From: Bilabrum cf. latius | Lineage: Eukaryota | Assembly (NCBI GenBank): GCA_965178125.1 | Contig: OZ237735.1 | Coordinates: 2,046,001-2,110,000, forward strand | Reading direction: 5' to 3' | DNA: 64,000 nt | Shown: one piece after another, positions 1-64,000 of the stretch | Numbering within the stretch: the first letter of the stretch is position 1 | Layout of the letters: each line of letters starts with the position of its first letter | The notes under the pieces: generated by a model | What the model was told of the DNA's origin: nothing | Seen by the model: only the letters and a program-made list of their open reading frames with translations | Databases searched by the model: none | Made by a program: the position numbers and the translations under genes

Positions 1-1
1 T

Positions 2-3000
2 GAGCGTGGTGACCTGGCCCTGTGTAGAGCCAGTCAGCAGCGCTTCATCGATCAGAAGCTCCGGCTGGTTGCCCGGAGTCACGGTCTGATCGGCGAAAGT
101 GATCTGCCACCTGTACCCGCGCACCGGGCCGGACGCTGGCACGGGCTAGCGAGCGACCTCGACGTGGCCGACGACCGCGTCCGCGTTACCGGTGCCGTTG
201 CCCATGCTCATGAGGGCAAAGCGCAGTTGCTCCGGGGACACATCGAACGGCAAGAGCTGCGTGCGCTCGCCCTTGAACTCCAGGGCGAACGAGCCGGCGG
301 CGCTGCCAGCGGTTGCGTGCTCGACCTGCACCTGCTGCACCTCCACGACGTGTTCATTCGACTCGAACCACTCCACCCTGTATTTCTAGATGGAATCGCC
401 CGAGGTGGCTGCTGGCTGCCTCCACGCCACATCGATGTGTGTCAACGGTGCATGCTCGGCCTCCTCGGCTGTCATGGTGTCCGTAGGGCACCCGAGCAGC
501 TCAGTCGCGTCGGTTTCCACCACCACAGCGGTCACCTGGGTTGGCGATTCAGGGGCGTTCGAAGGGATGGTCGGCGCTGGCTGGGCCACGGCGCTGAAAT
601 TGCCCTGCCCGACGCCCTCACCAGCCACAGCTGCGATGCGGAAGTAGATCGGGCGGCCGGGCTCCAGACCGGATACGTCGTGGTAGAAGGTACGGTCCTC
701 ATCCAGATCGCCATCGGGTGCCTCAGGGTCACCAATGAAGGGGATGGGAGTCAACGTGGCGTTGTTGGCACCCGAACCGGCCTGCGTCACCAGCGTGATC
801 GTGTCTGTCGGCTCGCCATCCGCACCCGAAGCGAACGTAGTCGACAGGTCGTACTCAATCACGTAGGCGATGATGTCCCTGCCACCAGACCTCCTAGGTG
901 CCCTCCACGTGACACGCACTTCGTCGCCGTACAGCACCTGCGCGGCCGGGTCCTAGGGAGTGGTCGGCTTGATGAAAGCAGGTGCCAGGCTGGAGGGCAT
1001 GCTGTACTCGTACTGCCTGTTCGACGTGGGCATGCCAGTGTGGGACACCATCTGGAACGGAACGGAGTTGCGGGCAAATACGCGAGCGAAGTAGCGAGTA
1101 CCGGTCGTCAGACCATCGATTACGAACGTGTACGGCGCCGCTCCGGCGAGGGCAGCCCCAGTCACAACCGCGGAACCAAGTGGCGTTCCGTCACCGCATG
1201 TGACCGCAGTCGTATTGGAACCGCTCGCAAACGTAGAAGCGGTGTCCCACTGCACGCAATACGATGTGATCGGGTCGCCACCGTCGCTGATAGGAGGCGA
1301 GAAGAACAGTTCTAGCTCCGTTCCAGAGAATATCTCGAGACGCACGTCTGTCGGCTTACCAGGAACTGATCGAGGCGTGGCTGGGAACACCACCGGCACA
1401 TCCGCCGACGGGGTCGTACCAATGGCATTCCTTGCCGACACGCGCACGTAGTACGCCTGGCCAGCGGTGAGGCCAGGGATGATCACGCACCTGTCGCACG
1501 AACGTTGCTGCACAGTGATCCGCGCGGTGCTGGCAGGGGTCAGCTAGTGCGAGTGGATGCGGATCGGCCGCGGCGGCCCGGACTTTCCGATGATGTCCAC
1601 GACGAACACGCGGCGTCGGTCCTGTGGGTCGGAAGCGCCAGTGTCAACAGTCACGGTTGCGGCCGAGACAGATGGCAGCGCCTCCAGAGCATCGCGAACC
1701 TCCTCAGCAGTCGCGTTCCAGGCGAGCGGCCTAGATACCGTGGCATCCGCTACTGCCTGCAGGCTCGCGGGCAAGTTGTCCAGAGACTCAGCCGGCACGT
1801 CGTCGATTGCGCCGGTGCCGCCAGTGCCACCGTATGCCAGCTCGAAGCCACCGCCCAGCGATGCGTTCACGTCCACGCCCTCAGGCACCTCAACCGTGAC
1901 GATCTGCCTGCCCAGCAGATAGTCGGCGTTGCTGTAGACAAGGGAGCCGTACGAAGACGTGCTGAAGCTCGAGGCAGTGTCCCACTCGACCAGGTACGAA
2001 GACGGCAAGTCACCGCCAGTGCTGGCCGGCGGGTCGAACGAAACGCGCAGGCCATTCGCAGAGGCCTCCGATCCCTTCAGCAGCTCCATGGCATGGGCCA
2101 CGGCGCCATCACCGGAAAGGCCGTGGCCATCCGTGCCCAGGAGGTCGACATCCCCGCTGTAACGCACGGCATCCACGAAAGTCACGCGCCACTCAAAGCC
2201 GTTCTGGAAGTCTCCGGGGTCCTGGCTGTCTGGCACGACGCCAGAATCAGGGGCCGCGGCAGAGGCTCGGCTCACCTCGACGGCTCCGCCGCCGCTTAGC
2301 TGCTGCAGGGCGGTCTGGACCGCACTGGCCGAAGCATCGAACGGCAGCTCAGCAGTCTGGTGCCCGCCACGCAGCAGGCGGAACGTGCCGCCGAGCTCGT
2401 TGCCCATCACTACCTGAGCCACAGTAACCTTGGCTCCCTTGCCGCGGAGTGCGTCCACAGTCTCCAGCATTGGCACATCTCCGCGGTCTTCCTCGCGCAG
2501 AGGCCCGTAGCGAGAGCCGAAGCCAAGGAATGTCACGGTCCAGTCGAAGCCGCCCACGCCATCAATCTCCCCGGGCTCGGACCGCCTGACAGTCACGTTG
2601 CCGATGCCAACGAGGTCCTCAAGGGCAGTCTCAACGTCGGCAGCACTGGCACTGTGCTGCAGCGAGCCGGTGAGCTCGGAAGCTGCGGAATGCGCTGTCT
2701 CGCGGAAGCGCAGGCGGAACGATCCGCTGATGGCGTTGCCGGCGGTGCGAGTCTCCACATTGCAGAAAGGAGTACCGGTTGCAGCAGTCAGGTTCTCGGA
2801 TCTGCACACGAACTCATTGGCGTCCCCATCGATGCCGTTCAGCGACAGAGTGAAGGTCACGGCACCCTCTGCGTCGGCGAGCGTCTTCTGCACTCCGACG
2901 ATGGGCCTACCACCCACAGCCTGGACCACCAGAGCCAGCTCAGCCTCCAGCTCAGCCACGGTCGTGTCAGCAGACAAGTCGGAGCCAGCCTCGTCCAGGG

Positions 3001-6000
3001 TGGTCACCGACACTGCGTGCCCGGTGCCGCCAGACCAAGAGCCGTCCATAGGATTGTCGTTGGCGCATTCGGACAAGCCAGCGGCCGCCTGGTCAGGGCC
3101 GTCAGTCACATTCAGCACGATGGAGTCGCCCGGGTCCGGACCAGCGGTCAGGAATACCACCATCCACGAGTACCCATAGTTGCTCGTAGCCGTGCCGTCA
3201 CCCTGACGGGCCACAACAACGTCACTCCAAGGATACGCACCCTCAATCGCCGCCTCGACCTCAGCTGCCGTGGCGTCAAAGTCGATGCAGTTAGTCACGG
3301 CCGTGACGTTGCCGCCCAGGTTCAGGCGGAACTGCCCACGAGTGATGCCCGGCCCAGTCGTGGCAGACACCGTCACAAGCTGCTTCTCGTGCTGGGTTCC
3401 CACCCCGTTCAGCTCCAGAGCAAAAGTGCCATTGAGGATGGCACCAGGCGAGTTGCGCACGCCGAGGGTGATCGTCTGCTGCTCAGGCACCACATCAGCA
3501 GTGCTGGTGATCCGCTGGATCTCATCGCGATGGGTCGCAGCAGTCGTGATGACCTGCACCTCGTCGACATGCAGGAGAGCATCAGCTTGAACATTCTAGG
3601 GGGCACCTGGCCTGCCACGAGGCCGATCCGAGGCCGGAGTGCCATCATCGCTAGGACTGGCCGCAGAGAGTCCGATAGCGTTGCCAGCCGACACTCTTGC
3701 AAAGTACGGTACGCCCTCTTGCAGACCAGAGATCGTGGTCGACAGGGGCAGGTAGGCCGGGGCGAAGTTATCGGCCGTGATCAGCTGAGCAGGCGCGGAC
3801 AGCAGCTGCACAAAGTCGCTGGAGCCGTCGTCGTTGTTGGATGCCCCCGTCACCATGATTGGGCTGACATCGCCGAGGTGCGAGTCAAAGGACACGAACC
3901 ACGTGAAACCGCTCGTGCGGTACAGCGCAACGTTGGTAAGCTGCAGAGCGCGGATGCTCGTCGCGTTCGACATGGGGTCCTCGACAGGGCTCAGCGGCAA
4001 GCTGGTAGCCGTGAATGGCCTGGTCACGTTGGTGCTAACCCTGAAGATCTCAGCCTTCAGGTACACCTGAAGCGCCCTGCTAGGAGCGCCAACGTACGGC
4101 GTCGACTCGTCGAGGGTCAGCGTGAGAGGATCGCCCACTGCGCTCGTCTCCGCGACGGAGATGGACAGGTCACTCGGGGCCGTGCTGCTGCTTCCGTTCA
4201 GGCAACCAGTCATCGGCTCTGTGGGATGGACTTCGATCGGCGCGTAGGTCATGCTAGTCGGGCTGAAACCACCACCCACAAAATACACCTCGTAGGTGTA
4301 ACCCTCGATGTGGTTCGACTCGTTTCGGAAGAAGGAGCGGATGACTTGAACACCGCCGCTGCTACTGATCAGTGCGATGGCATTGAGAGCGTCCTGTACT
4401 TCAGTGGCCTCGGCATCCAGCGGAATGCACGTCGTGTTGGTTCCGTTGTACGTCAGCAGGAACGCCATACTGTCACCCGCGGCATCTGCGAGGCCGTTGA
4501 CGCCGTTGGTTGCCGACGAGACCGAGATCTCCTGCACGGCTGTGCCAGTCTCCGCCACAGTGTGGTTGGTTCCGCGGATACGGATCACCGCACCGGGCTG
4601 CACGTACCGCTGCACAGAAGCAGACATGGTCAGGGTTGTGGTCGGCAGTGCCGACGTGTTGAAGGTCGTTGCCGCGGTAGCGGGCAGCAGCTCATCACCG
4701 GAGGACCCGATGGTAGTCGGCAACGGCATGGAAGAACCAGAGTAGGCCTGAAGCACGGTGCCGTTTGTGGGCAGAGGAACCGGTCGGGCGCCCGAGATGC
4801 GCACGAGATCTCCGCGGGCGAGCCAGCCACGCAGGTCCTGGGTGGTTGCGAGGTCGGTGTCGCCGCGTTGCGCGCTTGCCGACACAACGATCACGTGATG
4901 GCCACTGGTCGCATTGGACAGATCACTTCCCGACCGTGGCACGGAGCTTGCAATCCTGAACTCGCGGTGCACGGACACGGTGCCCACAGTAGAAAGCTCT
5001 TCCAGAGCGGCCTCTACCTCGTTGGCGCTAGCATCGTACCGAATACCAGGCAAGCTTGCCTGCGCCCCGTCCACGGAGAAGTTGAAGCGCCCTGCCAGGG
5101 CCTCGCTGCCGCGCACGGTCTCCACGATACCCACGAAGGCACCAGTACCGGTAAGGCTGGTGAAGTCTGCCACCAGAGGAGACACGTCGCCGGAGCCCGG
5201 CGGGAACGAGCGCCCGTTGCTGCTGCCGAAGTTCTCAACGAATCGCACAGTCCAGGCGTACCCACCCCGAGTTCCATCGACAGCGACAGCCGCGCCGTCC
5301 CAGCCGGCGCCCACCTCAGCACGAGTCACGAAGACATCACCGATGGTGTTCAGCCCGTCGAGGGCGGCCTCCACTTCAGCATCGGTCTCGTTGAAGTCTA
5401 CGGTGATGGGGCCGTTTGCCGCGGCCCCCAGGTTGAGATCGAAGGTCCCTTCCAAGCCATCAGACCCAGCCTGTGACTCCTCCACACGGGCGTTGGCCGT
5501 GGCCAGCTCGCACGCTGTGCACCCACTAGTGCTGGTGTTAGCCCCCGTCTCGTCTACCGTATTGTTCGTGATGGCCAGCAGAGGCAGGTCACCGGCTCCA
5601 AGCGGGAAGTTGTGCGGGTTGCTAGTGAACGTGATCACAAAGTTTCTAGAGCCGTACCGGTCGGTGATCTCCCTGCTAACCTCAACCAAGCCGGTCACTC
5701 CGCTCACACCCAAGCCAGGAGATCCATCAACATTGGAATCGGCGCTCTCAATCGCCGCGTCCAAGTCGTCGGCGGTGGCACGGACCGATACATTCGCGCT
5801 CGAGTGCACCTCTCCCGTGTAAGGGCTTGGTACCGACAAGCTGAAGTTCCCGATCAGCACGTTACCGCGCACCTGCTCCTGGATGTCGGTGTCTAGCAGA
5901 GTACCAGTCAGAGGCTCGGCACCGCCGCTGCCAGCAGTGTCAATAGTGATACCAACAATGTCGCCCGCGGCAGGGCAACCCATCAAGATAGGATCCGCTG

Positions 6001-9000
6001 CGTCGCACTCGGGGTTGGGCTCGCCACCTGCCAGATTCTCGGGCTGACTCAGGAATCGCACAGTCCACGTGTAGCCGCCAGTGGTTGTATTCACTGCAGA
6101 CCTAGTCACCTGCACCTCACCCACGTTCACGAGGTCCTCCAGGATGTCCTCAACAGACAGCCCGCTCTGACCAGGCACTGCGTTGGCGTCCGCAGTGCTG
6201 GGGAGGGCATTGTGGGCGATGGGAGACGTCTGCGCCACGGCATCTACGGCGCACGACAGGCACCCGGTGGTGTCGACAGTCAGGCGGAACTCGCCATCGA
6301 TGGGCTCCGTGCCGTCAACGCAGTCGGTGCCACCGTTCAAAGAGCCCGTACCACCCTCGCACACGCTGCACGCTGGGCTGCCTCCGTCCGATGGAGAGGT
6401 GGCTGTAAGGCTAGACGTGTCGCACCCCAGGCTGGCAAGGTCTCCCACGTTGCGGCCCCAAGATCGCGAGAAGCGGCGCCCGTTGGAGACTCCGACACCG
6501 TCCCATTCCTCGAACGTCGTTGTGCCGTCGTGCTAGTTGGAAAGGAAGGTGATGGACCACAGGTAACCACGTACCTGGCCGTGATCGACGCCGAAGGCCT
6601 CATCCGCAGCCGACTGGTTCAACGTAGTGCGGCTGACCTCAACGTACCCGGTGCGGTCGTCCACTACGCGGTTGGGAGTCATTGCTTGAAGGGCGGCGCG
6701 GACCTCGTCTGGGCCGGCGTTGTGGTTAATCGGAGGAGTGATGGACCCACCAAGGGACAGGCGGAACGTGCCTCCGAGCTCATTGCCCTGCTCCAGCGTA
6801 GACACAATAACATCAACACCGTCACCAGTCAGGTTGGTTCCCAGCTCCATTGGCGATGTGAGAGGAAGCACGTCACCGCCGACCAGACTGCCGACGAACG
6901 TTACGTCCCACTGCCAGCTGTGAGCATCAAGCGGACGGGCATTCGAGTCGAATCCGCCGCCGCCCTCCCTCGTGACAACAATTTCCTCCATGGCCTCAGC
7001 ATGCGTCACGTTGAACAGGTCAGCGATGGCACCGGCAAGAGCGCTGTGAACATCGGATGCGTTTGCGTACGCATGGATAGGCCAGGTGTCCGCGCAATCG
7101 TTCAAGTTCGGCACGTAGAAGTCGTTGCTGTCAGTGCTATGACAATACCTCAGAGCGAAGTTGCCCCGGATTTCGTTACCGCGCACCTCGTCGCCGGTCA
7201 GGTGCTGGCTGTCCTGCGTAGTCTCAACGAGCAGGTTCGGCGTACCAGGTCCAGTCAACGCGCTGTCATCGAAGCCCATCGTAGGGATGTTACCAAGGAT
7301 GTCGTCACCAACGAACGTGATCGAGTACTCCACGAAGCCGACCCCGCCGTTGGTACGGGTCACCTGGATGCTTGAGCTGCCAGCAACGTTTGCAAGTTCA
7401 GCGAGCCTAGTCTCGATGCTGTCGCTGTCGGAAGCATCGGAAGAAGCAGGGTTGATTCCAGCGGTAGTGGCGCTGATCTGCACGTCGCAGATGCTGCAGT
7501 TGGAGGTATCCAGGGTCAGGGTGAACGTACCGCCGGTGGCACTCACAACAGAAACGTTCTGCACCTCGTACACTCCGACACCGATGTCAATGCCAGCAAG
7601 AGGCGGGCTCTCGCTGCCGCTTTGTTCGTAGTACGGTAGACCAGAGGTTCCATTCGGCTCAAGCACGGCGTTAATCACCGAGAAATTAGACACGACCCCA
7701 GGTAGGTCCGTGAAAGTCACTGCCCATTCGTACCCACCAGTGGTGGACACGGCGGACCTAGACACTGTGACGTCCCCGATGAACGGGTCCATGTCCTCGA
7801 TGGCGGTCTCCACCTCATCATCCGTGGCACCGGTGCTCAGAACAGAAGACAGGAACACGTCGGGCTCATCACCGTCCACGTAGTTGATCCTGAGCTCTGG
7901 GTGGATGTCCTCGATCAGCAGCTAGAACGTGCCGTTGATCCAGATGCCATTGCGGATCGTCTCAACTTCACAAGTATACCCGTCAGCTAGTGCCGAGTCA
8001 TTGCACTACAGCTGTGCAAGGTTACCCACGGTCAGCGCGTTAGAAGCATCGAAGGTCACGAACCACTCAAAGGCACCCGTAGATCTGGGAGGACCGCGCG
8101 ACACCTGCACGTCACCAGCCACATTGCTCATCGCCAGCAGAGTGCCGATCATGCCAGATACCGCGTTGCCTTCAGATACATCCCACTCCATACCAGCCGA
8201 AACGTCAGATTCTGATGGCCTGGATGGGAAGTGGTCGGAGCCGTTGAGGGTCAGTGTGAAGGTGCCGCTCGCCTCCGATCCGTTCACGGTCGTCTCGAAG
8301 GTGACGGTAGGGGCGTCGCCAGTCATCGCGTTGGCAAGCAGAGTGATCTCTGGGTGGTTGCCGAACACCTTGTCGAAGCTGATGTCAAAGATGATGTTCT
8401 CCGTCGTGTTATCCGACGGCAGATCCGTCACGTTTACAGACACGCAAGGAGGCTCGTTGCACGCACCGTCGAAGGTGTCACGAAGGTGGATGGCAGCCTG
8501 CGTGATGTTGCTCACGTCAAGATGCGTCGTCTCGTAGACCGCGCCCGGGCGCTCACACAGCTCACAGCTCTCCGAACTCGTGAGGTCGAGCCGCAGACGG
8601 AACGTTCCCGCCAGATTGGTCGCGGTCGTGTTGACGACAGGCTCATCGCAAGCCTGGCCAGTCTCATTCTTGCACACCAGGAACGGCAACGGGCACATGC
8701 TGCAATCCGACGAGTCACACCGATCCTCGCTCCAGCCCAATGGGAACAAGCTGTCGGCAACGCTGGTGTCGAATACAATGTTGTACGAGTACCCACCCTG
8801 TACGGCATAGTCTCCGTCGTCTCGCGTTAACGACGCCACGTTGCCAGTCCCGACAAAGTTCTCAAGGATCGCTTCGAGCTCGCCCGAAGTGGCATTCCAA
8901 GGCACACACTCGAATTGGTTGCCGAAACTGAGCACGTAGTTGCCACCATCTACGCCGTAGTCGCCACCAGAGCCGTACGAGATGGTCTGCCTGAGGATGG

Positions 9001-12000
9001 GCTCCCTCACGACGATCTGCTGGTGCTGTACGCTGTCAGGCCCGGCGATGCTGATCCGCTGGATCTCGTTCACTTCCTGCGCTGAAGTGACGATCGTCTG
9101 CACCTCAGGACGATCCGTAGCCGTTGTTGCAACGCGCTGCACTTCGTTGATGTCATCGGCCCATGTCGCCACGGTCTGAACCTCCGCAACGACCGGCGCG
9201 CCCAGCATGGTTGAGATGGTCTGCTCTTCATCGCGGCCATCGACAGTCAGGACGACCGTCTGCCTCTCGTTGGTGACCTCCACGTCGGCAGTCACGGTCT
9301 GCACCTCGCCGATGGGGTTGCCCTCAAGCACGATTGCCTGAGTCTCGTGGAAGATGTACTCTTCTGTCATGGCGTAGCCGCCGTCATCGCTGGAGATTGG
9401 CGTCTCGGTGCTCGTCTCGACCACGAAGCGATCCAATGTGAGGCCGCCATCGAACTCAGGCAGAGACCAAGACACGTCCAGAGAGGTGGCGGAACCGGGA
9501 GTAGGGTCTACCTGCACGTTCTGCGGAGACGAAGGCACAGCCGACTGCGCTGTCACGTTCTCAGGAGTCGACATAGCCGGTGCGCCTGCACCCATGGCGT
9601 TGTATGCAATGACCCGAACCTGGTAGCTGTCGCCCTCGACAACGGTGGAGTTGTGCGTGCCACGCGTGATGTCTCGGACGCCAATCACGTAGCGCGTTGT
9701 ACTGGCAGACACAATCACCGAGTTGGCAGCGACAGCGTTCGGGTCGTTGTCGAATGCCGGCGTCTCCCACTCTACGTAGTAGCGCTGCAGAGGCAGACCG
9801 CCATCGCCGCCCTGCTCCGGAAGGTTGGGGTTGGGAGCCGACCACGTCACCAACAGCTGCTGGGACCCGACCGATGAAGCGGTCACATCCTGCGCCTTAC
9901 CTGGGACCGTGTTGGTGGGCGTCAAGCCGGCGGGCGACGTGTTGGCGAACGCACCGGTGCCTTGATCGTTGACTGCTGCCACACGCACGTACCAGGCCTG
10001 GCTGCTGGCTCCCACATTCACGTTGTGGAAGAACGGTCCGTTGGATGACGTCGCAAGCCCGCTCGCGATTAGGCCAGCCACCGACAGGATGATCTCATTG
10101 CCAGTCGTAGGAACATCCGAGAATGACGCATCGCGCGACCACTGCACCACATAAGCAGAGATGGCAGCCCCGCCGTTGTCGCTCGGAGGATCCCAGATCG
10201 CCTTAATGGCACTTGACGTGTGCGGCACCAACATGGCGTTGGCTGGCTCGTCGGACTGCCTGCGCGGAGTCTCGGACAGGATTGCAGAGGCATCCCCGGC
10301 TCCCTCACCGCTGATCGCGATGATCCTGATGCCGTACTCCACGCCGCGGGACAAGCCTGTCAGCATCGTAGCAAACTCGCTGCCGCCGGCGCTGTTCATG
10401 CTGTCGGCGTTGGCACGCAGTGCACCTATATCCGTCAACGTAGTGTAGTTGAACGAAACCGGCACCGAGCCTTGCACACGCTCGAAGGCGAAGGCACTGG
10501 CGGCGGTGCCAGTCAGGGAGGCACCGTGAGTGGTCATATCAGCGAGATCGCCGGACTGCGACAGGAAGGTAACCTGCCAATCGTATCCGTACGAGTTCAC
10601 CATACGCTCGACATCCACGTCTCCCACGGTAGGCAGAGCCTCGAGCTTGGACTCCATCTCCTCAGCGCTCACATCGAAGCGAAGAGGGGGCGTGCTGTAG
10701 CCCATGAAGCCGACCCGGAACTCGCCGCCCAGCGACTCCCTGGCCGTACGAAGAGTGAACGTATCCAAGATGTAGTCCTCACCAGACGCGGGCACTCCGC
10801 CATCAAACGATGTTGCGGGCTCCGCACGCAGCTGCGGCTGATCCTCGAACTGCTACGTGAATGTCACCTCCCACTCGTATCCGAAGGCCGACCTCTCAAG
10901 AGTTGCTCCAGCGAGGGCAACTCCAGTGAAGGTAGTGGTCGTCGCGGAGTTTGAAGGCTCTGCGAGGTCGATCTGAGTGCTGGTCACTGCATTCACACTG
11001 AACCTGATGCCGCCCAAACGGATAGGCTGACCGACCTGGATGCCACCTGCAACGAAGTCGCAGCCGGTACCAGCGTCGCAAGTCACGATGCCTGCTCCCT
11101 GTGCCACAGAGACAGTACCGGAAGCTGCCTGGAAGGACGGCTCTCGGGAAACAGTGACCGCTGAGATCGAAGGAAGAGCGTTAAGCTCATCCTCCACAGC
11201 AGAGTCTGTCGCATCGTGGTCAATTGTGAACGTCCGCTCGTCCTCACCAGTCGTGGGGTTGCGAGCAATCACCACGAAAGAGCCAGTCACGCTGTCAGAA
11301 GAAGCAACGCTGCGGATAACCTGCACCTCAGAGGCGCCGTCGCCAGCTGAGACGGTGATCCTCTACACCTCAGGCACGGGATCCATGGCTGCTGCTGAAG
11401 GCGAAGTACGCCTGGGCCACTGCTCGACGCGGTAGGAGGTAGGCTCGAGACCGCCGTTGTCTGCGGGCGGCGACCAGTGCACCTGCAGCGTGGACTCGCG
11501 CACAGATGGCAAGCTGCTATCCGAGAGAGACACGCCGGGAGAGCTGACAGCTCCTGGATGAGCCAGCGGCACCACAATTGAAGCGTCGCTGAAGGAACCG
11601 TATCCGTTCCTGTTGTACGCAGCCACGCGCACGTACACGTCAGTGCCCACGGGGAGGTTCTCGAGGTCCACACGAAGGGCATCGGTGCCTGCGACCACCT
11701 CGCGCACCTCCATTCGCGCGTTGGTACCCACAAGAAGGGTGTCGTTGGGGATCACCAGCGGCATGTTGCCAGCCCCTTGCAGAGTCTCATGCTCGCCATG
11801 AGTGTACGTGATCCGCCAGATGCGCCCGCCGGTCGTGTCATTGCCGGGAAGGCGGTTCTCAACCGACACAGCCGCCGTGTGGATGGTGCTCAGACCCTCC
11901 AGCACGTTCCTGACGTGGGCTGCAGGGGACCAGATGGAGATTGCCTCAGTCTCGACACCCTCGAACTCAAGAGCGAATCTGGAAGCGCTTCCAAGCTCAG

Positions 12001-15000
12001 AGTCAGCAACTGCGACCGCAGACTGCACCTCGAATGTGAAATCTCCAGGTACGATGTCACCGACACCGCCCTGCCTCTCCTCGACATACATGCGCGGACC
12101 GAAGCCGCCGACACGAGTCTGATCCACCTCAAGAAGGCCCAGATCACCGCGAGGAGCGCCCGTGAACGTGACAGACCACCGGAAGCCGTTGCCGAACTCG
12201 GTGCGCGACACCTGGATTGGCGGGCGGTCTTCCTCGTAGGCGCCTGGCACCAGCATGGCGACCTGCATGCGCATCTGCTCGGCGGTGACGTCCCAGGGCA
12301 GGGGCGCTGACACGCGGCCAGCCCAGTGCAGAAGGAACGAGCCACTTCTGTCGTTGTCGCTCTGGAAGATAAGCGTGATTCGCTGCACCTCATTCACGAG
12401 CTCCAGTGACTTCTCTCCCATCGGGCTGCTGAAGCCCGGGTCGGTGTCCCACTGGACAACGTACCGGGTGATGGCGTTGCCACCCGAGATCAGGGGTGGC
12501 GAGAAGTCCAGCGAGGCGCTCGACCTCGTTGACGATACGCCAGCAACGACCGAAGTTGGCTTGGACGGGCGCACACCAACAGAAGGTACGGTGATCGTCT
12601 TGACGGTGGAAGAAACTCCAGTCCCAGTCTGCTTGCCTGTGGCAGACACCCGCACGGCGTACTTGGTACCAGGTCGCAGAGCGTAGTACACAGGGTCGTA
12701 TCGAGTGAGAGCAACTCCCTCCCTGGCGGTGTCAAGGCGCACCTCGATGCTGCCACCAGCGGCAGAGCCACCTCCAACCAGGTCAGTGCAGCCCACATCG
12801 CTGCCCATGCCATCCAGCTCGATGGGTAGAGGGCTAGACGAGCCAGCTTCCACGTTGCTGATGTTGCCAGCTGCAGACACCTCGTGCCGCCCGACGAACG
12901 TGATCTCGTACCTCCAAGCGTATCCAGATCCGGCGCTGCCATCGCCATCGCGGTTAACGATGACCTCAGAGTCGGTGAGATTCCGAAGCACTTCGCGCAC
13001 GTCATCAGCAGAAGCACCATAGTCGATGCAGCTCGAGAACCGATCGCCCTGCCGCAGCTTGTACTGGCCGGTGACAGGCGCAAAGTTGTCGGCGTCTTCG
13101 AACAAGAGAGAGCCGTTGGCTGCGACGCCGGCACGGAGGCCGATCGTCTGCACCTCAGGCGCAGCACCGATCACAAAGTGCCTTGCCTTCGCGGCGCGAG
13201 GCAGGATGGTGTGCAATGACGCGCCGATGCCGCGGAAGTCGCGGGTGTGCGCAGGCTGTGCTCGCACAGTCTCCACGTCCGCTCGAAGCACAAGGAACAG
13301 GAGGTCCCAAGCGTAACCGAACTTGGGCGAGGAATCAATGCTGGAGAAATCGGATCGTGGATCGAATTCTGAGCCCTCGCCCGTCCTGCGCACGAGCACC
13401 TCGCCGACAGACTCCAGGTCGAGAAGAGCTTCCCGCACGGTATCAGCACTTGCATTGAACTGCAGCGTTCGGGTTACCTCTGAGCCCACACGGATAGACC
13501 ATGAGCCGTTGATTGAGCCGCCGTCCATGGCGTCGATCGACACCACAACCTTGTCGTAGACATCAGCCCAAGCGCTAGCCCCGCCCAGGCCGGTTGAATC
13601 AGCGTACATGCGATCAACACCCTCGGGACCAGACTCGGATGCCTGCACGAATGTCACGTGCCATTCAGATCCGTACTGTGTTCCGGTTCCGTCGCCACCA
13701 ATGCGCCCGCTGTACTTGCGCACCTCGACGTCGCCGGTGTTGAGGTTCTGCTCGAGGGCAGTCTCCACCTCGCGAGCAGTCGCCTGTGCTGATACGCTGG
13801 TGGACCGCCCTCTGTAGTGCAGTCCGATTGTTCCGGTGAGAGCTGCAGAGCCCCTCGAATCGGTGGCGATCACCTGCACCTCAGGTCTTGAGTACGATGC
13901 GCAGGCACCAGCGAATTGGTCTTCTGCCACACCGGTGAACGGAAGTGGCAAGGCCGGTGCTGAGCCGCATGCCTGGGAATCCGCAATCAGGGTAGCAGAC
14001 TAGTACTCCTCCGGCAGGACGCCAAACTTCACGCGAGTGTCAGAGCTGACAGAATCCGCATCGGAGGCCAGAACCTCCACAGAAGGCACAGCCAGCGGGT
14101 CGCTGGCCACGAGGCTGCTGTCGCTCACGGTCAGCGCAGCAACATCGCCGAGCTCATCTGTGAACGTCACGATCCAAGCGCAGCACGACTGGTTGCCGGT
14201 GGCGTTGTAGCTAGCACTGGTCACACCGATGGCACCGCTAGTCGTGGGCAGCGCCTCCAGAATGGAGGCAAACTCCTCTGCGCTGGCGTCCACCTCAATC
14301 GGTGCGGTCTCTGCGCCGTCAAACGACAGCCTGAACGTGCCGCGAAGGGTTGACGCACCGTCGGCCGCGCTGGCCTGGGCAGCCAGCACACCCTCTACCC
14401 GATCAAAAGCAGAAGCATCGAAACGCACAACCTGCACCTCGGAACGCATGTTGACGTCGCTGGCAAGCCACCACTCGATCTCCACACTCTCAACTTCGTC
14501 GCCATTCGTCATAGGCTCCGAGAAATCCACGGCCACCTGCGTGCGGCTGATGGGAGTAAGGGTAACGTCAGCAGGGCCGCTAGGGGCGCGACCCGCCAGA
14601 ACCGAGACAGGCTCCACGCCGTAATCCCTCCCCGTATTCTGCTCCTCGTGGGTCCACGGCGAAGTGGCACCGAGGGCATTGCGCGCGCGGACGGTTGCGT
14701 AGTAGGTCTAGCCCTGCTCCAGCAGCGCGCTGGAACCACTGAAGCCGCCCACCATTGCGAATGTAGGCACATCAGCACCCTTCGTGGCCTCCGCGGCATC
14801 GATAGACACGGCAGGCACAGAGTCTTGCGCGACAAAGCTGGCGTTGTCGGCCATGGCAAGGGCGTAGCCGCCGCCGAGTGCCAGCCGCTCGCTCGAGTCC
14901 TACTCGCTACCAGCCACGGCAGAAATCTCCGGCACGTCACCGCGGCGGCTGACAAACGTAACGTAGTAAGCGTAACCGAAGCCAGCACCGCCAGGAGAGC

Positions 15001-18000
15001 CGTCAGCGAGGGCTTGCCTTCGAACAGATACGGCACCAGCTCCAGCGACCTCCTCCAAGGCCAGCTCGAGGTCGCGCGCCGAGGTCCTGCCAGCGTACAG
15101 GGTCCTCGTTGCCGCAACCTCACCGGTATTACCGCTCTGCAGGGTCAAGTGGAATCCACCCTGCACGGCTGACGCTGCAAGAGCGCCCTATGTATCGGAC
15201 CCGAATCCGATCGAGGCAGTCACGCCTGCCGCGTTGGCCGACGAGACGTCCGGAGCCGGAGTCCCGTACCCAGCCGAGTCGCTACCAAGCGCACGCACCC
15301 GCACAACTTGCACCTCGTTTACAGGCAAGTTCGAAGAGAAAGCTGGCACGCGTTGGGTCACAATGTTGCTGGAATCAGCGCCGCTGCCAAACACGTCAGT
15401 CGAGAAGTCAGCAGGCGTACCCGGCACAGTAGTGTTGACCAGCACGAACACGTTGGCGACGTTGTCGGCGACAGGCGCGCCAGTATTAACATCAGTAGGC
15501 GACACAATCAGGCATGGGGCAGCCGACACAGGGTCAGAGTTGCATTCCGAGGAGAGCGGACCCACATGAGAAGTGAGGGTGACCACCCAGTCAGAGCCGC
15601 TCTCGCTATCAGGGCCATATCTCGTCACATCCACGGACTTGATGCCGCTGAGCGAGAGCAACGCAGTCTCGATATCCTCCTCAGTAGCTTGGATATCCAC
15701 CGTGACCTGCGCCCTGCGGTACAGCTGCACAACAGCACCAGTGGCCTCATCTGCGGCGAACGGCAGCGAACCGCCGGCATCCACAACAGGAGTGCCATCA
15801 GCGGTAGCAGCAACACGAGGCAGCTGCTCCGCACCTTCCAGCACAAAGCCTTCCACCTCAACAGTCTCAAGCAGTACCGTGGCGACCTTGTACACACCAA
15901 GAGCGCCACTGCCGCTATCGGCACCGACTCGGATCGAAGAACCAGCCGACAGCAGGGGGCGAAGGTCCTGTGCAGGCAAGATGATGGAATCGTTAGTCCG
16001 AACAACGCCTGTTCCGATCAGAGTAGACGAAACCATGATAGGCTCAACTTCACCGGAGGTACCTGTGGCATGCGGAGTCTTGAGTGGCACAGAATCGCAC
16101 GTGAACGCACGGCCGGGGTCATCCGAAACGATATGCGTCTCGCCAGCAACAACAATCTCGGTCCCGCGGGCAAGCCAGGGCCTGAGATCCACAGTGGTGT
16201 TGACAGCGTATGAGCCAGCCTGCACCTGAGCGCAGTTGGAAGTAGGAGCTCCTGCCAGGTCGCACAGGTTCTGGGTCATGTCACCGACGAAGTCAACGGA
16301 CAGCGCGAGCTGCCCGGTCAGATGAGTCTGCCCATCCACGCTGCGGATGCTCACGCGGATCTGCTCGGGGCTGGCACCAGCCTCTCCAGCTGCTACCTGA
16401 GAAACTTGGACCATGCCGGTGGCTGCATTGGATCCAGCTGCAGCGGCCTCGCAAGTACCAGCAAATGCATCCACAGCTGCGAGCATGGGCAAGTCACCAG
16501 ACACCGCGTTACCAACGAAGGTGACCATCCACACAGTCTCGGTCGGCGTGTCAGTGCGCGTGGCATCGAAACCAGAGGCCGGTCCGTTGTACGCACGGCT
16601 AACCGAAACAGCGCCGGAGCCGATGCCCGGTAGGGTCGCCAGCTGCTTCTGCACGAATCGAGCTGGGGAATCGAAGGAGATGCACTACTCAGTGCCAGCA
16701 TCCCTTGCCGCTGCGATCTCAGCCGAAGTCGTCGGGAAGCGACCAGTCGACGGATTCCGAGTCACGAAGCTGAGACGGAACGAGCCCATGGATGCCAAGC
16801 TACTCGAAGAGTTAACCGGAGACACAGTTGCGGTGATTCGCTGCACCTCAGGTTTGCGACCAGTCTTGGCGAGCTTGAAGTCGAAGCTCTCGATCGGAGA
16901 GCCGAAGGGTCCATACGGGCCGCCAAATGGCACGTCGTTCCAGGCCAGGTCGATGTTTGCAGCGACCTCGGTCTCGCCAGAGACTCCGTTCTGCTCGCTG
17001 AAGGCGGCAAGGTGCGACGTGGTACCCCGAGGGGCGACGGGTGCCCCGTACGGCGCAACGGCTGCGGGCGAATCAACCGGCAGGGAAGTGCCGAGGCTGT
17101 TCAGGGCGCGTACCCTCACAAACAGGGGGACACCGGGCTCCAGTCCGGCCAGTTCGAACTCGTAGCTGCCAGAGCTACCGCCCACGGCAGCATCTGCCTC
17201 GGAAACGAACACCGCTTCCACTGCCTCAGGGCGCAGGTTAATCGCCTCGCACGATCCATCGCCACCGCGACCACCGCCACGCACGAGCTCCGATACGGAT
17301 ACGTTGGCGCGCTGGATTCCATCGCACACCTCGGCAACAAGCATGGGCCTGTCAGCGCCACCAACCACCGTCCCGGCAGTGGATGGAGTACCGCCCTGGA
17401 AGGTAATGTCCCACTCGTTGCCGTAGGCCCAAGCAGGGGACGATACATTTCCACAGATGCTTATCTCCGGGTTCCAGCCCTCCGCAACGACGGTGGAAAG
17501 ACCGAGCAGCTCATTGGCCACCGTGACCTCGTCCGCGTCGAAGGCAATGCAGTTGGTCACCTATCCGAGATAGGACAGGGTGAAGCCGCCGGCAGCCGGC
17601 ACGTCCTTGGCTCGCAGCTAGACACGCTGAACCTCGTCGAAGTCACCGCAGGATCCATCAAACGTGGGAGTACGAGAGGCCTCCACCTCGAAGCCGGTAA
17701 TCGCACTGCCACCAGAGCTGGATGGCTCGGACCACTGGACTAGGAGCCTGGTTGGGTCGCTGGGGATGGCTGAAACAGCCACCGGCCCAGTCACTGGCTG
17801 AGGCACGTTGTCAGTAACTACGATGGCGGGAGTTCCAGTCCTGGTCTCGGTGTGCACAGCATACTCAGAGTAGCCCTCAGCGTTGCGCGCCTGCACGCGC
17901 ACGTACACAGAGGCACCAGGAGTGATTCCTGCCTCGTCGAGATCCGACACAACCGCGCGGAACGTGGTCTGAGCGCGCTGGAACGGTCCATCACCCGAGA

Positions 18001-21000
18001 TGATCTCAGTGAACACAACACTGCCAACACCAGCCGTGGATGCGTCAACCTGCACGAGCGGCAAGTCACCCGCACGAGCACCGAAGGTGATCAATACCGG
18101 GGTAGGTGTGGCTGCTGCGCAGATAGTCGTCTGGGTCGAATCGGCATCTGACAGGGTCACCTCAACGCCATCCCCAATTCCAGCAGAGGCTGCCAGGATG
18201 GCCTGGAACTCATCAAGAGTACTGTCTACAGACACACCGGTCACAGTGTATCCCAGTAGAGATAGATCGATCGTGTCTGACGAACCCAGGGTGGAAGTGC
18301 AAGTCATCTGCTGGACCTCTGCACGAGCACCCACAGCCAAGGACGGGCTGTCACCGTACAGGCCCTCATCAGATCCGGCATCCGAGTCGACCGTGAGGTC
18401 GCCTGCGATGGTCCTGCCTGTGCGGCCTGGCAGCACGTTGCCAGTGGCACTGCTCGTGCCGAAACCATCGCTTCGCGGCACATTCTGCGCGTCCACTACG
18501 ATAGTCCAAGTGTATCCGTAGGTGGTTGCATGACGGTCTACGCTCACGATGCTAGCGGCACCGCCCAGAGCAGGCATTTCAGCAAGGGCAGCTTGCATCT
18601 CACGGCGATCCGCATTCCACGGCACGCGCGTCTGCTGGCCGCGGAAGTACACATTGAATGCACCGCTGCGGCCAACGGAAGAGTTGAAGGAAGAGCGGAT
18701 GACCAGGGTCTCCATGCCAGGTGCACCCGATGACGCAGGCACGATGGCCTCGGCAGGAGCTGCTCCACTAAAGTCTGCCTGGCTGCTGACCTGCACCCGA
18801 TAAAGGGTCACCTCGGCTCCTCCATCGCGAGAAGGCGGTTCGAACGAAACACCGATCTCGGTGCTTGACACGAGTTCCGCCTCTACCAGCTCCGGTGTCG
18901 CAGGGACGGTGTACGCCGGCATGCGCGCCACTGGGTTGGAGCTCATGCGGAATGCGCCGAGGCCAAGGCGGTTCGAAGCACCCACCCGTACGCGGAACTC
19001 GCTCGTGGAAGAGAGATCCGACAGCACGACCGACGACCGACCGAACACAGTGGCCAAAAGTGCGGAATTTTGGTTCGAGGTGGACAGGCCGGCACCATTC
19101 ACTCGCAATGGCTAGAGGGCGCCCGGTGCCGAAACAGCAGCCATGGGGGCCACTACGCCGGCAGCCGCGGCAGACGAGGATTCTGCCATGGCGTACGGTG
19201 ATGCATCTTGGGACGACGTGAATGACACGTCCCACTCAAACCCATTGCCAGACGCTGCCCTAGACACGCGCACAGTCGAAACGGTGGAAAGAGACTCAAG
19301 CTCTCGTGCCACAGTGGCTGCGTTCGCATTCCAGTCGATTGCCTCCGTGGTCTGGCGCCTGTAGATGGTAAAGGTGCCGTTTTCAGCGGACACCGGGCCG
19401 CGGAAGGCACGGTCCAGGTGCAAGACACCATCGGTGTTCCTGTCACAGAACTCCTCGGACAAGCGGTAGATGTACAACTCAGGGTCAGACTCGGCATCGG
19501 GGCCGAGAGCAATCTCGTCACCGCACTCGTACGTACCCGTCATATTGACAGTAGCAAGCAAAGTGAAGTTATCAGTCTGCACAACACCCTCACCGATCAG
19601 AGTATCGGCCCTATACACTGGCTGGGACACTATGTCGCCTGGGAGTCCACCGAAGCCGACAGACAGGGTGGCGTCGTGTGCAGCGCACAGCGGCACGGTT
19701 GTGTCCGTGCTGTCGTAGTCCACGATACGGCCAGTCGAAGCAGCACAGACGCGATACACGGTCAACTCCACGGGGTACAGCACCGCCGATGCGCCAGGTG
19801 CGCCGATTCTGATGAACTCACCCGGGAAAAACTCGTCACGAGCATCATCACCAGCGATCACTAGCTGCGCCTCACTGCTGTTACTCAGCGTGGCCTTTAG
19901 AGCATCGTTGCTGCCCAGGCGACCACTGCCTACTCGACTAGTCAGCGAGCCTCGGAAACCACCGGCAGCGATGCTGAAGGTACCCTCCAGAGGCAGCTGC
20001 GTGGCGTCCACCTTGATAACCTGCCGAGCGTGCGTGACAGCCACGTTTACGATGCCCTTCATGGCAGAGTCCGCCGCAGACGGGGCAAACCCAGACGTGA
20101 AGACGGGATGGCTTGTATACTGCACGTCATGCGAGGTGAGAGACAGACCCCCGGCATCAGCAGTCTCGTCGAACTCCACCTCGAGGGCAGTGTTACTGAA
20201 CGGAAGCAGACGCACGGAGCCAGCAGGCGGTGCCGAGGGCTTGCATACGGGCACGATGGTAGCCGAATACTCGCCGTCGGCCGAAGAGGCCGAGGGACCG
20301 AAGGTACCGAGTCCCTGCTCGTTAATGGCACCCACCCGCACTGTGTACTCAGTACCGACATGCAGGCCGACAATTGAGAACGCACCCTGCCCGGCCGATG
20401 GCACGCCACTCGTGGCCTGAGCATCGGCGGCTGCCTGGGCCGCCGACACGACGGCAGACCCGAAAGCCACAGGGGCCACTGCCTCGCGGACCGTGACACC
20501 ACGGGAAACGGCAGCAGCCGTAGCCCCTACGAAGGCCTCGCCGTTAACCACCAAAGCACTCACGTTAGCGACCGTGTTCGAGAAAGTCACGAACCAGTCC
20601 CTCGAAGAAGAAGTGTTGGTCGAGCTCACCTCCACAAGGTCAACGCTGGGCAGCGCCTCCAGCGCGCTCTGTACCATGGCTGCGGTCGAATTCACGGCAA
20701 GCGGGACCGTAGCATACCGCACATATGCACGAAGTCCAGTGCCAACCAGCTCGGTGGCGACCGAGGTGTAGATAGCCTGCAAGGGCAGTGAGCCCGCCGC
20801 AAGAAGACCGTCCGTCTCGTCCCCAATGGTCAGGATGGCGTACCGCGCAGCACCAGTTCCTACCACGGAGGCGCTAGGTCGGATCAAGACTTCGTCGCCG
20901 CGACGCAGGAAGTGAGTCAGGTCAGTTGACGTGGTCATGGTTCCGGACCCGTCCTGAAGCGCGACGGTTCCGGGCAGCTCAAGGTCGAAGCCAGCAGTCG

Positions 21001-24000
21001 CGATGGTAAATGAACCACCAGCGACCAAATCATCGGGGTCGCTGGCAGAGACGGAAACGCGCTGCACTTCGGCCACCTCGTAGAACGGCGCCACCGGAGC
21101 CTCACGGAACCATTCGATGCGGTATTGGGAGACAGGTGCACCGCCGTTGTCAAGCGGTGCGGTCCAGTCAACGCGAGCGCTGTTGCATCCAGTGGCAGAC
21201 ACGCCTTGTACCAGCGGCTCCGACGCCGCAGTTGACACAGTAACGGGGTTCTGCTTGATCAAGGCCCACTAGCCCTGACCACGCTCCGCATTGGCTGCCG
21301 CGATCCTAAAGAACATGGGCACGCCACGGTGCAGGCCATCCACAGTTCGTCGGAAGGCCCGCAAAGAGGTGCTAGCATCCGCACGGAAGTCACCAGGAGT
21401 TGAGCTCGAGACTGGCACTTGCATGCGCCCGCTCACCTGAGCCGACGCATCGAAAGAGCTTGAAGAGCTCCACTCGATAATGAACTCGGACAGGTCATCA
21501 CCTCCATTGTCTGCAGGTTCGGCCCATTCAACCACGACAGCATCGTCAGCGGACTGCACCGCGTTTGGTGCTGCAGCAGAGTGGAACGCGCTTGTGGGCT
21601 GTTTGGGCGGCTGCACAGGGGTAGTTACACTCACTGGAGAGGTAGCGTTGGGAGACGAGTAGCCTCGGTCGTTGGCAGCCGCGACGCGCACGAAGAACTC
21701 AGTGCCGGGGTTTAGACCGGAGAGCTTCTTGTGGAAGTCAGCGTCGCTAGACACGAGCTGGCTGCCACCCGCAACCTCATCGCTGTCTGCGACCCAGGAA
21801 TACCCGGCTGGGGCCACTCCCATCCGCGAATCGGTGTGAGTGCAATCCACGGCATCGACACTTAGAGTGCGGTTGGCATACGTGGGGGTATCGGCTGCGT
21901 CGTACCGGAGCGCCTTACCAGTGTGGTTGTTCCAGCAGACGCCGATGCCAGCGCCCGAAACAAACTGGCGGAAAGCGCTTTCATCAGAGGAAGCCGGGGC
22001 AAGCCCATTGGCGTACAGCCCGCTGTCGGAATCACCGAAGCTCCCGGTATCCAAAAGCGGCAGCACTGCGGGTACTTCGTGAGGCATGTCCGCGAAAGTG
22101 ATGGACCACTCAAAGTTGCCCATGAAGGCATCGTGGTTCTGCTCAACGTCCACAGTACCCACAACGTTTTCCAGACCTTGCAGAGCGGTACGCACCTGCC
22201 ATGCGGAAGCGTTGACAGCAAGCAGGCCCGTTGTGGCCTTCTTGAGAACCGGACAAGGCGAGCTGGAGGTGCCCGCGGTCACATGAGCATCCGAGGACGT
22301 ACCTGCAGCAAAAGCAGCATCGATTTCGGCCTATGCACACCCGCGAGACGTGTCGAAGACCAGACGGAACGAGCCCATCGTCTTCTCGCCGTTCCCGAAG
22401 ATGCGTACGGTTTGCATGGGTGCTACTCCGGAGGAGAAGGCTGCCGTGGCTGACTCAATCCGGTACCTGTTAACAGCGTCGCCGTTTACTTGCCTAGGAG
22501 CATCCCAGGCCACGTCAATGGCACGACCCGCATCTTCGCCGGTGGATGCCGACAGGGTCACGCCCTCGGGTCCTGTTGGCGGTGCCATCGGCCGCACCGC
22601 CACCGGGGCACCGGCAGGACCGTACCCTGCCGCAGACCTGGCAGTGGCACGCACGTACACTGCAACACCAGCGGTGAGGCCCGAGATGTTGAACCTGGGA
22701 GCCTCAGCCCACTGCTCTGCCTCCACGCAAGCATCAGACCCGCCGCATTCCGGCTTGTCAGCAGCGGCGCAGGTGGACACATCGACAGATAGGATTCCGC
22801 GCGGAGTCGCAGGGGCAGAGAACTCCACCCTCCAGTCAAAGCCATCCCCTCCAGACGCAGCTCTAGACCGCGTGGCGCGTACACTTGCGCCGGAATCGTC
22901 CTCGCCTGCCTCGGCGATGAGCGCCTCGATCGCAGTCTCCACATCAACCTCGGTGGCTGCCTGATCAATGTTGCAGTCGGAGATCACGGACATATTTGAG
23001 TCCGCGTGCCTGTATCGGATCGCAAAGAGGGAACCAGCATCCAGGGCAAGCCCAGAGGCGGCCGACGCTGCCAGACGGATCGTCTGGACGGCCAGTGCGG
23101 AAACCTCAGGGCTCGTGCCGGTCGTAGCAGCAACACTTGGGCCAAACTCACCGATGTCAGCCTCTTGCAGTCTGGCTGCCGATGCACTGTACGACATTGG
23201 CCTTCCATCGCTACCGCTGTTGAAATCCACCGAAGTGTCCCACTCGACCAGGAAACGAGTCACAGGCGAACCACCAGTGCTGTCATCGCTGAATTGGTCG
23301 ATGCCGAAAGCAACCTCAGCGCTGGTGTCAGTCACAGCAAGGTTGCCGCGGCCTGCAATAATGCTCGGCGCAGCGGGTAGTGCCCTAGGCACAACAGCGG
23401 GCTCGCAGAATGTTAGAGACTTGGAGCAAGCCGCGGTCGCGTTCGTCGGCTCGCTCTCCCCGATCGAGTTCACCGCGGTCACACGAGCGTAATACCGGCG
23501 ACCAGGCACCAGAGCAAGGCTTGGGTCTGCCCGCAGGTCAGACTCAGTGGGCACCAGCACAGACCAAACTCGGTCAGGAGCGCCGGACACCAGAGAGCTC
23601 TGGGACATGGGCACGTCCTGCGGCGTGCTCGTAATGTCCTCTCCAACGACCAAACGAGCAGAGTACAGAGGCTCTCCAAGAGTGGCCGAGTCAAACGCAG
23701 GATCGCGACCGATCTCCACGATATACTCGGTGATGTCTGCGCCGTTGCTGTCAGATGCAGCAACGAACTCCACGCGCAGCCTGTCGTTCTTGTCTGGCTC
23801 TGCCATTGCCTCCACATTCTGAGGAGAAGCAGGCTCAGCGCGTGGCACCACGGCGCGGAGAGAACGGGCCAGGGTGGCCGAGTCGTCGCCAAAGTTGAAC
23901 AAATCCAGGCTGGCTGCCTGCGTAGCAGGACCAGATCCGACTGCATTGATGGCATTGACCCGCACAATGTAGGGCATGCCTGCCTTCAAGACACCGCCAT

Positions 24001-27000
24001 CAGCATCAGTCTCGACCGACAATGACGGCCCAACGCTGGCAGGTGCAAAGTCAGTGCATGTAGAGTTGGCATCTACACCCTCCACTGCAACCATCTGTGG
24101 CAGGTTGCCACGACCGGCGAGGGCCACAGAGGAGAAGGTAACTCTCCACGTGTATCCGTACGACGAGTCCGCGCTGCCATCGCCAGTCCGAGTCACCGTA
24201 ACCCCACCTGCGCCGATCGACAGCAAGTTGCCGAGCTCGTTCTCAAAGTCAGCATCGCTGGCATCGTAGTCCAGGCAAGTGGTCTCCACACCATCGAACG
24301 AGAGTGCAAAGCTTCCAGTAGTGATGGCTCCAGTGCCTGCCGACAGGCGCACAACCTGCACCTCAGCTCCAACCGTGGTGTTGCAACGGCTGTTGCTAGG
24401 GCACCCAGAAGGAGAGATAACAGGTTCCGTGAGCGTGTAGATGGGACTCTGCTGCGGCGCAGCAGGTGTAGAGCTGGCCTGCGTTGAGCTGCTATCCGAT
24501 GTCTGGGGTGCGAATACCAACACCTCGTACGACAAGATCTCGCTTCCGCCATCCACCGTGGGGAAGCCACTGGCATCCACACTGGGCTGCTCATACGAGA
24601 CATCCAAAAAGTTTGGCACGCCAGCTCCACTCCTTGCTGCAGTGACCAAAGCAGGCGCGGGCGGTGCCTGAGCGGAAGGTGCCAGCGAGGCGGGCGATGC
24701 CGATTCAGCAGAGCTCCACCAAGCACCCGCCGGTCCGGAATCACCGTAGGCCGATACCCGGACAAACTGCGGAACACCGTCAGAAAGTGTGACCAAGTTG
24801 ACACCACCACCGATAGTGAACTGAACGCCAACCTTGTCCGATCCAGGCAACACGCCCATCCACTCACAGCCAGGAGATGTACACGTGGACTCCGATACCA
24901 CCTCTTGCGAGCTCGTCGTGAATTCCCTGCCAGTCGACCACTCCACACGGTACTTCTAGCTGGCTGATCCAACGGAGCAAAGCAGTGCAGGAGTGCGGAA
25001 AGTAAGGCCAATGGCATCCGAAGACACCACCTGCACCGTGACATCCCTGGGTGCGCCGACGGCCTGGGGAGCGGGCACGACAGCAAGGGTCAAAGGCAGA
25101 GGATAGATCGCTTGCTACGAAGAGGAAGACGATGAGCGCTGAGCAAGTGCTGGCGGCACACCACCGAAGCGGCCAGCCGGAACGCTAACGACCGAATGGC
25201 CGGATGCACCAGTCGCTGCAGCTGCCACTGCGAGCCGCTGGGCGGCTCCAGGAGATCTTGCGCTGCCAGAGGCACTGCGGCGGACCGACACGGACGATTC
25301 CACGTCGGCAGTGATGACGTTCGAGGCGCCATCCAGGGTGCTTCGCGCAGTGCGGCGGATTGACAACTCTCCAGTTGAGAAGTCGGACCCAGCGGCAGGG
25401 CACCCGCTGGTGATCACCTCGAGCTCAGTGTCAGGAGAGGCACCCGAAGTGTTTGCCACAATATGCCACGAGCTGCCGAAGAGGCCCTCGGGCGCCGGCA
25501 TGTCGGACACAGTGACCCCGCCGGTGATGAGAGCCCCGACCTCCAACTGCACGTCACCGAATAGTGCATCGTAAGGGATGCAGGAGGTCATCGTACCGTC
25601 GTAGCTGAGCCTGAATTCGCCCTGAGTGATAGCAACAGGTGAAGCCAAATCGACCTGCCATGCATCCTTCTGCCCCTGCACGACCAGCCCGTTCACGTCA
25701 CCGGAGCCGCGTGAGAATGTCACAGCGAATTCGACACCCCACACGTCGGTATCAATGCCAGACCCGTCCTCATCCGCAGAGATATTGCTCATTGACACGG
25801 CAATAGGCGTTGCAAATGCAGAGCCCTACAGCGCACTATGCAGCGCTGCAAGCACATCTGACTCAGAAGCAGACGTTGAAATGTCCGCAGTCACACGCCG
25901 AGTGTCAAACTCTCCTGTTGTTAGCTCCAGACGGAAAGCAGTACTGCCAGTGATCACGCCGAGCGACGGGGCACCGGATGCCAGGCGAACCACCTGGACC
26001 TCCTCGGAAGAGTCCGGCCCGGGCACGGCAATGGTAGGGACCGATTCGCCTCCAGCGCTCTTCGCAGCCACGCGCACAAAGGTTGCCCGTCCAAGGCTAG
26101 CGCCCTCGATCACGTGCGTGTACCAGGTACCCTCTGCGACGGGTGCGTGGGCGAGCAGACTGGCAGCATCAGCGGAAACAGCTCCGGCACTGCTGGCCGC
26201 GAAGCCATCAACGCCGTCCAGGGTGACCGAAGCTGCATCAAGGTCAGACACGACCTCACTGAATACGGTACCAGCCTCGAAGGAAGCGCTCGACGAGTAC
26301 TGCACGCGGAACGCGGAAACGGAACCAGCGTACTCCGCGGGCACGCGCCAAGCTACACCGACCCGGTTGGAGCACAGGGGCACGGACTGCACGTCAATCG
26401 GAGCGGCAGGCGGCTGCTCTGACAGGCGAGTGATCTGAGGGGCAACGCGGTAGGAAGACGTCTGCTTGGAGCCAGACTTTGCGCGCACACGTACAGCCAC
26501 AGCCTGCTCGGCCTTTAAGTTGTCTAACACAACCTGATGCTTCAGGCCGCCCTTGAGAGTCTCCACAACCTCGGCAAAGGCACCGGAGCCGAGCAGGGAG
26601 CCACCTCCCGCAACGGTGGCGACGGTAGCGCCGTCATCCGTTGATACCATCAGAGACGGCTGATCGACACCAGCGTCGCGGGTTCCTGCAAACTCGATCG
26701 TCCAATCGCGACCGTACATGATGCGAGGAACGCTCGAGTCCGTCTACGCCCGGGCAGTAACGGCCACGTTCACGGCAGACACGCCGCCCAGAGCCGCATG
26801 AATTTCGTCACGGATGTCCTCTGCCGTAGCGTCCCACGCGATCGTCGCTGATACGTCATTTCCGAACGCTACCCGGACCGAACCATGAAGATCCTCACCG
26901 CCAGCCGAGGACAGGCGGATAGTCTGGATCTCGCGATGAGCCGAAACGGTCACGTCGCCTTGCGGGATGGCCACGATACCAGTGGTGCGCTGGTCAAAGC

Positions 27001-30000
27001 CAGGGTCCGTGCCAGCCGTGATCTCCTAGACCGAAGAGGTCACCACCAGCGAGGCAGAGCTGCCAGAAGGCTCCGAAGCCAGCAGCTGGCTGGAATCTAC
27101 CACGAGAAGCGGCAAATCACCCACAGCCGAATCGAAGGTGACGGCGAACACGACGGATCGGCTGAACGGTACTGCGGCACCAGCGCCGTCCACGGTTTCG
27201 CTCTTTGTAACAGTCACATCCCCAGTTCCAATGGCCTCCAAAGCCTGCTTCACATCGAGGTCGCTGGCGGTCGCAGCGATCTGGCGAGTGCGGCGAGGCC
27301 CATACTGGAGGTAGAAAGCACCATGCAGACTGCCTGCCTCCGGCGCGCTAGCAGCGTTCACGGCGTCAGCACCGTCAAAGGCAACAGTGATGCGCACCGC
27401 CTGCTCCTCGGAATCGCCGACATTGCCATCATACTGCACCTCGTACGAAGTGATAGCATCCCCGCCGTTGGACGTGGGGGCATCCCATTGCACAAGAGCC
27501 GACGTGGTAGACAGAGACTCCACACGGATGGCGGCAGGCGGGTCAGGGCTGCGCGAAGCGATCACACCAGCAGGAGATGCACCTGCGGCCGGTCCAAAGC
27601 TGCCACCAACTCCGTTGAAGGCAGCAATGGTCGCGTGGTACCTGACTCCCTTCGAGACACTGGCCAGAGCCAGACCGTACTTGATCGTTGGGTTCATCGC
27701 AGCGACGTCGACGGGAACAACGGCAGAAGAGGCGCTTCCGCTCACGCTCACCACGGCTCCAGTGGCGGCATCAACCTTCACAATGGCCTCCTGAGACATG
27801 GAGGAGTCCATGGGTGCGAATCGTCCGGTGGCGATCGAAGAGACTGAGATGGAAGCACCAGTCGCATTGCTACCGGCCGCAACTGCCTGCAGCATGGGCT
27901 GCGGTCCAAGTGCCGCCAGGAACCAGATGGTCCAGGTGGTGGCGTCGGCCTCGCTGGACTGCACCACTGCGACATCTCCGCCAGTCGCGGGAAGCGCCTC
28001 GAGAGCTGCCTCCATTTCGTTCGCCGACACGTCGGTGGGGAGCGCGGAGGTCTCCTGCCCGTTTAAGGACACAGCAAACTGCTCCTCGGCGAACTCGTCA
28101 CGGAGACCGCCTGCAGCCGTGATACGGATCTGCTGAGCATCGAAACCGGCAAACGCACGAACGGCAACATCAGTAGACAGCTGCACGGCGCCCTCTGAGC
28201 CACCGAAGAGGGTCGAGTTGTGGGCATTGCTCGTCGTAGTCATCGCAAACGTCTCGCCAGAATCCACAGACACCTGGAGACCGCCAGCCTGGCCAGGCTC
28301 GCTGATTCCGGCGTTGCCAACATGCCCCAGGAATGTCACTGCCCACGTGTAGCCCCACATGGGTTCATTCGACAACAAGTCGCTGTCCTTGCCTGAGGGG
28401 CGCTCGTCGTAGCGAGACACAGACACGCCACCTGCGGTTGGCAGAGCACGGAGGGCGGCCTGCACAGCGGCTGCGCTGGCATCCCATGCAAGATCACCGG
28501 TGGACTCACCGCCGAATGAAGCGCGGAACGTGCCGGCAGCACCGCCTGCAGCATGCGTCTTCAGGCTGATCGTGTGCACTGCATGCATAGAGTACACGGA
28601 ACCAGCACCTTCCTGGCCGGCGAAGTCCTGGGATCCTCCGGCGCGTACACCATCATAGCCGATGGCGTCCCACTTGACGCGGAACTCAGACACCGCGGCA
28701 CCGTTCGAATCTGCACTGGGCGAGAAGTACAGCATAAGCTGGTCAGCCGACCCATCGCTGGCCGAGGAAGGCATCAAGAGGGCCTTAGACGGCGCCTTGG
28801 GCGCGCCACTCGGTGACCTCGAGATGGGGCTTGTCCTGGTCGTGTCCACCGACGTTCCGTAGGCATTGGAAGCAGCAACTCGCACAAAGTACTCTGTCCC
28901 GGTCTTCAGCTGGGACAGAACAAACGAGCAGGCGGTCACCTGGCACGGGGTGCGACCTTCAGCGCCTGCGGAGGGGTCAAGGTCACTGGCATCCACCTGG
29001 GTGCTCCCAAGAGGTCCACTGCGTGCACCTGACGAGAACGCGGACGATGTGTCCCAGTCGATGCGGTACGCCTGCACAGCGGAGCCTCCATCGCTCTCGG
29101 GTGCGTTGAAGAACACTCGAAGCGAATTGGCGGACTCGCCCATCAGCTGAGCCGCGGCAGGAGCCGAGGGGCGCTGGATCGGGGGCGAGGCTGCAGCGGG
29201 GCTGGACAGAGTCGGAGCACCCTGGCCAAGGTCATTGTACGCTGCCGACACGCGTACAAAGTACTCGGCACCGGTAACGAGTCCCTCAATCGCATACCGA
29301 TAAGCAGACTCGCCATCAGCAGTGGCCTGAGCCGCGAGCGACGCCTAGCTCACCTCATCTGCTGCATAGGCTTCGGCGAGAGCACCTGGTGCAGCATCGC
29401 CCACCAGCAGCTGCAGCGCTCCCTCAGTCACGCCAGTGTAGGATCCATCGATACCAATGGCGGTATCAGAGCCGTTGTAGCTCACTGATTCCACCGTGAA
29501 GATGTGAGACGCATTGCCGATGCTGGCAACCACACGAACGAAGTCGCCCACGAAGACAGTGGACGAAAGGTCAACAGAGAGAGCATTTAAGATGTTGCTA
29601 CCAGTTGTGGCCAGAGCGCACGACGCACAGGCCTCCGTGGATGGGCTGTGGGTGACAGTGGCGCTACCGGCGCTGAGAGACCCTCCGTTGGGATCACTGC
29701 CCTAAGCAACAAGATCGCTGCCGTCAAACTCGACAGTCGCGATCTCTCCCGAGCCGCGATCGCCCACGAACGCGATTCGCCACTGCCGCAGGCCGTCAGA
29801 GCTCCCGGCAGATTTGAGCTCCACTTCGGGGGCGCGCACCACAGAGAGAGCACCGATGGCATCTTGCATTTCAGCAGCCGTGGCATCGAAAGCGAGGGGC
29901 ACGGTTGGTTCGCCATACAGCGTGATGCGGAAAGTTCCGCGCACTCCGGTGGTGTTCAGAGTGAGCACCTGAGTGTCAGGCCGAGCATCCTCGAAGCTCG

Positions 30001-33000
30001 ACCGCGCGTACTCGACCAGGTAAGCAGGCAGGCCAGCCGCATCGATGGATGAGAACCCGTCCATAACGGCGGTGCCAGCTGCCAAAACGGCAGAAACAGT
30101 CTAGGCGCTGGCATCAGAGCCGCTAGGTGGTACCCAGGACACCTCCAGCGACGTCGCAGAAGCGGCAACATCAACAGAGCCGCCGGCCTCGCGAGTCCGA
30201 AGCGTTACGTCACCGCGCGCAGGAGCGGGAGCCGCATCGCGGGGCACTTCCGTCGGCGGATCAGAGCCCCTGAATGCACCGGAGCCGCGGCTGTTGCTGG
30301 CTGCCACGCGCACCGCGTATCGGACGCCGGAGCTAAGACCGGTGATCACGTACTCGTTGCCATCGGGCTGTCCAGGGTTGCGCCGCACAGTGTCGCGGAA
30401 CGAAGCGGCATCTGCAGAGAACGACGCAGCTGTGCTCCAAACAGCATCGACCTGATCGGCCGACATTGAAAGCTCGGGCTCAACATCCTCACCTGCACCA
30501 ACAGGGCGCCACTGGATAGTGTAGCCAGTCGTGCTGGAACCGCGATCGTCGGCAGGGTCAAGCCAGACCACGCGCAAGCTGGAGCTCGAGCTTGCACCGG
30601 GGTTTCTCTCAAGCTGGACGTCAGCGGGCTCCTCGGGCACCGCAAGAGGGGTTAGCGTAGAATCGGGCGTGGCAACAGAAGGCAGCCCGAAGCCCTGCGA
30701 GTTCTTGGCGGACACTCGCACGATATATTGCTGACCAGCAGTCAGGCCTGCAACCGTGTACTGCAGACCGCTGGCAAGAGCATCGCCCGTGAGTACGGGG
30801 CAGCCCGAGTCGCAGCTCAGACCAGCTGCGGTGCCCTGCCTCACCAGCGTTGATGTGGAGCACGGGCCGGGCTCTGTAGTCTCGCAGAAGCTGGCCAGCG
30901 CTGTCCCGTTGGCACTGTCGGCTAGGGCGCACGAGATGCCTGCCGCGGCGGCGGCAGTAGACTCACTGGCGCACACACCAGCGGTAGCACCGGTGCCCTC
31001 AAGCCCGGACGAAGAAACGAAGAGTGCAGGGGGCCCTGACCGAGGATAGGAAAGGAAGGTCACGCTCCACTCGCGAGGAGACGCGTTCTCGAGGGTCACA
31101 TCTACATCACCCACTCCCTCGATGCCCTCCAGAGAGCTCTCAAGCACAGCAGGGTGGGCGTTCCAAGCCACCTGCACGTCCGAAGTAGCGGCACCAGGGG
31201 CCCCTACCAGGAAGTAGCCACCGGTGGCACCAGCGGAAACCTTGATGGTCTGAACGGGATCTGTTCCGTTGATGCGACCACTGTGCCACTCCACCCTATA
31301 CGAGGTCACCACGGCACCACCGTCCTCACGTGGAGCCGTCCACAAAACCTCCAGCGTGTCATCGTTATCGCTCCCGCTGGGTAGGGCAGCTGACGTGCCG
31401 GTAGCGCGGTCTGGCAACACACCGGTGGACTGGATCTCGAACGGAGACCCAGTCACATCCTCAAGGCCATAGAAGAGGCGCTCGGCGGGGATGATGACGA
31501 GACCCTGGGACGCAGACGTGTACTTAAGCTCGACCTGAGCAGCGCCAGTGGCCTCCTACCACTCCAACGTGATGGGAACCAGGCGACCGGCCACGAGCGG
31601 ACTCGTGGTGCTGCCCGTTAGGGTCACGGCAGAGGCTGACTTCGTGCCCAGTGTGTTGAAGAGCTCCTCACCATCCACCACTAGCCTTGCCGCATCGTTC
31701 ACGGTCGCCTCGAAGGTGAAGTTCTCGCTGAATGGGACCTTCAGCCAGCCTGTCCACCTGGCAGACACATCGTCCTGACCAGTGGAGGTGACGAAGGTAG
31801 GCCATGAAAAGCTGATCGTTGTGTCGACGCGGGTCATGGCGGGCTTACCGAAGAAGAAACGATTGTTGTAGTAGCTGCCCTGGAGGCCGCCAGGAAGCGC
31901 CCGGCTCACGTTGATGTTGTAGGTACCCTCCCGTGGCATCACGTAGGTGACTGCATGGGTGCCGTTGCCTGCCATCATGTGAGATACGTCACCTTCAATC
32001 ACGACGCTTCCCGCATCATCAGCAGCCCGCACGATGAATTCGTTGCTCACGCGGCCCTGGCGAGCCTCGGTACCGGTTAGGGGTGACCTGGCACAGGACT
32101 CCTCAACAGTCGCAGCGGCGCCTGGGCCCTCGAGCAGCTGGCCCTCGGCATGCAGCAGAGCAGGCCCAAAGGCATCCGACGTGTTGTAGGAGAAAGCAGC
32201 CGCGAGCTGATCCTCAAATCCAGTCGAGGCATCAGAGTCCCAAGACAAGAACGTGATGGCAAACTCAGCCTCACCAGCGCCGGCGCGGGTTTGCAGCTCG
32301 GTACGGGTCACGCGAACAGTGTTGATGCCAGGGAGCGACTCTAGGACCTGCTTAAGGCCAACTCCGAGGGGCTCCGCAGCTTGCTGAGCGCCCGGCACAC
32401 TCACGAAATCGGGCTGGTCCTCGCCGGTGCTGTCATCAGCGGAGATGCCGGGGCGCAGGAGGCGCGAGACATACCCGTTGAACTCAACGCGCCAGTATCC
32501 AGACAGCACCTGGTCGGCAGACTCAGCAAGTCCGACAGTCGAGTTGTCGCCAAGCATGAGGCGGATCCGCTGGACGCGACGGGCGTCGCACGCAGTGATG
32601 GCAGCGCCGTCGGAGCCAAGGCCGGCCAGGGGGTCTTCATGGGACTCGAAGACGCCAGAATTCTCGCCACCGAGCACAAGACCAGTGTCGTTGTTGTACG
32701 CCGCCTCAAGCTGTGACAACTGAGCAGCATTGAGCTCGGACAGGCCGTTCACCTCATCCACAATCTCGAGCGCCTCTACATCGCCAAGCACAGTCTCGAA
32801 CGTGATCACGAACTCGGTCACGTTCAGACCAACGCCCGTCAGACCGGAGCTGTCCACAGCTGATGTGATCTCAGCGACAGAAACGTCACCAGCCACGCCG
32901 GTAGCCTCGAGGGCAGACTCGATAATGCCTGCATCCACAGCACCAGCATCCAGTCGAGCAGTGGACACGCCACGGAACTTCAAGCGGAACGATCCCGCGG

Positions 33001-36000
33001 GCTCGTCAAGGGCACCACCAGTGGACACCAGGGTAAGCACCTGCTGTTCAGAGCGAGGCTCCCTTAGGAAGGCATTCCCGAAGGTATCCCTGCAGGTGAT
33101 CCCGAAGCGCGCGGTCGTCTGGTACACACCGCCTTCAAGGCCACCGCCGAGCGAGTCCTCGGCAGTGCACTCGGCAGGAGGTGACTGCGCAAGCACAACT
33201 GGCTGGAACGGGCTCTCACCGTCGCGAGCACCAGCATGCGCACCAGTGCCGGACAGCACTAGCACTTCACCCGGAATTCCACTGGCCTGGATGCTGCTAG
33301 AAGCAACGGCAAGAGAGGGCAAGTCTCCGACGGAAAAAAGGCTTGACAACGGCGGCTCGGCGAGCGCCATGAAGGTAGAGTTTGAACCCTCAGCATTGAA
33401 AGGAGCGGCGAAAGGCTCAAAAGTGACACGGAACGCAGTGCCGTTCTCCACAGCATCCGTAAACTGAGTCACACTGGCCCTGGCGATGCCGGCAAGGGCC
33501 TCGAGGCGCTCCCGGATTGAGCCGATGCCATCTGCACCATCTGCTGGTGCGTCGTGCTCGATGGGCTCAGTTTCTTGGCCAAGGTAAGAGAGCGTGAAAC
33601 TTCCGTTCTAGTTGTTGACAGTCGGGAAGGAAATGCGGATCACCTGCTGCTCTGCCACGAGAGGTGACTGCGCCGTCTTTATGTGCGCCTGCTGGCCGTC
33701 CTGCACCGTAGACACCACAACGGAGCGGGTACCGTCGGACGTGGCTTGCAGGTCAGCATCGTCCGCAACCATCTGGGGCACATCACCAGCCACGCCAGAG
33801 AAGGTCACAGAGTATGAAACGCTGCCATCGGTGGGGTTGCCGCCCGCGGACGCAGAAGGAGTCGTCTGCGAGACATCGACCCGCCCGGCCACTGCGGGCA
33901 GGCACTCCTCCAGGGCAGCCTTGAGCTCAGCCGCGCTGGCATCGAAGGCAATCGGCTTGCTGATTTCCCCGCCGAGAATGATCCGGTATACGCGCGAGCC
34001 AATCGAGCTGGACGGCTGCCCGGCAGAGGTGCCAGCCTCGGAGGCGGAAGCACCCACCACGGTGATCTACTGGATCTCAGGCCTGATGCCAAGGGCAACT
34101 GCAAGAGTTCGCTTTCCGACGGAAGTGGCGTTGTACTCTACGTCAACTCGAAGCGACGGGCCACTGATACCATCGCCAGCATCACAACGCACGGTCTGCG
34201 ACGTCACATCGTCCACAAATGGCACCATCATCGAAGGAGCCGTGGACAGCGAAGTGGGTCGCAGAAGCGCGGCAACGGTCGGTGCCGTATGCTCGCAGCC
34301 CAAGTCGTTTCCGTACTGATCGCGAAGGATCACAGTGAAGCTGGAGCCTCCACCAGTTTCAGTGCGCACCAGGCCCTGGCCCACTGCAGTCGACTGCGCC
34401 GCGTTCACACCATCGCTCGTCACCGAAACGCGGAATGGCGATCCGCCAATCGCAGTCGATGGGGCGCCAGCATCCACCACGGAGATATCAAGGCTACCGC
34501 CCACCAGCTCGCTGTCATCGGATAGGAAGGTCTCGATGTCTGCAAGACCAGCATCTGTGGAAGCAATGATTGCAATGTCCCAAGCACGTCCTCCGAACTC
34601 GTCCACAAATACCGATGAGTTGCTGGCTTCCACTGAAAGCGAAGTGATCGGTGCGGACACTAGGCCGTCTGCAGTGGCTGCCCTCTCCTCTTCATCGGCA
34701 GCATCCGCTATAGCGTCTGCGGTAACACGAGTCACCGAGACGTTGACGCCTTGCGTGTCAAACAGGGGCACGGCAGCGACGAGGGCGCTGGCCACGTCGG
34801 CTGCGGTAGCGTTGAACGCGATCGGCGCGGTGGTGAAGAGCATGCCATCCGTTCCAGGGTAGGCAAGCACGAACGAGCCACTGCCCTCCGACGACAGTAC
34901 GGTTCGCACGCGCTGCACCTGGGGCCGACGAGGTGCCGACACGCGGATCTCGTAATCCCCGCGCACGGTGGGAGTGAATGAGACGGAATGGGTTCCGGTG
35001 TTCTCGCCGCCCAGATAGATGGGCAGGCCAGCAGCGCTCTCGCCACGGAAGGCAGACGAGAGGGGGATGCTCTCGTTATTGAAAACGCCAGAGCTCGACA
35101 CCACGAGGGTCTCGCCACCGACGATGATACGATCGCCACGGCGCACGGCGCCCACAAGGGACACGCCGCCAGTGCTGATGATGCGGGAGCCCTCCTCGAC
35201 CATGGCGCAGGTGCTGCATACCTCAGTGTAGTCTTGAGCCGACACTGCGACGGTGCCAGCGCGATCCGGGGCTGAAGGAACAGCTGCGCCAGAGGACGCA
35301 CCGACGAACACCTCGGGAAGCGCAGTCCAGAAATCACCGGTGCGGCCGATGGCAGCCCAAGAGGACACGCCTACAACCTCCACCTCGAGCTTATCATCGC
35401 CGGTCTGGAACCTGCGGTTGCCGGACGCATCGTTCATCTGCACGGTGAACTCCACCAAGTCGCCTGCGGTAACCTGCGTGGGTGCTCCAACGATTGCGGA
35501 TGCCTGCGCCGATCGAGCGCCGGGATACACAACGTACGGCTGCGGGGAACCGCGGATCGCCCTGCGGAACGCGAACGCCGCGGAAGGAACGGTTGCGAAC
35601 GCACCGAGAGTTTGACCGGCAGCATCCGAACGAGCCCACTGCAGGGCAATGGCTGCTGCGCCAGAGCCGTGCCTGTACTCCACCTCAATCGAAGCACCAA
35701 CGGCACCATCACTAGCCAAGGGTAGCGAGATAGCGCCAGAAGTCGCAGTGTTCGGCGCTGCCTCCCAGTTGTCGATGACCACAGTGCCATTCACGCGAAC
35801 CCGCACGCCTCCATCGGACACGGAGCGCAGCACGTACATGGCGGTCTGGTCGCTAGGTCCGTCATTTGCGGTAGGCACCCCGAAGATGGATCCGGACCAG
35901 CGTGCTGACCACTCCTCCGTTGGGAAGAGATCCCCAGACGGGCCCCTGAAGGCCAGGGAGAGGGCGGGCTGGGTACCCCAGTTGAAGTCGATGGCATCAT

Positions 36001-39000
36001 CAACCATAGTTGAGTCGCACGTATCCACCGTGAACTGGAGTGCCCGACCCTCTGCAGGAACGGGAGACGGGCAGTGCGGCAAAAGGCCGGATACTGGGTA
36101 CGTGGACAGGTCATCGGCGGCATAGTACGTCGCCAGCAGTCCGCCACGTGTCTCCAGCTCAATTCCAAGGTCAAAGACGCCCGCAGTCGCCGGTGTGAAA
36201 CCACCAGCATAGACTCCATCGGAGTTGGCGCTGCCGCCGCGGGCAAACAGAGGCACCACCACGGTGCCGCTGCTGCCGGACGTGCGGCTGCGAGGGTCAG
36301 CACCCCCAGCAAACGAAGCAACCAGACGCTCGCCGGCACCCAGGGGGCCGTCAAGCTCGTTCTCAAACTGGTCAGCGAGCTGCACGGTGAAGGTCTCTTC
36401 AACGCCGACCTGGGCCAGTCCGTCCGCGTCATGCACTGTGGAGCCGGCCTGGGCGGAAGTCGGCTCGTACATAATGCCTGCACTCTGTGCGGGATGGTCA
36501 GCTGTGATGTCATCACCGTCCAACTGGATCACGGCGTCGTACGTGCCCTTGACGCCAGCGTCGTACGTGATCGTGTACACGCCGTCTCCAGCGTACTGCG
36601 TGTCCACGCTGCCGCGGGCCATTTCCCGAATCTCGGCATGCACACCGGCGCCCTCCCCGCCGTCGAGCGGAGAAACAGACGAAGAAGCTGATGCAAGGAG
36701 ACCGGACTCATCCACGACGCGGAGGCTGGGGGCCACGCGAGAGCCAGTGTACGGAGCTGCAGCGACAGCAGCAGACGCAGCATCCTTCGGCCATCCCTGC
36801 ACTGTCACAAACACAGGCTTTCCTGCATCGCAAGTTGAGATGGCAGGTACGCCGACGGTTGCTGACACATTGAAAAGATCCGCACCCAATGCGTCCGTGG
36901 AGGACACAGAGACCTGCACAGCCGCAGTCTGGGCCTCAGTGAAGCCAGCCAGAGACGCAGCGCCCTCGTACATGCGCTGCACTGCCGCTGCAAGTGAAGG
37001 GAGCGATGAATTCGCGGCCAGGATCTCAGTAAGTGCCTGGCGGTCAGCTGGGAAACCGAAGAACGAAGGGTTCTGGGCAGAATCCGATGCGCCCGAAGAG
37101 ATGGCGGCACCTGACTCGGCACCATCCACGCCCAGCGTGAAGGAACCATTGTAGGCAGTGCACCTCAACTCGAACACGCTGTCCTCAGCGATGTAGACCT
37201 CGCTGAAGGTGCCGTTTGCAGACCGCCTGCGAAGGCCAAGGATGATGTCGCCGGCACGTGCATCATCGATGCCCGCCACTCCCGCGAGTAGGTTGCCCTG
37301 CTAGCCACTCACGATCTCCTGCACCTCCACCGCGGGCCGTGGGTCGGCGGCAGGGGACTCCAGACCGCGCCACGCGAAGCGGGGGGGAGTAGTGGAGAGG
37401 TCTTCGGCAGGGAGCGCGGCTCCATCAATGCTAGCGTAGGCTTCCAGCGTCCAAGCAGCCTGGATTAGGGGCCGATCGCCCTGCTCAGCCGGTACAGTCT
37501 CTCCAGCAGCGCCAAAGGTGATGGCCCATGACCTGCGGGTTCCCGAGGATGTTACAGACAGGGCAGCTGCCTCAGAAACAGTGAGACCGGCATCGGCGGA
37601 AGACACCTCTACCTGCTCGATCCCGGACAGGGACTCCAACGCAGCCTCGATCTAGTCAGCGGAAGCCAACGAGTCAATGGGACCAGTCCACTCCCCGCCA
37701 AATCCGAGGCGGAAGTCACCGAATGCGGCATGCACGCCCTCTTGCCCCACAGCAACGCTTGCGGTAGCGCCGCCAGTCAAGCCAGCTGAACTCACCTGCA
37801 TCGTCGGCACGTCGCCGCCAGACTCAGAGAACGTGACGGTAAACGTGTTGGTGCCATCGCAGATGGTCCCGGCACCAGTCACAGTGATAGCATCAGATCC
37901 GTCCAAGTCGAGGGCACCGGCTGCATCAGCAAAGGCGGCCCGCAGAGCGGTCTGAGCCTAGGCTGCGGTTGCGTCGAAAGCAACAGTGGCAGTCAGCGTA
38001 GCCGGATACTGCGTGGGGGTCGTGCCAGTCCCAGCAGCGGGCAGGTAGAGGTCCATGGTCCCGCCAGTCGCGGCCGCGTCACAGGAAATCTCCTGCTCCT
38101 CCGCCACACCATCCGACGCCGAAGCATCATCGTGTGCAACAGCTCGCACAGACACAATCTGCACCTCACGCACGCGCATGTCCCGCACGGTCACATTGAT
38201 CGACTCCCTGGCGCCAACAGTGCCACCGATCAGGCCGGTGCCATCTGCCAGGGAGGCACCAGCGTTGGCCGGGCCAGGGGCCACAGTGAAGAACCACGGA
38301 GACCCAGAGATCTCCTGACCGAGACCACCGTTCGACTTCGCGCCGAAGATACGCGCTCTCCAGTCCCCGCGCTCGTGCACGCTGTAACGTACAGGGTAAA
38401 CGCCACCTGCGGCGGTTGCGTTGGCTGCGACAGATGGGCTGGCACCCGTCAGCGACACATCTTCAACTGTGAGTTTTGCGGGCGACCAGTTCCGGAGAAG
38501 CGCAGAGTCCACGACGGTCAGGCGGAATGTGCGAAGGCTTGTGGTGCCGCCGACCGCCTTGGGGGAGCCTGCCTCCTCCTCCAGTACAACAAGTGAGGTA
38601 CCCTTGCTGCCAGCATCAGTAGAAGCTCCTGCTTCGATACCAAGGGTAGCACCGCCACTCCCAGCAACCGAACCGGGCAGCGTAGAGGACGGCACAGCGT
38701 CGTCATTCGCAAGGAGCTGCGCGTAGGCGTCAGATGCTAGGCGAGAAATCTCTGCCTCCAGGGCGGTCACAGGCGCGTTAAAATCCAGGGGTGCAGATGC
38801 ACGTCCATCGTACGAAACGGTGAAGCGACCTCCAGAGGCGCGCACGTACACCATCGTCACGGCGGTAGACGTGGCAACAACCTGACCGGACGGGCCATAA
38901 AGCTCGACGCGGAAGGCATCTGCATTCCCGCTCGCTGTGGCACCGATGCCACCGGTCTGGTTTCCTACTCGCAAGTTGCCACTGCCATCCCGAGCGTATA

Positions 39001-42000
39001 CGAGGAAGGTAGCGTGTTGCTGTGAAGTGGCTGACATGAGGCCGTGCCCAGCCGCGGTCGATGCAGCAGCGCTAAAGTGGGAGTGAACGACATTGGCGGT
39101 ACTAGCCGCGCGGCGGCCTGCCAAGAGAACGGGCTCGGCGCCGCGCTTTTCCAGCTCAGCGGCGGTCTCGGTCTCACCGGCCCCAGCAGAGTTCATGGGC
39201 AGCAGATGCACGGACACCGTGTACTCGCCGGCGATCACAGGGGTGTACCTGATGTCATAGGTCCCATCGCCGTTGTCTACTATGTCACCGGCCACAATAG
39301 TGCGCCCGCCGGCAGACCCGTCAGCAAGGTCCTAAAGAGACAACTCCCCGAGTCCATCGGCTGTCACGAGCGATGTGCGAGCTACGATGCGGCTGGCGTC
39401 GCCACCGACCGTGATCTGGTTTCCGCTCGAATCGCGAGCCTGCAGAGTCATTGTGGACACATCACCGGCAACTCCTTCGGTGAGACCGCTGCCACTCACC
39501 GAGGTGGTCACGTACGAGATGCGGCCAGGCAGCACGGTCACAGAGTATGGTGAGGCACCCATTGGGGTGCTGGCACCCACCGCCTCTCCAGCAAACGACA
39601 CACTCACTGAGAACGTGCCAGCGGAAGTGGGGGTGTACCGTGCGCGGAACAGGCCGGAACCGACGGACTCCACTACTGGGGCAATCACCTGGCCGGCACC
39701 AGCCACCTCGACCGAAATGTCGTTCAACACGGCCGCGCCCTCTGGGGTGGTCGCGTCGTCGGTCCGGTTGTTGCCCTGAGCATCTCTAAGCTGCAGGTAG
39801 AACTCGGTTGGCACTCCTGCGACGAGGCTGGAAGACTCGGCGCCCTCGCCGAACACCATCGAGAACGGCGCATCGGGCATTCCGGGCCTCACATCGATGG
39901 CAAAAGGAGAGCCGTGGATATGCTCCGCTGCAGCGAGCATGCCAGAGGGGACAACCTCCCGAGCGCGAGAAGGCGAAGACCACTCCAGCTTGATGGCTGC
40001 TGGTCCAGTGGAATGGCGGTACTCAACCACGACGTCCGCCCACTCGCCCTCCTCGAGCTCGACGCCAGCCTGGAGCTCCTGCATGGTATCTAGCTGACCC
40101 GCGACGTCCGACGGAGACATGCCCTGGCTGAGAAGCAGCTCGTGGTTGATCCACACCCTGACACCACCACCAATAGCAGACACGAAGAACGTGAAGCGCT
40201 CCGTGGAGGGTACCAGAAGCTTGCCAGTCCAGCGAATCGACACATAGTCCCTTGCGTAGGGCGTCACGAGTCCCTCGCCAAAATCAAAATCGATGCCGGC
40301 GTCCAGCCTCTCCATCGACGCAGGCGCGCGGAACCACTGGGAGTCGTAGTAAGCACCGGTCAGGCCACCGCGCACTAGCTGCCGCACGGCAAGGGCAGCC
40401 GGGCCGGGGCTCGAAGGGGCGTACCGCCCAGCGTACGCTGGCTTGCCCACGACGAGATGCTTGCTAAGGACATCACCGCCATCGAAGTTGTCGGCGGCTC
40501 CCATGCGGGTCTCCTCCACAGCCACTGATGCGCTGCTTCCGCGCAGTGAGGCGGCGTTGGAAACAAGGATAGGCGCATCGCCAGGGAAGTCCACAAAGGT
40601 GACGGACCACTCAAACGTCTGGGCTGGCCCGCTCAGAGCCTGCCTGGACACGCGGACGGAGCCCAGGCCCGGCAAGAGCTCGAGTGCCGCCTGCATCTCA
40701 GACGCAGAAGCGTCATGCGGAATGGCCGCGGAGTCAACGCCCCCAAACTGAAGGGTGAAGGATCCCGCCAAAGGCGTGGGCGATCCACCGCTGGTAGCAA
40801 TTCGCTGCACCTCCCGCACGGTCGTGCCCGGCTGGATCAGCGGCACCGAACCCGCGTTACGACGGAAGGTGACCAGCCAGGTCAGCCCGTTCCAACGAGC
40901 GCTGCGGTCAACATCCACAGTACCAACGGAGGGCAACGCCTCCAGTGCAGCCTTCACGTCCGAAGCAGTGGCGTCGTAGCCGAGTAGCTCGGTCTCATCG
41001 CTCTCAAACGACAGCGTAAAGGTGCCTGTGAGCGGCGACGACCCGTTCGTCACAGTGGCCACAGCGGAGTCCTCCGGGGTGGTGCTGCCTGACGTGATCT
41101 CGATCTCCGGCACGTTGCCCAGGGGCTGCGCAAACGTGATGCTCCAGCGGGTAGCGCCGGTCACACCAGCGGCAGCGGCCACGCCGGTCGTGTCCACAGC
41201 CACAGAAGCCTTCACAAAGGCGGTCGAGTCCTCTTGGAGGGCAGCATCCGTCACGCCGAAGTCGAACGGCGTAGGCACGGCGCTGTCAGCACCAGTGCTG
41301 GAGGTATTGGCTGCTCCAGTGACTTCGCGAAGCAGAATCGTGCCGAGCGCGGCCTCAAGCTCGTCAGCGGTTGTGGCTGAGGTCACTGCAATCGTGGTCG
41401 TGGACTCACCCACCTTCAGCACGAGCTCAGAGGTGGTCATATCAGTAGCTGCAGTAAAGCTGGTCAGCGTCACGGTCTGCACCTCCCGTACAATGCCGGT
41501 GGCAGCAGCAGACTTGATGGACTGCACTGCAGCGCGGCCAGAACGGATCTCGCGGACGCTCATGGACGCTAGAGCAGTGGCAGGGGTCAGCACCTCAGCT
41601 GCAACGCTGAGGGGAGCCACGTCTCCAGTCAGGGTCAGGAAGGTGACGTCCCACACAGAGGCCCCCTGTCCAGCAGGTGATCCCTCGTACCGAGTCACCT
41701 ACACATCACCCGTGGCGGTCGTTCCATCGGCTGTGGTCAGCGCCTCAAGCGCGGCCTCCACTTCGGCCGCAGTCGCGTCGAATTCAAGGGGGATCGTGAC
41801 CAACGAGGTGTTCCCGCCTCCCAGCAAGAGGGTCTAGTTCAGGTTGAAAGCCAGAGTAAAGTTGCCGGCCGACACGGCGGGTGCAGATGCCGACAGCGGC
41901 GGCACGTCGATGGAGATTCGCTGCACCTCTGCCTCAGTGGGCTCGTAGGTGGCAACACCGCCGTCTGATGACCACGAGTACACCATGGAAGCAGACGAGG

Positions 42001-45000
42001 CCGGGTAGCGAGATCCGACGAGGTCGTCAGAGGCAGGGGTGAAGGCAGGGTCCGTGCCATCAGCTGGGAGTGCTTGCCTGGAAGCAGACCACACCTCAGT
42101 GAAGAACAGATCCATGCCCGCGAAGCCATCAGCGGCGTTTACGTCGCGTACCACAGAGCCGTCTGCACGACGCGGCTGGATAGTGAACTCATTCGCTCGG
42201 CCGCGGACCTCCTCCGTGACCTCAACCGTGGTGTTCACGCCCACTAGGGCAGTGTTGCCACCAGACTGCAGCAGCGGGATGTCCCCGGCCCCAGCGTCCA
42301 GGAAAGTAACCCGGAAGGCAGACCCAGTCCTGCCCGCTGAAAGTGCTCCGAGATCCTCGCCAACGTGCACTCGCACGTCACCAATGACGGCCTGGTAATG
42401 GCTGGAGTTGCCATCGGCTTCAGAGGAGAAGGGCATGTACTGAAGATCGATAAGCGCATCACGCACTTCAGCAGTCGACGCATTCCAAGCAATCGCATCG
42501 GACTCGGCACCGTTTCCAATGCGCAGGGTGAACGTTCCTGCCGGTGCGTCCCCGCCCGTGGCTGCCACTACAATGGACTGCACCTCGCGCACCTCCCCGG
42601 TGAAGCCGCGAGCGAGAGCTCCTCCAACGGCCTCCGTCCTGGCTGCGGATGCTCCGGCGCGGATCACGATAGCGGGGGTCGCAATGGAAGGCGCAGATAC
42701 GGCACCGCCGCCCACGGCAGCTGACAGAGCCACGACACGGAACGCGTAGGCCGCACCAGTAGCAAGACCACTTGCAACAGCGGTGGTACGAGAGTCATCT
42801 CCAGTGCCATCGTACGCCAATACAGCCGGGGTGCCTGCGACGGTCTCGGTGACCATGCCGAACGCCTCTGTGCCGTTCAGGCGACCGGTCGATACGAGCA
42901 TCGAGGGAAGATCACCGACGGAGGCCACAAAAGTGATGGCGAAAGACACGCCCGAATAGTCGGGAGTACCGGCCAGCGGGTCATCGAGGTCAGTGGCCGA
43001 AGGAGAGGCCAGCATGGCGTCCGTGCGAGACACGCGGACCCTACCGTTGGCGCTGGGGATCGTCGTCTCGATCACGCGCGCTACCTCCGCGGGGCTTGCC
43101 GAGACTGGGATGTCACCGGTCACATACCCATCGCCGAAAGTCAGGGTGAAATCACCGGTGAGATCAAGGGAACCCCGAATCGTCTCCTCGACGGATGCAG
43201 TCACGGCCACGCCGGCAGTAGCTTCGTCCAAGAACGAGGTCTCGATGAACAGGGATGGCACATCGCCGCCAGCTCCGACTCCAGCCGAAGTGTCCATGAA
43301 CGTCACGTTGAACGCAGCGCCGTTAGCCGAAGGGGGTGCCAGCTCAACGACACTCACGGTCTGGATGGAGTCGAGCGCCTCGAGGGCAGCCTTGAACGTC
43401 ACGGGGGTCAGCCCGGCCCAATCGATGGCTGCCGTGCTTGCTTGGCCGAACCTGGCCACAAAGCTACCGCCGTTGGCACCGTCAATAGAAACAAGCTGCG
43501 ACTCAGGCTGCGCCTCGGCAGCCAGCAACGTGACCGTCTGCACCTCGACCACCGCCGCTGCCTGGTCCGAAGGCACTACACGGGCAGGCTGTGCGAACAG
43601 CTGGAAGCCAGTAACGCTGCTTCCAGATGCAGCAGCAGCGTCGAAATCAGCAGAATCTGAAAGGCTGACGGCACGGATGGCATCCACCAGAGCAGCATCC
43701 TCGGTGTCCACGCGATCCCAACGGAACTCCGCAGACGTCGAACTAATGGACAGCAGAGCCGGCATGGTGGGCGGCAGAGGGGATCCAGCGGCCCGTACTG
43801 TGGCCACTGGGCTCAGCGGGGACTGCAGCGTGGTGTTGAACGCAGGCCCGGACATGGGCCTTGTCCTGGCACGCACCGCGATGGCGTAATCCTTGCCCTC
43901 CTCCAGGCCCCGGGCCACGTGCCGCAAGGCACCATGCTGCACCACGGAAGCGGTAGCAGTGGCAGCGGCGGGCAGTAGATCATCGTCAATGACACGGAAC
44001 GGGCCGGCAAAGTTGGGGCCCCAGCCGCCGTAGCCGCGAGTCACAGCGATGGTCCACGTGACGCGGCCCTCGGTGGCATCGATCACGTCTTTGGTGGCCA
44101 CGACCTCCGCCATCGAGCCGCCGAGGGTGTACGCAGCCTGGGCCGGGTCCCTTAGCATCTCCTTCACCGCAGTGGCAACCTCCTCCGCGGTGGCGTTAGC
44201 ACCAATGGCCTCGGTCACGATCGTGATGTCGGGATCGCTGCCAAGCCGTGCCTCCAGCCTAAAATCGCTGGTGGAGTCGACGGTGCAGCTTCCGCCGCAT
44301 GTCACAGTCACGGCCTGTGTCTCGGGGTGTCCAGCACCCTCCTGCTGGGTAGAGGAGGCGTCAGGATAGTCCCTTACCTCGATCTACGGGATGTCACCGG
44401 ATGGGTGCAGCACGGTCACGGTGTACACGCCAGCGTTCACCTCCACGCTAGTAGCCACCATCGAAGACGGGTCGGAGCCAGGCACCCCGTTGGCATCCAC
44501 TAGAAGGCTCTCCACGGCCTGCCTCATTGCCACTCCGAACGGGAACGCACCGGAGAAATCAGGAAGGGCCACCGACTGCAGCCCGCCCGCAGACACGGAA
44601 GACGAGACGGCGCCACCAGCGGAAGCTCCAGCGTCATGGAAGGCAGCGCGCGGAGTCGGCCAGCTGACCTCGAGGAAATGCCCGGCCCCAGTGCCGGCTG
44701 CCGTACGCACGGCATCGAGGTCGATCACCTACCGCTCGGGCGTGCCAGCGATCACCTCCTCCACAGCAACCGAACTGTTGGCAACGGATGCACCCTGCAG
44801 AGTAGACAGAGACACGCGCACGGAGTAGTCCGTGACTGCGCTGCCACCGTTGTCAAGGGGTGCGTCCCAGCCAGCTGCCACAACGCCGTCATTTGGCACA
44901 GTAGGGGCACCGGCTGAGGTCTCCGTGTCGCGCTTGGGGGCAGCAGGTGCCGCAGGTGCCCTGGGGTCGCGCGCCACAAAGGGTGCGGAGGGGCTGGAAG

Positions 45001-48000
45001 GCAGGCTGCTGCCTGCGAGGTTCCTGGCGATCACACGGAAGCGCAGGGGCTCGCCGTTCCTGACCATGGGGGCGGAAACCACAGCCGACCTAGTCCATGG
45101 CTGGTCGCTGCCATCGAAAGCAGTGCGCCACCCATCGTCGCCAGGGGAGCCAGACCCCTCCTCGGGGCCCTCCTCTACCTGAAGCTCGTAGCCAGTCACA
45201 TCAGCACCTCCGTCGTCCTCTGGTGCACTCCAGCGCACGTGAATCGAGTCAGCCGTGGTGGCAACCAGCTCTGGTGCTGGCGGGGCCTTGGGTGCGTCGG
45301 GGCTGGGCATGGCGCTGGCAGGGTACGGCACAGCCCTGGGACCGAATCCCTCAGCAACAGATCTGGCCGATACCACGACGTGGTAGGTGCGCTGCGGGCT
45401 CAGTCCGTCGATCAGAAGTGAGTACGGCAGAGGCGCCGACAGATCAGTGAAGTCCACGGTGCCGTAGAAGGCATCCCCGTCAGAACCCACACCGGCCTGG
45501 ATGCGGGAGACGTTGGCAGTCACATTCGCGTCGGCCTCCAGGGGGAGTCCAGCCAGTGTAGCGGCGGTGTCGTTCCACGTCCCGGCGGAAGATCCACCGG
45601 CGATGCCAACCAGGGCCATCACACGGAGCCTGTCGATGAATCCGTGAGCGCAATCGTCCTGCGCGCCCATCTCAAGCGTGGTGGACGCGGGAGTGCGCTG
45701 GCATCCATCGAAGGTCACACGCCACAACACAGTCCCCTCGACAGGCACCCCGATCGAAGTCGTGGCGGCAGGGGTGGCATCGGCCTGCCCATCCCCATCG
45801 TAGTCCAGTCCCACGCTCACAGACCTAGTTACAGACACACCGCCGACGCCGAGGGGTCCCTCGAGAGCTGCCTCCACCTCCTGGGCAGTGGCAAACACCG
45901 AGAGCTGCTCGGTGGAACTGGTCGGAGACGCAGTAAGCAGGCCGAAAGACCCGCCGAGAGCCTCGGATGGGGCCACCAGGGCATGTGCCGTCACCTGGGC
46001 GTCCACACCAGTCAGAGACTGCGCCGAGTCAACCCCAGTGGCGAGAGGCACGATCGTAGGGAAGGCCGGGGCATCGATGGCCGATCCCTGCGGAAAGGCT
46101 CCTGGGTTGGACAAGAAGGTAACCGACCACGCATACCCGCCCTCGCTGTCGGGGCTTGACCGAGTCACGGCCACATCGCCAATGCTGGGGAGCGCCTCAA
46201 GTGCGGCCTCCAGCTCCTGGGGCTGGGCATCATGCGGAATCTCCGCGGAGACATGACCGGCAAAGGACAGGCGGAAGGTCCCGCCCACCTCGTTTCCTGC
46301 CCTGGATCCGGCGGAGAGCACAGTGGCGGCACTGACACAAAGCTGCACGTCCTCCTCGGTCAGCCCTCGCGCCGCAAGGTACTCGGCAGGGTTGCTGGGG
46401 CCGCCCGCAGCGAAAAACTCCTCCTCAACGCCGTCCTGGCACACGATGATCCGCGAGTTGTTTCCCAACAGGGCATCATCCACGCCCTGGATCGCCGGTA
46501 GGTCCCCACCCAGGCCATCGAAAGACACCAGCAGCGCCACGCCGCCCACGCTGTCGATGTTGCCTTGGTCAGTGGTCACGGCTACCGCGGAGGCACTGCC
46601 GATCGAGTCGAGCGACTCCAGGGCAGTCTCCACGTTGCCCACGGTAGATGCGGTGATGGAGATGGCCTCCGTCACCTCTCCGCGGAAAGACAGACGGAAC
46701 TGCCCCTGGAGCGGCGCACCACCGGGCACAGAGGTTACCACGCTCATGAAGCGAGTGCCATCGAGCGCACGGTTGTCGAAGGTGACCTCGGGCACATCGC
46801 CGGCGTAGCCCTGCACGCCGAGGACCGCGAAGGTCAGGGTCATCACCTGCGGTGTTGCAGTGGGGGAGCAGGCACCCGAGGCCCCAGAAGAGAAGGCCAC
46901 GGTCACGCCGCTGACAGAGTCAAGAGCCAGCAGGGCCTGCTCCACGGCAGAGGCTGCGGCGTTCCAGGCGATGTCGCCGGTGCTCTCTCCGTCCACAGCG
47001 AGGCGGAACGTGCCGCCGTTTGCGGCACAGCGCACCTCCTGCTCCTCCTGCACGCTGGCACCGCTGCCATCGCCCGTGATCAGCACAATCTGCCTCTCCC
47101 GCGAGGATGACGAAGCCGAAGTGATCACTTGTTGGCGAGCCACCTGCACCGGCGCAGTCACCTCAATCTCCTGCACCTCTGGCGTGAAGCCGGTGCCAGC
47201 GGCCATCCACTCCACCTTGTACGAGGCGATTCCGGAGCCGCCATCGCTTGCGGGAGGGTTGAAAGACAGACCAAGGGCTCGGCCGGAAGTACCAGCGACT
47301 CCGCTGACGCTGCTGGAGGCAGGCGATGCATCCAGCCTGACGTCGACAGGTGCCGACGGTGCCTGGGGCATCGGGGTGACCAGGCGTGGGAACCCGTAGG
47401 CGGGCTACGACTCACCTGCAGCGCTGAGTGCAATCACCCGCACAGCGTACGGCACGCCCTGGTCGAGCGCCGTGATGAAGCGAGCAAACGCAGCCGAGGC
47501 ACCGGTGGACATGGGAGACGCGTCTCCGGTGTTGCCAGCGGCCTGGTGCATGGAGCCCAGGGGAAGGCCACCAGGCCCTGAGGCAAATGACGGCTCAGCA
47601 CCCTTGATGGCTTCAGACACGGCCACCACCGCCACGGTGGCGTTCAGGGATCGCGCGTCTCCCTGCATGAGGGGCACGTCGCCCACAAGGTCGGAGAAGG
47701 TCACGCTCCAGGTGTACCCAAAGTTGGCGTCTTGGCTGCTGCGCTCGACCTCCACGCTGCCAACGCCGGACAGGAGCTCGATGGCGTCGCGCACCTCGGC
47801 GGCAGTGGCATCTTGAGGCAAGAAGCCAGTGCGCTGCCCGGCGAGGGAGAGGGCGAAGCGGCCGCCGGGCTGAAGCGGGCGCGCGGTCCCGTCCTGCATA
47901 CCCACCAGGGTCAGTGTGGCCGAAACGGGCACAATGGCAGGCTCGGGCAGGTTGCCTGCGAATCCCGCATACGTGATGTTGATGGCGCACCCTTCGGTCG

Positions 48001-50007
48001 CGGGCTCACGGGCGCTGTCACCGGAGACGCTCACGCCGGTGCCGACGTGCTCGGCAATCAGGGCCAGCTCGTCCTGGAGCTCGGCTGCGATCTCACCGCA
48101 AGTGGTTGCGTTGGCAAGGGTTACGTTGCCGGTGGCCACCGACATACCGGTGGTGCGAAGCCCGGAGAAGACGAATGAGAAGGCACCTGCCGGTGCTCCC
48201 GCCGAGATGTCAAGGCGGTGCACCTCAGCGTACGTGCCGCTGCTGACCTTGGCGGCCTCAATGGAGGCACCCTCAATACCCTCGCCCAGGCGGAGCTCGA
48301 CAGCGGAGCTGTTTGCGTCAATCAGCTGGAAGGGACCCTGCTTCTCGGTGAATGAGAGGGTCCAGGTGTACCCGCCCGCCGGCCGGCGGTCGGAGCGCGC
48401 GACATGCACGTGACCCACAACGTCAGATGCCTGGGCATGCAGGGCGGCCTGCATCTCCGCGGCAGTCGCGTTGAGGGAGACGTTCGCCACGCGGGCAGTC
48501 ATCCCGTCAGCGTCCGTAACGTTGAAGCTGAACATGCCGACCAGCTCGTTGCCCTGGATGGAGGACCCCGCGACGTTGCAAGGGTCCCCACCCCTGGTGC
48601 CTGTAAAGGCGGCCGGTAGCAGGGTCGAGTTGGTCGTCTCGCCGTCAGCGCAGACAACGATGGCCGCACCAGTCCCAGACAGCTGTGCGCTGCTGGCAGT
48701 GAGGGTCGGCACGTCACCGTCATGCATCTGCGTGTCGACAAACGTCACGTACCACGAGTACGCACCCTCAGCAGTGGCCGCGTCGGAGCCAGTGAAGGGG
48801 GCCCTCGACACCTCAACGTCACCAACGCCCTGCAGCGCCTGGAGGGCGGACTCCACGTCTGCCTCGCTGGCATCAAAGTCCAGCGCGGTGGTGGTCTCTC
48901 CCTCGAAGCCCAGCGTGAAAGACCCGCCCAGCTGGTTGCCGTGCTGCGTGGTGTCGATGTCCACGCTGGCACCTGCACCGGTGAGGCCACTCCTCACCAC
49001 ACGGAGCTGAGGCTGGTCCGCTGCTGGCTCGTGGAACGTCACGGACCACTCGTAGCCGCCCTGCAAGTCGGGCCCGGTCCTCGTCACAGTGACGTCATCC
49101 ACGTTGAGGAGTGCCTCAATGGAGCTCTCGAACGACGCAAGGCTACCTGCTGCTGCCGCGTCGTGGGCGATGTCGGCGGTCACGTAGCCATCGAAAGAAA
49201 GCGCAAAGCTGCCGCCGAGCGTCTCTCCAGCGAGTGCAGTGGTGGTGACAGTCTGCACCTCCGGCACCCTGCTGGCAGCAGTGTGAACGGACTGAACCTC
49301 GTCCACATCGTCTGCGCTCGTTGTCAGCGTCTGCACCTCGGTGGCACCCACGGTAGGTCGCACGTGAATGCGCTGCACCTCCTCAACGCCCTAATTGGTG
49401 TCCCATTCCACGCGATAGGAAGACACGGGGCTGCCTCCGTCGTCCGAGGGGGTCCCGACTTCCACACGGACCGCACTGCCAGAGACAGCGTTCACGCTGA
49501 CAAAGCTGGGCGAGCTAGGCGGCTCAATCGCGCCGGTCAGCCCCCCAGGGGACGTAGATGAGTTTGATCCTCCGTACAAGGCTCCTTCGCATCCGAAACT
49601 GCCACACACTACTGCGCTGGGCGATGCTGCGAAGATGCCGGGCACGGCAGCGCCACCCTCCAGGATGGACTGCCCTAGCGCACCGACAGCAAGGCCTGCG
49701 AAAAGCTTGGAATGCGATAAATCGTAACCCTTATGGATTGTGGGCAACTGAGGCGCATGCAAATGAGGGGGCAGCCGCTCAGACTAGCCAGGAATTCAAG
49801 ATCATCTTCGACGCTGACGATACAAAGAGTAGGGAGCGCAGGCAAGGTCAGCCACGCGCCATCGCCTGGAAAGCAAGCAAAATTGCACAAGTGATATATT
49901 CACTGGACGATGCCGAGGTATTACGGCTTCAAACGAACCTCTTGGGCTCAACGGTCAGCACGACTACCCTCACATGCAAAGGCTTGCACCGCTGGCGACA
50001 TCCTCAT
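2..50007 (-). CDS. Giant secreted/surface multidomain protein (FN3 + filamin + PA14 + EVQ repeats), >=16,576 aa, 3'-partial; exon 1 50007-49974, exon 2 49695 to beyond position 1; needs TAG read as sense (Gln)
   Basis: All 36 long minus-strand ORF fragments from 146..376 to 49391..49762 share one frame (stop coordinate mod 3 = 2) and each ends in TAG. Reading the gaps by hand gave 5 more in-frame TAGs (7922, 14708, 17561, 24956, 41699) and no TAA/TGA; the frame is still open at position 2. Domain motifs run across the TAGs. The spliced N-terminus MRMSPAVQAFACLAVGALG-QS looks like a signal peptide; N-x-S/T sequons are frequent. Confidence 0.92.
31470..31891 (-). other. PA14 domain 3 of the giant protein, spanning an in-frame TAG at 31556
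   Basis: GGLQGSYYNNRFFFGKPAMTRVDTTISFSW...DDVSARWTGWLKVPFSENFTFEATVNDAARLVVDG...ITLEW*EATGAAQVELKY...IIPAERLF; the domain is complete only if TAG is read through. Confidence 0.85.
35570..36145 (-). other. PA14 domain 2 of the giant protein (approximate limits)
   Basis: GGLLATYY...VDDAIDFNWG...WSARWSGSI...SDGGVRVRVNGTVVIDNW...IEVEYRHGSGAAAIALQW. Confidence 0.85.
39935..40369 (-). other. PA14 domain 1 of the giant protein (approximate limits)
   Basis: GGLTGAYYDSQWF...RLDAGIDFDFGEG...DYVSIRWTGKLLVPSTERFTF...GGGVRVWIN...VEYRHSTGPAAIKLEWSSP...VVP fits the PA14 pattern. Confidence 0.85.
49696..49973 (-). other. Predicted spliceosomal GT-AG intron (278 nt, phase 1) in the giant gene
   Basis: Minus-strand donor GCAT|GTGAGG at 49973 and acceptor TTTTCGCAG|GC at 49696. 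Splicing makes TGC (Cys), keeps frame and joins ATG 50007 to LAVGALGQS. The interval is more AT-rich than the exon and has stops in the exon-2 frame. Confidence 0.75.
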
Positions 50008-50731
50008 TATGAAAGAAGCTATCAGTGCTCTGACTGGCAAGGCACCGATTCAAGACGAGGTCTGAAGCAACTGAGTGGCCGCAACGAGTTGTTGCAGCCG
50101 TGCTCCAGGCGTAGTCGTCGGAACGGCCTCGCTGCAGTCGTCGCGCGAGCTCTCTTCCGGAGAGTGACCCTTCTGCGCACGAAAAGTAGGCGAAATAGAA
50201 TGCTAACGCAGCAAGTACGCCTATGCGGGCGAGCTAGCTCTGCACGGCAGATCCGATGCAAGCATCGGCTTGGGGTACGCCCCAGGTTGAAATCTTCAGA
50301 GCCCAGAGCGACCCACTACGGCACTTACGAAGTCGATCGATCCCGCGTTTGGGTCTAACGGATAGAAACCAAGACTAAACTAGGCCTTGGTACGATTGAT
50401 ATTCCTGTGCGCGATTCCCTTTCGGGTTTAAGCGCCAATTGCAATGCTGGAGGCCGTGCGTTGAAAGCTCGGCAACCGGTTCCGGTTTCCAGCAGGAAAG
50501 CGATGCGGTCGCAAGAAATGGTCGCAGCAGCTAGTCTACGCACCTTTCATGTTGTCGAGCACGTGCCAAGCTTCTGAGGACTAAAGTATGCTATGCAACA
50601 CACTTTGCAATTTTCTGTATGGCGCGACTGAAGGCTTGAAGTTCCGCCGAACGTAATGCCAACTTGAAAGAGCAAGCTCCGGTAGTTTTAAATAAAAGCA
50701 CAACAAATGAGCGATCCAGCGAGAGCCAAAT

Positions 50732-51668
50732 TCATCTCCTCGGCAGAAATGGATTTCGGGCTGCCAGCATCGAAGGAGAGGCGAAGCGGGCATCGTACTC
50801 GCTCAGGGCTGCGCGCTTCGACTTCGGTGGGAACCGCCGATTGACCTGAACCGGCGATCGGCTTCGCTCAGCCGGGTGCCGCGAGGACGGGCGCTTTCCA
50901 GCTGCATGCTGCCCGCCATAGCGATTAGGCACCGATGGAGGAGGAATTCCCTCGCGATCCGTGTCGAAGGGTGCCACGATCACCACATCTCGAAGGCGCT
51001 GCTGCTCCTCGAGTGAGACAGGCCTGCGGTCGTACGGCGCGGGGTCCACGCTCAGCGGAGGATCTTGGCCGTCGAGCAGGTATGAAGTGGCCGTCCTACG
51101 CCAGAGCTTCGCTTCCATGCTGCCCGGCGGGGGCGGCGCGGCTGCCTGCGGCGTGGGGGGGCGGCCGACCGCAAACGGAGGCAGCGCGCCCGCTCCGTGC
51201 CCGCGCCGAGCAACTGCTTGGCTTGGGTGAGCATCAGTGGCGCCCTCGTCCTCTCCGTGCTCGGGGCACCCGAAGTACCGCGCCCTCAGTGCCACCGCCC
51301 GCGCCTCTAGAGCCTCGAGGGCAGCCTGCTTCTGCTCCCGCTCCTGCTCTCGGCGTCTGCTTGCCACCGCCTCGACCTCTTCCGCCGAATCCGGGCGCAT
51401 TGCAGAGTCGTAGCATTGCTCCGGCTCTGTAGTAGCGGGTCCACTCTGCAGCTCGACGGCCGCGCCACCTCCCTCCACCTCCTCGAAGCTGCCATCGGCT
51501 TGCAGGGGCTGCCTGGTGGGCCGCTTGCCGTGGTCCGATCCCGCGGACCCCTGATCCGATCCCTCTCGCGAGAGAGCCACGGGGACAGAGATGTCACCAT
51601 CGTCCCCGGGTAGGGGTCCCATTGCCTCGTGCTGACGAGCGGCCTCGCTGACCCTCCCGTCGCTGCTC

Positions 51669-51712
<44 letters not shown>

Positions 51713-52954
51713 GGATTGACGCGTCTGGCCCTGTGGCGGCGCCAGCTGATGGCCTTTGCGCCCAGTGGCCCGCTTTCCACTGCGGTGTTTGTCTTCACCC
51801 CGCCCCGCCTTCGCCTCTGCAGCAGCCATGGCTGCGATTTGGTGGGCCTTCCTGAGTTCGGCTCGCTGCGTGGGCGTCATGCTAGGCCTGGGCCTTGCCC
51901 CTTGCCTTGCTTTTGCCAGGGGTCCTGAAGCAGCACCGGCCCGGGAGGCGCGAGTGCGGCGGCCGCTCGCCACGGCAGCAGCGCGCGCGGCAGCTGGCGG
52001 TCTGCGGCTTCGGCTGGCAATGCCCTTCCCACCTGACCCGGCACCCGCCGCCCGCGACTTGCGCATGGCACGCCTCGCGCGCCCAGCGGCAGAAGAGGCA
52101 AAGAGGGCGCTCGGGCGGCCCCCGCGCTGAGGACCGCTCCCGATTCCGCGCTTGCCGCTGCCGCCGCCGCTCCCCCTTGCTGTGCTCTCTGGCCCCTCAC
52201 CCACTTGGCCGCCTGCCTCGGCATCGGCGCCAACGTGCTCGCTGATTTCGCTGCTTTCCGGCACATCATCACGGCTGGATGGACGGGCATGAATAGGGGA
52301 GCCTTTAATTCTACTAGCCGCCCCATCGGATCGATACCTCTCGTCGTACTCTGTGACAGCACCCTCACCGCTGGGCTCGTGCCACAGCGCGATAGGCCCG
52401 GCAGCAAAATCGCCGACAGGCCGTTCTTGCTGACTGCGCAATCTATGCTGCGTACCAACCTTGCCCTTAGCATGCAGAAGTGCTTGCTCCCTCGCCTCAA
52501 GAGCGCTGTCTTCCCTAGCTCTCCGCTCGGCAGCCCGCTTTACCAGGCTCTCCCGCTGGCGGCCCTTGAAGCTGCCCTCTGCCTCCGTCTACCATGGATT
52601 TTTCGCTGTATATGGGTCTTCATTGCTCTTATCTGCATTATCTTTGGAATTGGCCCGCGAAGAAGGCGCCATAGGGCGACTTCGAGCGTACTTTAGCCTA
52701 GTCTCCGAGTAGTAGTGCTTGGGGTTGTGCAGCTCGCTCTCCTCGGCTATCAGGCCTCCAATGGTGCTTCCATGACCCTTTTCACGAAATCCTTTGGCTC
52801 TTTTCATCGTATCAACGCTTGATTGGATCCATGGATCGTCCATCTTCGGCTTTGGCTTTGTATTTTTAAACGGGTTCGGGTAAAACTCAGATTTTACTGC
52901 AGATATCATCACGCTACTCCGGAATTGAGCCGTTCGGCAACCGATGGATTGCAT
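50732..52954 (-). CDS. Hypothetical low-complexity (Ser/Ala/Arg/Gly-rich) protein, ~740 aa with one internal TAG (52589); start uncertain (alternative ATG 52843)
   Basis: ORFs 52589..52954 and 50732..52441 are in frame, separated only by one TAG plus sense codons; ends TGA at 50732-50734. No domain recognised. Confidence 0.6.
51672..51710. repeat. (CTG)13 trinucleotide microsatellite encoding a poly-Ser tract on the minus strand
   Basis: Perfect ctg repeats; read as AGC (Ser) codons in the 50732 ORF. Confidence 0.9.
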
Positions 52955-53086
52955 CGCCTAGCAATGGATTCTTGTTCGTTTCCCGACTTTTCAGCCGGCC
53001 GATAGTATGCTGGCAGTGCTTCGCTCTCGTCTTATGTTGCTAGCAAACTCGGTGCGATCGAAAGGCAGCGCTAGCAGCTAGACGGC

Positions 53087-55765
53087 ATGTCAGGAATCGC
53101 CTCGTCTGCTGAAGGCGCGTTAAATCCTGATGCGCTTGGTGTTCGAGCAGTTGATAGAGAATTTACATTTCGCACGACGCTGCCTCGCCACTTCATTGGG
53201 GCATCAACACGCGCAGCAGAGCCTCGTGCTGGCTCCAAAGAATCGCTGCCAGGCAGCGACGAGGCCAAAGTGGCTTAGATCCGACCCCCGGCTGATTTTC
53301 GCGGAATCTCAATCAATGGAGAAGCCGAGCTGGCGCAATTTGACAAGATGCTGTCCGCGTCCAGCTCCGAGACGGTTCGTTTGTCGTCATCGCTTGTGTC
53401 TCCTCGGGTCCTTCGCTCCATCGCCGCAAACGCAAGCTCGGACGGCATCCTGTCGCTGGACTTGTCCAATGCGACCATTTCAGTTGCTGCTGCAAATCCT
53501 GGCTCGGCGCTGTCTACAGCGGAAGCAGAGCTTGCCGCAGCAGTAGGGGGTCTCTCCCGGTTGCGACGTCTCAACCTGGATCGCGTGAGAGTTGCGATCC
53601 GCCGTGGCGACCTCGACAGCGAAGACGCCAGCCCTTAGGATGCCGCACGCTTGCCTTCTCACTCAGCAGGGCCAGCAGCTACACCCCCCCTACGTCTGCT
53701 AGAAGCGCTTGGCAGGCCACTTGGCAGCCTGGCGTCGATCAGCATGCGGGGCCAGAGGAGCATGGCGAGCGATGCGGCGTGGGCGCAGGTGCTCAGATCC
53801 GCGGCCGTGCGAGCAGGCGCTTCGGTTGAGGCGAGCAGTGGTGCCAAGCGAGCGGGCGGGTGGAGCCCCATGGCCAGAGGATCAGGCAGAAGCGGCGCTG
53901 CTGGCGGCAGTAGTATGGAGGGTGACGGGCAAGGGGCTGGGGAGGGCTAGGGGCAGCACTCCTCACCAGAAGAGGCTGCGTCCATCGGTGCGGACGAAGA
54001 GGTGACTCGGCTGGCTCGGCTTGCACGGCTTGTGCTAGTATCGCCAGACGCAGCCGATGGAGGGGCGCCAGACCGCAGGGGAGACGTCAGTGGTGGTGAG
54101 GCTAGGGCTGGGGCTGGGGATGGCCCCTTGGCAGCAGCGGATGGTGCTCCTAGGCTGCGAGAGGGGGCGGAAACGGTGCGATGGGTGGAGCTAGATCTGA
54201 GTGACGTCAGCGGGTCGCGATACCGCGACCCGGAGCAGGTCGCCGCGGCGGCCCAGGAGGCCGTCGGAACGTTCGCTGGTGCGATAGATAAGGCCCGGAA
54301 GCTAGACACGAGGCGTCGGAACGCAGCTGACAGGCAGCGCGCCCGCGCCCTGGCGGCAGCGGGCAAGAAGGAGTCCGACTCGAACGGCAAGGGGGGCAAG
54401 AAGGGGGCCAAGGCAGCGGCAGCCAAAGCCAAGGAGGGTGCAAAGGGCAAGAAGAAGGGAGCCAAGAAGAAGGCATCGGAAATACAGCCACCACCCGAGC
54501 CACCCATGGCACCGGAACCGCTGTCGGATGAGGTTGCTGCCTCAGCGGCCGCGGCTGCCGCTGCCGGGGTCCTGGGTTCGAACCCCGCTACGACGTCCGC
54601 GCATCGTTTCCGCACGGACGGACTCACCGATTTAGGGCTCCGAATGATCGGCCTGCTGTGCCCCTTCCTGCAGCGGTTGAGCCTGAAGATGTGCGAGCCA
54701 CCCGTTGTCCCGCTCGTCACACCTGTTTTCGGCGCCACGGATACTAGCAGCGCGGGCGCATCCGGAGACGGCGGTTCGGCATCGGAGTCCAATGTGGGTA
54801 CAATCGGCGGCAAGTGTGACGAGTGGTCTTCGTCGGCCCTGGATCTACCGGACGAAGAAGACCTCGTGGTTGGTGCTCGAACGGCTTCCCTGCGCGCCAT
54901 CGAGGCAGCAAGAGCCAGGGCGGGCAAGAGTGGCAAGAAGGGGAAAGGGGGCGCCAAGGGCAAGTCCGGAGGGTCAGGAGCTGGTGGGGGGAAGAAGGGC
55001 AAGAAGAAGGGGGAAGGGCCAGCCACAGCGGCGCCGCAATCCAGACGACTCGGCCCTGGCTTTGCGGAACTTCTGGCGAGGGCTGAAGGCGCCGCGCGAC
55101 GAGTTCCGCTACGAGCCCCGCTCAGCGGCCGGGGGTTGGGCATGCTGCTCGAGGGGCCGTGCTCCTCGACGCTGCAGGAGCTGGATCTTGGGGGGTGCTT
55201 CTGGGTGGGCAAAGAGGCGCTTTCGGCTGTCGGTAGCAGGTGCAGCGCATTGCAACGGCTGCGTCTGGCCGGTTGCGCGGGTGTGGACGACGGGGCGCTC
55301 CTGGCTCTCTGCGGGAACCTTCACGCGGGCCTGTCGCAGAGCCTCCTGGAGCTCGACCTGACTAGGACGAGGTGCAGTGCCAGCGGGGTGCGGGCGGTGG
55401 TTGGTAGGCTGCACGGGCTCCAGCGGATCGTCCTGATTGGTTGCGACCGGGTTGACCCCGCCGAGACCATCGCTCTTGCCAGGGGCCTGCCACCCAGTGT
55501 GCAGGTGGTGTGGAGGCCCGCGGGAGCAGCAGCAGTGGCGGGTCCTCGCGCGCTGGCGGGCGATGCTGTGGGTGCCCTCGAGGATATTGCTTCACATAAT
55601 GGGGGTGCGGACGGTGGAAGGGCGGGGTCTGCGACGTTTGCCACGGTGAGGGCTCAGTACGTGGAGGGGTTCAAGGCACCGGCCGCCGGCGAGCGGTTCG
55701 AGGACACGCTGGCCGAGCATCTTAGGACGCAGGGCAAAGCTGCCAAGAAGAAGAAAAAGAAATGA
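53087..55765 (+). CDS. Leucine-rich-repeat protein (RNI-like/FBXL-type LRRs), 892 aa with three internal TAGs (53276, 53636, 53948)
   Basis: ORFs 53087, 53348, 53651 and 54002 are one frame joined by TAGs and end in TGA. LRR motifs ILSLDLSNA, LRRLNLDRV, LQRLSLKMC, LQELDLGGCFWV, LQRLRLAGCAGVDD, LLELDLTRTRCS, LQRIVLIGCDRV; Lys/Gly-rich insertions; C-terminal KKKKKK. Confidence 0.8.
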
Positions 55766-55845
55766 AAGCGCGAGGCGGATGTGGCCCGTTGGAGCCTCGG
55801 CGGTTCACTGGGGCTCCGCCTTGCAACATGAACGCACGTATCGTT

Positions 55846-56262
55846 TCAACTCATCAGACCCATCCAACACAACTGCGCATTCTGGCATATCCTATCAAAC
55901 GACTCCCCTTTCAAAAAGTCATCCACCATTTCATCCCGCTGAGAAGCCATGACACCGCATCCCTCATGAAAGACAGGCGGTGCAACAGCACAGAAGTCAT
56001 CGAAAGCCGATGACACCTCGGCTGCAGTTGGCTGAACTGCTGATGCTGCAGCAGAAACCTATCTCCAAACTAATTCACACGCGTAACAGCCTTCCTTGTC
56101 CGCTGCAGAGCCTCCAACCAACCCCGATTGCAACGCTGCTTTCCGTGCTGTTGACGACAACTTTGCGGCCTCTGCACCATCTACGAAACGTTCTTCCTCT
56201 GTTCCAAGCACTACAGTCATAATTAAAACGGATACGCTCAGAAATAACGATATCATTTGCAT
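55846..56262 (-). CDS. Secreted saposin-B-type (SAPLIP) protein, 138 aa, one internal TAG (56059)
   Basis: Signal-peptide-like MQMISLFLSVSVLIMTVVLG. Reading through TAG gives CYACELVWR*VS...FDDFCAVAPPVFHEGCGVM...MVDDFLKGESFDRICQNAQLCW, the six-Cys saposin spacing; ends TGA at 55846-55848. Confidence 0.8.
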
Positions 56263-56927
56263 GCTAAGGCGTTGCAAGTCGGTGGAGCCAGTTCTGCTGG
56301 TTTACATGTCTTCATCTTCCTAAATTGCACACCCCTCCTGCCCCATCCATGGATCCGCTGGTATCGCTGCAATAACTGTCAAACTAGGCGCAAATGTGCG
56401 ACCCAGTGGCCAAACGAATTGAGATTCGGAGTAGCCTGTACCTCATTAGTCTACTGAAGGGCATTTGAGCAATGATACTGGCTGCTAGCCGACGGCCACG
56501 CGCACATGCCGCGCAGAGCTGGACTGCTGGCCCAGAGCTGGGCAGCTTCAGAGCCAGGGACAGGCCAATGGTTAAAGTCAAAAACCAAGTCTCTGCGGCC
56601 CCCTATCTTCACTAGGGCTCCTAGATGCTGCTGAGCTCTGCCAACGTTTCTGGTAGACCTCACCAAGAGGGTGGCAACCCAAAATCGGCCGGGCACTTTT
56701 GGGGGTTATAACCACGCGCTACAAGCAAAAATCTGGTTTGTTGCCGATACGATTGCACTTCCTGCCTGTCCAGCCCACATAGAGTGTGTGCGCGACTACT
56801 GCGCGCAAGAATCATGCATTCAGTACTTCGAAGCTCCCGTCGTGTTGCCAATAGTGCCATCTCTTTCCGAGGTCTGGCCCGAAGACCGGCGTGGTCCGCC
56901 GGCGCAAGAGCAAGTGCCACAAGGCAG

Positions 56928-58688
56928 ATGTCTATATTTGACGCGTTTCTCGGAAGATCAAATGCGGGTGAAAGCCTGGAGCTGACGGCCAATGAGCTCG
57001 CCAACAGCGTTTAGAAATTGCACCATAAGGTGCTGGCTCCACTGAATGACCGATGCCTCGGACCGCTTGAGAAAAGCAGCCACGAGATGCTCACACGGCC
57101 CATGGTGTTCGTGCTAGGCAACCATAGCAGCGGGAAGTCGACATTCATCAACTACGTAACCGGGCGAAAGGTTTAGGCCACCGGGGTAGCCCCCACAGAC
57201 GATGGTTTCACCATTATTGCGCCTGGGCAGGAGGATGCCGATCAGGATGGCCCCGCGCTCGTAGGCGACCCTGACCTTGGATTCGGAGGGCTGAGGGTGT
57301 TTGGCAGAGAACTTATCAACCATGTGAACCTGAAAGTCCGCACTGGCCTGCACCTCAGGGACATCATGGTGGTGGACAGCCCCGGCATGATCGATAGCCC
57401 AATGTCCGTCCAGGGCCTGTCCTAGCACGGGGCAGGTGGCCACGGCGGGACGGGAGGCGGCACGAGCAGCTCCGGTCATTACGACTACGGAATGGACCCC
57501 GCAGGGTCGAGCCTGGGAGGGGCGGCGGCCGAAGAGCGCTACTCTGGGATCCGGACCAACGCCAGCCCGCGGGACCGGGGCTACAATTTCCCGGGCGTGG
57601 TTCGGTGGTTCGCCGAGCGAGCCGACGTGGTGCTCCTGTTTTTCGACCCTGATAAGCCCGGTACGACTGGCGAGACGCTGGCATGCATGCGGGCCGGTCT
57701 CGCTGGGATGGAGCACAAGGTGGCCTTCGTGCTCAACAAGGCGGACCAGTTCGAGAAGGTCCACGACTTCGCGAGGGCGTACGGGTCCCTGTGCTGGAAC
57801 CTGTCCAAGGTGATTCCCAGAAAGGATCTGCCGCTCATCTACACCATGTGTGTGCCCGTGGACTCGAGGGGGGAGGCGAGGATCGGCAAGCTGGCGGACG
57901 AGGACGAGGAGTCAAAGGGCGGGGTGTACGTACCCGGCGAGGGCGGCGCGGACGACGAGTCGAGGGGCCTGCGGGGCCTGCGCAACGCGATGGACGACCT
58001 GGCCGCCAACCGCAAGGACATCATCCAGAGCGTCAGGAAGGCGCCCATGCGGCGAGTGGACAACCTCATCACCCGGCTCTACGACAACACGAGGATGCTC
58101 AGGATGCACGCCCAGATGGTGGAGGCCTTGCGATCGGACGTTCGGTCCAGGCTGTTGCAGTGGGCCTCGGGGGGCGCAGCCGTGGCTGGTTTGTTGGGTG
58201 TACTTTCTGGTTTTTAGCTTTTCGTGGGCTCCTGGGAGACGGGGGCTCCCATGGGCTTGGCTGCGGCCGTGGCCGTGGGTGCCACCTACTGGACATCGCA
58301 GCGGGCCCTTGAGCAGCATCGGAGGTACCTGGTGGAGGGCGGCGCCGCGGGGCTGGAGGCTATGTTCCGCAAGCAGCACTTCATGCAGCTGGCTGAGCGC
58401 GACGATTTCGTGGTGAGTCTGTGGGAGAGGGTGCGGCCGCAGCTTCTCGCGACAATCCGCACGTTCGGCTTGCTTGGGCTGCCCTCCGTGAGTGCGTCGG
58501 AGCTGCACGAGCTGGACAGGATCGCGGGCGAGGAGGTGACCCGGCTGAGGCGAGCTGCCAGCAAGGCAGCAGCCATGGCCGTCAAGGCGGAAGAGGAAAG
58601 CGTTGCTAGGGAGAGCGAGGAAGCCCGGGGGGGCGATCCCCTTGGCGTGGGCAGCGGCACAGCCGACAGCGATGAGCGAAGAAGATGA
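56928..58688 (+). CDS. EHD/sarcalumenin-related dynamin-superfamily P-loop NTPase with predicted C-terminal membrane hairpin, 586 aa, four internal TAGs (57012, 57174, 57423, 58215)
   Basis: G1 GNHSSGKS, G2 region V*ATGVAPTDDGF, G3 DSPGMID, RGYNFPGVVRWFAERADVVLLFFDPDK, G4 LNKAD, RAYGSLCWNLSKVI; two hydrophobic segments near 58150-58290; ends TGA. Confidence 0.88.
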
Positions 58689-58732
58689 CACGCGCGCGCT
58701 GTACACGTTTGCATAGAACAATATTCGGGTTG

Positions 58733-59425
58733 TCATTTCGATTCTTTGCTTCCGAGGCCGAGGGCCGCATCGACGAATCCTGGGGTGACCACTGCTGGTG
58801 ACTTGCCGCCTGTCGCTGCCTTTACCTTGGCATACACGTCCGGCTCCATGCTGGTGATAGAGCTCTAATATCGCTCGACCTGAATGAGCTTAAACTCTTT
58901 CTCCTCGAGTTTGCGACCGAGCCCTGCCTTGCGAGCAAGCGACTGGACCGCCTGAGCCTTCGTCCAGCCCTGCTCGGGCATCACCTGCGGCAAGTATGTC
59001 GCAGAGAGCGATCGCCTAAGGCCGAATTTGCTTGCTGGTAGCACAATCGTGATGCCGTGAGTGCCCACATCCCAGTCGTCCCACGCTTCCGCAGTTTCGA
59101 ACGCAACGAGAATGGACACCTTGATGCGGCAGGCTTTGAGCTCGCTCGGGGACATGGGATCGAAGCGTCTGTCTTCTAAAGCAGACTTTTTTACATAGTC
59201 GCCCAGGTGCTCAGTAGACGAGGTTCCCAATGTTCCGATACAGCCTCGCAGCTGCCAAGCACCCTTTTGAAGCTTCTCGATTGTAACAAATAGACCTCGC
59301 ACCGGCGCGATAAGCTCATCAGCTAGCTTTGAAGATGATGATCCAGTCAGAATTGATTCTAAATACGCCATGCAATAGAATGCAAGGTCAGCATTGGCAA
59401 GGAGGGGCGGCGCAACCGATGCCAT
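58733..59425 (-). CDS. AMMECR1: AMMECR1-family protein, 230 aa, one internal TAG (58865)
   Basis: Family motifs GLFVT, LRGCIGT, SALEDRRFDP, DDWDVGTHGITI, ATYLPQVMPEQGW, SLARKAG, then ERY*SS; the frame continues to TGA at 58733-58735. Confidence 0.9.
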
Positions 59426-60166
59426 TGGCGTCAATCCGGACAATGGTCACCCCGCAGCTCGCGTACCAAATACAGCTAGTCAGATGAGCAAATCTTTGCG
59501 CTTCACAACCTCTGCACGCCTCGCAACGATTGCGGCCGATGAAGCATGGCGATTGTTCCGCAATAATTCGCTGGCGGCAACCGCGCGGCGCCTCCATGTG
59601 CGTTCACCAGAAATCGTGCTCGCACCAGGCAACCCCGTCAGCCACTAGAAGGCTCTTACTATTCAGCGGTCTGGTGTAAGGTTGCATCTCTATTTTTGTG
59701 ACTCTTTTGCGGACTCGTTGCTGTACGTTGACCTCTTCGTGCAGTCTAGCACGGTCAACGCTGGCTTCGAGCATGCTTTCTGAAGAATGGGGAGAGCTGC
59801 TGGATATTGTGAACATTGAGGAGAGTCCACAGAGCAAGCAAAAAGCAACACTGCCAACCGGATCGATTGCTCAAGCATGGCGGCACACAAGTGAGGCACA
59901 GTCCGTTGCATCACGCAAAGATGTATAGTGATGGCACTGCGTATTTCCTCCACGCATGGCTTTAGGTTGCTCAGAAACTCCAATTATGGCTTGATGATCG
60001 CATAGAAGTATTGCATTTATATTTAATTGCACCTTTTACTGATCGTTTTTCTGCCGATTCTAGTCCGAAATCGGAGGGGAGCGCGTGTGTGGCGTGCCAA
60101 GCATGGTTGTGCTGGAGGTACTGAAACTAGTTTTTCGTTCTGCAAAAGCTTGAACTATACATTCCA

Positions 60167-63100
60167 ATGATTTCATTTGTTCTCATCGGGTCGCTCGCAG
60201 AATCAGATGCTCAGAGGCCACTCCAGACTGCAAGTGCCCCGGCAGCTGCAGAGAGCTCAGCACCTGACGATCCAACAAGCAGTCTAGCTCTGAGAACTCG
60301 TGGAATTGATCAGCAAACAGATGATCATGGCCATGCCAAGGAAATTATGCGTCCAGACTCTGCTGAACAGCGTGGTTCAATTGAAGCTGGCAAGCGATTC
60401 GATTCGAGCGAGCTGTCACATGTGCCAGAACCACCATAGAAGCTGTTCCAAGGAAAGAAACAACCTAAGGAACGAGATCACGACTACAGCACAGAAATTA
60501 ATACTCTGGGAAGCACCCAGGACGGCGGTGCATTCTCTGATGAGGGAGATGACGCAAAGGACCCATCGGCGTCGTCTGGTCGCCTTTGGGCAGATTTCGG
60601 CTTCGAAAAGGACCGGCGAGCAGGGATACCTGAGCTACGAATCTCAGCAGTGCAGCAAAATCTCGCTGTGTCGAAGCGAATCGGTGAGCTTTCCCCGCGG
60701 GGGTCCGCGCTCGAGCAGGCAGAGCTGCGACCAGCCGCGGCCTACTTCGAAGGGAAACAAGACAACAGCGGAGCTGACCGGGATGAAACTCAAGCTGAAG
60801 AACGTTCGGCAGAACTGGATCCGCTTTTGGATTCAAGTGCTCAAGGTTTGAAGCAACTTGAAGCGCGCGACGAACAGCACAAGTCGCCCGAGCAGCCGCA
60901 GCCGCAGCTGCAGCTGCAGCCAGCACGACGCCACAGAAGGCGCCGCGAGAGTAGCCGCCTCAAAGCCTCCAAGGAGCAAGCAGCACAGCTTGATGAGGAG
61001 CTTGACGGCAAAAGGCAGAACGATTCAGCTGCCTCAGGCAGGCAAGAGCATGCCGCGCCGACCTGGGACGCTCTAGTCTCGAATACGATGGCGGATCATG
61101 GATATGCTGGCAACGCCGATGCCCGGGCCATATCTGCCGGACCGGGGCATGAATATGACCTGTCAGAGATGCATGACCATCAGAGCGAAGCTGCAGGCAG
61201 CGGCGGTCGCTTCGAAGAAGTAGATGACATCGAGGCAATGGCAGCAATGCAGCAACAGTCGCGCGCATTGGGGGCGGCTCGGCGAAGCGGAATCATGGTG
61301 TCGCCCAGCCACATCCATTCGTACGGAGTGCCGAAGGAGCTGCAACATCAATCAATGCTTCAGCCCGGCACACCTGCAAGTGCAATCAGCAGCCTGGTGC
61401 TCCCCTTGCAGGCGCTGTCCATTCGCGGGCACCAGCCACCACTGGACGCAAGTGCGTTCGGCAAAAATAGCGAAGCCGTTGCGTCGATACCGGCCTACAA
61501 CCCGCAGTTAAGCCGAGGTTTGACTGCAGGATATCAGTCGACCGGTCTCGGCACCATGAATGGGGCATCAGCAGCGGCGGTCTCATTCATGCAGACATAG
61601 ACGGTCGAGTCGTCGCCGGTGACGACTGTGGACGGGGTGTACCCAGGCGTCTTCCCGTCAGGGAGCAGCGGCTCTAACAGCGACTAGATTCCAGTGCAGC
61701 GCGCTCCTCCGAAGGGGTTAGGTCTGGTGCCTCCGCTCTACTAGGAGCGGCCGCGCAGCAGCGCAGCCCTTGCAAACGTGGGCAGTGGACCGATCGCTAG
61801 TCTTGCAGCTCTTGCAGGCACCGGCCGTGCAACGAGCAGCGGTGCTCTGTTCGCTGCACAAGGAATCTTGTTAAGTACCAGCGCAGCTGCTCAGCCCTAC
61901 AACCTTCTGGACTAGCCTCACAGCCGGGCGTCGCACTCGCAGACCGCGTCGGAACCCCCGGTGTTCAGCAACTACAGGATCCGCAGCGCAACTTCTACGA
62001 GCCAGGCCCCGGCGGTGGCTCACCCGAACATCGCTGCGCTCCTCTCCAGCACAGCTCCGCCGACATCCAGCGCTGTGCCTCGCTCCTCCAGAGCACGGCA
62101 GGTTGCTTCGCCTAGCGATGCCAAGCGCAGCGTCCGCAAGCTGCCAAAGTACACCAGGGAATGCTTCGTGAGGCCGAAGATCAACGCGCATCCGGACGTG
62201 CCTGCGGATTATCTGAGCGATGATCGCCTGCTGAAGGGGTCTGGAAGGCTACATCCGCAACAAATATGCACCCTCAAGCACTGGATGGCGGACAGAGATC
62301 ACTGGGAGAAGCCGTACCCGACAGAGGCCGAGAAGCACGAGCTCAGTCGGAAATGCGATCTGAAGCTCACGCAGGTGTCCGACTGGTTCCGCAACGAACG
62401 CAAGCGGTTGTGGCTACCGCTGATGCGCCAGCTTGGCAAGATTCCCGCCAACGGCTCCCACCTCGCGATCATGGGGTCGGCGCGGAGGAGCAAGGGGTCT
62501 TCATCCTCTGGCTCCAGGTCTGGAGCTTCGAGGAAGCAGTCACGCAGCAGCGCGGCAGCCAGGCAAAAAGCGCTAGGAGCTGCTGCGTCCGAGTTTCCCA
62601 CTGCGTCAATGCATAGCCAGGGCCCAAGTATGGACATGGGGCAGAGCCAGGCACTCGCGGCCGCGCCCCAGTCCAGGGTCGGCAGGACCAGGACGAGGTC
62701 TGACGCAGCCTGTAAGCCCAAATTGGCCTTCACTCCAAGTAGTATCACCACGCGTACGGAGGCACTGGCCACGAAGTAGCGCAAGGCCAGGCCCAGGGCA
62801 GCAAGCACAGCTGCGCTGCATGCTAGCAGCACACGGCAAGTGGGAGCCGGTGGGTTCGGCATCGCAGGCACACTGCAGCCGCAGCCGACGCTACATTGCC
62901 CGGCGGCCAGTGACCCGATCATCAGTGGATCGAGCGTCCGCGCAGCGCAAGAGGCGCTGCTGATGGAGACTCCCGGCGGAAAACTTGCGGCAGGTCTGCA
63001 GCCGGGCGGCCTCTCGACTCCAACTCCCGGCGTCGCCGGGGGCACGACATCCGCCGGTGCACAGTCTTCCTCGTCGTCGTCGTCTTCCTCGTCTTCCACC

Positions 63101-63661
63101 ACGCCGCTGGCATCGTTCTCAAACGTTGCTGTACTCGCTGCCATGTACCCTGAGGGGCCTGCAGCGCGCTCGATGGCGGCAGCTCAGGCATCATCGAGCG
63201 GTGGCCCGGGTGCTTGGGCCGGAGGCATGCACCAATCGGCTGCCCGAAGCAGCAGCTCGACAGTGTCTGAGCCTAGGTCCAACCCGCAGCAAGACTCTGG
63301 TTCCTCGACGCCAGTTGGACGAGCTAGTACCAGCGATGACATCGGCCACGGTGGCACCTCGTCCCAGGCGGTGGGCTCTTCTGCAGGGCCTACCAGCCCC
63401 GCGGGAGACCACGACAAGAAAGGCGAATCAATCGGAACAGCAGTGGCGATGGCTCTCTCCAGCAAGCATTCTGCTGCATCGTCAAGGCGGTCATCAAGAG
63501 GATCTAAGCGGCCGAGGCCTCAAGAATTGTCCCAGGGTTCACAAGCAGGTGGTGACAAGGCTGGCACTGAGCCAAGGCGAACCAGCGTTCTGGCAGTGGA
63601 CCCGCGAGCAGGAAAGCGTTCACGAACTACATCTCTTGCTGCAACAGAGGCGGGCAACTGA
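60167..63661 (+). CDS. TALE-class homeodomain transcription factor, ~1,164 aa, six internal TAGs (60437, 61598, 61685, 61742, 61913, 62777); 5' end uncertain (possible upstream exon/intron)
   Basis: ORFs 60167, 60650, 61961 and 62840 are one frame interrupted only by TAG and end in TGA. Homeodomain at ~62234-62419: LKHWMADRDHWEKPYPTEAEKHELSRKCDLKLTQVSDWFRNERKRLW, with the TALE PYP motif. The rest is low-complexity. Confidence 0.82.
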
Positions 63662-64000
63662 GAACTAATTTGAATACTCTGCGTGTAGTAATTGATCGTG
63701 TCGCTCTTCGAGTATGAAAACAGGCAAAATGTACGAAGCAGCACACAACTGGACTGCCCAACGGAAGCATCTGATAGTCCGACGAAACTAATCGTTTCTA
63801 CACGACAGACAAGTTATCCATGCACCCAGCCATTCGAGAAGTTGCAGTTGGCACGCCACAGCGGAACCACTGCCAGTGGCCTGGTGACTGTGTCCGCGGC
63901 GCCTTTCCAGGAGTTGCCCGTTCCAACATCAGCATCATTGCTAAGCTTGCCGCACCAGGATGGCCTCCATCGAATCAGTTATCATAAAGCCAGTGCAAGA

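Follow-up and report, generated by a model that had tools for sequence, protein, structure and literature searches.

Reading frame and structure of the giant gene

The 64,000-nucleotide stretch of the Bilabrum cf. latius contig OZ237735.1 analyzed here (the window) raises the question of whether most of its minus strand encodes one very large protein or a series of short ones, and what such a protein might do. The minus-strand frame from 49795 to 2, counted downstream of a TGA at 49798 to 49796, comprises 16,598 codons, with 42 TAG, 0 TAA, and 0 TGA. A frame of this length free of TAA and TGA is far beyond chance, because over this stretch the two codons together number 120, 128, 384, 457, and 548 in the five other frames. 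With TAG as a sense codon, a single minus-strand open reading frame (ORF) runs from a TTG at 49762 to position 2 (16,587 amino acids [aa]) and is still open at the window edge, as claimed in the first-pass annotation from the letters alone. Table 11 yields, on the minus strand of positions 1 to 50000, many ORFs of 300 to 1,070 aa. Split at its TAGs, the gene would fall into about 42 pieces (approximately 36 were proposed), the longest TAG-free run being 1,078 codons. The codon-position GC is steady across all blocks of the gene, and the Pfam families fn3, Filamin, and PA14 score above the cutoff across four chunks of the giant exon. The observation of one giant TAG-containing gene is confirmed, and the locus is one genuine gene in the nuclear genome of a stramenopile protist, with TAG read as glutamine in the gene model that follows.

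Exon 1 (50329 to 50432, minus strand, as are all features of this gene) is a noncoding leader without an ATG. It is covered by record 5 of the public contig set X5, which joins it to position 50172; the contig end at 50432 is perhaps not the true 5′ end of the exon. Intron 1 (50173 to 50328; 156 nt, GTAAGT...GCGCAG) is followed by exon 2 (49974 to 50172; 199 nt), which carries the ATG at 50007 to 50005, the first one in the spliced sequence, and opens the giant frame with 11 codons plus 1 base. Intron 2 (49696 to 49973; 278 nt, GTGAGG...TTTTCGCAG), with its joint shifted by 1 base (“cut +1”), which is within the allowed shift, contains the in-frame TGA at 49798 to 49796 and a TAG at 49786, and its removal lets the frame opened by the ATG at 50007 run on into the giant exon. 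The start previously placed at 50007 was thus the right ATG, but it lies in a separate exon, upstream of an intron. Exon 3 (2 to 49695) is defined by the frame, the Pfam domains, and the X5 contig; it holds 49,694 coding bases with 41 TAG and no TAA or TGA and is open at base 2. The spliced coding sequence within the window amounts to 49,728 nt, or exactly the 16,576 codons first proposed (41 of them TAG), in agreement also with the exon size of approximately 49.7 kb. The predicted protein is acidic (pI 4.3), with at least 16,576 aa and about 1.70 MDa. It continues past the window edge, which aligns about 850 aa upstream of the C-terminal end in homologues, so that its C terminus lies outside the window.

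The X5 record (50,596 nt) matches 31500 to 49694 with 0 differing letters and 0 gaps, through 13 TAG codons. It omits the two GT..AG-bounded pieces of 278 and 156 nt, and contigs of X6, which comes from a different study, have both joints as well; a colinear DNA contig of X1 retains both pieces. Because of these two skips, the X5 contig is probably RNA derived, although no run is recorded as RNA and X5 was automatically guessed to be “probably DNA.” The letter-by-letter comparison covered 31500 to 51400, colinearity over 1 to 31499 being taken from record arithmetic, and the contigs show neither transcript ends nor single-molecule status. The refuting outcome named at first pass, separate mRNAs or TAG-removing introns, is not seen over the stretch compared: the contig is unbroken from 31500 to 49694, and its only skips are the two 5′ introns, which hold no coding TAG.

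TAG as a probable glutamine codon

Sequence comparison indicates that TAG most likely encodes glutamine. This assignment is made because the TAG at 57174 to 57176 (plus strand) in the neighboring dynamin/EHD-like GTPase gene falls at a position occupied by Q in all 120 homologues. In the giant gene, 23 of 24 homologue alignments have Q at the column of the TAG at 11363 to 11365 (minus strand; residue 12811 counted from 49795). The retranslation with table 15 (TAG = Gln) suggested at first pass fits the Q columns in both genes. All five neighboring genes terminate in TGA, and all five carry TAG in frame, 17 times downstream of the first ATG. Bulk statistics do not distinguish glutamine from glutamate: TAG positions in repeat columns favor E (6.3) over Q (3.4), and those in homologue columns tie (E, −96.7; Q, −97.6). 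At one TAG column of the giant gene, all 13 alignments have R, and at another, all 4 have P.

Were TAG a true stop, the locus would comprise about 42 separate short genes or represent either a decayed pseudogene or read-through confined to this region. The table 11 ORFs fit such a reading, as does the absence of a tRNA with a CUA anticodon from the window. It is nevertheless close to refuted, and we regard it as extremely improbable, since every piece lies in one frame without TAA or TGA over the 16,598 codons, domains span TAG positions (18 of the 42 TAGs lie inside repeat copies), the TAGs are unchanged in the contig, and in-frame TAG also occurs in the five unrelated neighboring genes, once at an invariant Q.

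Domain composition of the giant protein

The chain is built of at least 109 small β-rich modules, comprising 71 copies of an approximately 90-aa repeat termed here CTE-like (see below), at least 30 fibronectin type III (FN3) modules, 5 filamin repeats, and 3 PA14 modules. This coverage is from four profiles, which leave 6,629 of 16,598 residues (about 40%) unassigned. The N terminus is signal peptide-like, with a hydrophobic core (Kyte-Doolittle, 2.0 to 2.5), and the protein contains 145 sequons (N-x-S/T) and 124 cysteines, in line with the signal peptide and the many sequons and cysteine pairs noticed initially. Directly after this start, the first of 30 matches to a self-built FN3 profile is found at 49166 to 49486. 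A CTE-rich N-terminal block is followed by a PA14/filamin block, then by alternating FN3 and CTE-like modules and a C-terminal run of CTE-like modules.

The first PA14 module lies at 39944 to 40372 (Pfam PF07691, E = 2.5e-19), the second at 35600 to 36046 (PF07691, two stretches in chunk 1), and the third, with an additional weak GLEYA match (PF10528, E = 2.1e-5), at 31484 to 31894 (PF07691, E = 4.1e-18); all three are also found by a self profile. Two filamin/ABP280 repeats follow PA14 module 1 at 39203 to 39850 (PF00630, E = 2.9e-37; self profile), and the self profile places three more at 36155 to 36427, 35234 to 35488, and 34133 to 34381, giving five copies in all. At an E value of ≤0.01, Pfam retrieved no kinase, Ig I-set, actin-binding, or EGF domain. 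In the translation of 9041 to 9310, a short “E-V/I-Q” strand motif recurs about eight times in tandem; the first strand of the modeled repeat, like that of the repeats of gp23 from mycobacteriophage Bxb1, has this motif.

The CTE-like repeat and its phage relatives

The dominant unit of the protein is the 71-copy repeat and not FN3, as the description of an FN3-rich protein had implied. Its copies, identified with an iterated hidden Markov model, are spread between 26 to 301 and 48974 to 49219 and share 19 to 39% identity with the reference copy at 40523 to 40813. Tandem Repeats Finder (score of ≥80, positions 1 to 50100) reported 0 DNA arrays, so that the repeats are indeed highly diverged and not recent duplicates.

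An AlphaFold2 model of the reference copy (pLDDT, 88.4) superimposes on the Bxb1 tail-tip protein gp23 with a Z score of 11.3 (root mean square deviation, 2.1; 88 aligned residues; 27% identity) and on the Bxb1 capsid protein with a Z score of 9.6, the identity across both structural matches being 26 to 27%. The repeat profile retrieves Bxb1 gp23, capsid, and tail tube with E values of 1.3e-40, 8.7e-8, and 5.1e-5, respectively, and also matches PHROG major-tail and sheath families. A tblastn search with a single di-repeat matched 285 phage records at approximately 30 to 32% identity; in each of the 12 records listed, the matching gene encodes a “minor tail protein.” In sequence and predicted fold, the unnamed module of approximately 90 aa is homologous to the modules of the Bxb1 tail-tip cage protein gp23, major capsid protein, and tail tube protein gp19 (PDB entries 9d93 and 9d9w), with which it shares an opening E-V-Q strand, a G-x-F-x-L strand, and a helix motif. 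These modules have been termed “CTE-like domains,” their function in the phage is only partly understood, and the Bxb1 and Douge baseplate accessory proteins are reported to bind cell wall glycans (PMC13252515).

The module occurs in tandem in both settings, and it is exposed on the phage virion as it would be in the giant protein. Bxb1 and related actinophages append 1 to 5 copies to virion proteins of 280 to 690 aa, whereas the giant carries 71 copies, mixed with FN3, PA14, and filamin, in a predicted secreted eukaryotic protein.

Homologues in stramenopiles

Colinear homologues with 27 to 35% identity over 1.3 to 3.5 kaa are found in the oomycetes Nothophytophthora (RLN71996.1) and Phytophthora (P. 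cactorum KAG2799873.1), in Cantina marsupialis (EP01029_P004229), Phaeothamnion (CAM9130727.1), the diatom Thalassiosira profunda (ACHAXT_007513), and unnamed records. Their spread across several stramenopile classes bears out the suggestion of an old gene kept under selection. The homologues have the same module set (Pfam), and two of them, P0174 and P0175, reproduce the N-terminal order of the giant, in which FN3 and the E-V/I-Q strand come after a hydrophobic leader. All of the homologues are shorter than the giant (none of the 150 listed exceeds 7,822 aa) and are translated with the standard code, many are marked partial, and none has a described function. They are labeled “hypothetical protein,” “unnamed protein product,” or “Fibronectin type-III domain-containing protein.” The suggestion that similar giants are annotated “titin-like” does not hold for these named homologues, whose resemblance to titin, like that of the giant, does not extend beyond FN3.

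Predicted function and alternative explanations

The domain content makes a secreted extracellular fiber or adhesin the best and a plausible reading of the product, and the interpretation originally offered is, as a whole, partly supported. The chain would enter the secretory pathway, become glycosylated and disulfide bonded, and form outside the cell an extended string of beads some tenths of a micrometer long. FN3, filamin, and CTE-like modules may serve as spacer and scaffold. Sugar binding, whether to a substrate, to prey, or to the coat of the cell itself, is predicted for the PA14 modules and may extend to the CTE-like modules. PA14 is a carbohydrate-binding fold, and giant repetitive bacterial adhesins combine a long extender with a distal sugar-binding module of the PA14 type. 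In the 1.5-MDa Marinomonas ice-binding adhesin, as would be the case here, about a hundred β-sandwich spacers hold a few lectin-type modules off the cell. Homology to these adhesins is limited to PA14 and Ig-like folds; they use type 1 secretion, RTX anchoring, and near-identical repeats, whereas the repeats of the giant are old and diverged and its entry would be by a putative eukaryotic signal peptide. Taken as a whole, a TAG-recoded giant gene for a secreted, glycosylated, modular fiber with sugar-binding modules is, in our judgment, the probable explanation, held with some reserve.

Titin and twitchin resemble the giant in size class and FN3 content, and a titin-like role inside the cell, as a ruler or spring in the cytoskeleton or the flagellar root, would account for its size and for the match of its FN3 modules to titin FN3 (E = 3.8e-27). 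Automatic “titin-like” labels arise because the PDB sequence matches of a conserved 1,441-aa stretch of the giant are all titin FN3 (7 of 7). Filamin repeats, too, are classic cytoskeletal modules, and both FN3 and filamin repeats are found in intracellular proteins. We nevertheless consider such a role very unlikely, given the signal peptide-like start, which is kept in homologues, the sequons and cysteines, the lectin-type PA14 modules, and the lack of kinase, Ig I-set, and actin-binding domains among the Pfam matches (E ≤ 0.01). The dominant CTE-like module, moreover, is absent from titin and known from exposed virion surfaces. Within the extracellular space, the giant might instead belong to or anchor the tubular mastigonemes (flagellar hairs) of stramenopiles, for example as the thin filaments at their tips or along their sides or as a length-setting scaffold. 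The mastigoneme proteins of PDB entry 9ufe are extracellular and from the same lineage, and apparently contain the same module once per chain: the repeat profile matches OCM5 (E = 0.0025, profile positions 12 to 91) and the “Tubular mastigoneme protein” and OCM6 chains (E = 0.12). Mastigoneme proteins are EGF rich, and the second-tier ESM Atlas neighbors (0.84 and 0.79) are oomycete clusters with EGF_2 in 42% and 51% of members; homologues of the giant are also spread over stramenopile classes with such hairs. These 9ufe matches are weak, with one only under an E value of 0.01, and the 1,441-aa stretch retrieves no 9ufe chain. The chains, of 366 to 723 aa, are far from the size of the giant, and the richness of mastigoneme proteins in EGF stated in a preprint (bioRxiv 10.64898/2026.09.11.750887) contrasts with the lack of a Pfam EGF match in the giant (E ≤ 0.01). 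The shared domain decorates phage virions as well, and sharing it with mastigonemes therefore implies no common structure. We judge this role unlikely.

The preferred reading of a single secreted fiber or adhesin must also be weighed against a polyprotein, in which cleavage along the secretory pathway would convert the long precursor chain into numerous smaller surface or matrix glycoproteins that act separately. Successive blocks do differ in module content, and some shorter homologues match the distal 40% only; one of these, P0124, has a hydrophobic segment at its own N terminus. Such processing appears distinctly unlikely, as colinear homologues of 5 to 7.8 kaa suggest that the long chain is the conserved state.

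An open frame of at least 16,576 codons

A bacterial or standard reading of the minus strand over positions 1-50000 yields many ORFs of 300 to 1,070 amino acids. With TAG taken as sense, a single minus-strand ORF (2..49762) is obtained that has not closed where the window ends. From the upstream TGA (49798-49796) onward, this frame comprises 16,598 codons with no TAA, no TGA, and 42 TAG, and the remaining five frames over the same region contain 120, 128, 384, 457, and 548 TAA and TGA codons. The GC content by codon position is constant along the frame (approximately 0.61 to 0.67, 0.50 to 0.56, and 0.65 to 0.75 for positions 1, 2, and 3), and Pfam domains scored above cut-off in all four scanned chunks. 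The giant open frame is thus real and coding over its full extent in the window. Long plus-strand ORFs, at 1505-5476(+), 35649-37955(+), and elsewhere (up to 1,323 amino acids with TAG as sense), are the usual antisense shadows of GC-rich coding sequence and not genes.

The earliest in-frame ATG of the continuous frame lies only at 48727, and the ATG at 50007, which the first-pass annotation had taken as the start, sits in a different frame. Thirteen public sequencing runs were listed for 42000-51900, none of them on record as RNA, and contigs of four (X1, X5, X6, and X7) were aligned to 31500-51400. A 54,789-nt contig of X1, which is genomic DNA and may be what the window was taken from, is colinear with the whole of this region. 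The 50,596-nt contig of X5 equals 31500-49694 with no other letters and no gaps; beyond 49694 it skips 278 nt, resumes over 49973-50172, and, after a second skip of 156 nt, stops with a last match at 50329-50432. No conclusion is drawn from 50433-50663, where X5 has no contig, or from X7, in which many bins are empty. Both skips are bounded by CT..AC on the plus strand, that is, GT..AG on the gene strand, and X6, from a different study, displays the identical two joints. Intron 1 occupies 50173-50328(-) (GTAAGT...GCGCAG), and intron 2, its joint moved by the permitted 1-base shift, occupies 49696-49973(-) (GTGAGG...TTTTCGCAG).

Once the exons are joined, the ATG at 50007 comes first and is in frame with the giant exon. 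The coding sequence within the window is then 34 + 49,694 = 49,728 nt, or 16,576 codons including 41 TAG, and specifies a product of 1.70 MDa with a pI of 4.3. The spliced sequence recovers exactly the minimum of 16,576 residues proposed in the first-pass annotation; retranslation bears out its uninterrupted frame with TAG as sense, and its exon of about 49.7 kb, open at the edge, stands as a coding exon of at least 49.7 kb. The X5 contig was guessed to be "probably DNA" by the alignment tool, and its two intron-like skips point to an RNA origin. Were it DNA instead, it would represent an intron-less copy and still support the same joined frame. These contigs reveal neither the ends of transcripts nor single molecules. 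A further 32,097 letters of the X5 contig lie left of 31500, enough, if they are colinear, to reach base 1 and approximately 598 nt further.

Meaning of TAG

TAG occurs in frame in all five neighboring ORFs (50732-63661), 17 times past the first ATG; TGA terminates all five and TAA none. The TAG at 57174-57176, one of four in a dynamin/EHD-like GTPase (56712-58688), falls in a column that is glutamine in 120 of 120 homologues. Homologue alignments cover 33 of the 42 TAG positions of the giant frame; the column at 11363-11365 is glutamine in 23 of 24 alignments, one other is arginine in 13 of 13, one is proline in 4 of 4, and the others are variable. Bulk likelihoods did not separate glutamate from glutamine, either in the repeat columns (E 6.3, Q 3.4) or in the homologue columns (E −96.7, Q −97.6), and leucine, tyrosine, and tryptophan scored far below both in the two sets and were discarded as meanings of TAG. 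Alignment of the EHD-like protein to PDB was uninformative on this point, with two TAGs placed on a lysine and a proline of mouse EHD2, and the AMMECR1-like neighbor had no PDB match at 1e-5. From these columns, TAG is very probably read as glutamine, as in a code of the NCBI table 15 type. The giant frame contains no TAA, against approximately five expected from the CAA/CAG ratio of 53/451 if it were a glutamine codon. That TAG is instead a true stop is barely credible.

A tRNA scan retrieved no tRNA genes in the window. The literature search retrieved no nuclear UAG reassignment in stramenopiles, only mitochondrial cases; if this absence of an earlier report holds, the window documents a new variant-code lineage. 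The locus is a concrete case in which the code must be fixed before gene calling, as standard annotation would leave about 42 fragments.

Architecture of the giant protein

The N terminus has a short hydrophobic core (Kyte-Doolittle 2.0 to 2.5), a signal-peptide-like start that agrees with the signal peptide called earlier. Two homologues, P0174 and P0175, start in the order seen in the giant, with a hydrophobic leader, then a fibronectin type III (FN3) domain, then an E-V/I-Q strand. An iterated profile identified 71 copies of a CTE-like unit of approximately 82 to 90 residues, and self-built profiles identified at least 30 FN3, 5 filamin, and 3 PA14 modules; the FN3 profile came to span no more than the N-terminal ~40 residues of its domain, which makes 30 a minimum and the FN3 boundaries approximate. 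Together, these 109 modules cover 9,969 of the 16,598 residues, and nine stretches of at least 150 residues have no assigned module. The protein had been likened to FN3-rich giants but is mainly composed of the CTE-like unit. Its sequons and cysteines, noted as numerous from the start, amount to 145 and 124, respectively.

The copies share 19 to 39% identity with the reference copy (40523-40813(-)), and no DNA tandem array was detected at a score of at least 80. On these grounds the repeats are ancient, in line with the first impression of an old and highly diverged series.

A stretch at 9041-9310(-) consists of approximately eight tandem "E-V/I-Q-x-V/I" strand motifs of ~12 residues without the remainder of the repeat, and a shorter run of the E-V/I-Q motif follows the first FN3 domain (~49200-49350). 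In the AlphaFold2 model this motif is the strand with which the CTE-like module opens. Some copies carry an insertion of approximately 45 to 65 residues with a "G-D/T-x-I/V-x-I/V" strand, for example at 20732-20929(-) and near residues 4890, 6750, 9990, 11230, 12900, and 15000 (counted from 49795); some of these insertions read R-G-D. A profile of the insertion (~45 to 60 residues) matched only its own seed, the copies being too diverged.

A module shared with phage virions

The CTE-like module matched no Pfam model at an E value of ≤0.01, and three di-repeats matched no NCBIfam family. The AlphaFold2 model of the reference copy (pLDDT 88.4, pTM 0.77) presents a strand-strand-helix-strand-strand arrangement with two additional short strands, a fold common to the modules of the giant and of phage Bxb1. 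Foldseek of this model against PDB retrieved nothing at an E value of ≤0.001 (best, 1.3e-2). VIA-align against 48,161 chains placed it on residues 391 to 511 of the Bxb1 tail tip (9d93_Ma; Z 11.3, RMSD 2.1, 88 aligned residues, 27% identity), residues 308 to 387 of the Bxb1 capsid (9d9w_Aa; Z 9.6, RMSD 2.1, 76 aligned, 26% identity), and residues 103 to 179 of a phage Patience chain (8giu_1; Z 8.6, RMSD 2.1, 74 aligned, 19% identity). The next match was the sheath-tube of cyanophage A-1(L) (8kee_A, residues 94 to 178; Z 5.4, RMSD 3.5, 77 aligned, 17% identity). Against PDB sequences, the repeat profile (A1) retrieved Bxb1 gp23, the "tail tip cage," with an E value of 1.3e-40 and three full repeats sharing motifs, followed by the Bxb1 capsid (8.7e-8) and tail tube (5.1e-5). 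Homology of the giant's module to those of Bxb1 is confirmed at the level of the sequence profile.

The di-repeat at 40523-41074(-) retrieved by tblastn 285 phage records, 281 of them for Mycobacterium and 4 for Gordonia phages, at approximately 30 to 32% identity, and in all 12 records listed of the 285 (H1 to H12) the match lies inside a "minor tail protein" gene. PHROG 10909 was matched with an E value of 4e-12, and the PHROG major-tail and sheath families were matched at their appended parts. The Bxb1 units are named "CTE-like domains" in a section of PMC13252515, which also describes the baseplate accessory proteins of Bxb1 and Douge, as whole proteins, as binding cell-wall glycans. A search of 1.84 billion representative proteins with the repeat profile gave 16,481 matches at an E value of ≤0.001, 5,882 at ≤1e-10, and 1,264 at ≤1e-30, the best being proteins of 1 to 7.8 kaa (thousand amino acids) with up to 50 repeats. 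The module, unmatched in the scanned Pfam and NCBIfam libraries, ties the decoration of mycobacteriophage tails and capsids to eukaryotic extracellular giants.

One strong profile match, P0140, with 2,251 amino acids and 24 repeats, is recorded as partial under a Planctomycetaceae metagenome-assembled genome. It either represents the family in bacteria or is the product of a mis-binned eukaryotic contig.

Stramenopile relatives of the whole gene

Compared by BLAST with 164 fetched proteins, the giant gave long, ordered alignments at 27 to 35% identity, a colinearity that goes beyond shared repeats. The unnamed protein P0127 (5,079 amino acids) aligns in order to residues 667 to 3674 and 3975 to 6395, P0155 to residues 5048 to 8027, P0137 from Cantina marsupialis (6,001 amino acids) in four ordered blocks across 11737 to 15969, and P0181 to residues 14696 to 16591; the alignments of P0123, P0124, P0126, and P0130 are ordered as well. 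The named members are from Phytophthora, Nothophytophthora, Phaeothamnion, and Thalassiosira profunda, and all are labeled hypothetical, unnamed, or FN3-domain protein. Literature searches retrieved nothing relevant on "titin-like" proteins of stramenopiles or on giant FN3/PA14 proteins of protists.

In P0123, P0124, P0126, and P0130, the point that corresponds to the window edge lies approximately 850 residues ahead of the conserved end, which suggests that the whole giant may reach ~17.4 kaa and that the contig of X5 may be truncated. The homologues end alike, with a last FN3 domain and a cysteine pair, and no hydrophobic or transmembrane-like segment was observed near the C terminus of these four. 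The last 47 in-window residues matched none of 17 candidates among longer proteins. Shorter paralogues exist, as indicated by P0124, whose alignment is confined to the distal 40% of the giant and whose N terminus bears a hydrophobic segment of its own. None of the 150 best homologues listed is half as long as the giant, which suggests that the whole family is under-modeled.

Putative function

Sequence analysis establishes the gene, the code, the modules, and the conservation. From the signal-peptide-like start, the sequons, the cysteine content, the PA14 modules, and the dominant module, we infer that the giant is a secreted, glycosylated string of beads. The dominant module is otherwise known only from exposed surfaces, namely, those of virions and perhaps of flagellar hairs. 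In the simplest mechanism, the protein would be a fibre of spacers and lectin modules, comparable in its logic to giant bacterial adhesins; modules span 3.5 to 4.5 nm each, and the 109 of them would extend over approximately 0.4 to 0.5 µm. Of the original proposal of an extracellular filament or adhesin, the gene is right and the extracellular role is plausible.

Membership of the flagellar hair system finds some favor in the repeat profile, which weakly matches chains of the tubular mastigoneme structure 9ufe (OCM5 at an E value of 0.0025 and two others at 0.12). The giant has no EGF match in Pfam at an E value of ≤0.01, and no 9ufe chain matches its 1,441-residue conserved stretch, the one stretch compared; a place in the hairs is unlikely. 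That the chain is a precursor processed into separate units is distinctly unlikely, and an intracellular ruler, for a product with a signal-peptide-like start, very unlikely. Neither a Ser/Thr kinase nor an Ig I-set domain is among the Pfam matches at an E value of ≤0.01 over the 16,598 residues. Titin, in contrast, is cytoplasmic and built of a kinase and Ig I-set super-repeats, and the giant is not a relative of titin.

The putative secreted bead-string belongs with the giant modular extracellular proteins, among which it is distinguished by its size, its single coding exon of ~49.7 kb, the building block shared with phages, and a host that very probably reads TAG as glutamine. With at least 49.7 kb in that exon and at least 16,576 residues, it is among the largest known eukaryotic genes and proteins; titin has ~35 kaa and Dumpy ~23 kaa. 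Tripartite flagellar hairs define the stramenopiles. A wider reading would be that a stramenopile-wide extracellular structure with no assigned gene, such as the fine filaments or scaffold of these hairs, is built by a conserved protein of at least 1.7 MDa carrying an actinophage-virion module. It would have been missed through truncated gene models everywhere and, here, through TAG encoding glutamine, which would make this the first stramenopile reported with a reassigned nuclear stop codon. We regard this combination as improbable.

Genomic neighborhood and source organism

The neighboring GTPase at 56712-58688(+) lacks a C-terminal EH domain, contains four in-frame TAGs, and shares 44 to 57% identity with stramenopile proteins, some of which are named "RME1-like GTPase without a C-terminal EH domain." Its named homologues are stramenopile, led by Cafeteria roenbergensis (48% identity) and followed by oomycetes, labyrinthulids, diatoms, and brown algae, and those of the giant are likewise stramenopile. 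By homology, the genome is that of a stramenopile, with Cafeteria, at 48%, the nearest named genus. The other neighbors, as read from translation only, are a low-complexity Ser/Ala/Arg-rich protein at 50732-52990(-), a leucine-rich-repeat protein with Lys-rich tracts at 52823-55765(+), an AMMECR1-like protein at 58733-59446(-), and a TALE-type homeobox protein with long low-complexity arms at 60125-63661(+).

Contigs that match the window identically occur in the X5 and X6 runs, which carry organism codes (B and C) other than that of the likely source (A). Samples filed under other names thus contain the protist or its nucleic acid.

Follow-up and report, generated by a model that had tools for sequence, protein, structure and literature searches.

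Ten stacked EVQ-type strands in a giant protist protein suggest phage-like domains nested within a split fn3 domain

A run of ten short EVQ-type strands in a giant protein of Bilabrum cf. latius is best explained, at a probability of roughly 0.6, as the outward path of a nested chain that returns through the domains whose first strands it carries. The run, at 8975-9349 of the window (the whole stretch of 64,000 nucleotides analysed), would be a stack of detached first beta-strands, with about ten domains inserted one in another, each right after its first strand. Past the C strand of a split fn3 domain, the chain would lay down the ten first strands in series, turn and return through the bodies, the last strand pairing with the first body, the last but one with the second, and so on, until its end adjoins its start and completes the fn3 (3638-3748). 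A 13-residue unit, if extended, would be about as long as one body, and a two-way side branch of about ten bodies would result, projecting off the axis of a giant extracellular protein. If strands and bodies are read as opening and closing brackets, each stacked strand would occupy the first-strand slot of its bracket partner.

The encoding open reading frame (Table 1) yields a protein only if TAG is a sense codon, because the frame crosses in-frame TAG: its 16,587 codons include 41 TAG, 0 TAA and 0 TGA, with four of the TAG codons between 9350 and 3700. Codon usage and alignment point to a nuclear code in which TAG is Gln. Gln codons comprise 53 CAA and 451 CAG, and in-frame TAG falls where relatives have Gln. 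Two such codons (giant aa 12800 and 1678) take the place of the Q in the EVQ motif, a relative that is 69% identical (P0100) having Q at aa 12800, and TAG also occurs in GDVqVTR and PGAPqNVQA (q = TAG). All six neighbouring ORFs examined (6/6) stop with TGA, and the neighbouring genes are eukaryotic in look; no tRNA genes were found within the window. A Pfam scan of the whole ORF returned only fn3, Filamin and PA14, plus weak partial matches. The fn3 family (PF00041) reached E 2.3e-17, passing the gathering score, in the piece of the ORF with the EVQ run and up to E 1.1e-50 per 4,500-aa chunk. The protein also holds about 70 copies of a domain marked by EVQ, GxFxL and WxVTF motifs, for which there is no Pfam family, and 10 complete modules framed by an fn3 N-half and an fn3 C-half lie in the part encoded by the window.

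The ten motifs listed in the original prediction agree exactly with the minus-strand translation: HETQAIV, GEVQTVT, NERQTVV, DEEQTIS and AEVQTVA, followed by NEVQRVA, PEVQTIV, NEIQRIS, QHQQIVV and LRQTISY. They follow the general pattern E-x-Q-x-[IV], and the first nine are spaced by 13, 13, 13, 15, 13, 13, 13 and 13 residues. The run far exceeds chance: the 16,587-aa protein has 47 matches to a strict motif, E[VIERTQ]Q.[IVL], whereas 300 shuffles averaged 2.1, and the longest series of this motif at 11- to 16-aa spacing is 8, against a shuffle maximum of 2. Tandem Repeats Finder gave no DNA-level tandem repeat (0 rows), and the strand copies are therefore old and diverged. Stacked units hardly vary at E (94%) and Q (99%), and their consensus, N-E-V-Q-T-I/V-T-T-S-A-T-D-V, is without Gly/Pro-rich turns. 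Orthologues at 25-45% identity keep the run and its spacing pattern with almost no indels. With the motif itself excluded, identity between orthologues is 43% for strands of the same index (n=288) and 17% for strands of different index (n=2016). Such conservation of spacing and of individual strands does not fit a generic spacer. A mutual-information test for covariation between strands and bodies gave no usable signal.

The run and the bodies are inserted in a single frame. A segment matching only the first half of the fn3 profile lies directly upstream of the run, and a segment matching only its end closes the module about 1,900 aa later, with only the EVQ run and bodies between them; on sequence, the two are assigned as halves of one fn3. 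The repeat itself is an alpha/beta domain of about 100 aa that, in its full form, begins with the EVQ strand, a GxFxL strand, a T..i strand and a helix (dAtaaeve.aLe.l) and continues with a V.V.R strand, a W.VTF strand, gd.P.l and a closing x-V-x-V-x-T..G strand. Elsewhere in the protein one EVQ strand opens each repeat, as had been predicted. Between the run and the fn3 C-half there are about 13 bodies, 12 found by profile and 1 by eye, and the expectation that most would lack an EVQ strand of their own was borne out: only two directly follow one (EVQNVSV and AVQEISV).

Table 1. Coordinates of the giant ORF, the module with the EVQ run and two further modules
Feature	Position in window	Strand	Remarks
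Giant ORF	2..49762	(-)	at least 16,587 aa; extends past window start; open only with TAG as a residue
fn3 N-half, strands A-B-C, ...SLDVSWSLPEFDGGLTLDRFVVET	9383..9538	(-)	fn3 profile positions 2-51 of 105 only; giant aa 13409-13460
Ten stacked EVQ-type strands, S1-S10	8975..9349	(-)	13-aa period; from translation
S1-S5	9329-9349, 9290-9310, 9251-9271, 9212-9232, 9167-9187	(-)	
S6-S10	9128-9148, 9089-9109, 9050-9070, 9008-9028, 8975-8995	(-)	
Body B1 (GNYVLSF...)	8753..8950	(-)	profile match, 31 bits; directly follows last strand of run
Divergent Cys-rich body Bx (GTFRLRLDL...NIIFDISF...HPEITL)	8297..8692	(-)	by eye, missed by profile; without own EVQ strand; weak match at 13707-13731
Nine bodies, first five	8009-8293, 7685-7939, 7277-7555, 6869-7186, 6527-6802	(-)	span of the nine 4961..8293; only 7277-7555 with own strand (EVQNVSV), others after x-V-x-V-x-T..G strand only
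Nine bodies, last four	6032-6313, 5582-5878, 5222-5476, 4961-5119	(-)	
Body with own strand AVQEISV	4274-4489	(-)	body profile
Last body	3854-4018	(-)	weak match, 13 bits; no EVQ
fn3 C-half, ...TISGLQEGVPYFARVSAGNAIGLSAAS	3638..3748	(-)	closes module; fn3 profile positions 66-102 only; giant aa 15339-15375
Smaller module of same build	10253..11560	(-)	fn3 N-half, S1, S2, two bodies (first with 75-aa insertion), fn3 C-half; giant aa 12735-13170; AlphaFold test case
Module of four strands and four bodies	45263..47320	(-)	EVQEIEV, RQQVITS, ERQIVLI, EEQEVRC; no internal TAG

The body is, judging from profile comparison, homologous to the C-terminal-extension (CTE) and CTE-like domains of the virion proteins of mycobacteriophage Bxb1. 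Searched against PDB sequences, a profile built from 30 of the window's bodies matched the Bxb1 tail tip cage protein gp23 in three strong stretches (E 3.5e-35), the capsid protein gp14 at 315-366 (E 1.2e-6) and the tail tube protein gp19 at 202-241 (E 1.5e-4); the structures concerned are PDB 9d9w, 9d93 and 9d94. Body and CTE share the EVQ strand, GxFxL, A.a..v..aL and V.V. The aligned segments of gp23 (9d93) read VEEVQQIYI..GGTFKIGY, NEVQTVRL..GGTFTLSL and NEVQVVEL..GSFTLTL, and by this alignment a relative of solved structure has the EVQ strand as the built-in first strand of its domain. Three copies contribute N-parts in gp23 (268-326, 328-387 and 386-463), and these precede matches to the C-part (514-560 and 563-594), the latter weak at 5.2 bits each; this order seems to reflect nesting within the CTE family itself. 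Tblastn against phages found the domain in 15 records from Mycobacterium, Gordonia and Microbacterium phages at 34-45% identity, in minor tail, tail sheath and hypothetical proteins, and it is also present in PHROGs 10909 and 2839. The original prediction was silent on this kinship with phage virion domains of solved structure, as it was on the split fn3 frame and the in-frame TAG codons.

The proposed fold relates the number of stacked strands (s) to the number of bodies (B), and the count suggested in the original prediction gave close agreement: 10 stacked strands against 10 or 11 bodies without their own EVQ in the 8975-9349 module, and nine stacked strands followed by nine uninterrupted bodies in its orthologues from three proteins. 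The comparison was extended to 199 modules running from fn3 N-half to fn3 C-half in 153 proteins, with insertion-split bodies merged; many of the modules are mutual orthologues, hence not independent, and they represent perhaps five or six distinct types. Strand and body numbers are equal in 120/199, the commonest words being sBsB (50), sB (40), ssBB (14) and ssssBBBB (4). Among the 69 modules with stacked strands, the two numbers differ by at most 1 in 64, only 26 are exactly balanced, and the running sum is never negative in 43 (mean 17.8 and maximum 29 in 1000 shuffles). The leading run and the uninterrupted bodies next to it number (2,2) 14 times, (3,3) 3 times, (4,4) 5 times, (7,7) once and (9,9) 3 times; imbalanced cases include ten ssBBB words, with (2,3) 10 times, (4,3) 3 times and (4,2) twice, one protein (P0099) with 7 strands then 8 bodies, and another (P0005) with a 13-strand run and only 7 bodies before the next run. 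For runs of at least two strands (n=54), the number of stacked strands correlates with that of EVQ-less bodies at r=0.97 and lies within 1 of it in 96%. As counted in these sequences, strands and bodies appear to balance like brackets, if not exactly, which fits recursive insertion with the strands first.

The smaller module of two strands and two bodies was modelled with AlphaFold from an alignment of 23 sequences, giving a mean pLDDT of 88.7. Single solved fn3 domains superpose across model range 1..434, the best being 6x39_A (Z 14.0, rmsd 1.6 A, 99 residues aligned to its chain of 100), and the halves are therefore modelled as one fn3 around an insertion of about 320 aa; the seven-strand sandwich is predicted to re-form from its separated halves. 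Superposition on this reassembled fn3 also holds for solved fn3 domains that carry a long insert, among them 5u8q_A (94 residues aligned over chain range 580..797) and, alike, 6ceb_A and 7v3p_A. DSSP assigns residues 65-71, the outer strand S1, as a strand of 7 residues; the block around it has pLDDT 93 and the linker leading into S1 pLDDT 60. Both modelled bodies have a closing strand (264-271 in body 1, 355-362 in body 2), and body 1 also has S2; body 2 is without a first strand of its own in sequence, S1 being the sole strand left over. Under the proposed pairing, the sheet joined by S1 would be that of body 2. The best non-fn3 structural match is gp23 (9d93_Md; Z 14.6, rmsd 1.9 A, 107 aligned, 20% identity by VIA-align), over model range 46..367, from S1 to the end of body 2, a span that agrees with S1 lying in a first-strand slot but does not decide it, and Foldseek matched the model to a Bxb1-type CTE structure at E 2.4e-8; the predicted body fold is thus that of solved CTE members.

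Whether the stacked strands complete the bodies is where the principal alternative departs from the nested reading. Bodies might instead be completed by the preceding x-V-x-V-x-T..G strand, the EVQ strands being only the outward path, with one 13-aa unit along each body, as a docked edge strand or loose, in the same nested order. Measured from GxFxL, the x-V-x-V-x-T..G strand before an EVQ-less body is as far away as an EVQ strand, the first profile having put both in the same columns, and 45/226 EVQ junctions are as short as EVQ-less ones, as if EVQ replaced x-V-x-V-x-T..G; this strand could therefore be the first strand of the next body and the stacked strands extras. Closure of the fn3 and a linear array would in any case demand a return path of matching length. 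We nevertheless regard this alternative as unlikely. Body-body junctions have a median of 30 aa without EVQ (n=480) and 48 aa with one EVQ (n=226); most of the latter are thus about 18 aa longer, with both strands visible, so that closing and EVQ strands are separate elements and EVQ-less bodies miss one, by the same 18 or so residues. A module's last body, too, is followed by the closing strand although no further body comes next, the EVQ strand belongs to the domain in the phage relatives, and the near-invariant E and Q of the stacked units exceed the needs of a spacer.

Less probable still is a local arrangement in which the ten strands pair mutually, as a beta-meander or narrow solenoid, into a small domain beside the first body, while the body array returns to the fn3 unaided. 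Linkers of 6-7 residues suffice for hairpins, and one between S1 and S2 is possible in the model, where they are 7 residues apart; such an arrangement, however, leaves the tracking of EVQ-less bodies by strand number unexplained, lacks Gly/Pro-rich turns, and is poorly matched by one motif in all strands because neighbours in a meander alternate in direction. There is very little to commend a flexible or glycosylated spacer, that is, an unstructured Thr/Ser-rich linker whose periodicity is a relic of duplication. The run has a pLDDT of 28-46 when folded with four bodies, a value that carries no weight since the whole model is poor (mean 39), and against such a spacer stand the conserved period, motif and strand identity at 25-45% identity, the lack of a DNA repeat, and S1 of the sister module, which is predicted to be a confident strand. 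On balance the nested out-and-back reading is favored. The claim of an out-and-back chain is supported, with the run and bodies placed within one fn3, and the pairing of each strand with a distant body is what the counts and the sister model suggest; the further idea of a "mechanically clamped" stalk, or of any mechanical role, is speculation.

The giant extracellular proteins form a family of 1,214 cluster representatives at E <= 0.001. That a Russian-doll fold about ten deep, with an s^n B^n bracket grammar in a split fn3, is a general building rule of such proteins in marine protists is, in our judgment, an evenly balanced proposition. If true, these proteins would carry double-track side branches, each as long as its count of stacked strands dictates, and they would share a building block with the decoration domains of actinophage virions.

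In phages the domain has been described as external, non-essential and immunodominant, its function being given as unknown in that 2021 account (PMC8704799). Phage virion proteins carry one to three copies, compared with about 70 here in a single protein of a eukaryote. The next copy in gp23 is apparently inserted after the V.V strand, whereas the insertion proposed here is after the first strand and about ten deep, and therefore only bare strands would pile up. Completion of an incomplete beta fold by a strand from elsewhere is familiar as donor-strand complementation in chaperone-usher pili; there the donor strand comes from the next subunit, whereas here a single chain would supply it to itself in nested order, and no homology is implied. 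The FnIII-2 domain of the insulin and IGF1 receptors is, like the split fn3 here, an fn3 with a large insert, in that case a largely unstructured one in the C-C' loop; the insert in the fn3 of the window is instead predicted to be an array of folded domains.

A further parallel lies in the split-domain adhesins. In bacterial RTX adhesins, as far as described in PMC12077191, split Ig-like domains project ligand-binding domains, the insert budding from an interrupted beta-sandwich on the protein axis with its N and C ends adjoining. The giant protein would work like such an adhesin without being a member of the RTX group, because the whole-ORF Pfam scan matched neither RTX repeats nor a type I secretion signal, the genes alongside are eukaryotic in appearance and TAG is read as sense. 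A split sandwich domain with a folded insert is common to both; RTX adhesins project one domain, whereas the giant protein would project arrays of 1 to about 13, with the stacked strands as the outward path.

TAG is almost certainly a sense codon for glutamine in the giant open reading frame (ORF) that carries the run of stacked EVQ strands, as in all ORFs of 49970-63938, and the originally predicted protein is real, though solely under this reading of TAG. Under the bacterial code (table 11), the minus strand around the run is a chain of long ORFs parted by single stops, each of which is one in-frame TAG within a conserved motif, as in the GxFxL strand (NGTF-TAG-LLIED) and where an fn3 begins (PGAP-TAG-NVQA); since every break is of this kind, introns or frameshifts between these ORFs are ruled out. 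When TAG is read as a residue, a single ORF of 16,587 codons results, which extends beyond the window edge and contains 41 TAG, no TAA, and no TGA codons, alongside 53 CAA and 451 CAG codons. Within the EVQ motif, TAG twice stands for the invariant Q (residues 12800 and 1678 of the giant protein); at the position of residue 12800, a 69%-identical relative carries Q. All six neighboring ORFs end in TGA, with 1 to 6 in-frame TAG codons each. The G+C content is ∼62%, which is unusual among known TAG=Gln lineages. Given this use of TAG, standard gene callers would fragment the giant protein and probably most of the proteome too. The first ∼110 codons of the giant ORF lack ATG, and an in-frame TGA lies just outside it; its real start, with any signal peptide, is probably in an upstream exon or missing. 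By eye, the N termini of two full-length relatives (P0010 and P0016) are hydrophobic and signal-like, and the gene neighborhood looks eukaryotic.

Features of the window and of matched phage proteins (window positions, except residue numbers for Bxb1 proteins)
Feature	Position	Strand	Remark
Giant ORF	2..49762	-	TAG read as residue
fn3 N-half	9383-9538	-	profile positions 2-51
Run of ten EVQ-type strands	8975-9349	-	directly downstream of fn3 N-half
Cys-rich bodies	8297-8692, 6032-6313, and neighbors	-	possibly disulfide stapled
fn3 C-half	3638-3748	-	profile positions 66-102
Second stack (start)	3523-3562	-	giant protein residues 15389-15470
2+2 module	10253-11560	-	fn3 N-half, 2 strands, 2 bodies, fn3 C-half
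4+4 module	45263-47320	-	4 stacked strands, 4 bodies; no TAG
PA14 domains and Filamin repeats, between repeat blocks	∼38000-40400 and 30000-36000	-	E 1.9e-26 (PA14), E 1.5e-30 (Filamin)
Region around the 5′ end of the giant ORF	49660-49800	-	in-frame TGA at 49798
Six neighboring ORFs	49970-63938
Presumed low-complexity Ser/Ala/Arg-rich protein	50732-52954	-	by eye
Presumed leucine-rich-repeat protein	52823-55765	+	by eye
Presumed dynamin/EHD-like P-loop GTPase	56784-58688	+	by eye
Presumed AMMECR1-like ORF	58733-59443	-	by eye
Presumed TALE-type homeobox protein	60167-63661	+	WFRNERKR; by eye
Bxb1 tail tip cage gp23 (9d93)	several stretches		30-copy profile, E 3.5e-35
Bxb1 major capsid protein	315-366		30-copy profile, E 1.2e-6
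Bxb1 tail tube gp19	202-241		30-copy profile, E 1.5e-4

Translation of the minus strand yields exactly the ten EVQ-type motifs of the original prediction, and their tandem spacing is borne out, at 13 residues with a single step of 15. The run is beyond chance: a strict form of the motif occurs 47 times in the giant protein, compared to 2.1 times in shuffles, and its longest run is 8, compared to ≤2. No DNA-level repeat was found behind the run. Across 271 stacked units from 153 proteins, the consensus 13-mer is N-E-V-Q-T-I/V-T-T-S-A-T-D-V, with E conserved in 94% and Q in 99%, and spacings within runs of at least three strands are 13 residues in 296 instances and 14 in 71. A second stack (EVQVITT, EIQRITS, and EQQTITL, then EKQLVTV) starts right after the module-closing fn3 C-half and has three to four bodies downstream, i.e., repeat domains of ∼100 residues (GxFxL...W.VTF) counted without an EVQ strand; the only element in front of it is PGAPqNVQA, which resembles an fn3 A strand.

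The run and the bodies that follow it, and nothing else, lie between two matching halves of one fn3 domain that are ∼1,900 residues apart, and this split-fn3 build is repeated throughout the giant protein and its relatives. The smallest stacked case, a module with two strands and two bodies (the 2+2 module), was folded with AlphaFold from an alignment of 22 orthologous rows and gave a mean pLDDT of 88.7. Solved single fn3 domains superpose over residues 1..434 of the model (best match, the 100-residue chain 6x39_A, with 99 residues aligned, a root mean square deviation [RMSD] of 1.6 Å, and Z of 14.0). In the predicted structure, the fn3 domain is closed around an insertion of ∼320 residues, and the chain thus does run out and return. 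The out-and-back topology originally proposed is thus supported and is explained by the enclosing split fn3.

Pfam recognizes only fn3, Filamin, and PA14 over the whole giant ORF, in which scan no family was found for the repeat body; weak partial matches of its helix region to HMA and POTRA_1 were discarded as reflecting a common beta-alpha-beta motif. The PA14 and Filamin domains fit a carbohydrate-binding or adhesive extracellular role. The Cys-rich bodies of the module containing the ten-strand run (e.g., CDSSDCSMCPLPFLVCKNETGQAC and CSVCEGG...DCVDG) have many N-x-S/T sites, and the first body has a C..C pair just after GxFxL that is kept in orthologues. Some 70 copies of the repeat were found in the giant protein with a profile built from the window. 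A 30-copy body profile, searched against the sequences of solved structures, matched three proteins of mycobacteriophage Bxb1. The matched regions in the capsid protein and in the tail tube protein are the described C-terminal extensions (CTEs) of both, which are presented as external, immunodominant, and nonessential, with function given as unknown (PMC8704799); gp23 is described as bearing “three additional CTE-like domains” (PMC13252515). The 2+2 model matches gp23 structurally (Z of 14.6 and RMSD of 1.9 Å over 107 residues), the match covering model range 46..367, from the first strand through the end of body 2, as a range without residue-level pairing. Every copy in gp23 opens with its own EVQ strand. 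Body 1 of the 2+2 module carries a beta-rich insertion of ∼75 residues (model residues 146-220) between its V.V.R and W.VTF strands, and in our reading of the alignment gp23 has its next copy inserted at the same site. Phages of Mycobacterium, Gordonia, and Microbacterium also carry the repeat domain, in their minor tail and tail sheath proteins.

Eukaryotic relatives are numerous, with 1,214 protein cluster representatives at an E value of ≤0.001 and 94 at ≤1e-30; many of these are 2,000 to 7,600 residues long, and the nearest clusters in the ESM Atlas are annotated “hypothetical protein,” Eukaryota, most often Bacillariophyta (diatoms). Stacked strands occur without a recognizable split fn3 frame in two representatives, P0005 (residues 247-2600 and 5358-6600) and P0099 (residues 800-1600). 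In the latter, 7 strands are followed by 8 bodies at even spacing. The former has a 13-strand run, 7 bodies, and two more runs (4 strands, then 2) with further bodies; its counts do not match locally but do so roughly across the full stretch, as in a stack filled and emptied by turns.

Several lines of evidence bear on how the stacked strands relate to the bodies. When each module is written as a word, with fn3 halves for brackets, s for an EVQ strand, and B for a body, the counts of s and B are equal in 120 of 199 complete modules, the commonest words being sBsB (50), sB (40), ssBB (14), and ssssBBBB (4); detection of strands and bodies is imperfect in this count, and many modules are mutual orthologues. 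Among the 69 modules with stacked strands, the counts differ by at most one in 64 and strands never fall behind bodies in 43, compared to a maximum of 29 in 1,000 shuffles. Balance is exact in just 26 of the 69, with exceptions such as (2,3), (4,3), 7 versus 8, and 13 versus 7, and many ssBBB words arise because the body profile matches insertion-bearing bodies twice. The module containing the ten-strand run has 13 bodies; two of these come with an EVQ strand, and the profile matches the last one weakly. The count of strands against strandless bodies suggested with the original prediction therefore came out in its favor, at 10 strands for 10 to 11 bodies, and orthologues of this module read sssssssssBBBBBBBBB and then ordinary sB units. 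Junctions between bodies have a median length of 30 residues without EVQ (n = 480) and 48 with one EVQ (n = 226), and the latter visibly contain both the EVQ strand and the x-V-x-V-x-T..G strand that closes each body; EVQ-less bodies are therefore short of one element. Across orthologues, strands with matching index show 43% identity at residues outside the motif, compared to 17% for strands of different indices. In the 2+2 model, the outer strand is a 7-residue strand (pLDDT block, 93), and when elements are assigned to bodies, it is the sole leftover and body 2 is the sole body without a first strand. Balance, junctions, strand identity, the phage domain, and the 2+2 model all say that the stacked strands belong to bodies.

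That each strand completes one body is, in our estimate, the best explanation, with a probability of roughly 0.6, based on sequence patterns and the predicted fold. If so, geometry imposes a nested order: a tight turn connects the last strand to the first body, successive strands are only 6 residues apart, and closure of fn3 brings the last body beside the first strand, while 13 extended residues should span ∼40 Å, about one small domain. A serious alternative is that body i's closing strand doubles as the first strand of body i+1, in which case the stacked strands would form a length-matched return path along the bodies instead of supplying parts that these lack. Mutual information between EVQ-strand and body positions in 686 ordinary strand-plus-body units is strongest at flanks −1 and 0 and between E1 and body position 74, but these signals look like subfamily effects and are unusable for scoring nested versus other pairings. 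AlphaFold on the run plus four bodies (giant protein residues 13455-14045; 12-row alignment) was poor throughout (mean pLDDT of 39.0; pTM of 0.24). Complex prediction for a 30-body set (first row, residues 258-375) with strands S1 to S3 of the first module (residues 125-166) gave scores of 0.01 and 0.00, the mark being 0.34; obtained with the alignment unused, the partner fold uncertain, and no controls, these values weigh neither way on binding.

Domain insertion is common but usually one level deep, and recursion to ten levels, with the bare first strands stacked in front, would, if true, be an extreme of protein topology. Nested completion of bodies by strands would require inside-out folding, because the outermost domain cannot close before ∼1,900 residues have been made, and load would shear the hairpin branch strand by strand rather than unfold it domain by domain; the mechanical clamping of the stalk that was also proposed is speculation. 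Counting strands and bodies between fn3 halves is a simple rule that needs only the sequence and is testable on hundreds of proteins without annotation or a Pfam family. Further, giant surface proteins of eukaryotes turn out to be built mainly from a domain known only as an enigmatic, immunodominant extension of mycobacteriophage capsids and tails. A thin search of the full-text literature turned up no account of this eukaryotic family or of strands stacked in this way, and as far as that search shows, what is new is the depth, the bracket-like grammar, and the sharing of a domain between phages and eukaryotes. Nested insertion is already known, and so are split domains; bacterial RTX adhesins likewise use “split domains,” which there project single ligand-binding domains (PMC12077191).

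What the first reader, a model, noticed from the sequence alone, without database searches (positions are those of the whole stretch)
50732..63661. UAG and UAA appear uncoupled: all six complete genes end in TGA and TAA is never used in frame
Seen: terminal codons at 50732, 55763, 55846, 58686, 58733 and 63659 are all TGA. Across roughly 20,000 codons there are 57 TAG and no TAA, although CAA (Gln) is used. Established: most eukaryotic reassignments change UAA and UAG together (table 6). Inference: this is the rarer split code (UAG sense; UAA stop or nearly unused), which needs a CUA-specific tRNA and an eRF1 that discriminates UAG. TAA is never seen as a terminator here, so its meaning is undetermined from this window.
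Basis: partly seen in the sequence, partly recalled or inferred. Interest (0 to 1): 0.85.

Follow-up and report, generated by a model that had tools for sequence, protein, structure and literature searches.

The report
Stramenopile reading UAG as glutamine
This GC-rich stretch of a stramenopile protist's nuclear genome uses the stop codon UAG as an ordinary glutamine codon and keeps UAA out of its genes, a rare split of two stop codons that normally change meaning together.

Summary
With gene models refined by spliced RNA contigs, the seven genes of the window hold 20,445 codons: 59 in-frame TAG, no TAA, and TGA only as the last codon of the six complete genes.

- **TAG is glutamine.** It sits at a position that is Q in 120 of 120 homologues and at one that is Q in 81 of 120. 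Against a related metagenome contig (L001, same gene order), 9 of 12 TAG columns in the three best-conserved genes pair with CAG, CAA or TAG.
- **The TAGs are in the RNA.** RNA-like contigs match the DNA without a single difference, so editing and sequencing error are excluded.
- **TAA is not a freely used glutamine codon.** From CAA:CAG usage, about 11 TAA would be expected in the window and about 20 in L001. None is seen (combined P about 4e-11), although TAA is common just outside the coding regions.
- **The all-TGA gene ends carry little weight.** All 11 ends seen are TGA, but that is not significant at this base composition.
- **Whether UAA terminates is still unobserved.** No whole genome, tRNA gene or eRF1 could be reached.

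This is a table-15-like code in a lineage beside Cafeteria. My paper searches found no stramenopile case. I rate it a new member of a known kind.

The parts
2..49695 (-). Main exon of a giant secreted-protein gene (FN3, filamin and PA14 domains). It runs off the left edge of the window. 41 in-frame TAG, 0 TAA, 0 TGA in 16,576 codons (the count includes the short exon-2 part).
   Evidence: ORF and counts. TAG coordinates. Pfam. A 50,596-nt RNA-like contig (X5 record 9) matches 44001-49694 with 0 other letters.
49974..50007 (-). Start of the giant gene's coding sequence in exon 2 (ATG at 50007). Together with the start of exon 3 it encodes a hydrophobic N-terminus that looks like a signal peptide.
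   Evidence: Spliced-mRNA translation. Exon 2 = 49974-50172 and 5'UTR exon 1 = 50329-50432 from the contig joints. The signal peptide is read by eye; no predictor was run.
49696..49973 (-). Intron 2 of the giant gene (GT..AG on the minus strand). Intron 1 is 50173-50328.
   Evidence: Joints in X5 and X7 contigs; the introns are present in DNA run X1. Boundary letters.
50732..52954 (-). Gene for a low-complexity protein of 740 aa, no Pfam family. 1 in-frame TAG (52591). Ends in TGA.
   Evidence: RNA-like contigs cover 50664-51655 and 51719-52849.
52964..55765 (+). Gene of 933 aa with a Leu/Cys-rich C-terminus that looks like leucine-rich repeats (my reading; 0 Pfam families). 5 in-frame TAG. 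Ends in TGA.
   Evidence: RNA-like contig 52971-54933. Orthologue in L001 2..2332.
55846..56262 (-). Small secreted, cysteine-rich protein of 138 aa that looks saposin-like (my reading). 1 in-frame TAG (56061), which is also TAG in the L001 orthologue. Ends in TGA.
   Evidence: RNA-like contigs 55858-56272 (X6) and 55837-56271 (X7).
56814..58688 (+). EHD/RME1-like dynamin-family GTPase, 624 aa. 4 in-frame TAG (57012, 57174, 57423, 58215). Ends in TGA.
   Evidence: Pfam Dynamin_N. EHD2/EHD4 structures. 1,855 homologues at E<=1e-10. RNA-like contigs with 0 other letters.
57174..57176 (+). The diagnostic TAG codon (EHD residue 121), at a position that is invariably glutamine.
   Evidence: Q in 120 of 120 aligned homologues. 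CAA in the L001 orthologue.
58733..59443 (-). AMMECR1-family gene, 236 aa. 1 in-frame TAG (58867-58865) in the conserved RYQSS motif. Ends in TGA, 44 nt from the EHD stop.
   Evidence: Pfam AMMECR1 2.6e-35. Q in 81 of 120 homologues at the TAG column. CAA in L001. A 91%-identical database protein ends exactly before this codon.
59773..63661 (+). TALE-class homeobox gene: exon 1 coding part 59773-59890, intron 59891-60200, exon 2 60201-63661. 1,193 codons, 6 in-frame TAG. Ends in TGA.
   Evidence: Pfam Homeobox_KN 5.2e-13. GT..AG joint in X5 and X6 contigs. Spliced ORF. TAG coordinates.

Best explanation
The window is nuclear DNA of a GC-rich (62%), intron-poor stramenopile protist. One gene tree places it beside the bicosoecid Cafeteria. 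Its cytoplasmic translation reads UAG as glutamine. UGA ends every gene seen. UAA is kept out of reading frames, so it is not a glutamine codon. UAG and UAA are therefore uncoupled, as in NCBI table 15.

Shown here:
- UAG is sense and stands for Gln.
- It is present unchanged in the RNA.
- It is shared by at least one related organism (L001).
- UAA is under selection against in-frame use.

Inferred from the published logic for such codes (PMC5304391, section 9):
- A tRNA-Gln with anticodon CUA, one mutation away from tRNA-Gln(CUG), reads UAG but cannot pair with UAA.
- eRF1 has lost or weakened UAG recognition.
- UAA most likely remains a stop that is little used in this GC-rich genome (about 0.65 within this reading).
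For: (1) TAG at EHD residue 121 aligns with Q in 120 of 120 homologues. TAG in AMMECR1 aligns with Q in 81 of 120. One giant-gene TAG falls in a recurring motif where Q fills that place in 20 of 31 copies.

(2) Orthologue comparison with L001. In the three best-conserved genes, 12 columns hold a TAG: 7 pair with CAG or CAA, 2 are TAG in both, 3 pair with something else. Over all five genes there are 40 such columns: 9 face a gap, and of the other 31, 9 pair with CAG/CAA, 2 with TAG and 20 with other codons, mostly in the 39%-identical homeobox gene.

(3) Contigs of runs X5, X6 and X7 skip three GT..AG introns that DNA run X1 keeps. They match the window with 0 other letters across the TAG-bearing genes.

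(4) 0 TAA among 59 TAR codons in the window (expected 10.8, P = 7.7e-5) and 0 among 25 in L001 (expected 20.1, P = 4.8e-7). Combined P = 3.7e-11.

(5) TAA is frequent in the other frames (54 and 61 per frame). It is also the first in-frame upstream stop for 3 of 7 window genes and 3 of 4 L001 genes.

(6) TAG ends none of the 11 genes.
Against: - UAA was never seen as a terminator: 0 of 6 in the window and 0 of 5 in L001. The 'UAA = stop' half of table 15 is therefore unobserved.
- No tRNA gene and no eRF1 could be examined, because no genome is held.
- The L001 gene models have no RNA support. The five L001 genes are orthologues of window genes, so the two samples are not fully independent.
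- Three of the four EHD TAGs, and most homeobox TAGs, lie in variable columns that say nothing about the amino acid.
- The RNA nature of X5-X7 is inferred from splicing. The run records do not state it, and the tool's own guess for X5 was 'probably DNA'.
- The expected TAA counts assume that TAA:TAG would follow CAA:CAG.
Confidence: 0.85

Rival explanations
1. Ordinary table 6: both UAA and UAG encode glutamine, UGA is the only stop, and TAA is simply avoided because the genome is GC-rich.
For: All 11 terminators seen are TGA, as expected if UGA is the sole stop. Third positions are GC-biased (GC3 0.61-0.77 in the window genes).
Against: CAA is used 99 times in the window and 46 times in L001. 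With those ratios about 11 and 20 TAA are expected, and 0 of 84 TAR codons are TAA (combined P 3.7e-11). In the L001 homeobox gene CAA:CAG is 27:29, with 16 TAG and 0 TAA. TAA is common just outside the coding regions.
Confidence: 0.04
2. UAG is glutamine and UGA is the sole terminator. UAA is unassigned: neither read by a tRNA nor efficiently recognised by eRF1. This would be an intermediate between the standard code and table 6.
For: UAA is absent both in frame (0 of 84 TAR codons) and at gene ends (0 of 11). The stop position has shifted by one or two codons in three of five orthologue pairs, and the AMMECR1 tails differ by indels. The new end is TGA each time.
Against: 0 of 11 TAA terminators is not significant. 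With neutral TAA shares of 0.135 (window) and 0.27 (L001), the probability is about 0.09 (my arithmetic). In every published UAG-only nuclear code that I read about, UAA is kept as a stop (PMC5304391 abstract and section 9; PMC11687900 abstract and Discussion). From memory, I know of no nuclear code with an unassigned UAA.
Confidence: 0.2
3. The in-frame TAGs are not translated as ordinary sense codons. They would instead be pseudogene lesions, sequencing errors, sites edited in the RNA, or context-dependent readthrough of a codon that is still a stop.
For: None specific. UAG suppression is inferred from sequence alone; no peptide data exist here.
Against: - 84 TAGs lie in 12 gene copies, with no other stop in 23,468 codons.
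- RNA-like contigs carry the TAGs unchanged (0 other letters).
- TAGs are spread along the whole 49.7-kb frame.
- Two TAGs are conserved as TAG between species and 9 exchange with CAG/CAA.
- No gene ends in TAG (0 of 11).
Confidence: 0.02
4. UAG is sense but encodes an amino acid other than glutamine (for example Leu, Glu, Tyr or Ser, as in other UAG reassignments).
For: Most TAGs lie in variable columns where homologues show S, A, E, D or G.
Against: The two TAGs that fall in conserved columns are Q in 120 of 120 and 81 of 120 homologues. TAG exchanges with CAG/CAA in 9 of 31 aligned orthologue columns, and with no other single amino acid more than twice.
Confidence: 0.02

Closest known systems
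Iotanema spirale (Metamonada, Fornicata): UAG = Gln, with UAA and UGA kept as stops (Panek et al. 2017, PMC5304391; abstract and section 9 read)
   Same: UAG alone is reassigned to glutamine and UAA is not a sense codon. The same predicted mechanism applies: a tRNA-Gln(CUA) derived from tRNA-Gln(CUG), and an eRF1 with weakened UAG recognition.
   Different: A different supergroup (here a stramenopile). In Iotanema UAA is the primary terminator, whereas here 11 of 11 ends are TGA and UAA was never seen as a terminator. The genome here is GC-rich (62%). The eRF1 T32G change described for Iotanema could not be looked for.
Ciliates Hartmannula sinica, Trochilia petrani and Protocruzia tuzeti: UAG = Gln only (McGowan et al. 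2024, PMC11687900; abstract and Discussion read)
   Same: UAG-only reassignment to glutamine with widespread in-frame use; a table-15-like code.
   Different: In those ciliates 86.9-98.3% of genes end in UAA and UGA is the rarest stop (paper's Discussion). Here the pattern is the reverse. The lineages are unrelated, so this is an independent origin.
Table 6 lineages (many ciliates, hexamitin diplomonads, ulvophyte algae, oxymonads, Amoeboaphelidium): UAA and UAG = Gln, UGA the only stop (as listed in the PMC11687900 Discussion)
   Same: UAG is glutamine, and UGA is the only terminator observed.
   Different: In-frame UAA, which defines table 6, is absent here (0 of 84 TAR codons, P about 4e-11).
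Rhizarian exLh and TARA phyllopharyngean ciliates (UAG = Leu); Scotinosphaera (UAG = Ser) (PMC5304391; PMC11687900 Discussion)
   Same: UAG is uncoupled from UAA in a nuclear code.
   Different: A different amino acid. Here the conserved sites are Gln.
Giant-virus contigs reading TAG as Gln with TAA/TGA as stops
   Same: The same code variant. Those notes postulate an unknown eukaryotic host that reads UAG as glutamine.
   Different: No link was found. Scans of viral contigs with the EHD-like and AMMECR1 proteins returned no relative. The connection is speculation only.

Membership tests
UAG-only stop-to-glutamine nuclear code (NCBI table 15 type; Iotanema, Hartmannula, Trochilia, Protocruzia) | In-frame UAG in conserved genes at positions that are glutamine in homologues | tested here: met
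   Q in 120 of 120 homologues (EHD) and 81 of 120 (AMMECR1). TAG pairs with CAG/CAA in 9 of 31 aligned orthologue columns, and with CAG, CAA or TAG in 9 of 12 columns in the three best-conserved genes.
UAG-only stop-to-glutamine nuclear code (NCBI table 15 type) | UAG no longer used as a terminator | tested here: met
   0 of 11 gene ends are TAG: 6 in the window and 5 in L001. The sample is small.
UAG-only stop-to-glutamine nuclear code (NCBI table 15 type) | UAA is not a sense codon (absent from reading frames) | tested here: met
   0 TAA in 20,445 + 3,023 codons, against 59 + 25 TAG. Expected 10.8 + 20.1 if used as CAA is relative to CAG. P = 3.7e-11.
UAG-only stop-to-glutamine nuclear code (NCBI table 15 type) | UAA functions as a terminator | tested here: inconclusive
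   0 of 11 ends are TAA. This is not significant against the neutral TAA share of 0.135-0.27 (P about 0.09 by my arithmetic).
UAG-only stop-to-glutamine nuclear code (NCBI table 15 type) | tRNA-Gln(CUA) present and tRNA-Gln(UUA) absent | not testable with these tools
   No genome is held. There are no tRNA genes in the window or L001 and no Rfam match.
UAG-only stop-to-glutamine nuclear code (NCBI table 15 type) | eRF1 N-domain altered at UAG-discriminating positions (GTS, NIKS, YxCxxxF) | not testable with these tools
   eRF1 is not encoded in the window or L001, and no other sequence of the organism could be reached.
Table 6 (UAR = Gln) | Both UAA and UAG occur in frame at Gln positions | tested here: not met
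   TAG yes, TAA never.
Table 6 (UAR = Gln) | UGA is the only terminator | tested here: inconclusive
   11 of 11 ends are TGA. This is compatible with table 6 but is also expected by base composition.
Ambiguous stop/sense codes (Condylostoma, Blastocrithidia type) | The same codon is both sense inside genes and a terminator at gene ends | tested here: not met
   TAG ends 0 of 11 genes. TGA occurs 0 times inside 23,468 codons.
Stramenopiles (taxonomic placement) | Conserved proteins group with stramenopile sequences | tested here: met
   Every one of the best 120 EHD hits whose printed source name shows an organism is a stramenopile; most hits are unnamed. In the tree of 36 rows, window + L001 (100/100), then one environmental sequence, sit next to Cafeteria plus another environmental sequence (99/97). 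This rests on one gene and a midpoint root. The AMMECR1 hits are taxonomically mixed and do not help.

The most novel reading that the evidence does not exclude
In this stramenopile lineage UGA is the only working terminator and UAA is an unassigned codon, read neither by a tRNA nor efficiently by eRF1. That would be a living intermediate on the road from the standard code to table 6, reached in a GC-rich genome through tRNA-Gln(CUA) first. A weaker add-on is that such protists are the missing hosts of the giant viruses that read TAG as glutamine.
Probability: 0.2. Interest if true: 0.85.

Novelty: new member of a known kind. Interest (0 to 1): 0.66.

Why it matters
UAA and UAG almost always change meaning together. 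Only a handful of nuclear lineages are known to split them, and in the ones I read about UAA is the dominant stop.

This case would add:
- an independent origin in a supergroup (stramenopiles) for which seven full-text searches found no nuclear code change;
- a GC-rich genome where UGA, not UAA, ends the genes seen.

That makes it a natural test of whether UAG capture by a CUA-anticodon tRNA depends on UAA being the main stop, and of how eRF1 can drop UAG alone.

There is also a practical consequence. Standard-code gene callers truncate this lineage's proteins. A 91%-identical AMMECR1 in the public protein set ends exactly before the TAG position, and the 16,576-codon gene would be cut into 42 pieces.

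RNA-like and DNA runs with identical sequence exist in at least three studies, so the decisive genome-wide checks are within reach.

Tried and rejected
- **Whole genome:** none is held for this window. Genome-wide terminator counts, a tRNA scan and eRF1 analysis were therefore impossible.
- **tRNA and RNA families:** ARAGORN found 0 genes in the window and in L001. Rfam at gathering threshold gave 0 matches in 74,953 bases.
- **Earlier notes of this scan:** none for this genome by place or by sequence.
- **Metagenome scan with the last 500 aa of the giant ORF,** meant to reach its terminator beyond the window edge: 30 pattern matches, none a relative.
- **Viral-contig scans:** no pattern match with the EHD-like protein; 2 pattern matches, no relative, with AMMECR1. 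No link to TAG=Gln giant viruses was found.
- **Genome-contig scan with the EHD-like protein:** 239 pattern matches, no relative.
- **Sequencing runs:** no listed holder is on record as RNA. X5-X7 were treated as RNA-like only because their contigs are spliced.
- **Five long 'joints'** (skips of 2,274 to 11,919 bases, sides of 20-24 letters) fall on simple trinucleotide repeats and were set aside as repeat artefacts.
- **ORFs 49970..50701(-) and 62922..63938(-)** were rejected as genes. The first overlaps the giant gene's 5' exons and introns, and the second is antisense to the homeobox gene. They were left out of all counts.
- **PDB sequence search** gave no help for the TAG columns: EHD2 has P and K there, and the AMMECR1 alignment stops before the TAG.
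- **Stop-codon context** (12 nt before and 40 nt after each of the 11 ends) showed nothing shared.
- **Not used:** structure prediction, complex prediction, the protein atlas, the representative-protein search and RNA model building. They do not bear on codon meaning.
- **Paper supplements** were closed. The eRF1 alignment and codon tables of PMC5304391 (Additional files) and the stop-usage figures of PMC11687900 were not seen.

Full report
**What the window is.** The window is 62% GC throughout. It carries eukaryotic genes:
- a TALE homeobox gene, an AMMECR1 gene and an EHD/RME1-like dynamin-family GTPase (PDB matches to EHD2/EHD4);
- a small secreted, cysteine-rich protein that looks saposin-like to me;
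- two low-complexity proteins;
- one enormous gene on the minus strand with fibronectin-III, filamin and PA14 domains.

No whole genome is held for it. Every one of the best 120 hits of the EHD-like protein whose printed source name shows an organism is a stramenopile (Cafeteria, oomycetes, thraustochytrids, diatoms, brown algae, Nannochloropsis); most hits are unnamed. A maximum-likelihood tree of 36 rows puts the window protein with a metagenome orthologue (L001, 100/100). Next comes one environmental sequence, and this group sits beside Cafeteria plus another environmental sequence (99/97). That is one gene with a midpoint root, so I use it only as 'stramenopile, probably near bicosoecids'. 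The AMMECR1 hits are taxonomically mixed and add nothing.

**Gene models.** One sequencing-run search found DNA runs holding all sampled words (X1-X4) and three further runs holding 28-83% of them (X5-X7). I laid X1, X5, X6 and X7 on 44001-64000.
- The listed contig pieces over the genes match the window with 0 other letters.
- The X5-X7 contigs skip three GT..AG segments that the X1 contigs keep: 50173-50328 and 49696-49973 on the minus strand, and 59891-60200 on the plus strand.
- Their contigs also begin and end near gene borders.

I therefore treat X5-X7 as RNA-derived. Their records do not say so, and the tool's own guess for X5 was 'probably DNA'.

The introns correct two starts:
- The giant gene starts at ATG 50007 in exon 2 and encodes a hydrophobic N-terminus that I read as a signal peptide. 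The TTG at 49762 lies in an intron.
- The homeobox gene starts at ATG 59773 in exon 1. The ATG at 60167 lies in an intron.

One X5 contig of 50,596 nt covers the giant gene and runs 598 nt past the left edge of the window.

**The observation.** With these models the seven genes hold 20,445 codons: 59 TAG, 0 TAA and 6 TGA, the TGAs being the last codons of the six complete genes. The giant frame alone has 41 TAG, 0 TAA and 0 TGA in 16,576 codons. Over the whole window, the two other frames of the same strand have 96 and 113 TAG, 54 and 61 TAA, and 413 and 565 TGA. So TAG is only mildly depleted in frame, while TAA and TGA are absent.

**TAG means glutamine.**
- In an alignment with the 120 best homologues, the TAG at EHD residue 121 (57174-57176) falls in a column that is Q in 120 of 120. 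The other three EHD TAGs fall in variable columns whose commonest residues are S (53), S (30) and A (55), and say nothing.
- The AMMECR1 TAG falls in the RYQSS motif, where 81 of 120 homologues have Q. The rest are G 9, E 7, gap 7, R 5, K 4, V 3, I 2, S 1 and D 1.
- One giant-gene TAG sits in a recurring motif where Q fills the place in 20 of 31 copies.

**A second organism with the same code.** A metagenome scan with the EHD-like protein returned one contig, L001 (10,953 bases, 84% identity in the best segment). It has the same five genes in the same order and orientation.

Its ORFs under TAG=Q hold 3,023 codons: 25 TAG, 0 TAA and 5 terminal TGA.

Codon-by-codon comparison of the five orthologue pairs gives 40 columns with a TAG on either side:
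- 9 face a gap.
- Of the other 31, 9 pair TAG with CAG or CAA, 2 are TAG on both sides, and 20 pair with other codons. Most of those 20 lie in the 39%-identical homeobox gene and in the N-terminal half of the 933-aa gene.
- In the three best-conserved genes (EHD 79%, saposin-like 64%, AMMECR1 57% identity), 9 of 12 columns are Gln codon or TAG.

One search used the older homeobox start at 60167. This does not touch the TAG columns downstream of the intron.

A third relative shows up in the protein database. It is an AMMECR1 that is 91% identical and ends exactly at the residue before the window's TAG. That is what a standard-code gene caller would produce. Its DNA could not be read.

If TAA and TAG were synonyms, their ratio should follow CAA:CAG, because both arise from the same C-to-T change and feel the same third-position bias.

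| Sample | Expected TAA | Observed TAA | P(no TAA) |
|---|---|---|---|
| Window | 10.8 | 0 | 7.7e-5 (1.8e-5 using Gln+Glu+Lys codon pairs; 6.1e-5 pooled) |
| L001 | 20.1 | 0 | 4.8e-7 |
| Combined | | | 3.7e-11 |

All figures are and use each gene's own CAA share. L001 is the stronger test because it is less GC-rich: its homeobox gene has CAA:CAG of 27:29, with 16 TAG and no TAA.

The result is not circular:
- Although ORFs were listed with TAA as a stop, none ends at a TAA.
- The orthologue pairs end within one or two codons of each other or have similar tails.
- The 5' ends in the window are fixed by RNA contig starts and, for two genes, by hydrophobic N-termini.
- TAA is plentiful just outside the coding regions. 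It is the first in-frame upstream stop for 3 of 7 window genes and 3 of 4 L001 genes.

So in-frame TAA is selected against, and table 6 with GC-driven avoidance is very unlikely.

**Does TAA terminate?** This stays open. All 11 gene ends are TGA. Five of them are orthologous pairs, but the stop position has shifted by one or two codons in three pairs, and the AMMECR1 tails differ by indels. The ends are therefore partly independent.

Against the neutral share of TAA among TAA+TGA trinucleotides (0.135 in the window, 0.270 in L001), the chance of seeing no TAA end is about 0.42 for the window alone and about 0.09 for both (my arithmetic). That is not significant.

In the published UAG-only codes that I read about, UAA is the main stop. 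[quoted passage not shown] Here UGA dominates, which may simply reflect GC content.

I rate the possibilities as follows:
- UAA is a rarely used stop: about 0.65.
- UAA is unassigned, or not a working terminator: about 0.2.
- UAA is a very rare sense codon: about 0.05.

**Mechanism.** Shown: UAG is decoded as Gln, is present in the RNA, and is never a terminator in this sample; UAA is excluded from frames. Inferred from the published argument (PMC5304391, section 9):
- Only a CUA anticodon reads UAG without reading UAA.
- tRNA-Gln(CUA) is one mutation from tRNA-Gln(CUG).
- Glutaminyl-tRNA synthetase must accept the changed anticodon.
- eRF1 must lose UAG recognition.

None of these parts lies in the window or L001.

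**Comparison and novelty.** The code fits NCBI table 15 and the cases of Iotanema, Protocruzia, Hartmannula and Trochilia. It differs in lineage, in GC content and in using UGA for every end seen.

Seven full-text searches found no report of a nuclear stop-codon reassignment in a stramenopile. The Discussion of the 2024 ciliate paper, which lists the known UAG-only cases, names none. Subscription-only papers and very recent work are outside the library. Runs from three or more studies hold this sequence, so a description may be in preparation.

I file it as a new member of a known kind.

Earlier notes of this scan describe giant viruses that read TAG as glutamine and have an unknown host. Two viral scans with window proteins found no link.

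Noticed in passing
window 2-50432 (-): A single gene of at least 16,576 codons with FN3, filamin and PA14 domains and a hydrophobic N-terminus that looks like a signal peptide. It has two small introns only at its 5' end and is covered by one 50,596-nt spliced contig in run X5. This is an exceptionally large predicted extracellular protein for a protist, and its end lies beyond the window.
   Followed up: partly
window 58688-58733: The convergent EHD-like and AMMECR1 genes have stop codons only 44 nt apart. AMMECR1 contigs of two runs from different studies end at 58725/58726, 7-8 nt past the TGA. This is a weak hint of very short or overlapping 3' UTRs.
   Followed up: no
window 51656-51718, 60891-60925, 63064-63096: Simple trinucleotide coding repeats (CTG/CAG and GTC/TCC type). 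They break the DNA assembly of run X1, give depth spikes of about 900-1,170 in the RNA-like runs, and create false long 'joints'.
   Followed up: yes
protein P0123: A database AMMECR1 that is 91% identical to the window's and sits on contigs up to 95 kb ends exactly before the window's TAG position. It probably comes from a third organism of this lineage and was truncated by standard-code gene calling.
   Followed up: partly
window 56061 (-) and L001 2528-2944 (-): The small secreted, saposin-like protein keeps a TAG at the same aligned codon in both organisms. This is one of two TAG sites conserved as TAG; the other is EHD residue 468.
   Followed up: partly
window 49970-50701 (-) and 62922-63938 (-): Long ORFs that appear under TAG=Q (243 and 338 aa, with 4 and 6 TAG) are not genes. 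One overlaps the giant gene's 5' exons and introns, and the other is antisense to the homeobox gene. High GC makes such spurious ORFs common here.
   Followed up: yes
L001 5031-5349: The gap between the EHD and AMMECR1 stop codons is 319 nt in L001 against 44 nt in the window. Intergenic DNA in L001 is clearly more AT-rich (GC 0.52-0.56 in its middle part).
   Followed up: no

Follow-up and report, generated by a model that had tools for sequence, protein, structure and literature searches.

A nuclear genetic code in which UAG very likely means glutamine, apart from UAA and UGA, in a bicosoecid-type stramenopile

The window, by which we mean the whole 64,000-nucleotide stretch of DNA analyzed here, is part of contig C1 of a 48.6-Mb assembly (111 contigs) of about 60% GC. 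At its center of interest lies a frame for an EHD/RME-1-like NTPase that contains four in-frame TAG codons (Table 1) and has candidate ATG starts at 56814 or 56928. The product belongs to the dynamin superfamily (Pfam Dynamin_N, E 5e-9), and its structure matches are EHD2/EHD4 (E 4e-27), with which its P-loop, switch-I region, and helical core align. It differs from canonical EHD/RME-1 in belonging to a subfamily annotated "rme1-like without a C-terminal EH domain," found here mostly in stramenopiles; a separate EHD gene, nearer the canonical type, lies on contig C8 of the same genome. A hydrophobic segment is found near residue 490. Most of the window to the left is taken up by a 17,443-codon frame that contains no TAA or TGA and reaches its TGA end some 2.5 kb beyond the window's left edge; because it is broken only by TAG, in-frame TAG occurs far beyond chance. 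This frame (~52 kb) probably encodes a giant surface protein, and a signal-peptide-like exon lies upstream of it, near 49,900–50,300. The TALE-class homeobox gene on the other side of the NTPase has a product of about 1,150 residues.

Table 1. Genes, motifs, and in-frame TAG codons in the window (L119 is a metagenome contig from a relative)
Feature	Coordinates	Strand	Details
Most of the 17,443-codon frame, 43 TAG	1..49795	-	FN3, PA14, filamin repeats
980-codon frame, 5 TAG, TGA end	52823..55765	+	No Pfam family; L119 orthologue
EHD/RME-1-like NTPase frame, TAG taken as Gln, no EH domain	56712..58688	+	658 codons, TGA end
In-frame TAG, codon 101	57012..57014	+	L119 has CAG; column unconserved
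P-loop GNHSSGKS	57117..57140	+	Sequence motif and structure alignment
In-frame TAG, putatively read as Gln, codon 155	57174..57176	+	Q in homologues; CAA in L119 orthologue
GVAPTDD, aligning with GPEPTTD of EHD2	57183..57203	+	Homologue and structure alignment
In-frame TAG, codon 238, variable insert	57423..57425	+	L119 has GTC; uninformative
In-frame TAG, codon 502, beside hydrophobic segment	58215..58217	+	TAG in L119 too
AMMECR1 gene, one TAG at 58867-58865, TGA end	58733..59446	-	Pfam E 3e-35
TALE-type homeobox gene, 7 TAG, TGA end	60125..63661	+	Homeobox_KN E 5e-13

The first-pass annotation had singled out the TAG at 57174, placing it between the P-loop and switch I and proposing Gln as its meaning. 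The codon does lie in frame between GNHSSGKS and GVAPTDD, and the column aligned with it is Q in 120/120 homologues (the best 120 of 1621 matches), so that the Leu, Trp, or Glu that would have spoken for another residue occurs in none of these 120. The other three TAG codons of the gene fall in variable columns of the same alignment and by themselves say nothing, because those columns are unconserved. An intron over the codon had been named as the other way out, and the TT that precedes the TAG does make it look like an intron acceptor. However, 11 in-frame GT..AG excisions, none longer than 120 nt, would take out the codon, and each removes the Gln column together with neighboring conserved residues, the P-loop, or GVAPTDD. 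Against splicing or RNA editing there is also a contig from run X7 (from another study, and RNA by guess only), which covers 57097–57267 with no difference and no joint; of the runs with contigs spanning the codon (X7, X9, and X12), X7 alone bears on this, and run X1, a possible source sample, was not counted. Since a syntenic relative has CAA here colinearly and hundreds of sites elsewhere would need the same fix, we give almost no credence to splicing, editing, an assembly error, or a pseudogene lesion as the explanation for this TAG.

That relative is represented by one metagenome contig (L119), syntenic with the window region at about 75% DNA identity, whose EHD/RME-1-like orthologue is 82% identical in protein sequence. 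Eight positions carry TAG in either orthologue; at five of them TAG swaps with CAG or CAA (two TAG of the window gene are CAG/CAA in L119, and three CAG of the window gene are TAG there), one has TAG on both sides, and the remaining two differ. The single TAG of AMMECR1 is likewise CAA in L119. In two poorly conserved neighboring genes (50% and 32% identity), TAG meets a Gln codon in 1/3 and 2/11 cases. Because TAG and Gln codons replace each other in both directions, at least one relative appears to share the UAG = Gln code.

To determine what TAG means across the genome, we retrieved a 10-kb stretch at each of 19 dynein heavy chain loci (L065–L083); their 20 long frames comprise 60,590 codons in all. 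These hold 2174 CAG, 367 CAA, 265 TAG, and 0 TAA codons, where a TAA:TAG ratio like that of CAA:CAG would predict about 45 TAA. Where the paralogues agree at a column to at least 70%, TAG falls on Q in 15/18 cases, compared with 182/235 for CAG and 17/23 for CAA, and at 80% conservation in 9/10; no TAG falls on a Y column conserved at 70% or more. A log-likelihood over 176 dynein TAG sites ranks Q best, followed by K (-30) and E (-34), with Y (-195) 18th of the 20 residues. The likelihood and the conserved columns together rule out Leu, Trp, Glu, Lys, Ser, and Tyr as the meaning of UAG, and the lack of TAA in these 60,590 codons, together with TAA at gene ends, rules out the code in which both UAR codons are Gln (table 6). 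Under this code, introns are nearly absent from the dynein heavy chain genes (18/19 stretches form one frame, and L071 has a break), unlike the eRF1 and Rab genes, which have short introns.

Other gene families give the same picture of TAG. The switch-II Gln of small GTPases is encoded by CAG nine times, TAG eight times, and CAA four times (21 loci with a readable motif among 30 fetched). In a further 21 stretches of 10 kb, coding-like sequence goes on past TAG in 49/59 cases, compared with 452/504 for CAG, 56/74 for CAA, 1/17 for TGA, and 0/2 for TAA; behind the remaining 10/59 TAG codons lies non-coding-like sequence. TAG accounts for 308/3376 Gln codons (9%), its share drops with rising GC3 (rho -0.81, 21 frames), and it appears to be a third, non-preferred Gln codon. 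Had the TAG at 57174 been the only finding, it could be taken for programmed read-through in a standard-code organism, but in-frame TAG is present in most of the long genes examined, the sequence after TAG shows no read-through context (the CARYYA signal follows 1/308), and the exchanges of TAG with CAG and CAA run both ways between the window and L119. Gene-specific read-through is already refuted by the genome-wide counts, and the chance that it accounts for this codon is vanishingly small. The first-pass annotation was right that the TAG is translated; what it took for read-through is better described as codon reassignment throughout the genome than as suppression, leaky or programmed, confined to a single gene. 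From these sequence comparisons we conclude, with high confidence, that nuclear UAG means Gln genome-wide in this bicosoecid-type stramenopile, with UAA and UGA as stops.

A tRNA that could read UAG is encoded in the genome. A tRNA model search, in which 63 of 780 candidates were scored, gave 48 matches, the second-best of which has CUA as its anticodon (G000:C23:907607-907679, minus strand); one copy of this gene was seen, in a stretch whose genes themselves use in-frame TAG. No UUA anticodon was found among these 48 matches or among 25 further pattern matches scanned. The tRNA-arm pattern had 38 matches, with 25 unassigned loci in which ARAGORN found no tRNA and four nuclear matches outside the scan, and a 10-letter anticodon-loop pattern gave background only (32 matches versus 40 for the control). 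A search of viral contigs for the tRNA-CUA motif came up empty. We infer that the single-copy tRNA-CUA carries Gln and decodes UAG; charging by GlnRS is proposed because the protein alignments show Gln. Since pairing of C34 with the A of UAA is not possible, UAA would be left to eRF1.

The body of this tRNA appears to be an unusual Tyr/Gln mosaic. Among 25 nuclear tRNA genes of the same genome, the closest is tRNA-Tyr (50/73), with the Gln tRNAs at 48 and 44. The acceptor region is Tyr-like (12/15, compared with 6/15 for the Gln tRNAs), and the first pair is C1-G72, in contrast to G1-C72 in the Gln tRNAs. The D arm matches Gln(UUG) and Glu at 16/19 positions and Tyr at 11, the anticodon arm Tyr at 12/17 and Gln(CUG) at 11, and the variable region plus T arm Gln(UUG) at 18/22 and Ser at 19. 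In eukaryotes, C1-G72 and A73 are identity elements for TyrRS. The Tyr-like acceptor, the C1-G72 pair, and an anticodon one change away from GUA would suit partial charging by TyrRS, which would make UAG mostly Gln and partly Tyr. We consider this very unlikely, since the discriminator is G73 as in tRNA-Gln(UUG) rather than the A73 of Tyr, the D arm is of the Gln(UUG) kind, and the dynein sites place TAG on no conserved Tyr column and rank Tyr near the bottom. Among the other tRNA genes, tRNA-Gln(UUG) and tRNA-Gln(CUG) (L013 on C5; L051 and L052 on C7) differ strongly along their whole length, D arm and discriminator included. Eukaryotic tRNA-Ile usually carries AAU; two nuclear tRNA-Ile genes here (L011 on C32 and L054 on C4) have a GAU anticodon, and Ala-AGC and Thr-AGU are present.

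We then looked at the release factor. One eRF1 gene was found, encoding 438 residues in four exons as placed by alignment, with GT..AG introns of 92–256 nt. Its frame requires two TAG codons to be read, both in the N domain; in 87 full-length homologues, one of these columns is Q in 83/87, and the other is L in 83/87 and Q in 4. The N domain deviates at 22/95 conserved columns, compared with 9/94 in Cafeteria and a homologue median of 1 (two homologues deviate more), while the middle and C domains deviate much as in Cafeteria (7 versus 6 and 12 versus 12). With positions given in human numbering by offset from NIKS, the changes include R28K, G29A, N30D, S60V, L69Q, N129S, and K130H. The R28K-G29A-N30D run lies beside GTS, and L69Q is also present in 4/87 homologues. 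Nothing is altered in the core motifs GTS, NIKS, and YxCxxxF or at E55 and S70. Earlier reports tie positions 129 and 69 to the reading of a third-position G, and of the changes there they describe only N129P as UAG-selective (PMC3632111, PMC4381064); changes at position 60 of human eRF1 (PMC3632111) and N30A in yeast eRF1 (PMC4381064) are described there as without effect. Because of these precedents, we offer the eRF1 step of the code change as a hypothesis, in which the N-domain changes (N129S, K130H, L69Q, and R28K-G29A-N30D) might lower recognition of UAG. Four metagenome eRF1 homologues (P0220, P0233, P0195, and P0177) deviate at 16–25 N-domain positions; other eukaryotes with variant codes may be their source, or the sequences may be miscalled.

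Stop usage was counted at defined gene ends. Fourteen dynein frames reach the conserved C terminus, 11 ending in TGA and three in TAA (five frames that ran off the fetched stretch and one with an internal break were left out). Of the 30 GTPase loci, 20 end in a prenylation motif, followed by TGA in 16 and TAA in four; the ten without an end motif were left out, and five of those have TAG in the tail. Together with eRF1, which ends in TAA, this makes 27 TGA, 8 TAA, and 0 TAG at 35 well-defined ends, which bounds the use of TAG as a stop at up to about 8% of genes. UAG could nevertheless have a double meaning, as stop codons do in Condylostoma and Blastocrithidia, being Gln inside genes and a stop near some transcript ends, or it could be incompletely decoded in competition with eRF1. 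The intact eRF1 core motifs, the one tRNA-CUA copy seen, the fall of the TAG share with GC3 (as for a slow codon), and the 10/59 TAG codons without coding-like sequence behind them are all compatible with this. In contrast, none of the 35 ends is TAG, a TAG stands 20 codons before the end of dynein L076 and another in the L113 GTPase tail before the prenylation motif, and genes with 43–45 TAG codons would need decoding at near-full efficiency (0.95^43 = 0.11). A double meaning is accordingly improbable, and Gln as the sole meaning of UAG is the reading we prefer.

The organism itself appears to be a bicosoecid-type stramenopile. In a quick single-gene tree without bootstrap (47 of 121 sequences), the NTPase groups with Cafeteria and two further sequences at an SH-aLRT of 97; its top named matches are stramenopiles, and the best named match of eRF1 is Cafeteria (69%). 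For mitochondrial nad7, the sole organism-named match among 120 is Cafileria marina (71%), with other relatives at 88–100%. The 38.4-kb mitochondrial contig (G000:C111; L084, L004) carries a tRNA with a UCA anticodon and genes with TGA in frame, and all seven mitochondrial genes examined end in TAA; mitochondrial TGA decoding has been described for bicosoecids (PMC6723347). The assembly also includes a second eukaryotic 18S gene (G000:C95:6099-7900, L115), on an 18-kb contig, that is 77–83% identical to the 18S repeats on C12. It is probably from a co-cultured eukaryote, and it may be dinoflagellate-like.

Codes in which UAG alone is reassigned have been described as Gln in Iotanema, Protocruzia, Hartmannula, and Trochilia, as Leu in exLh and three ciliate MAGs, and as Ser in Scotinosphaera (PMC11687900). 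The fornicate Iotanema spirale, from an unrelated lineage, has the same codon table, with UAG as Gln, UAA as stop, and UAG uncoupled from UAA; its eRF1 is reported to carry T32G in GTS, which is intact here (PMC5304391; PMC9161772), and its tRNA-CUA was predicted but, according to that report, not found, whereas the gene is found here (PMC5304391). The ciliates Hartmannula sinica, Trochilia petrani, and Protocruzia tuzeti share the table by independent origins; the survey describing them reports no suppressor tRNA detected in the first two and UAA as the preferred stop (PMC11687900), in contrast to UGA at 27/35 ends in this roughly 60% GC genome. In the rhizarian exLh and TARA phyllopharyngean MAGs (Leu) and in Scotinosphaera (Ser), UAG alone is also reassigned but to another amino acid (PMC11687900). 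The CUA tRNA described for two of the UAG = Leu MAGs is clearly derived from tRNA-Leu, unlike the Gln/Tyr mosaic here, and exLh eRF1 is reported with L69A, at a position that is changed here too, to Gln. The crAss-like phages using "Genetic code 15" also read TAG alone as Gln but in a bacterial translation system (PMC9523058).

In the literature searched, we found no report of nuclear UAG reassignment in stramenopiles; most subscription literature lay outside that search, and an earlier report is possible. Judged from sequence, this is with little doubt a new and independent occurrence, in stramenopiles, of a known kind of code. It is likely the first nuclear reassignment in that group, arisen in a GC-rich genome with UGA as the main stop. 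More tentatively, and with considerable doubt on our part, it may be both the first and one in which the UAG-reading tRNA came from a tRNA-Tyr amber suppressor turned Gln-type, the Tyr origin being the uncertain part. Along such a route, one anticodon change would have been followed by a Gln-type D arm and G73, conferring Gln identity. If true, UAG = Gln would have been reached here along a path different from the one assumed, in which a duplicated tRNA-Gln(CUG) mutates.

Standard gene calling breaks up the proteins of this lineage, and such fragmentation may be why protein databases show no named close relative. Nuclear codes separating UAG from UAA are known in just a few lineages, and the present one would add one that arose independently, in a major group of eukaryotes where no nuclear case turned up in the literature searched. 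Now that the tRNA gene, eRF1, and GlnRS (G000:C33, L120) can be studied in a contiguous 48.6-Mb assembly, with standard-code relatives such as Cafeteria available for comparison, how eRF1 gives up UAG yet keeps UAA becomes directly testable.
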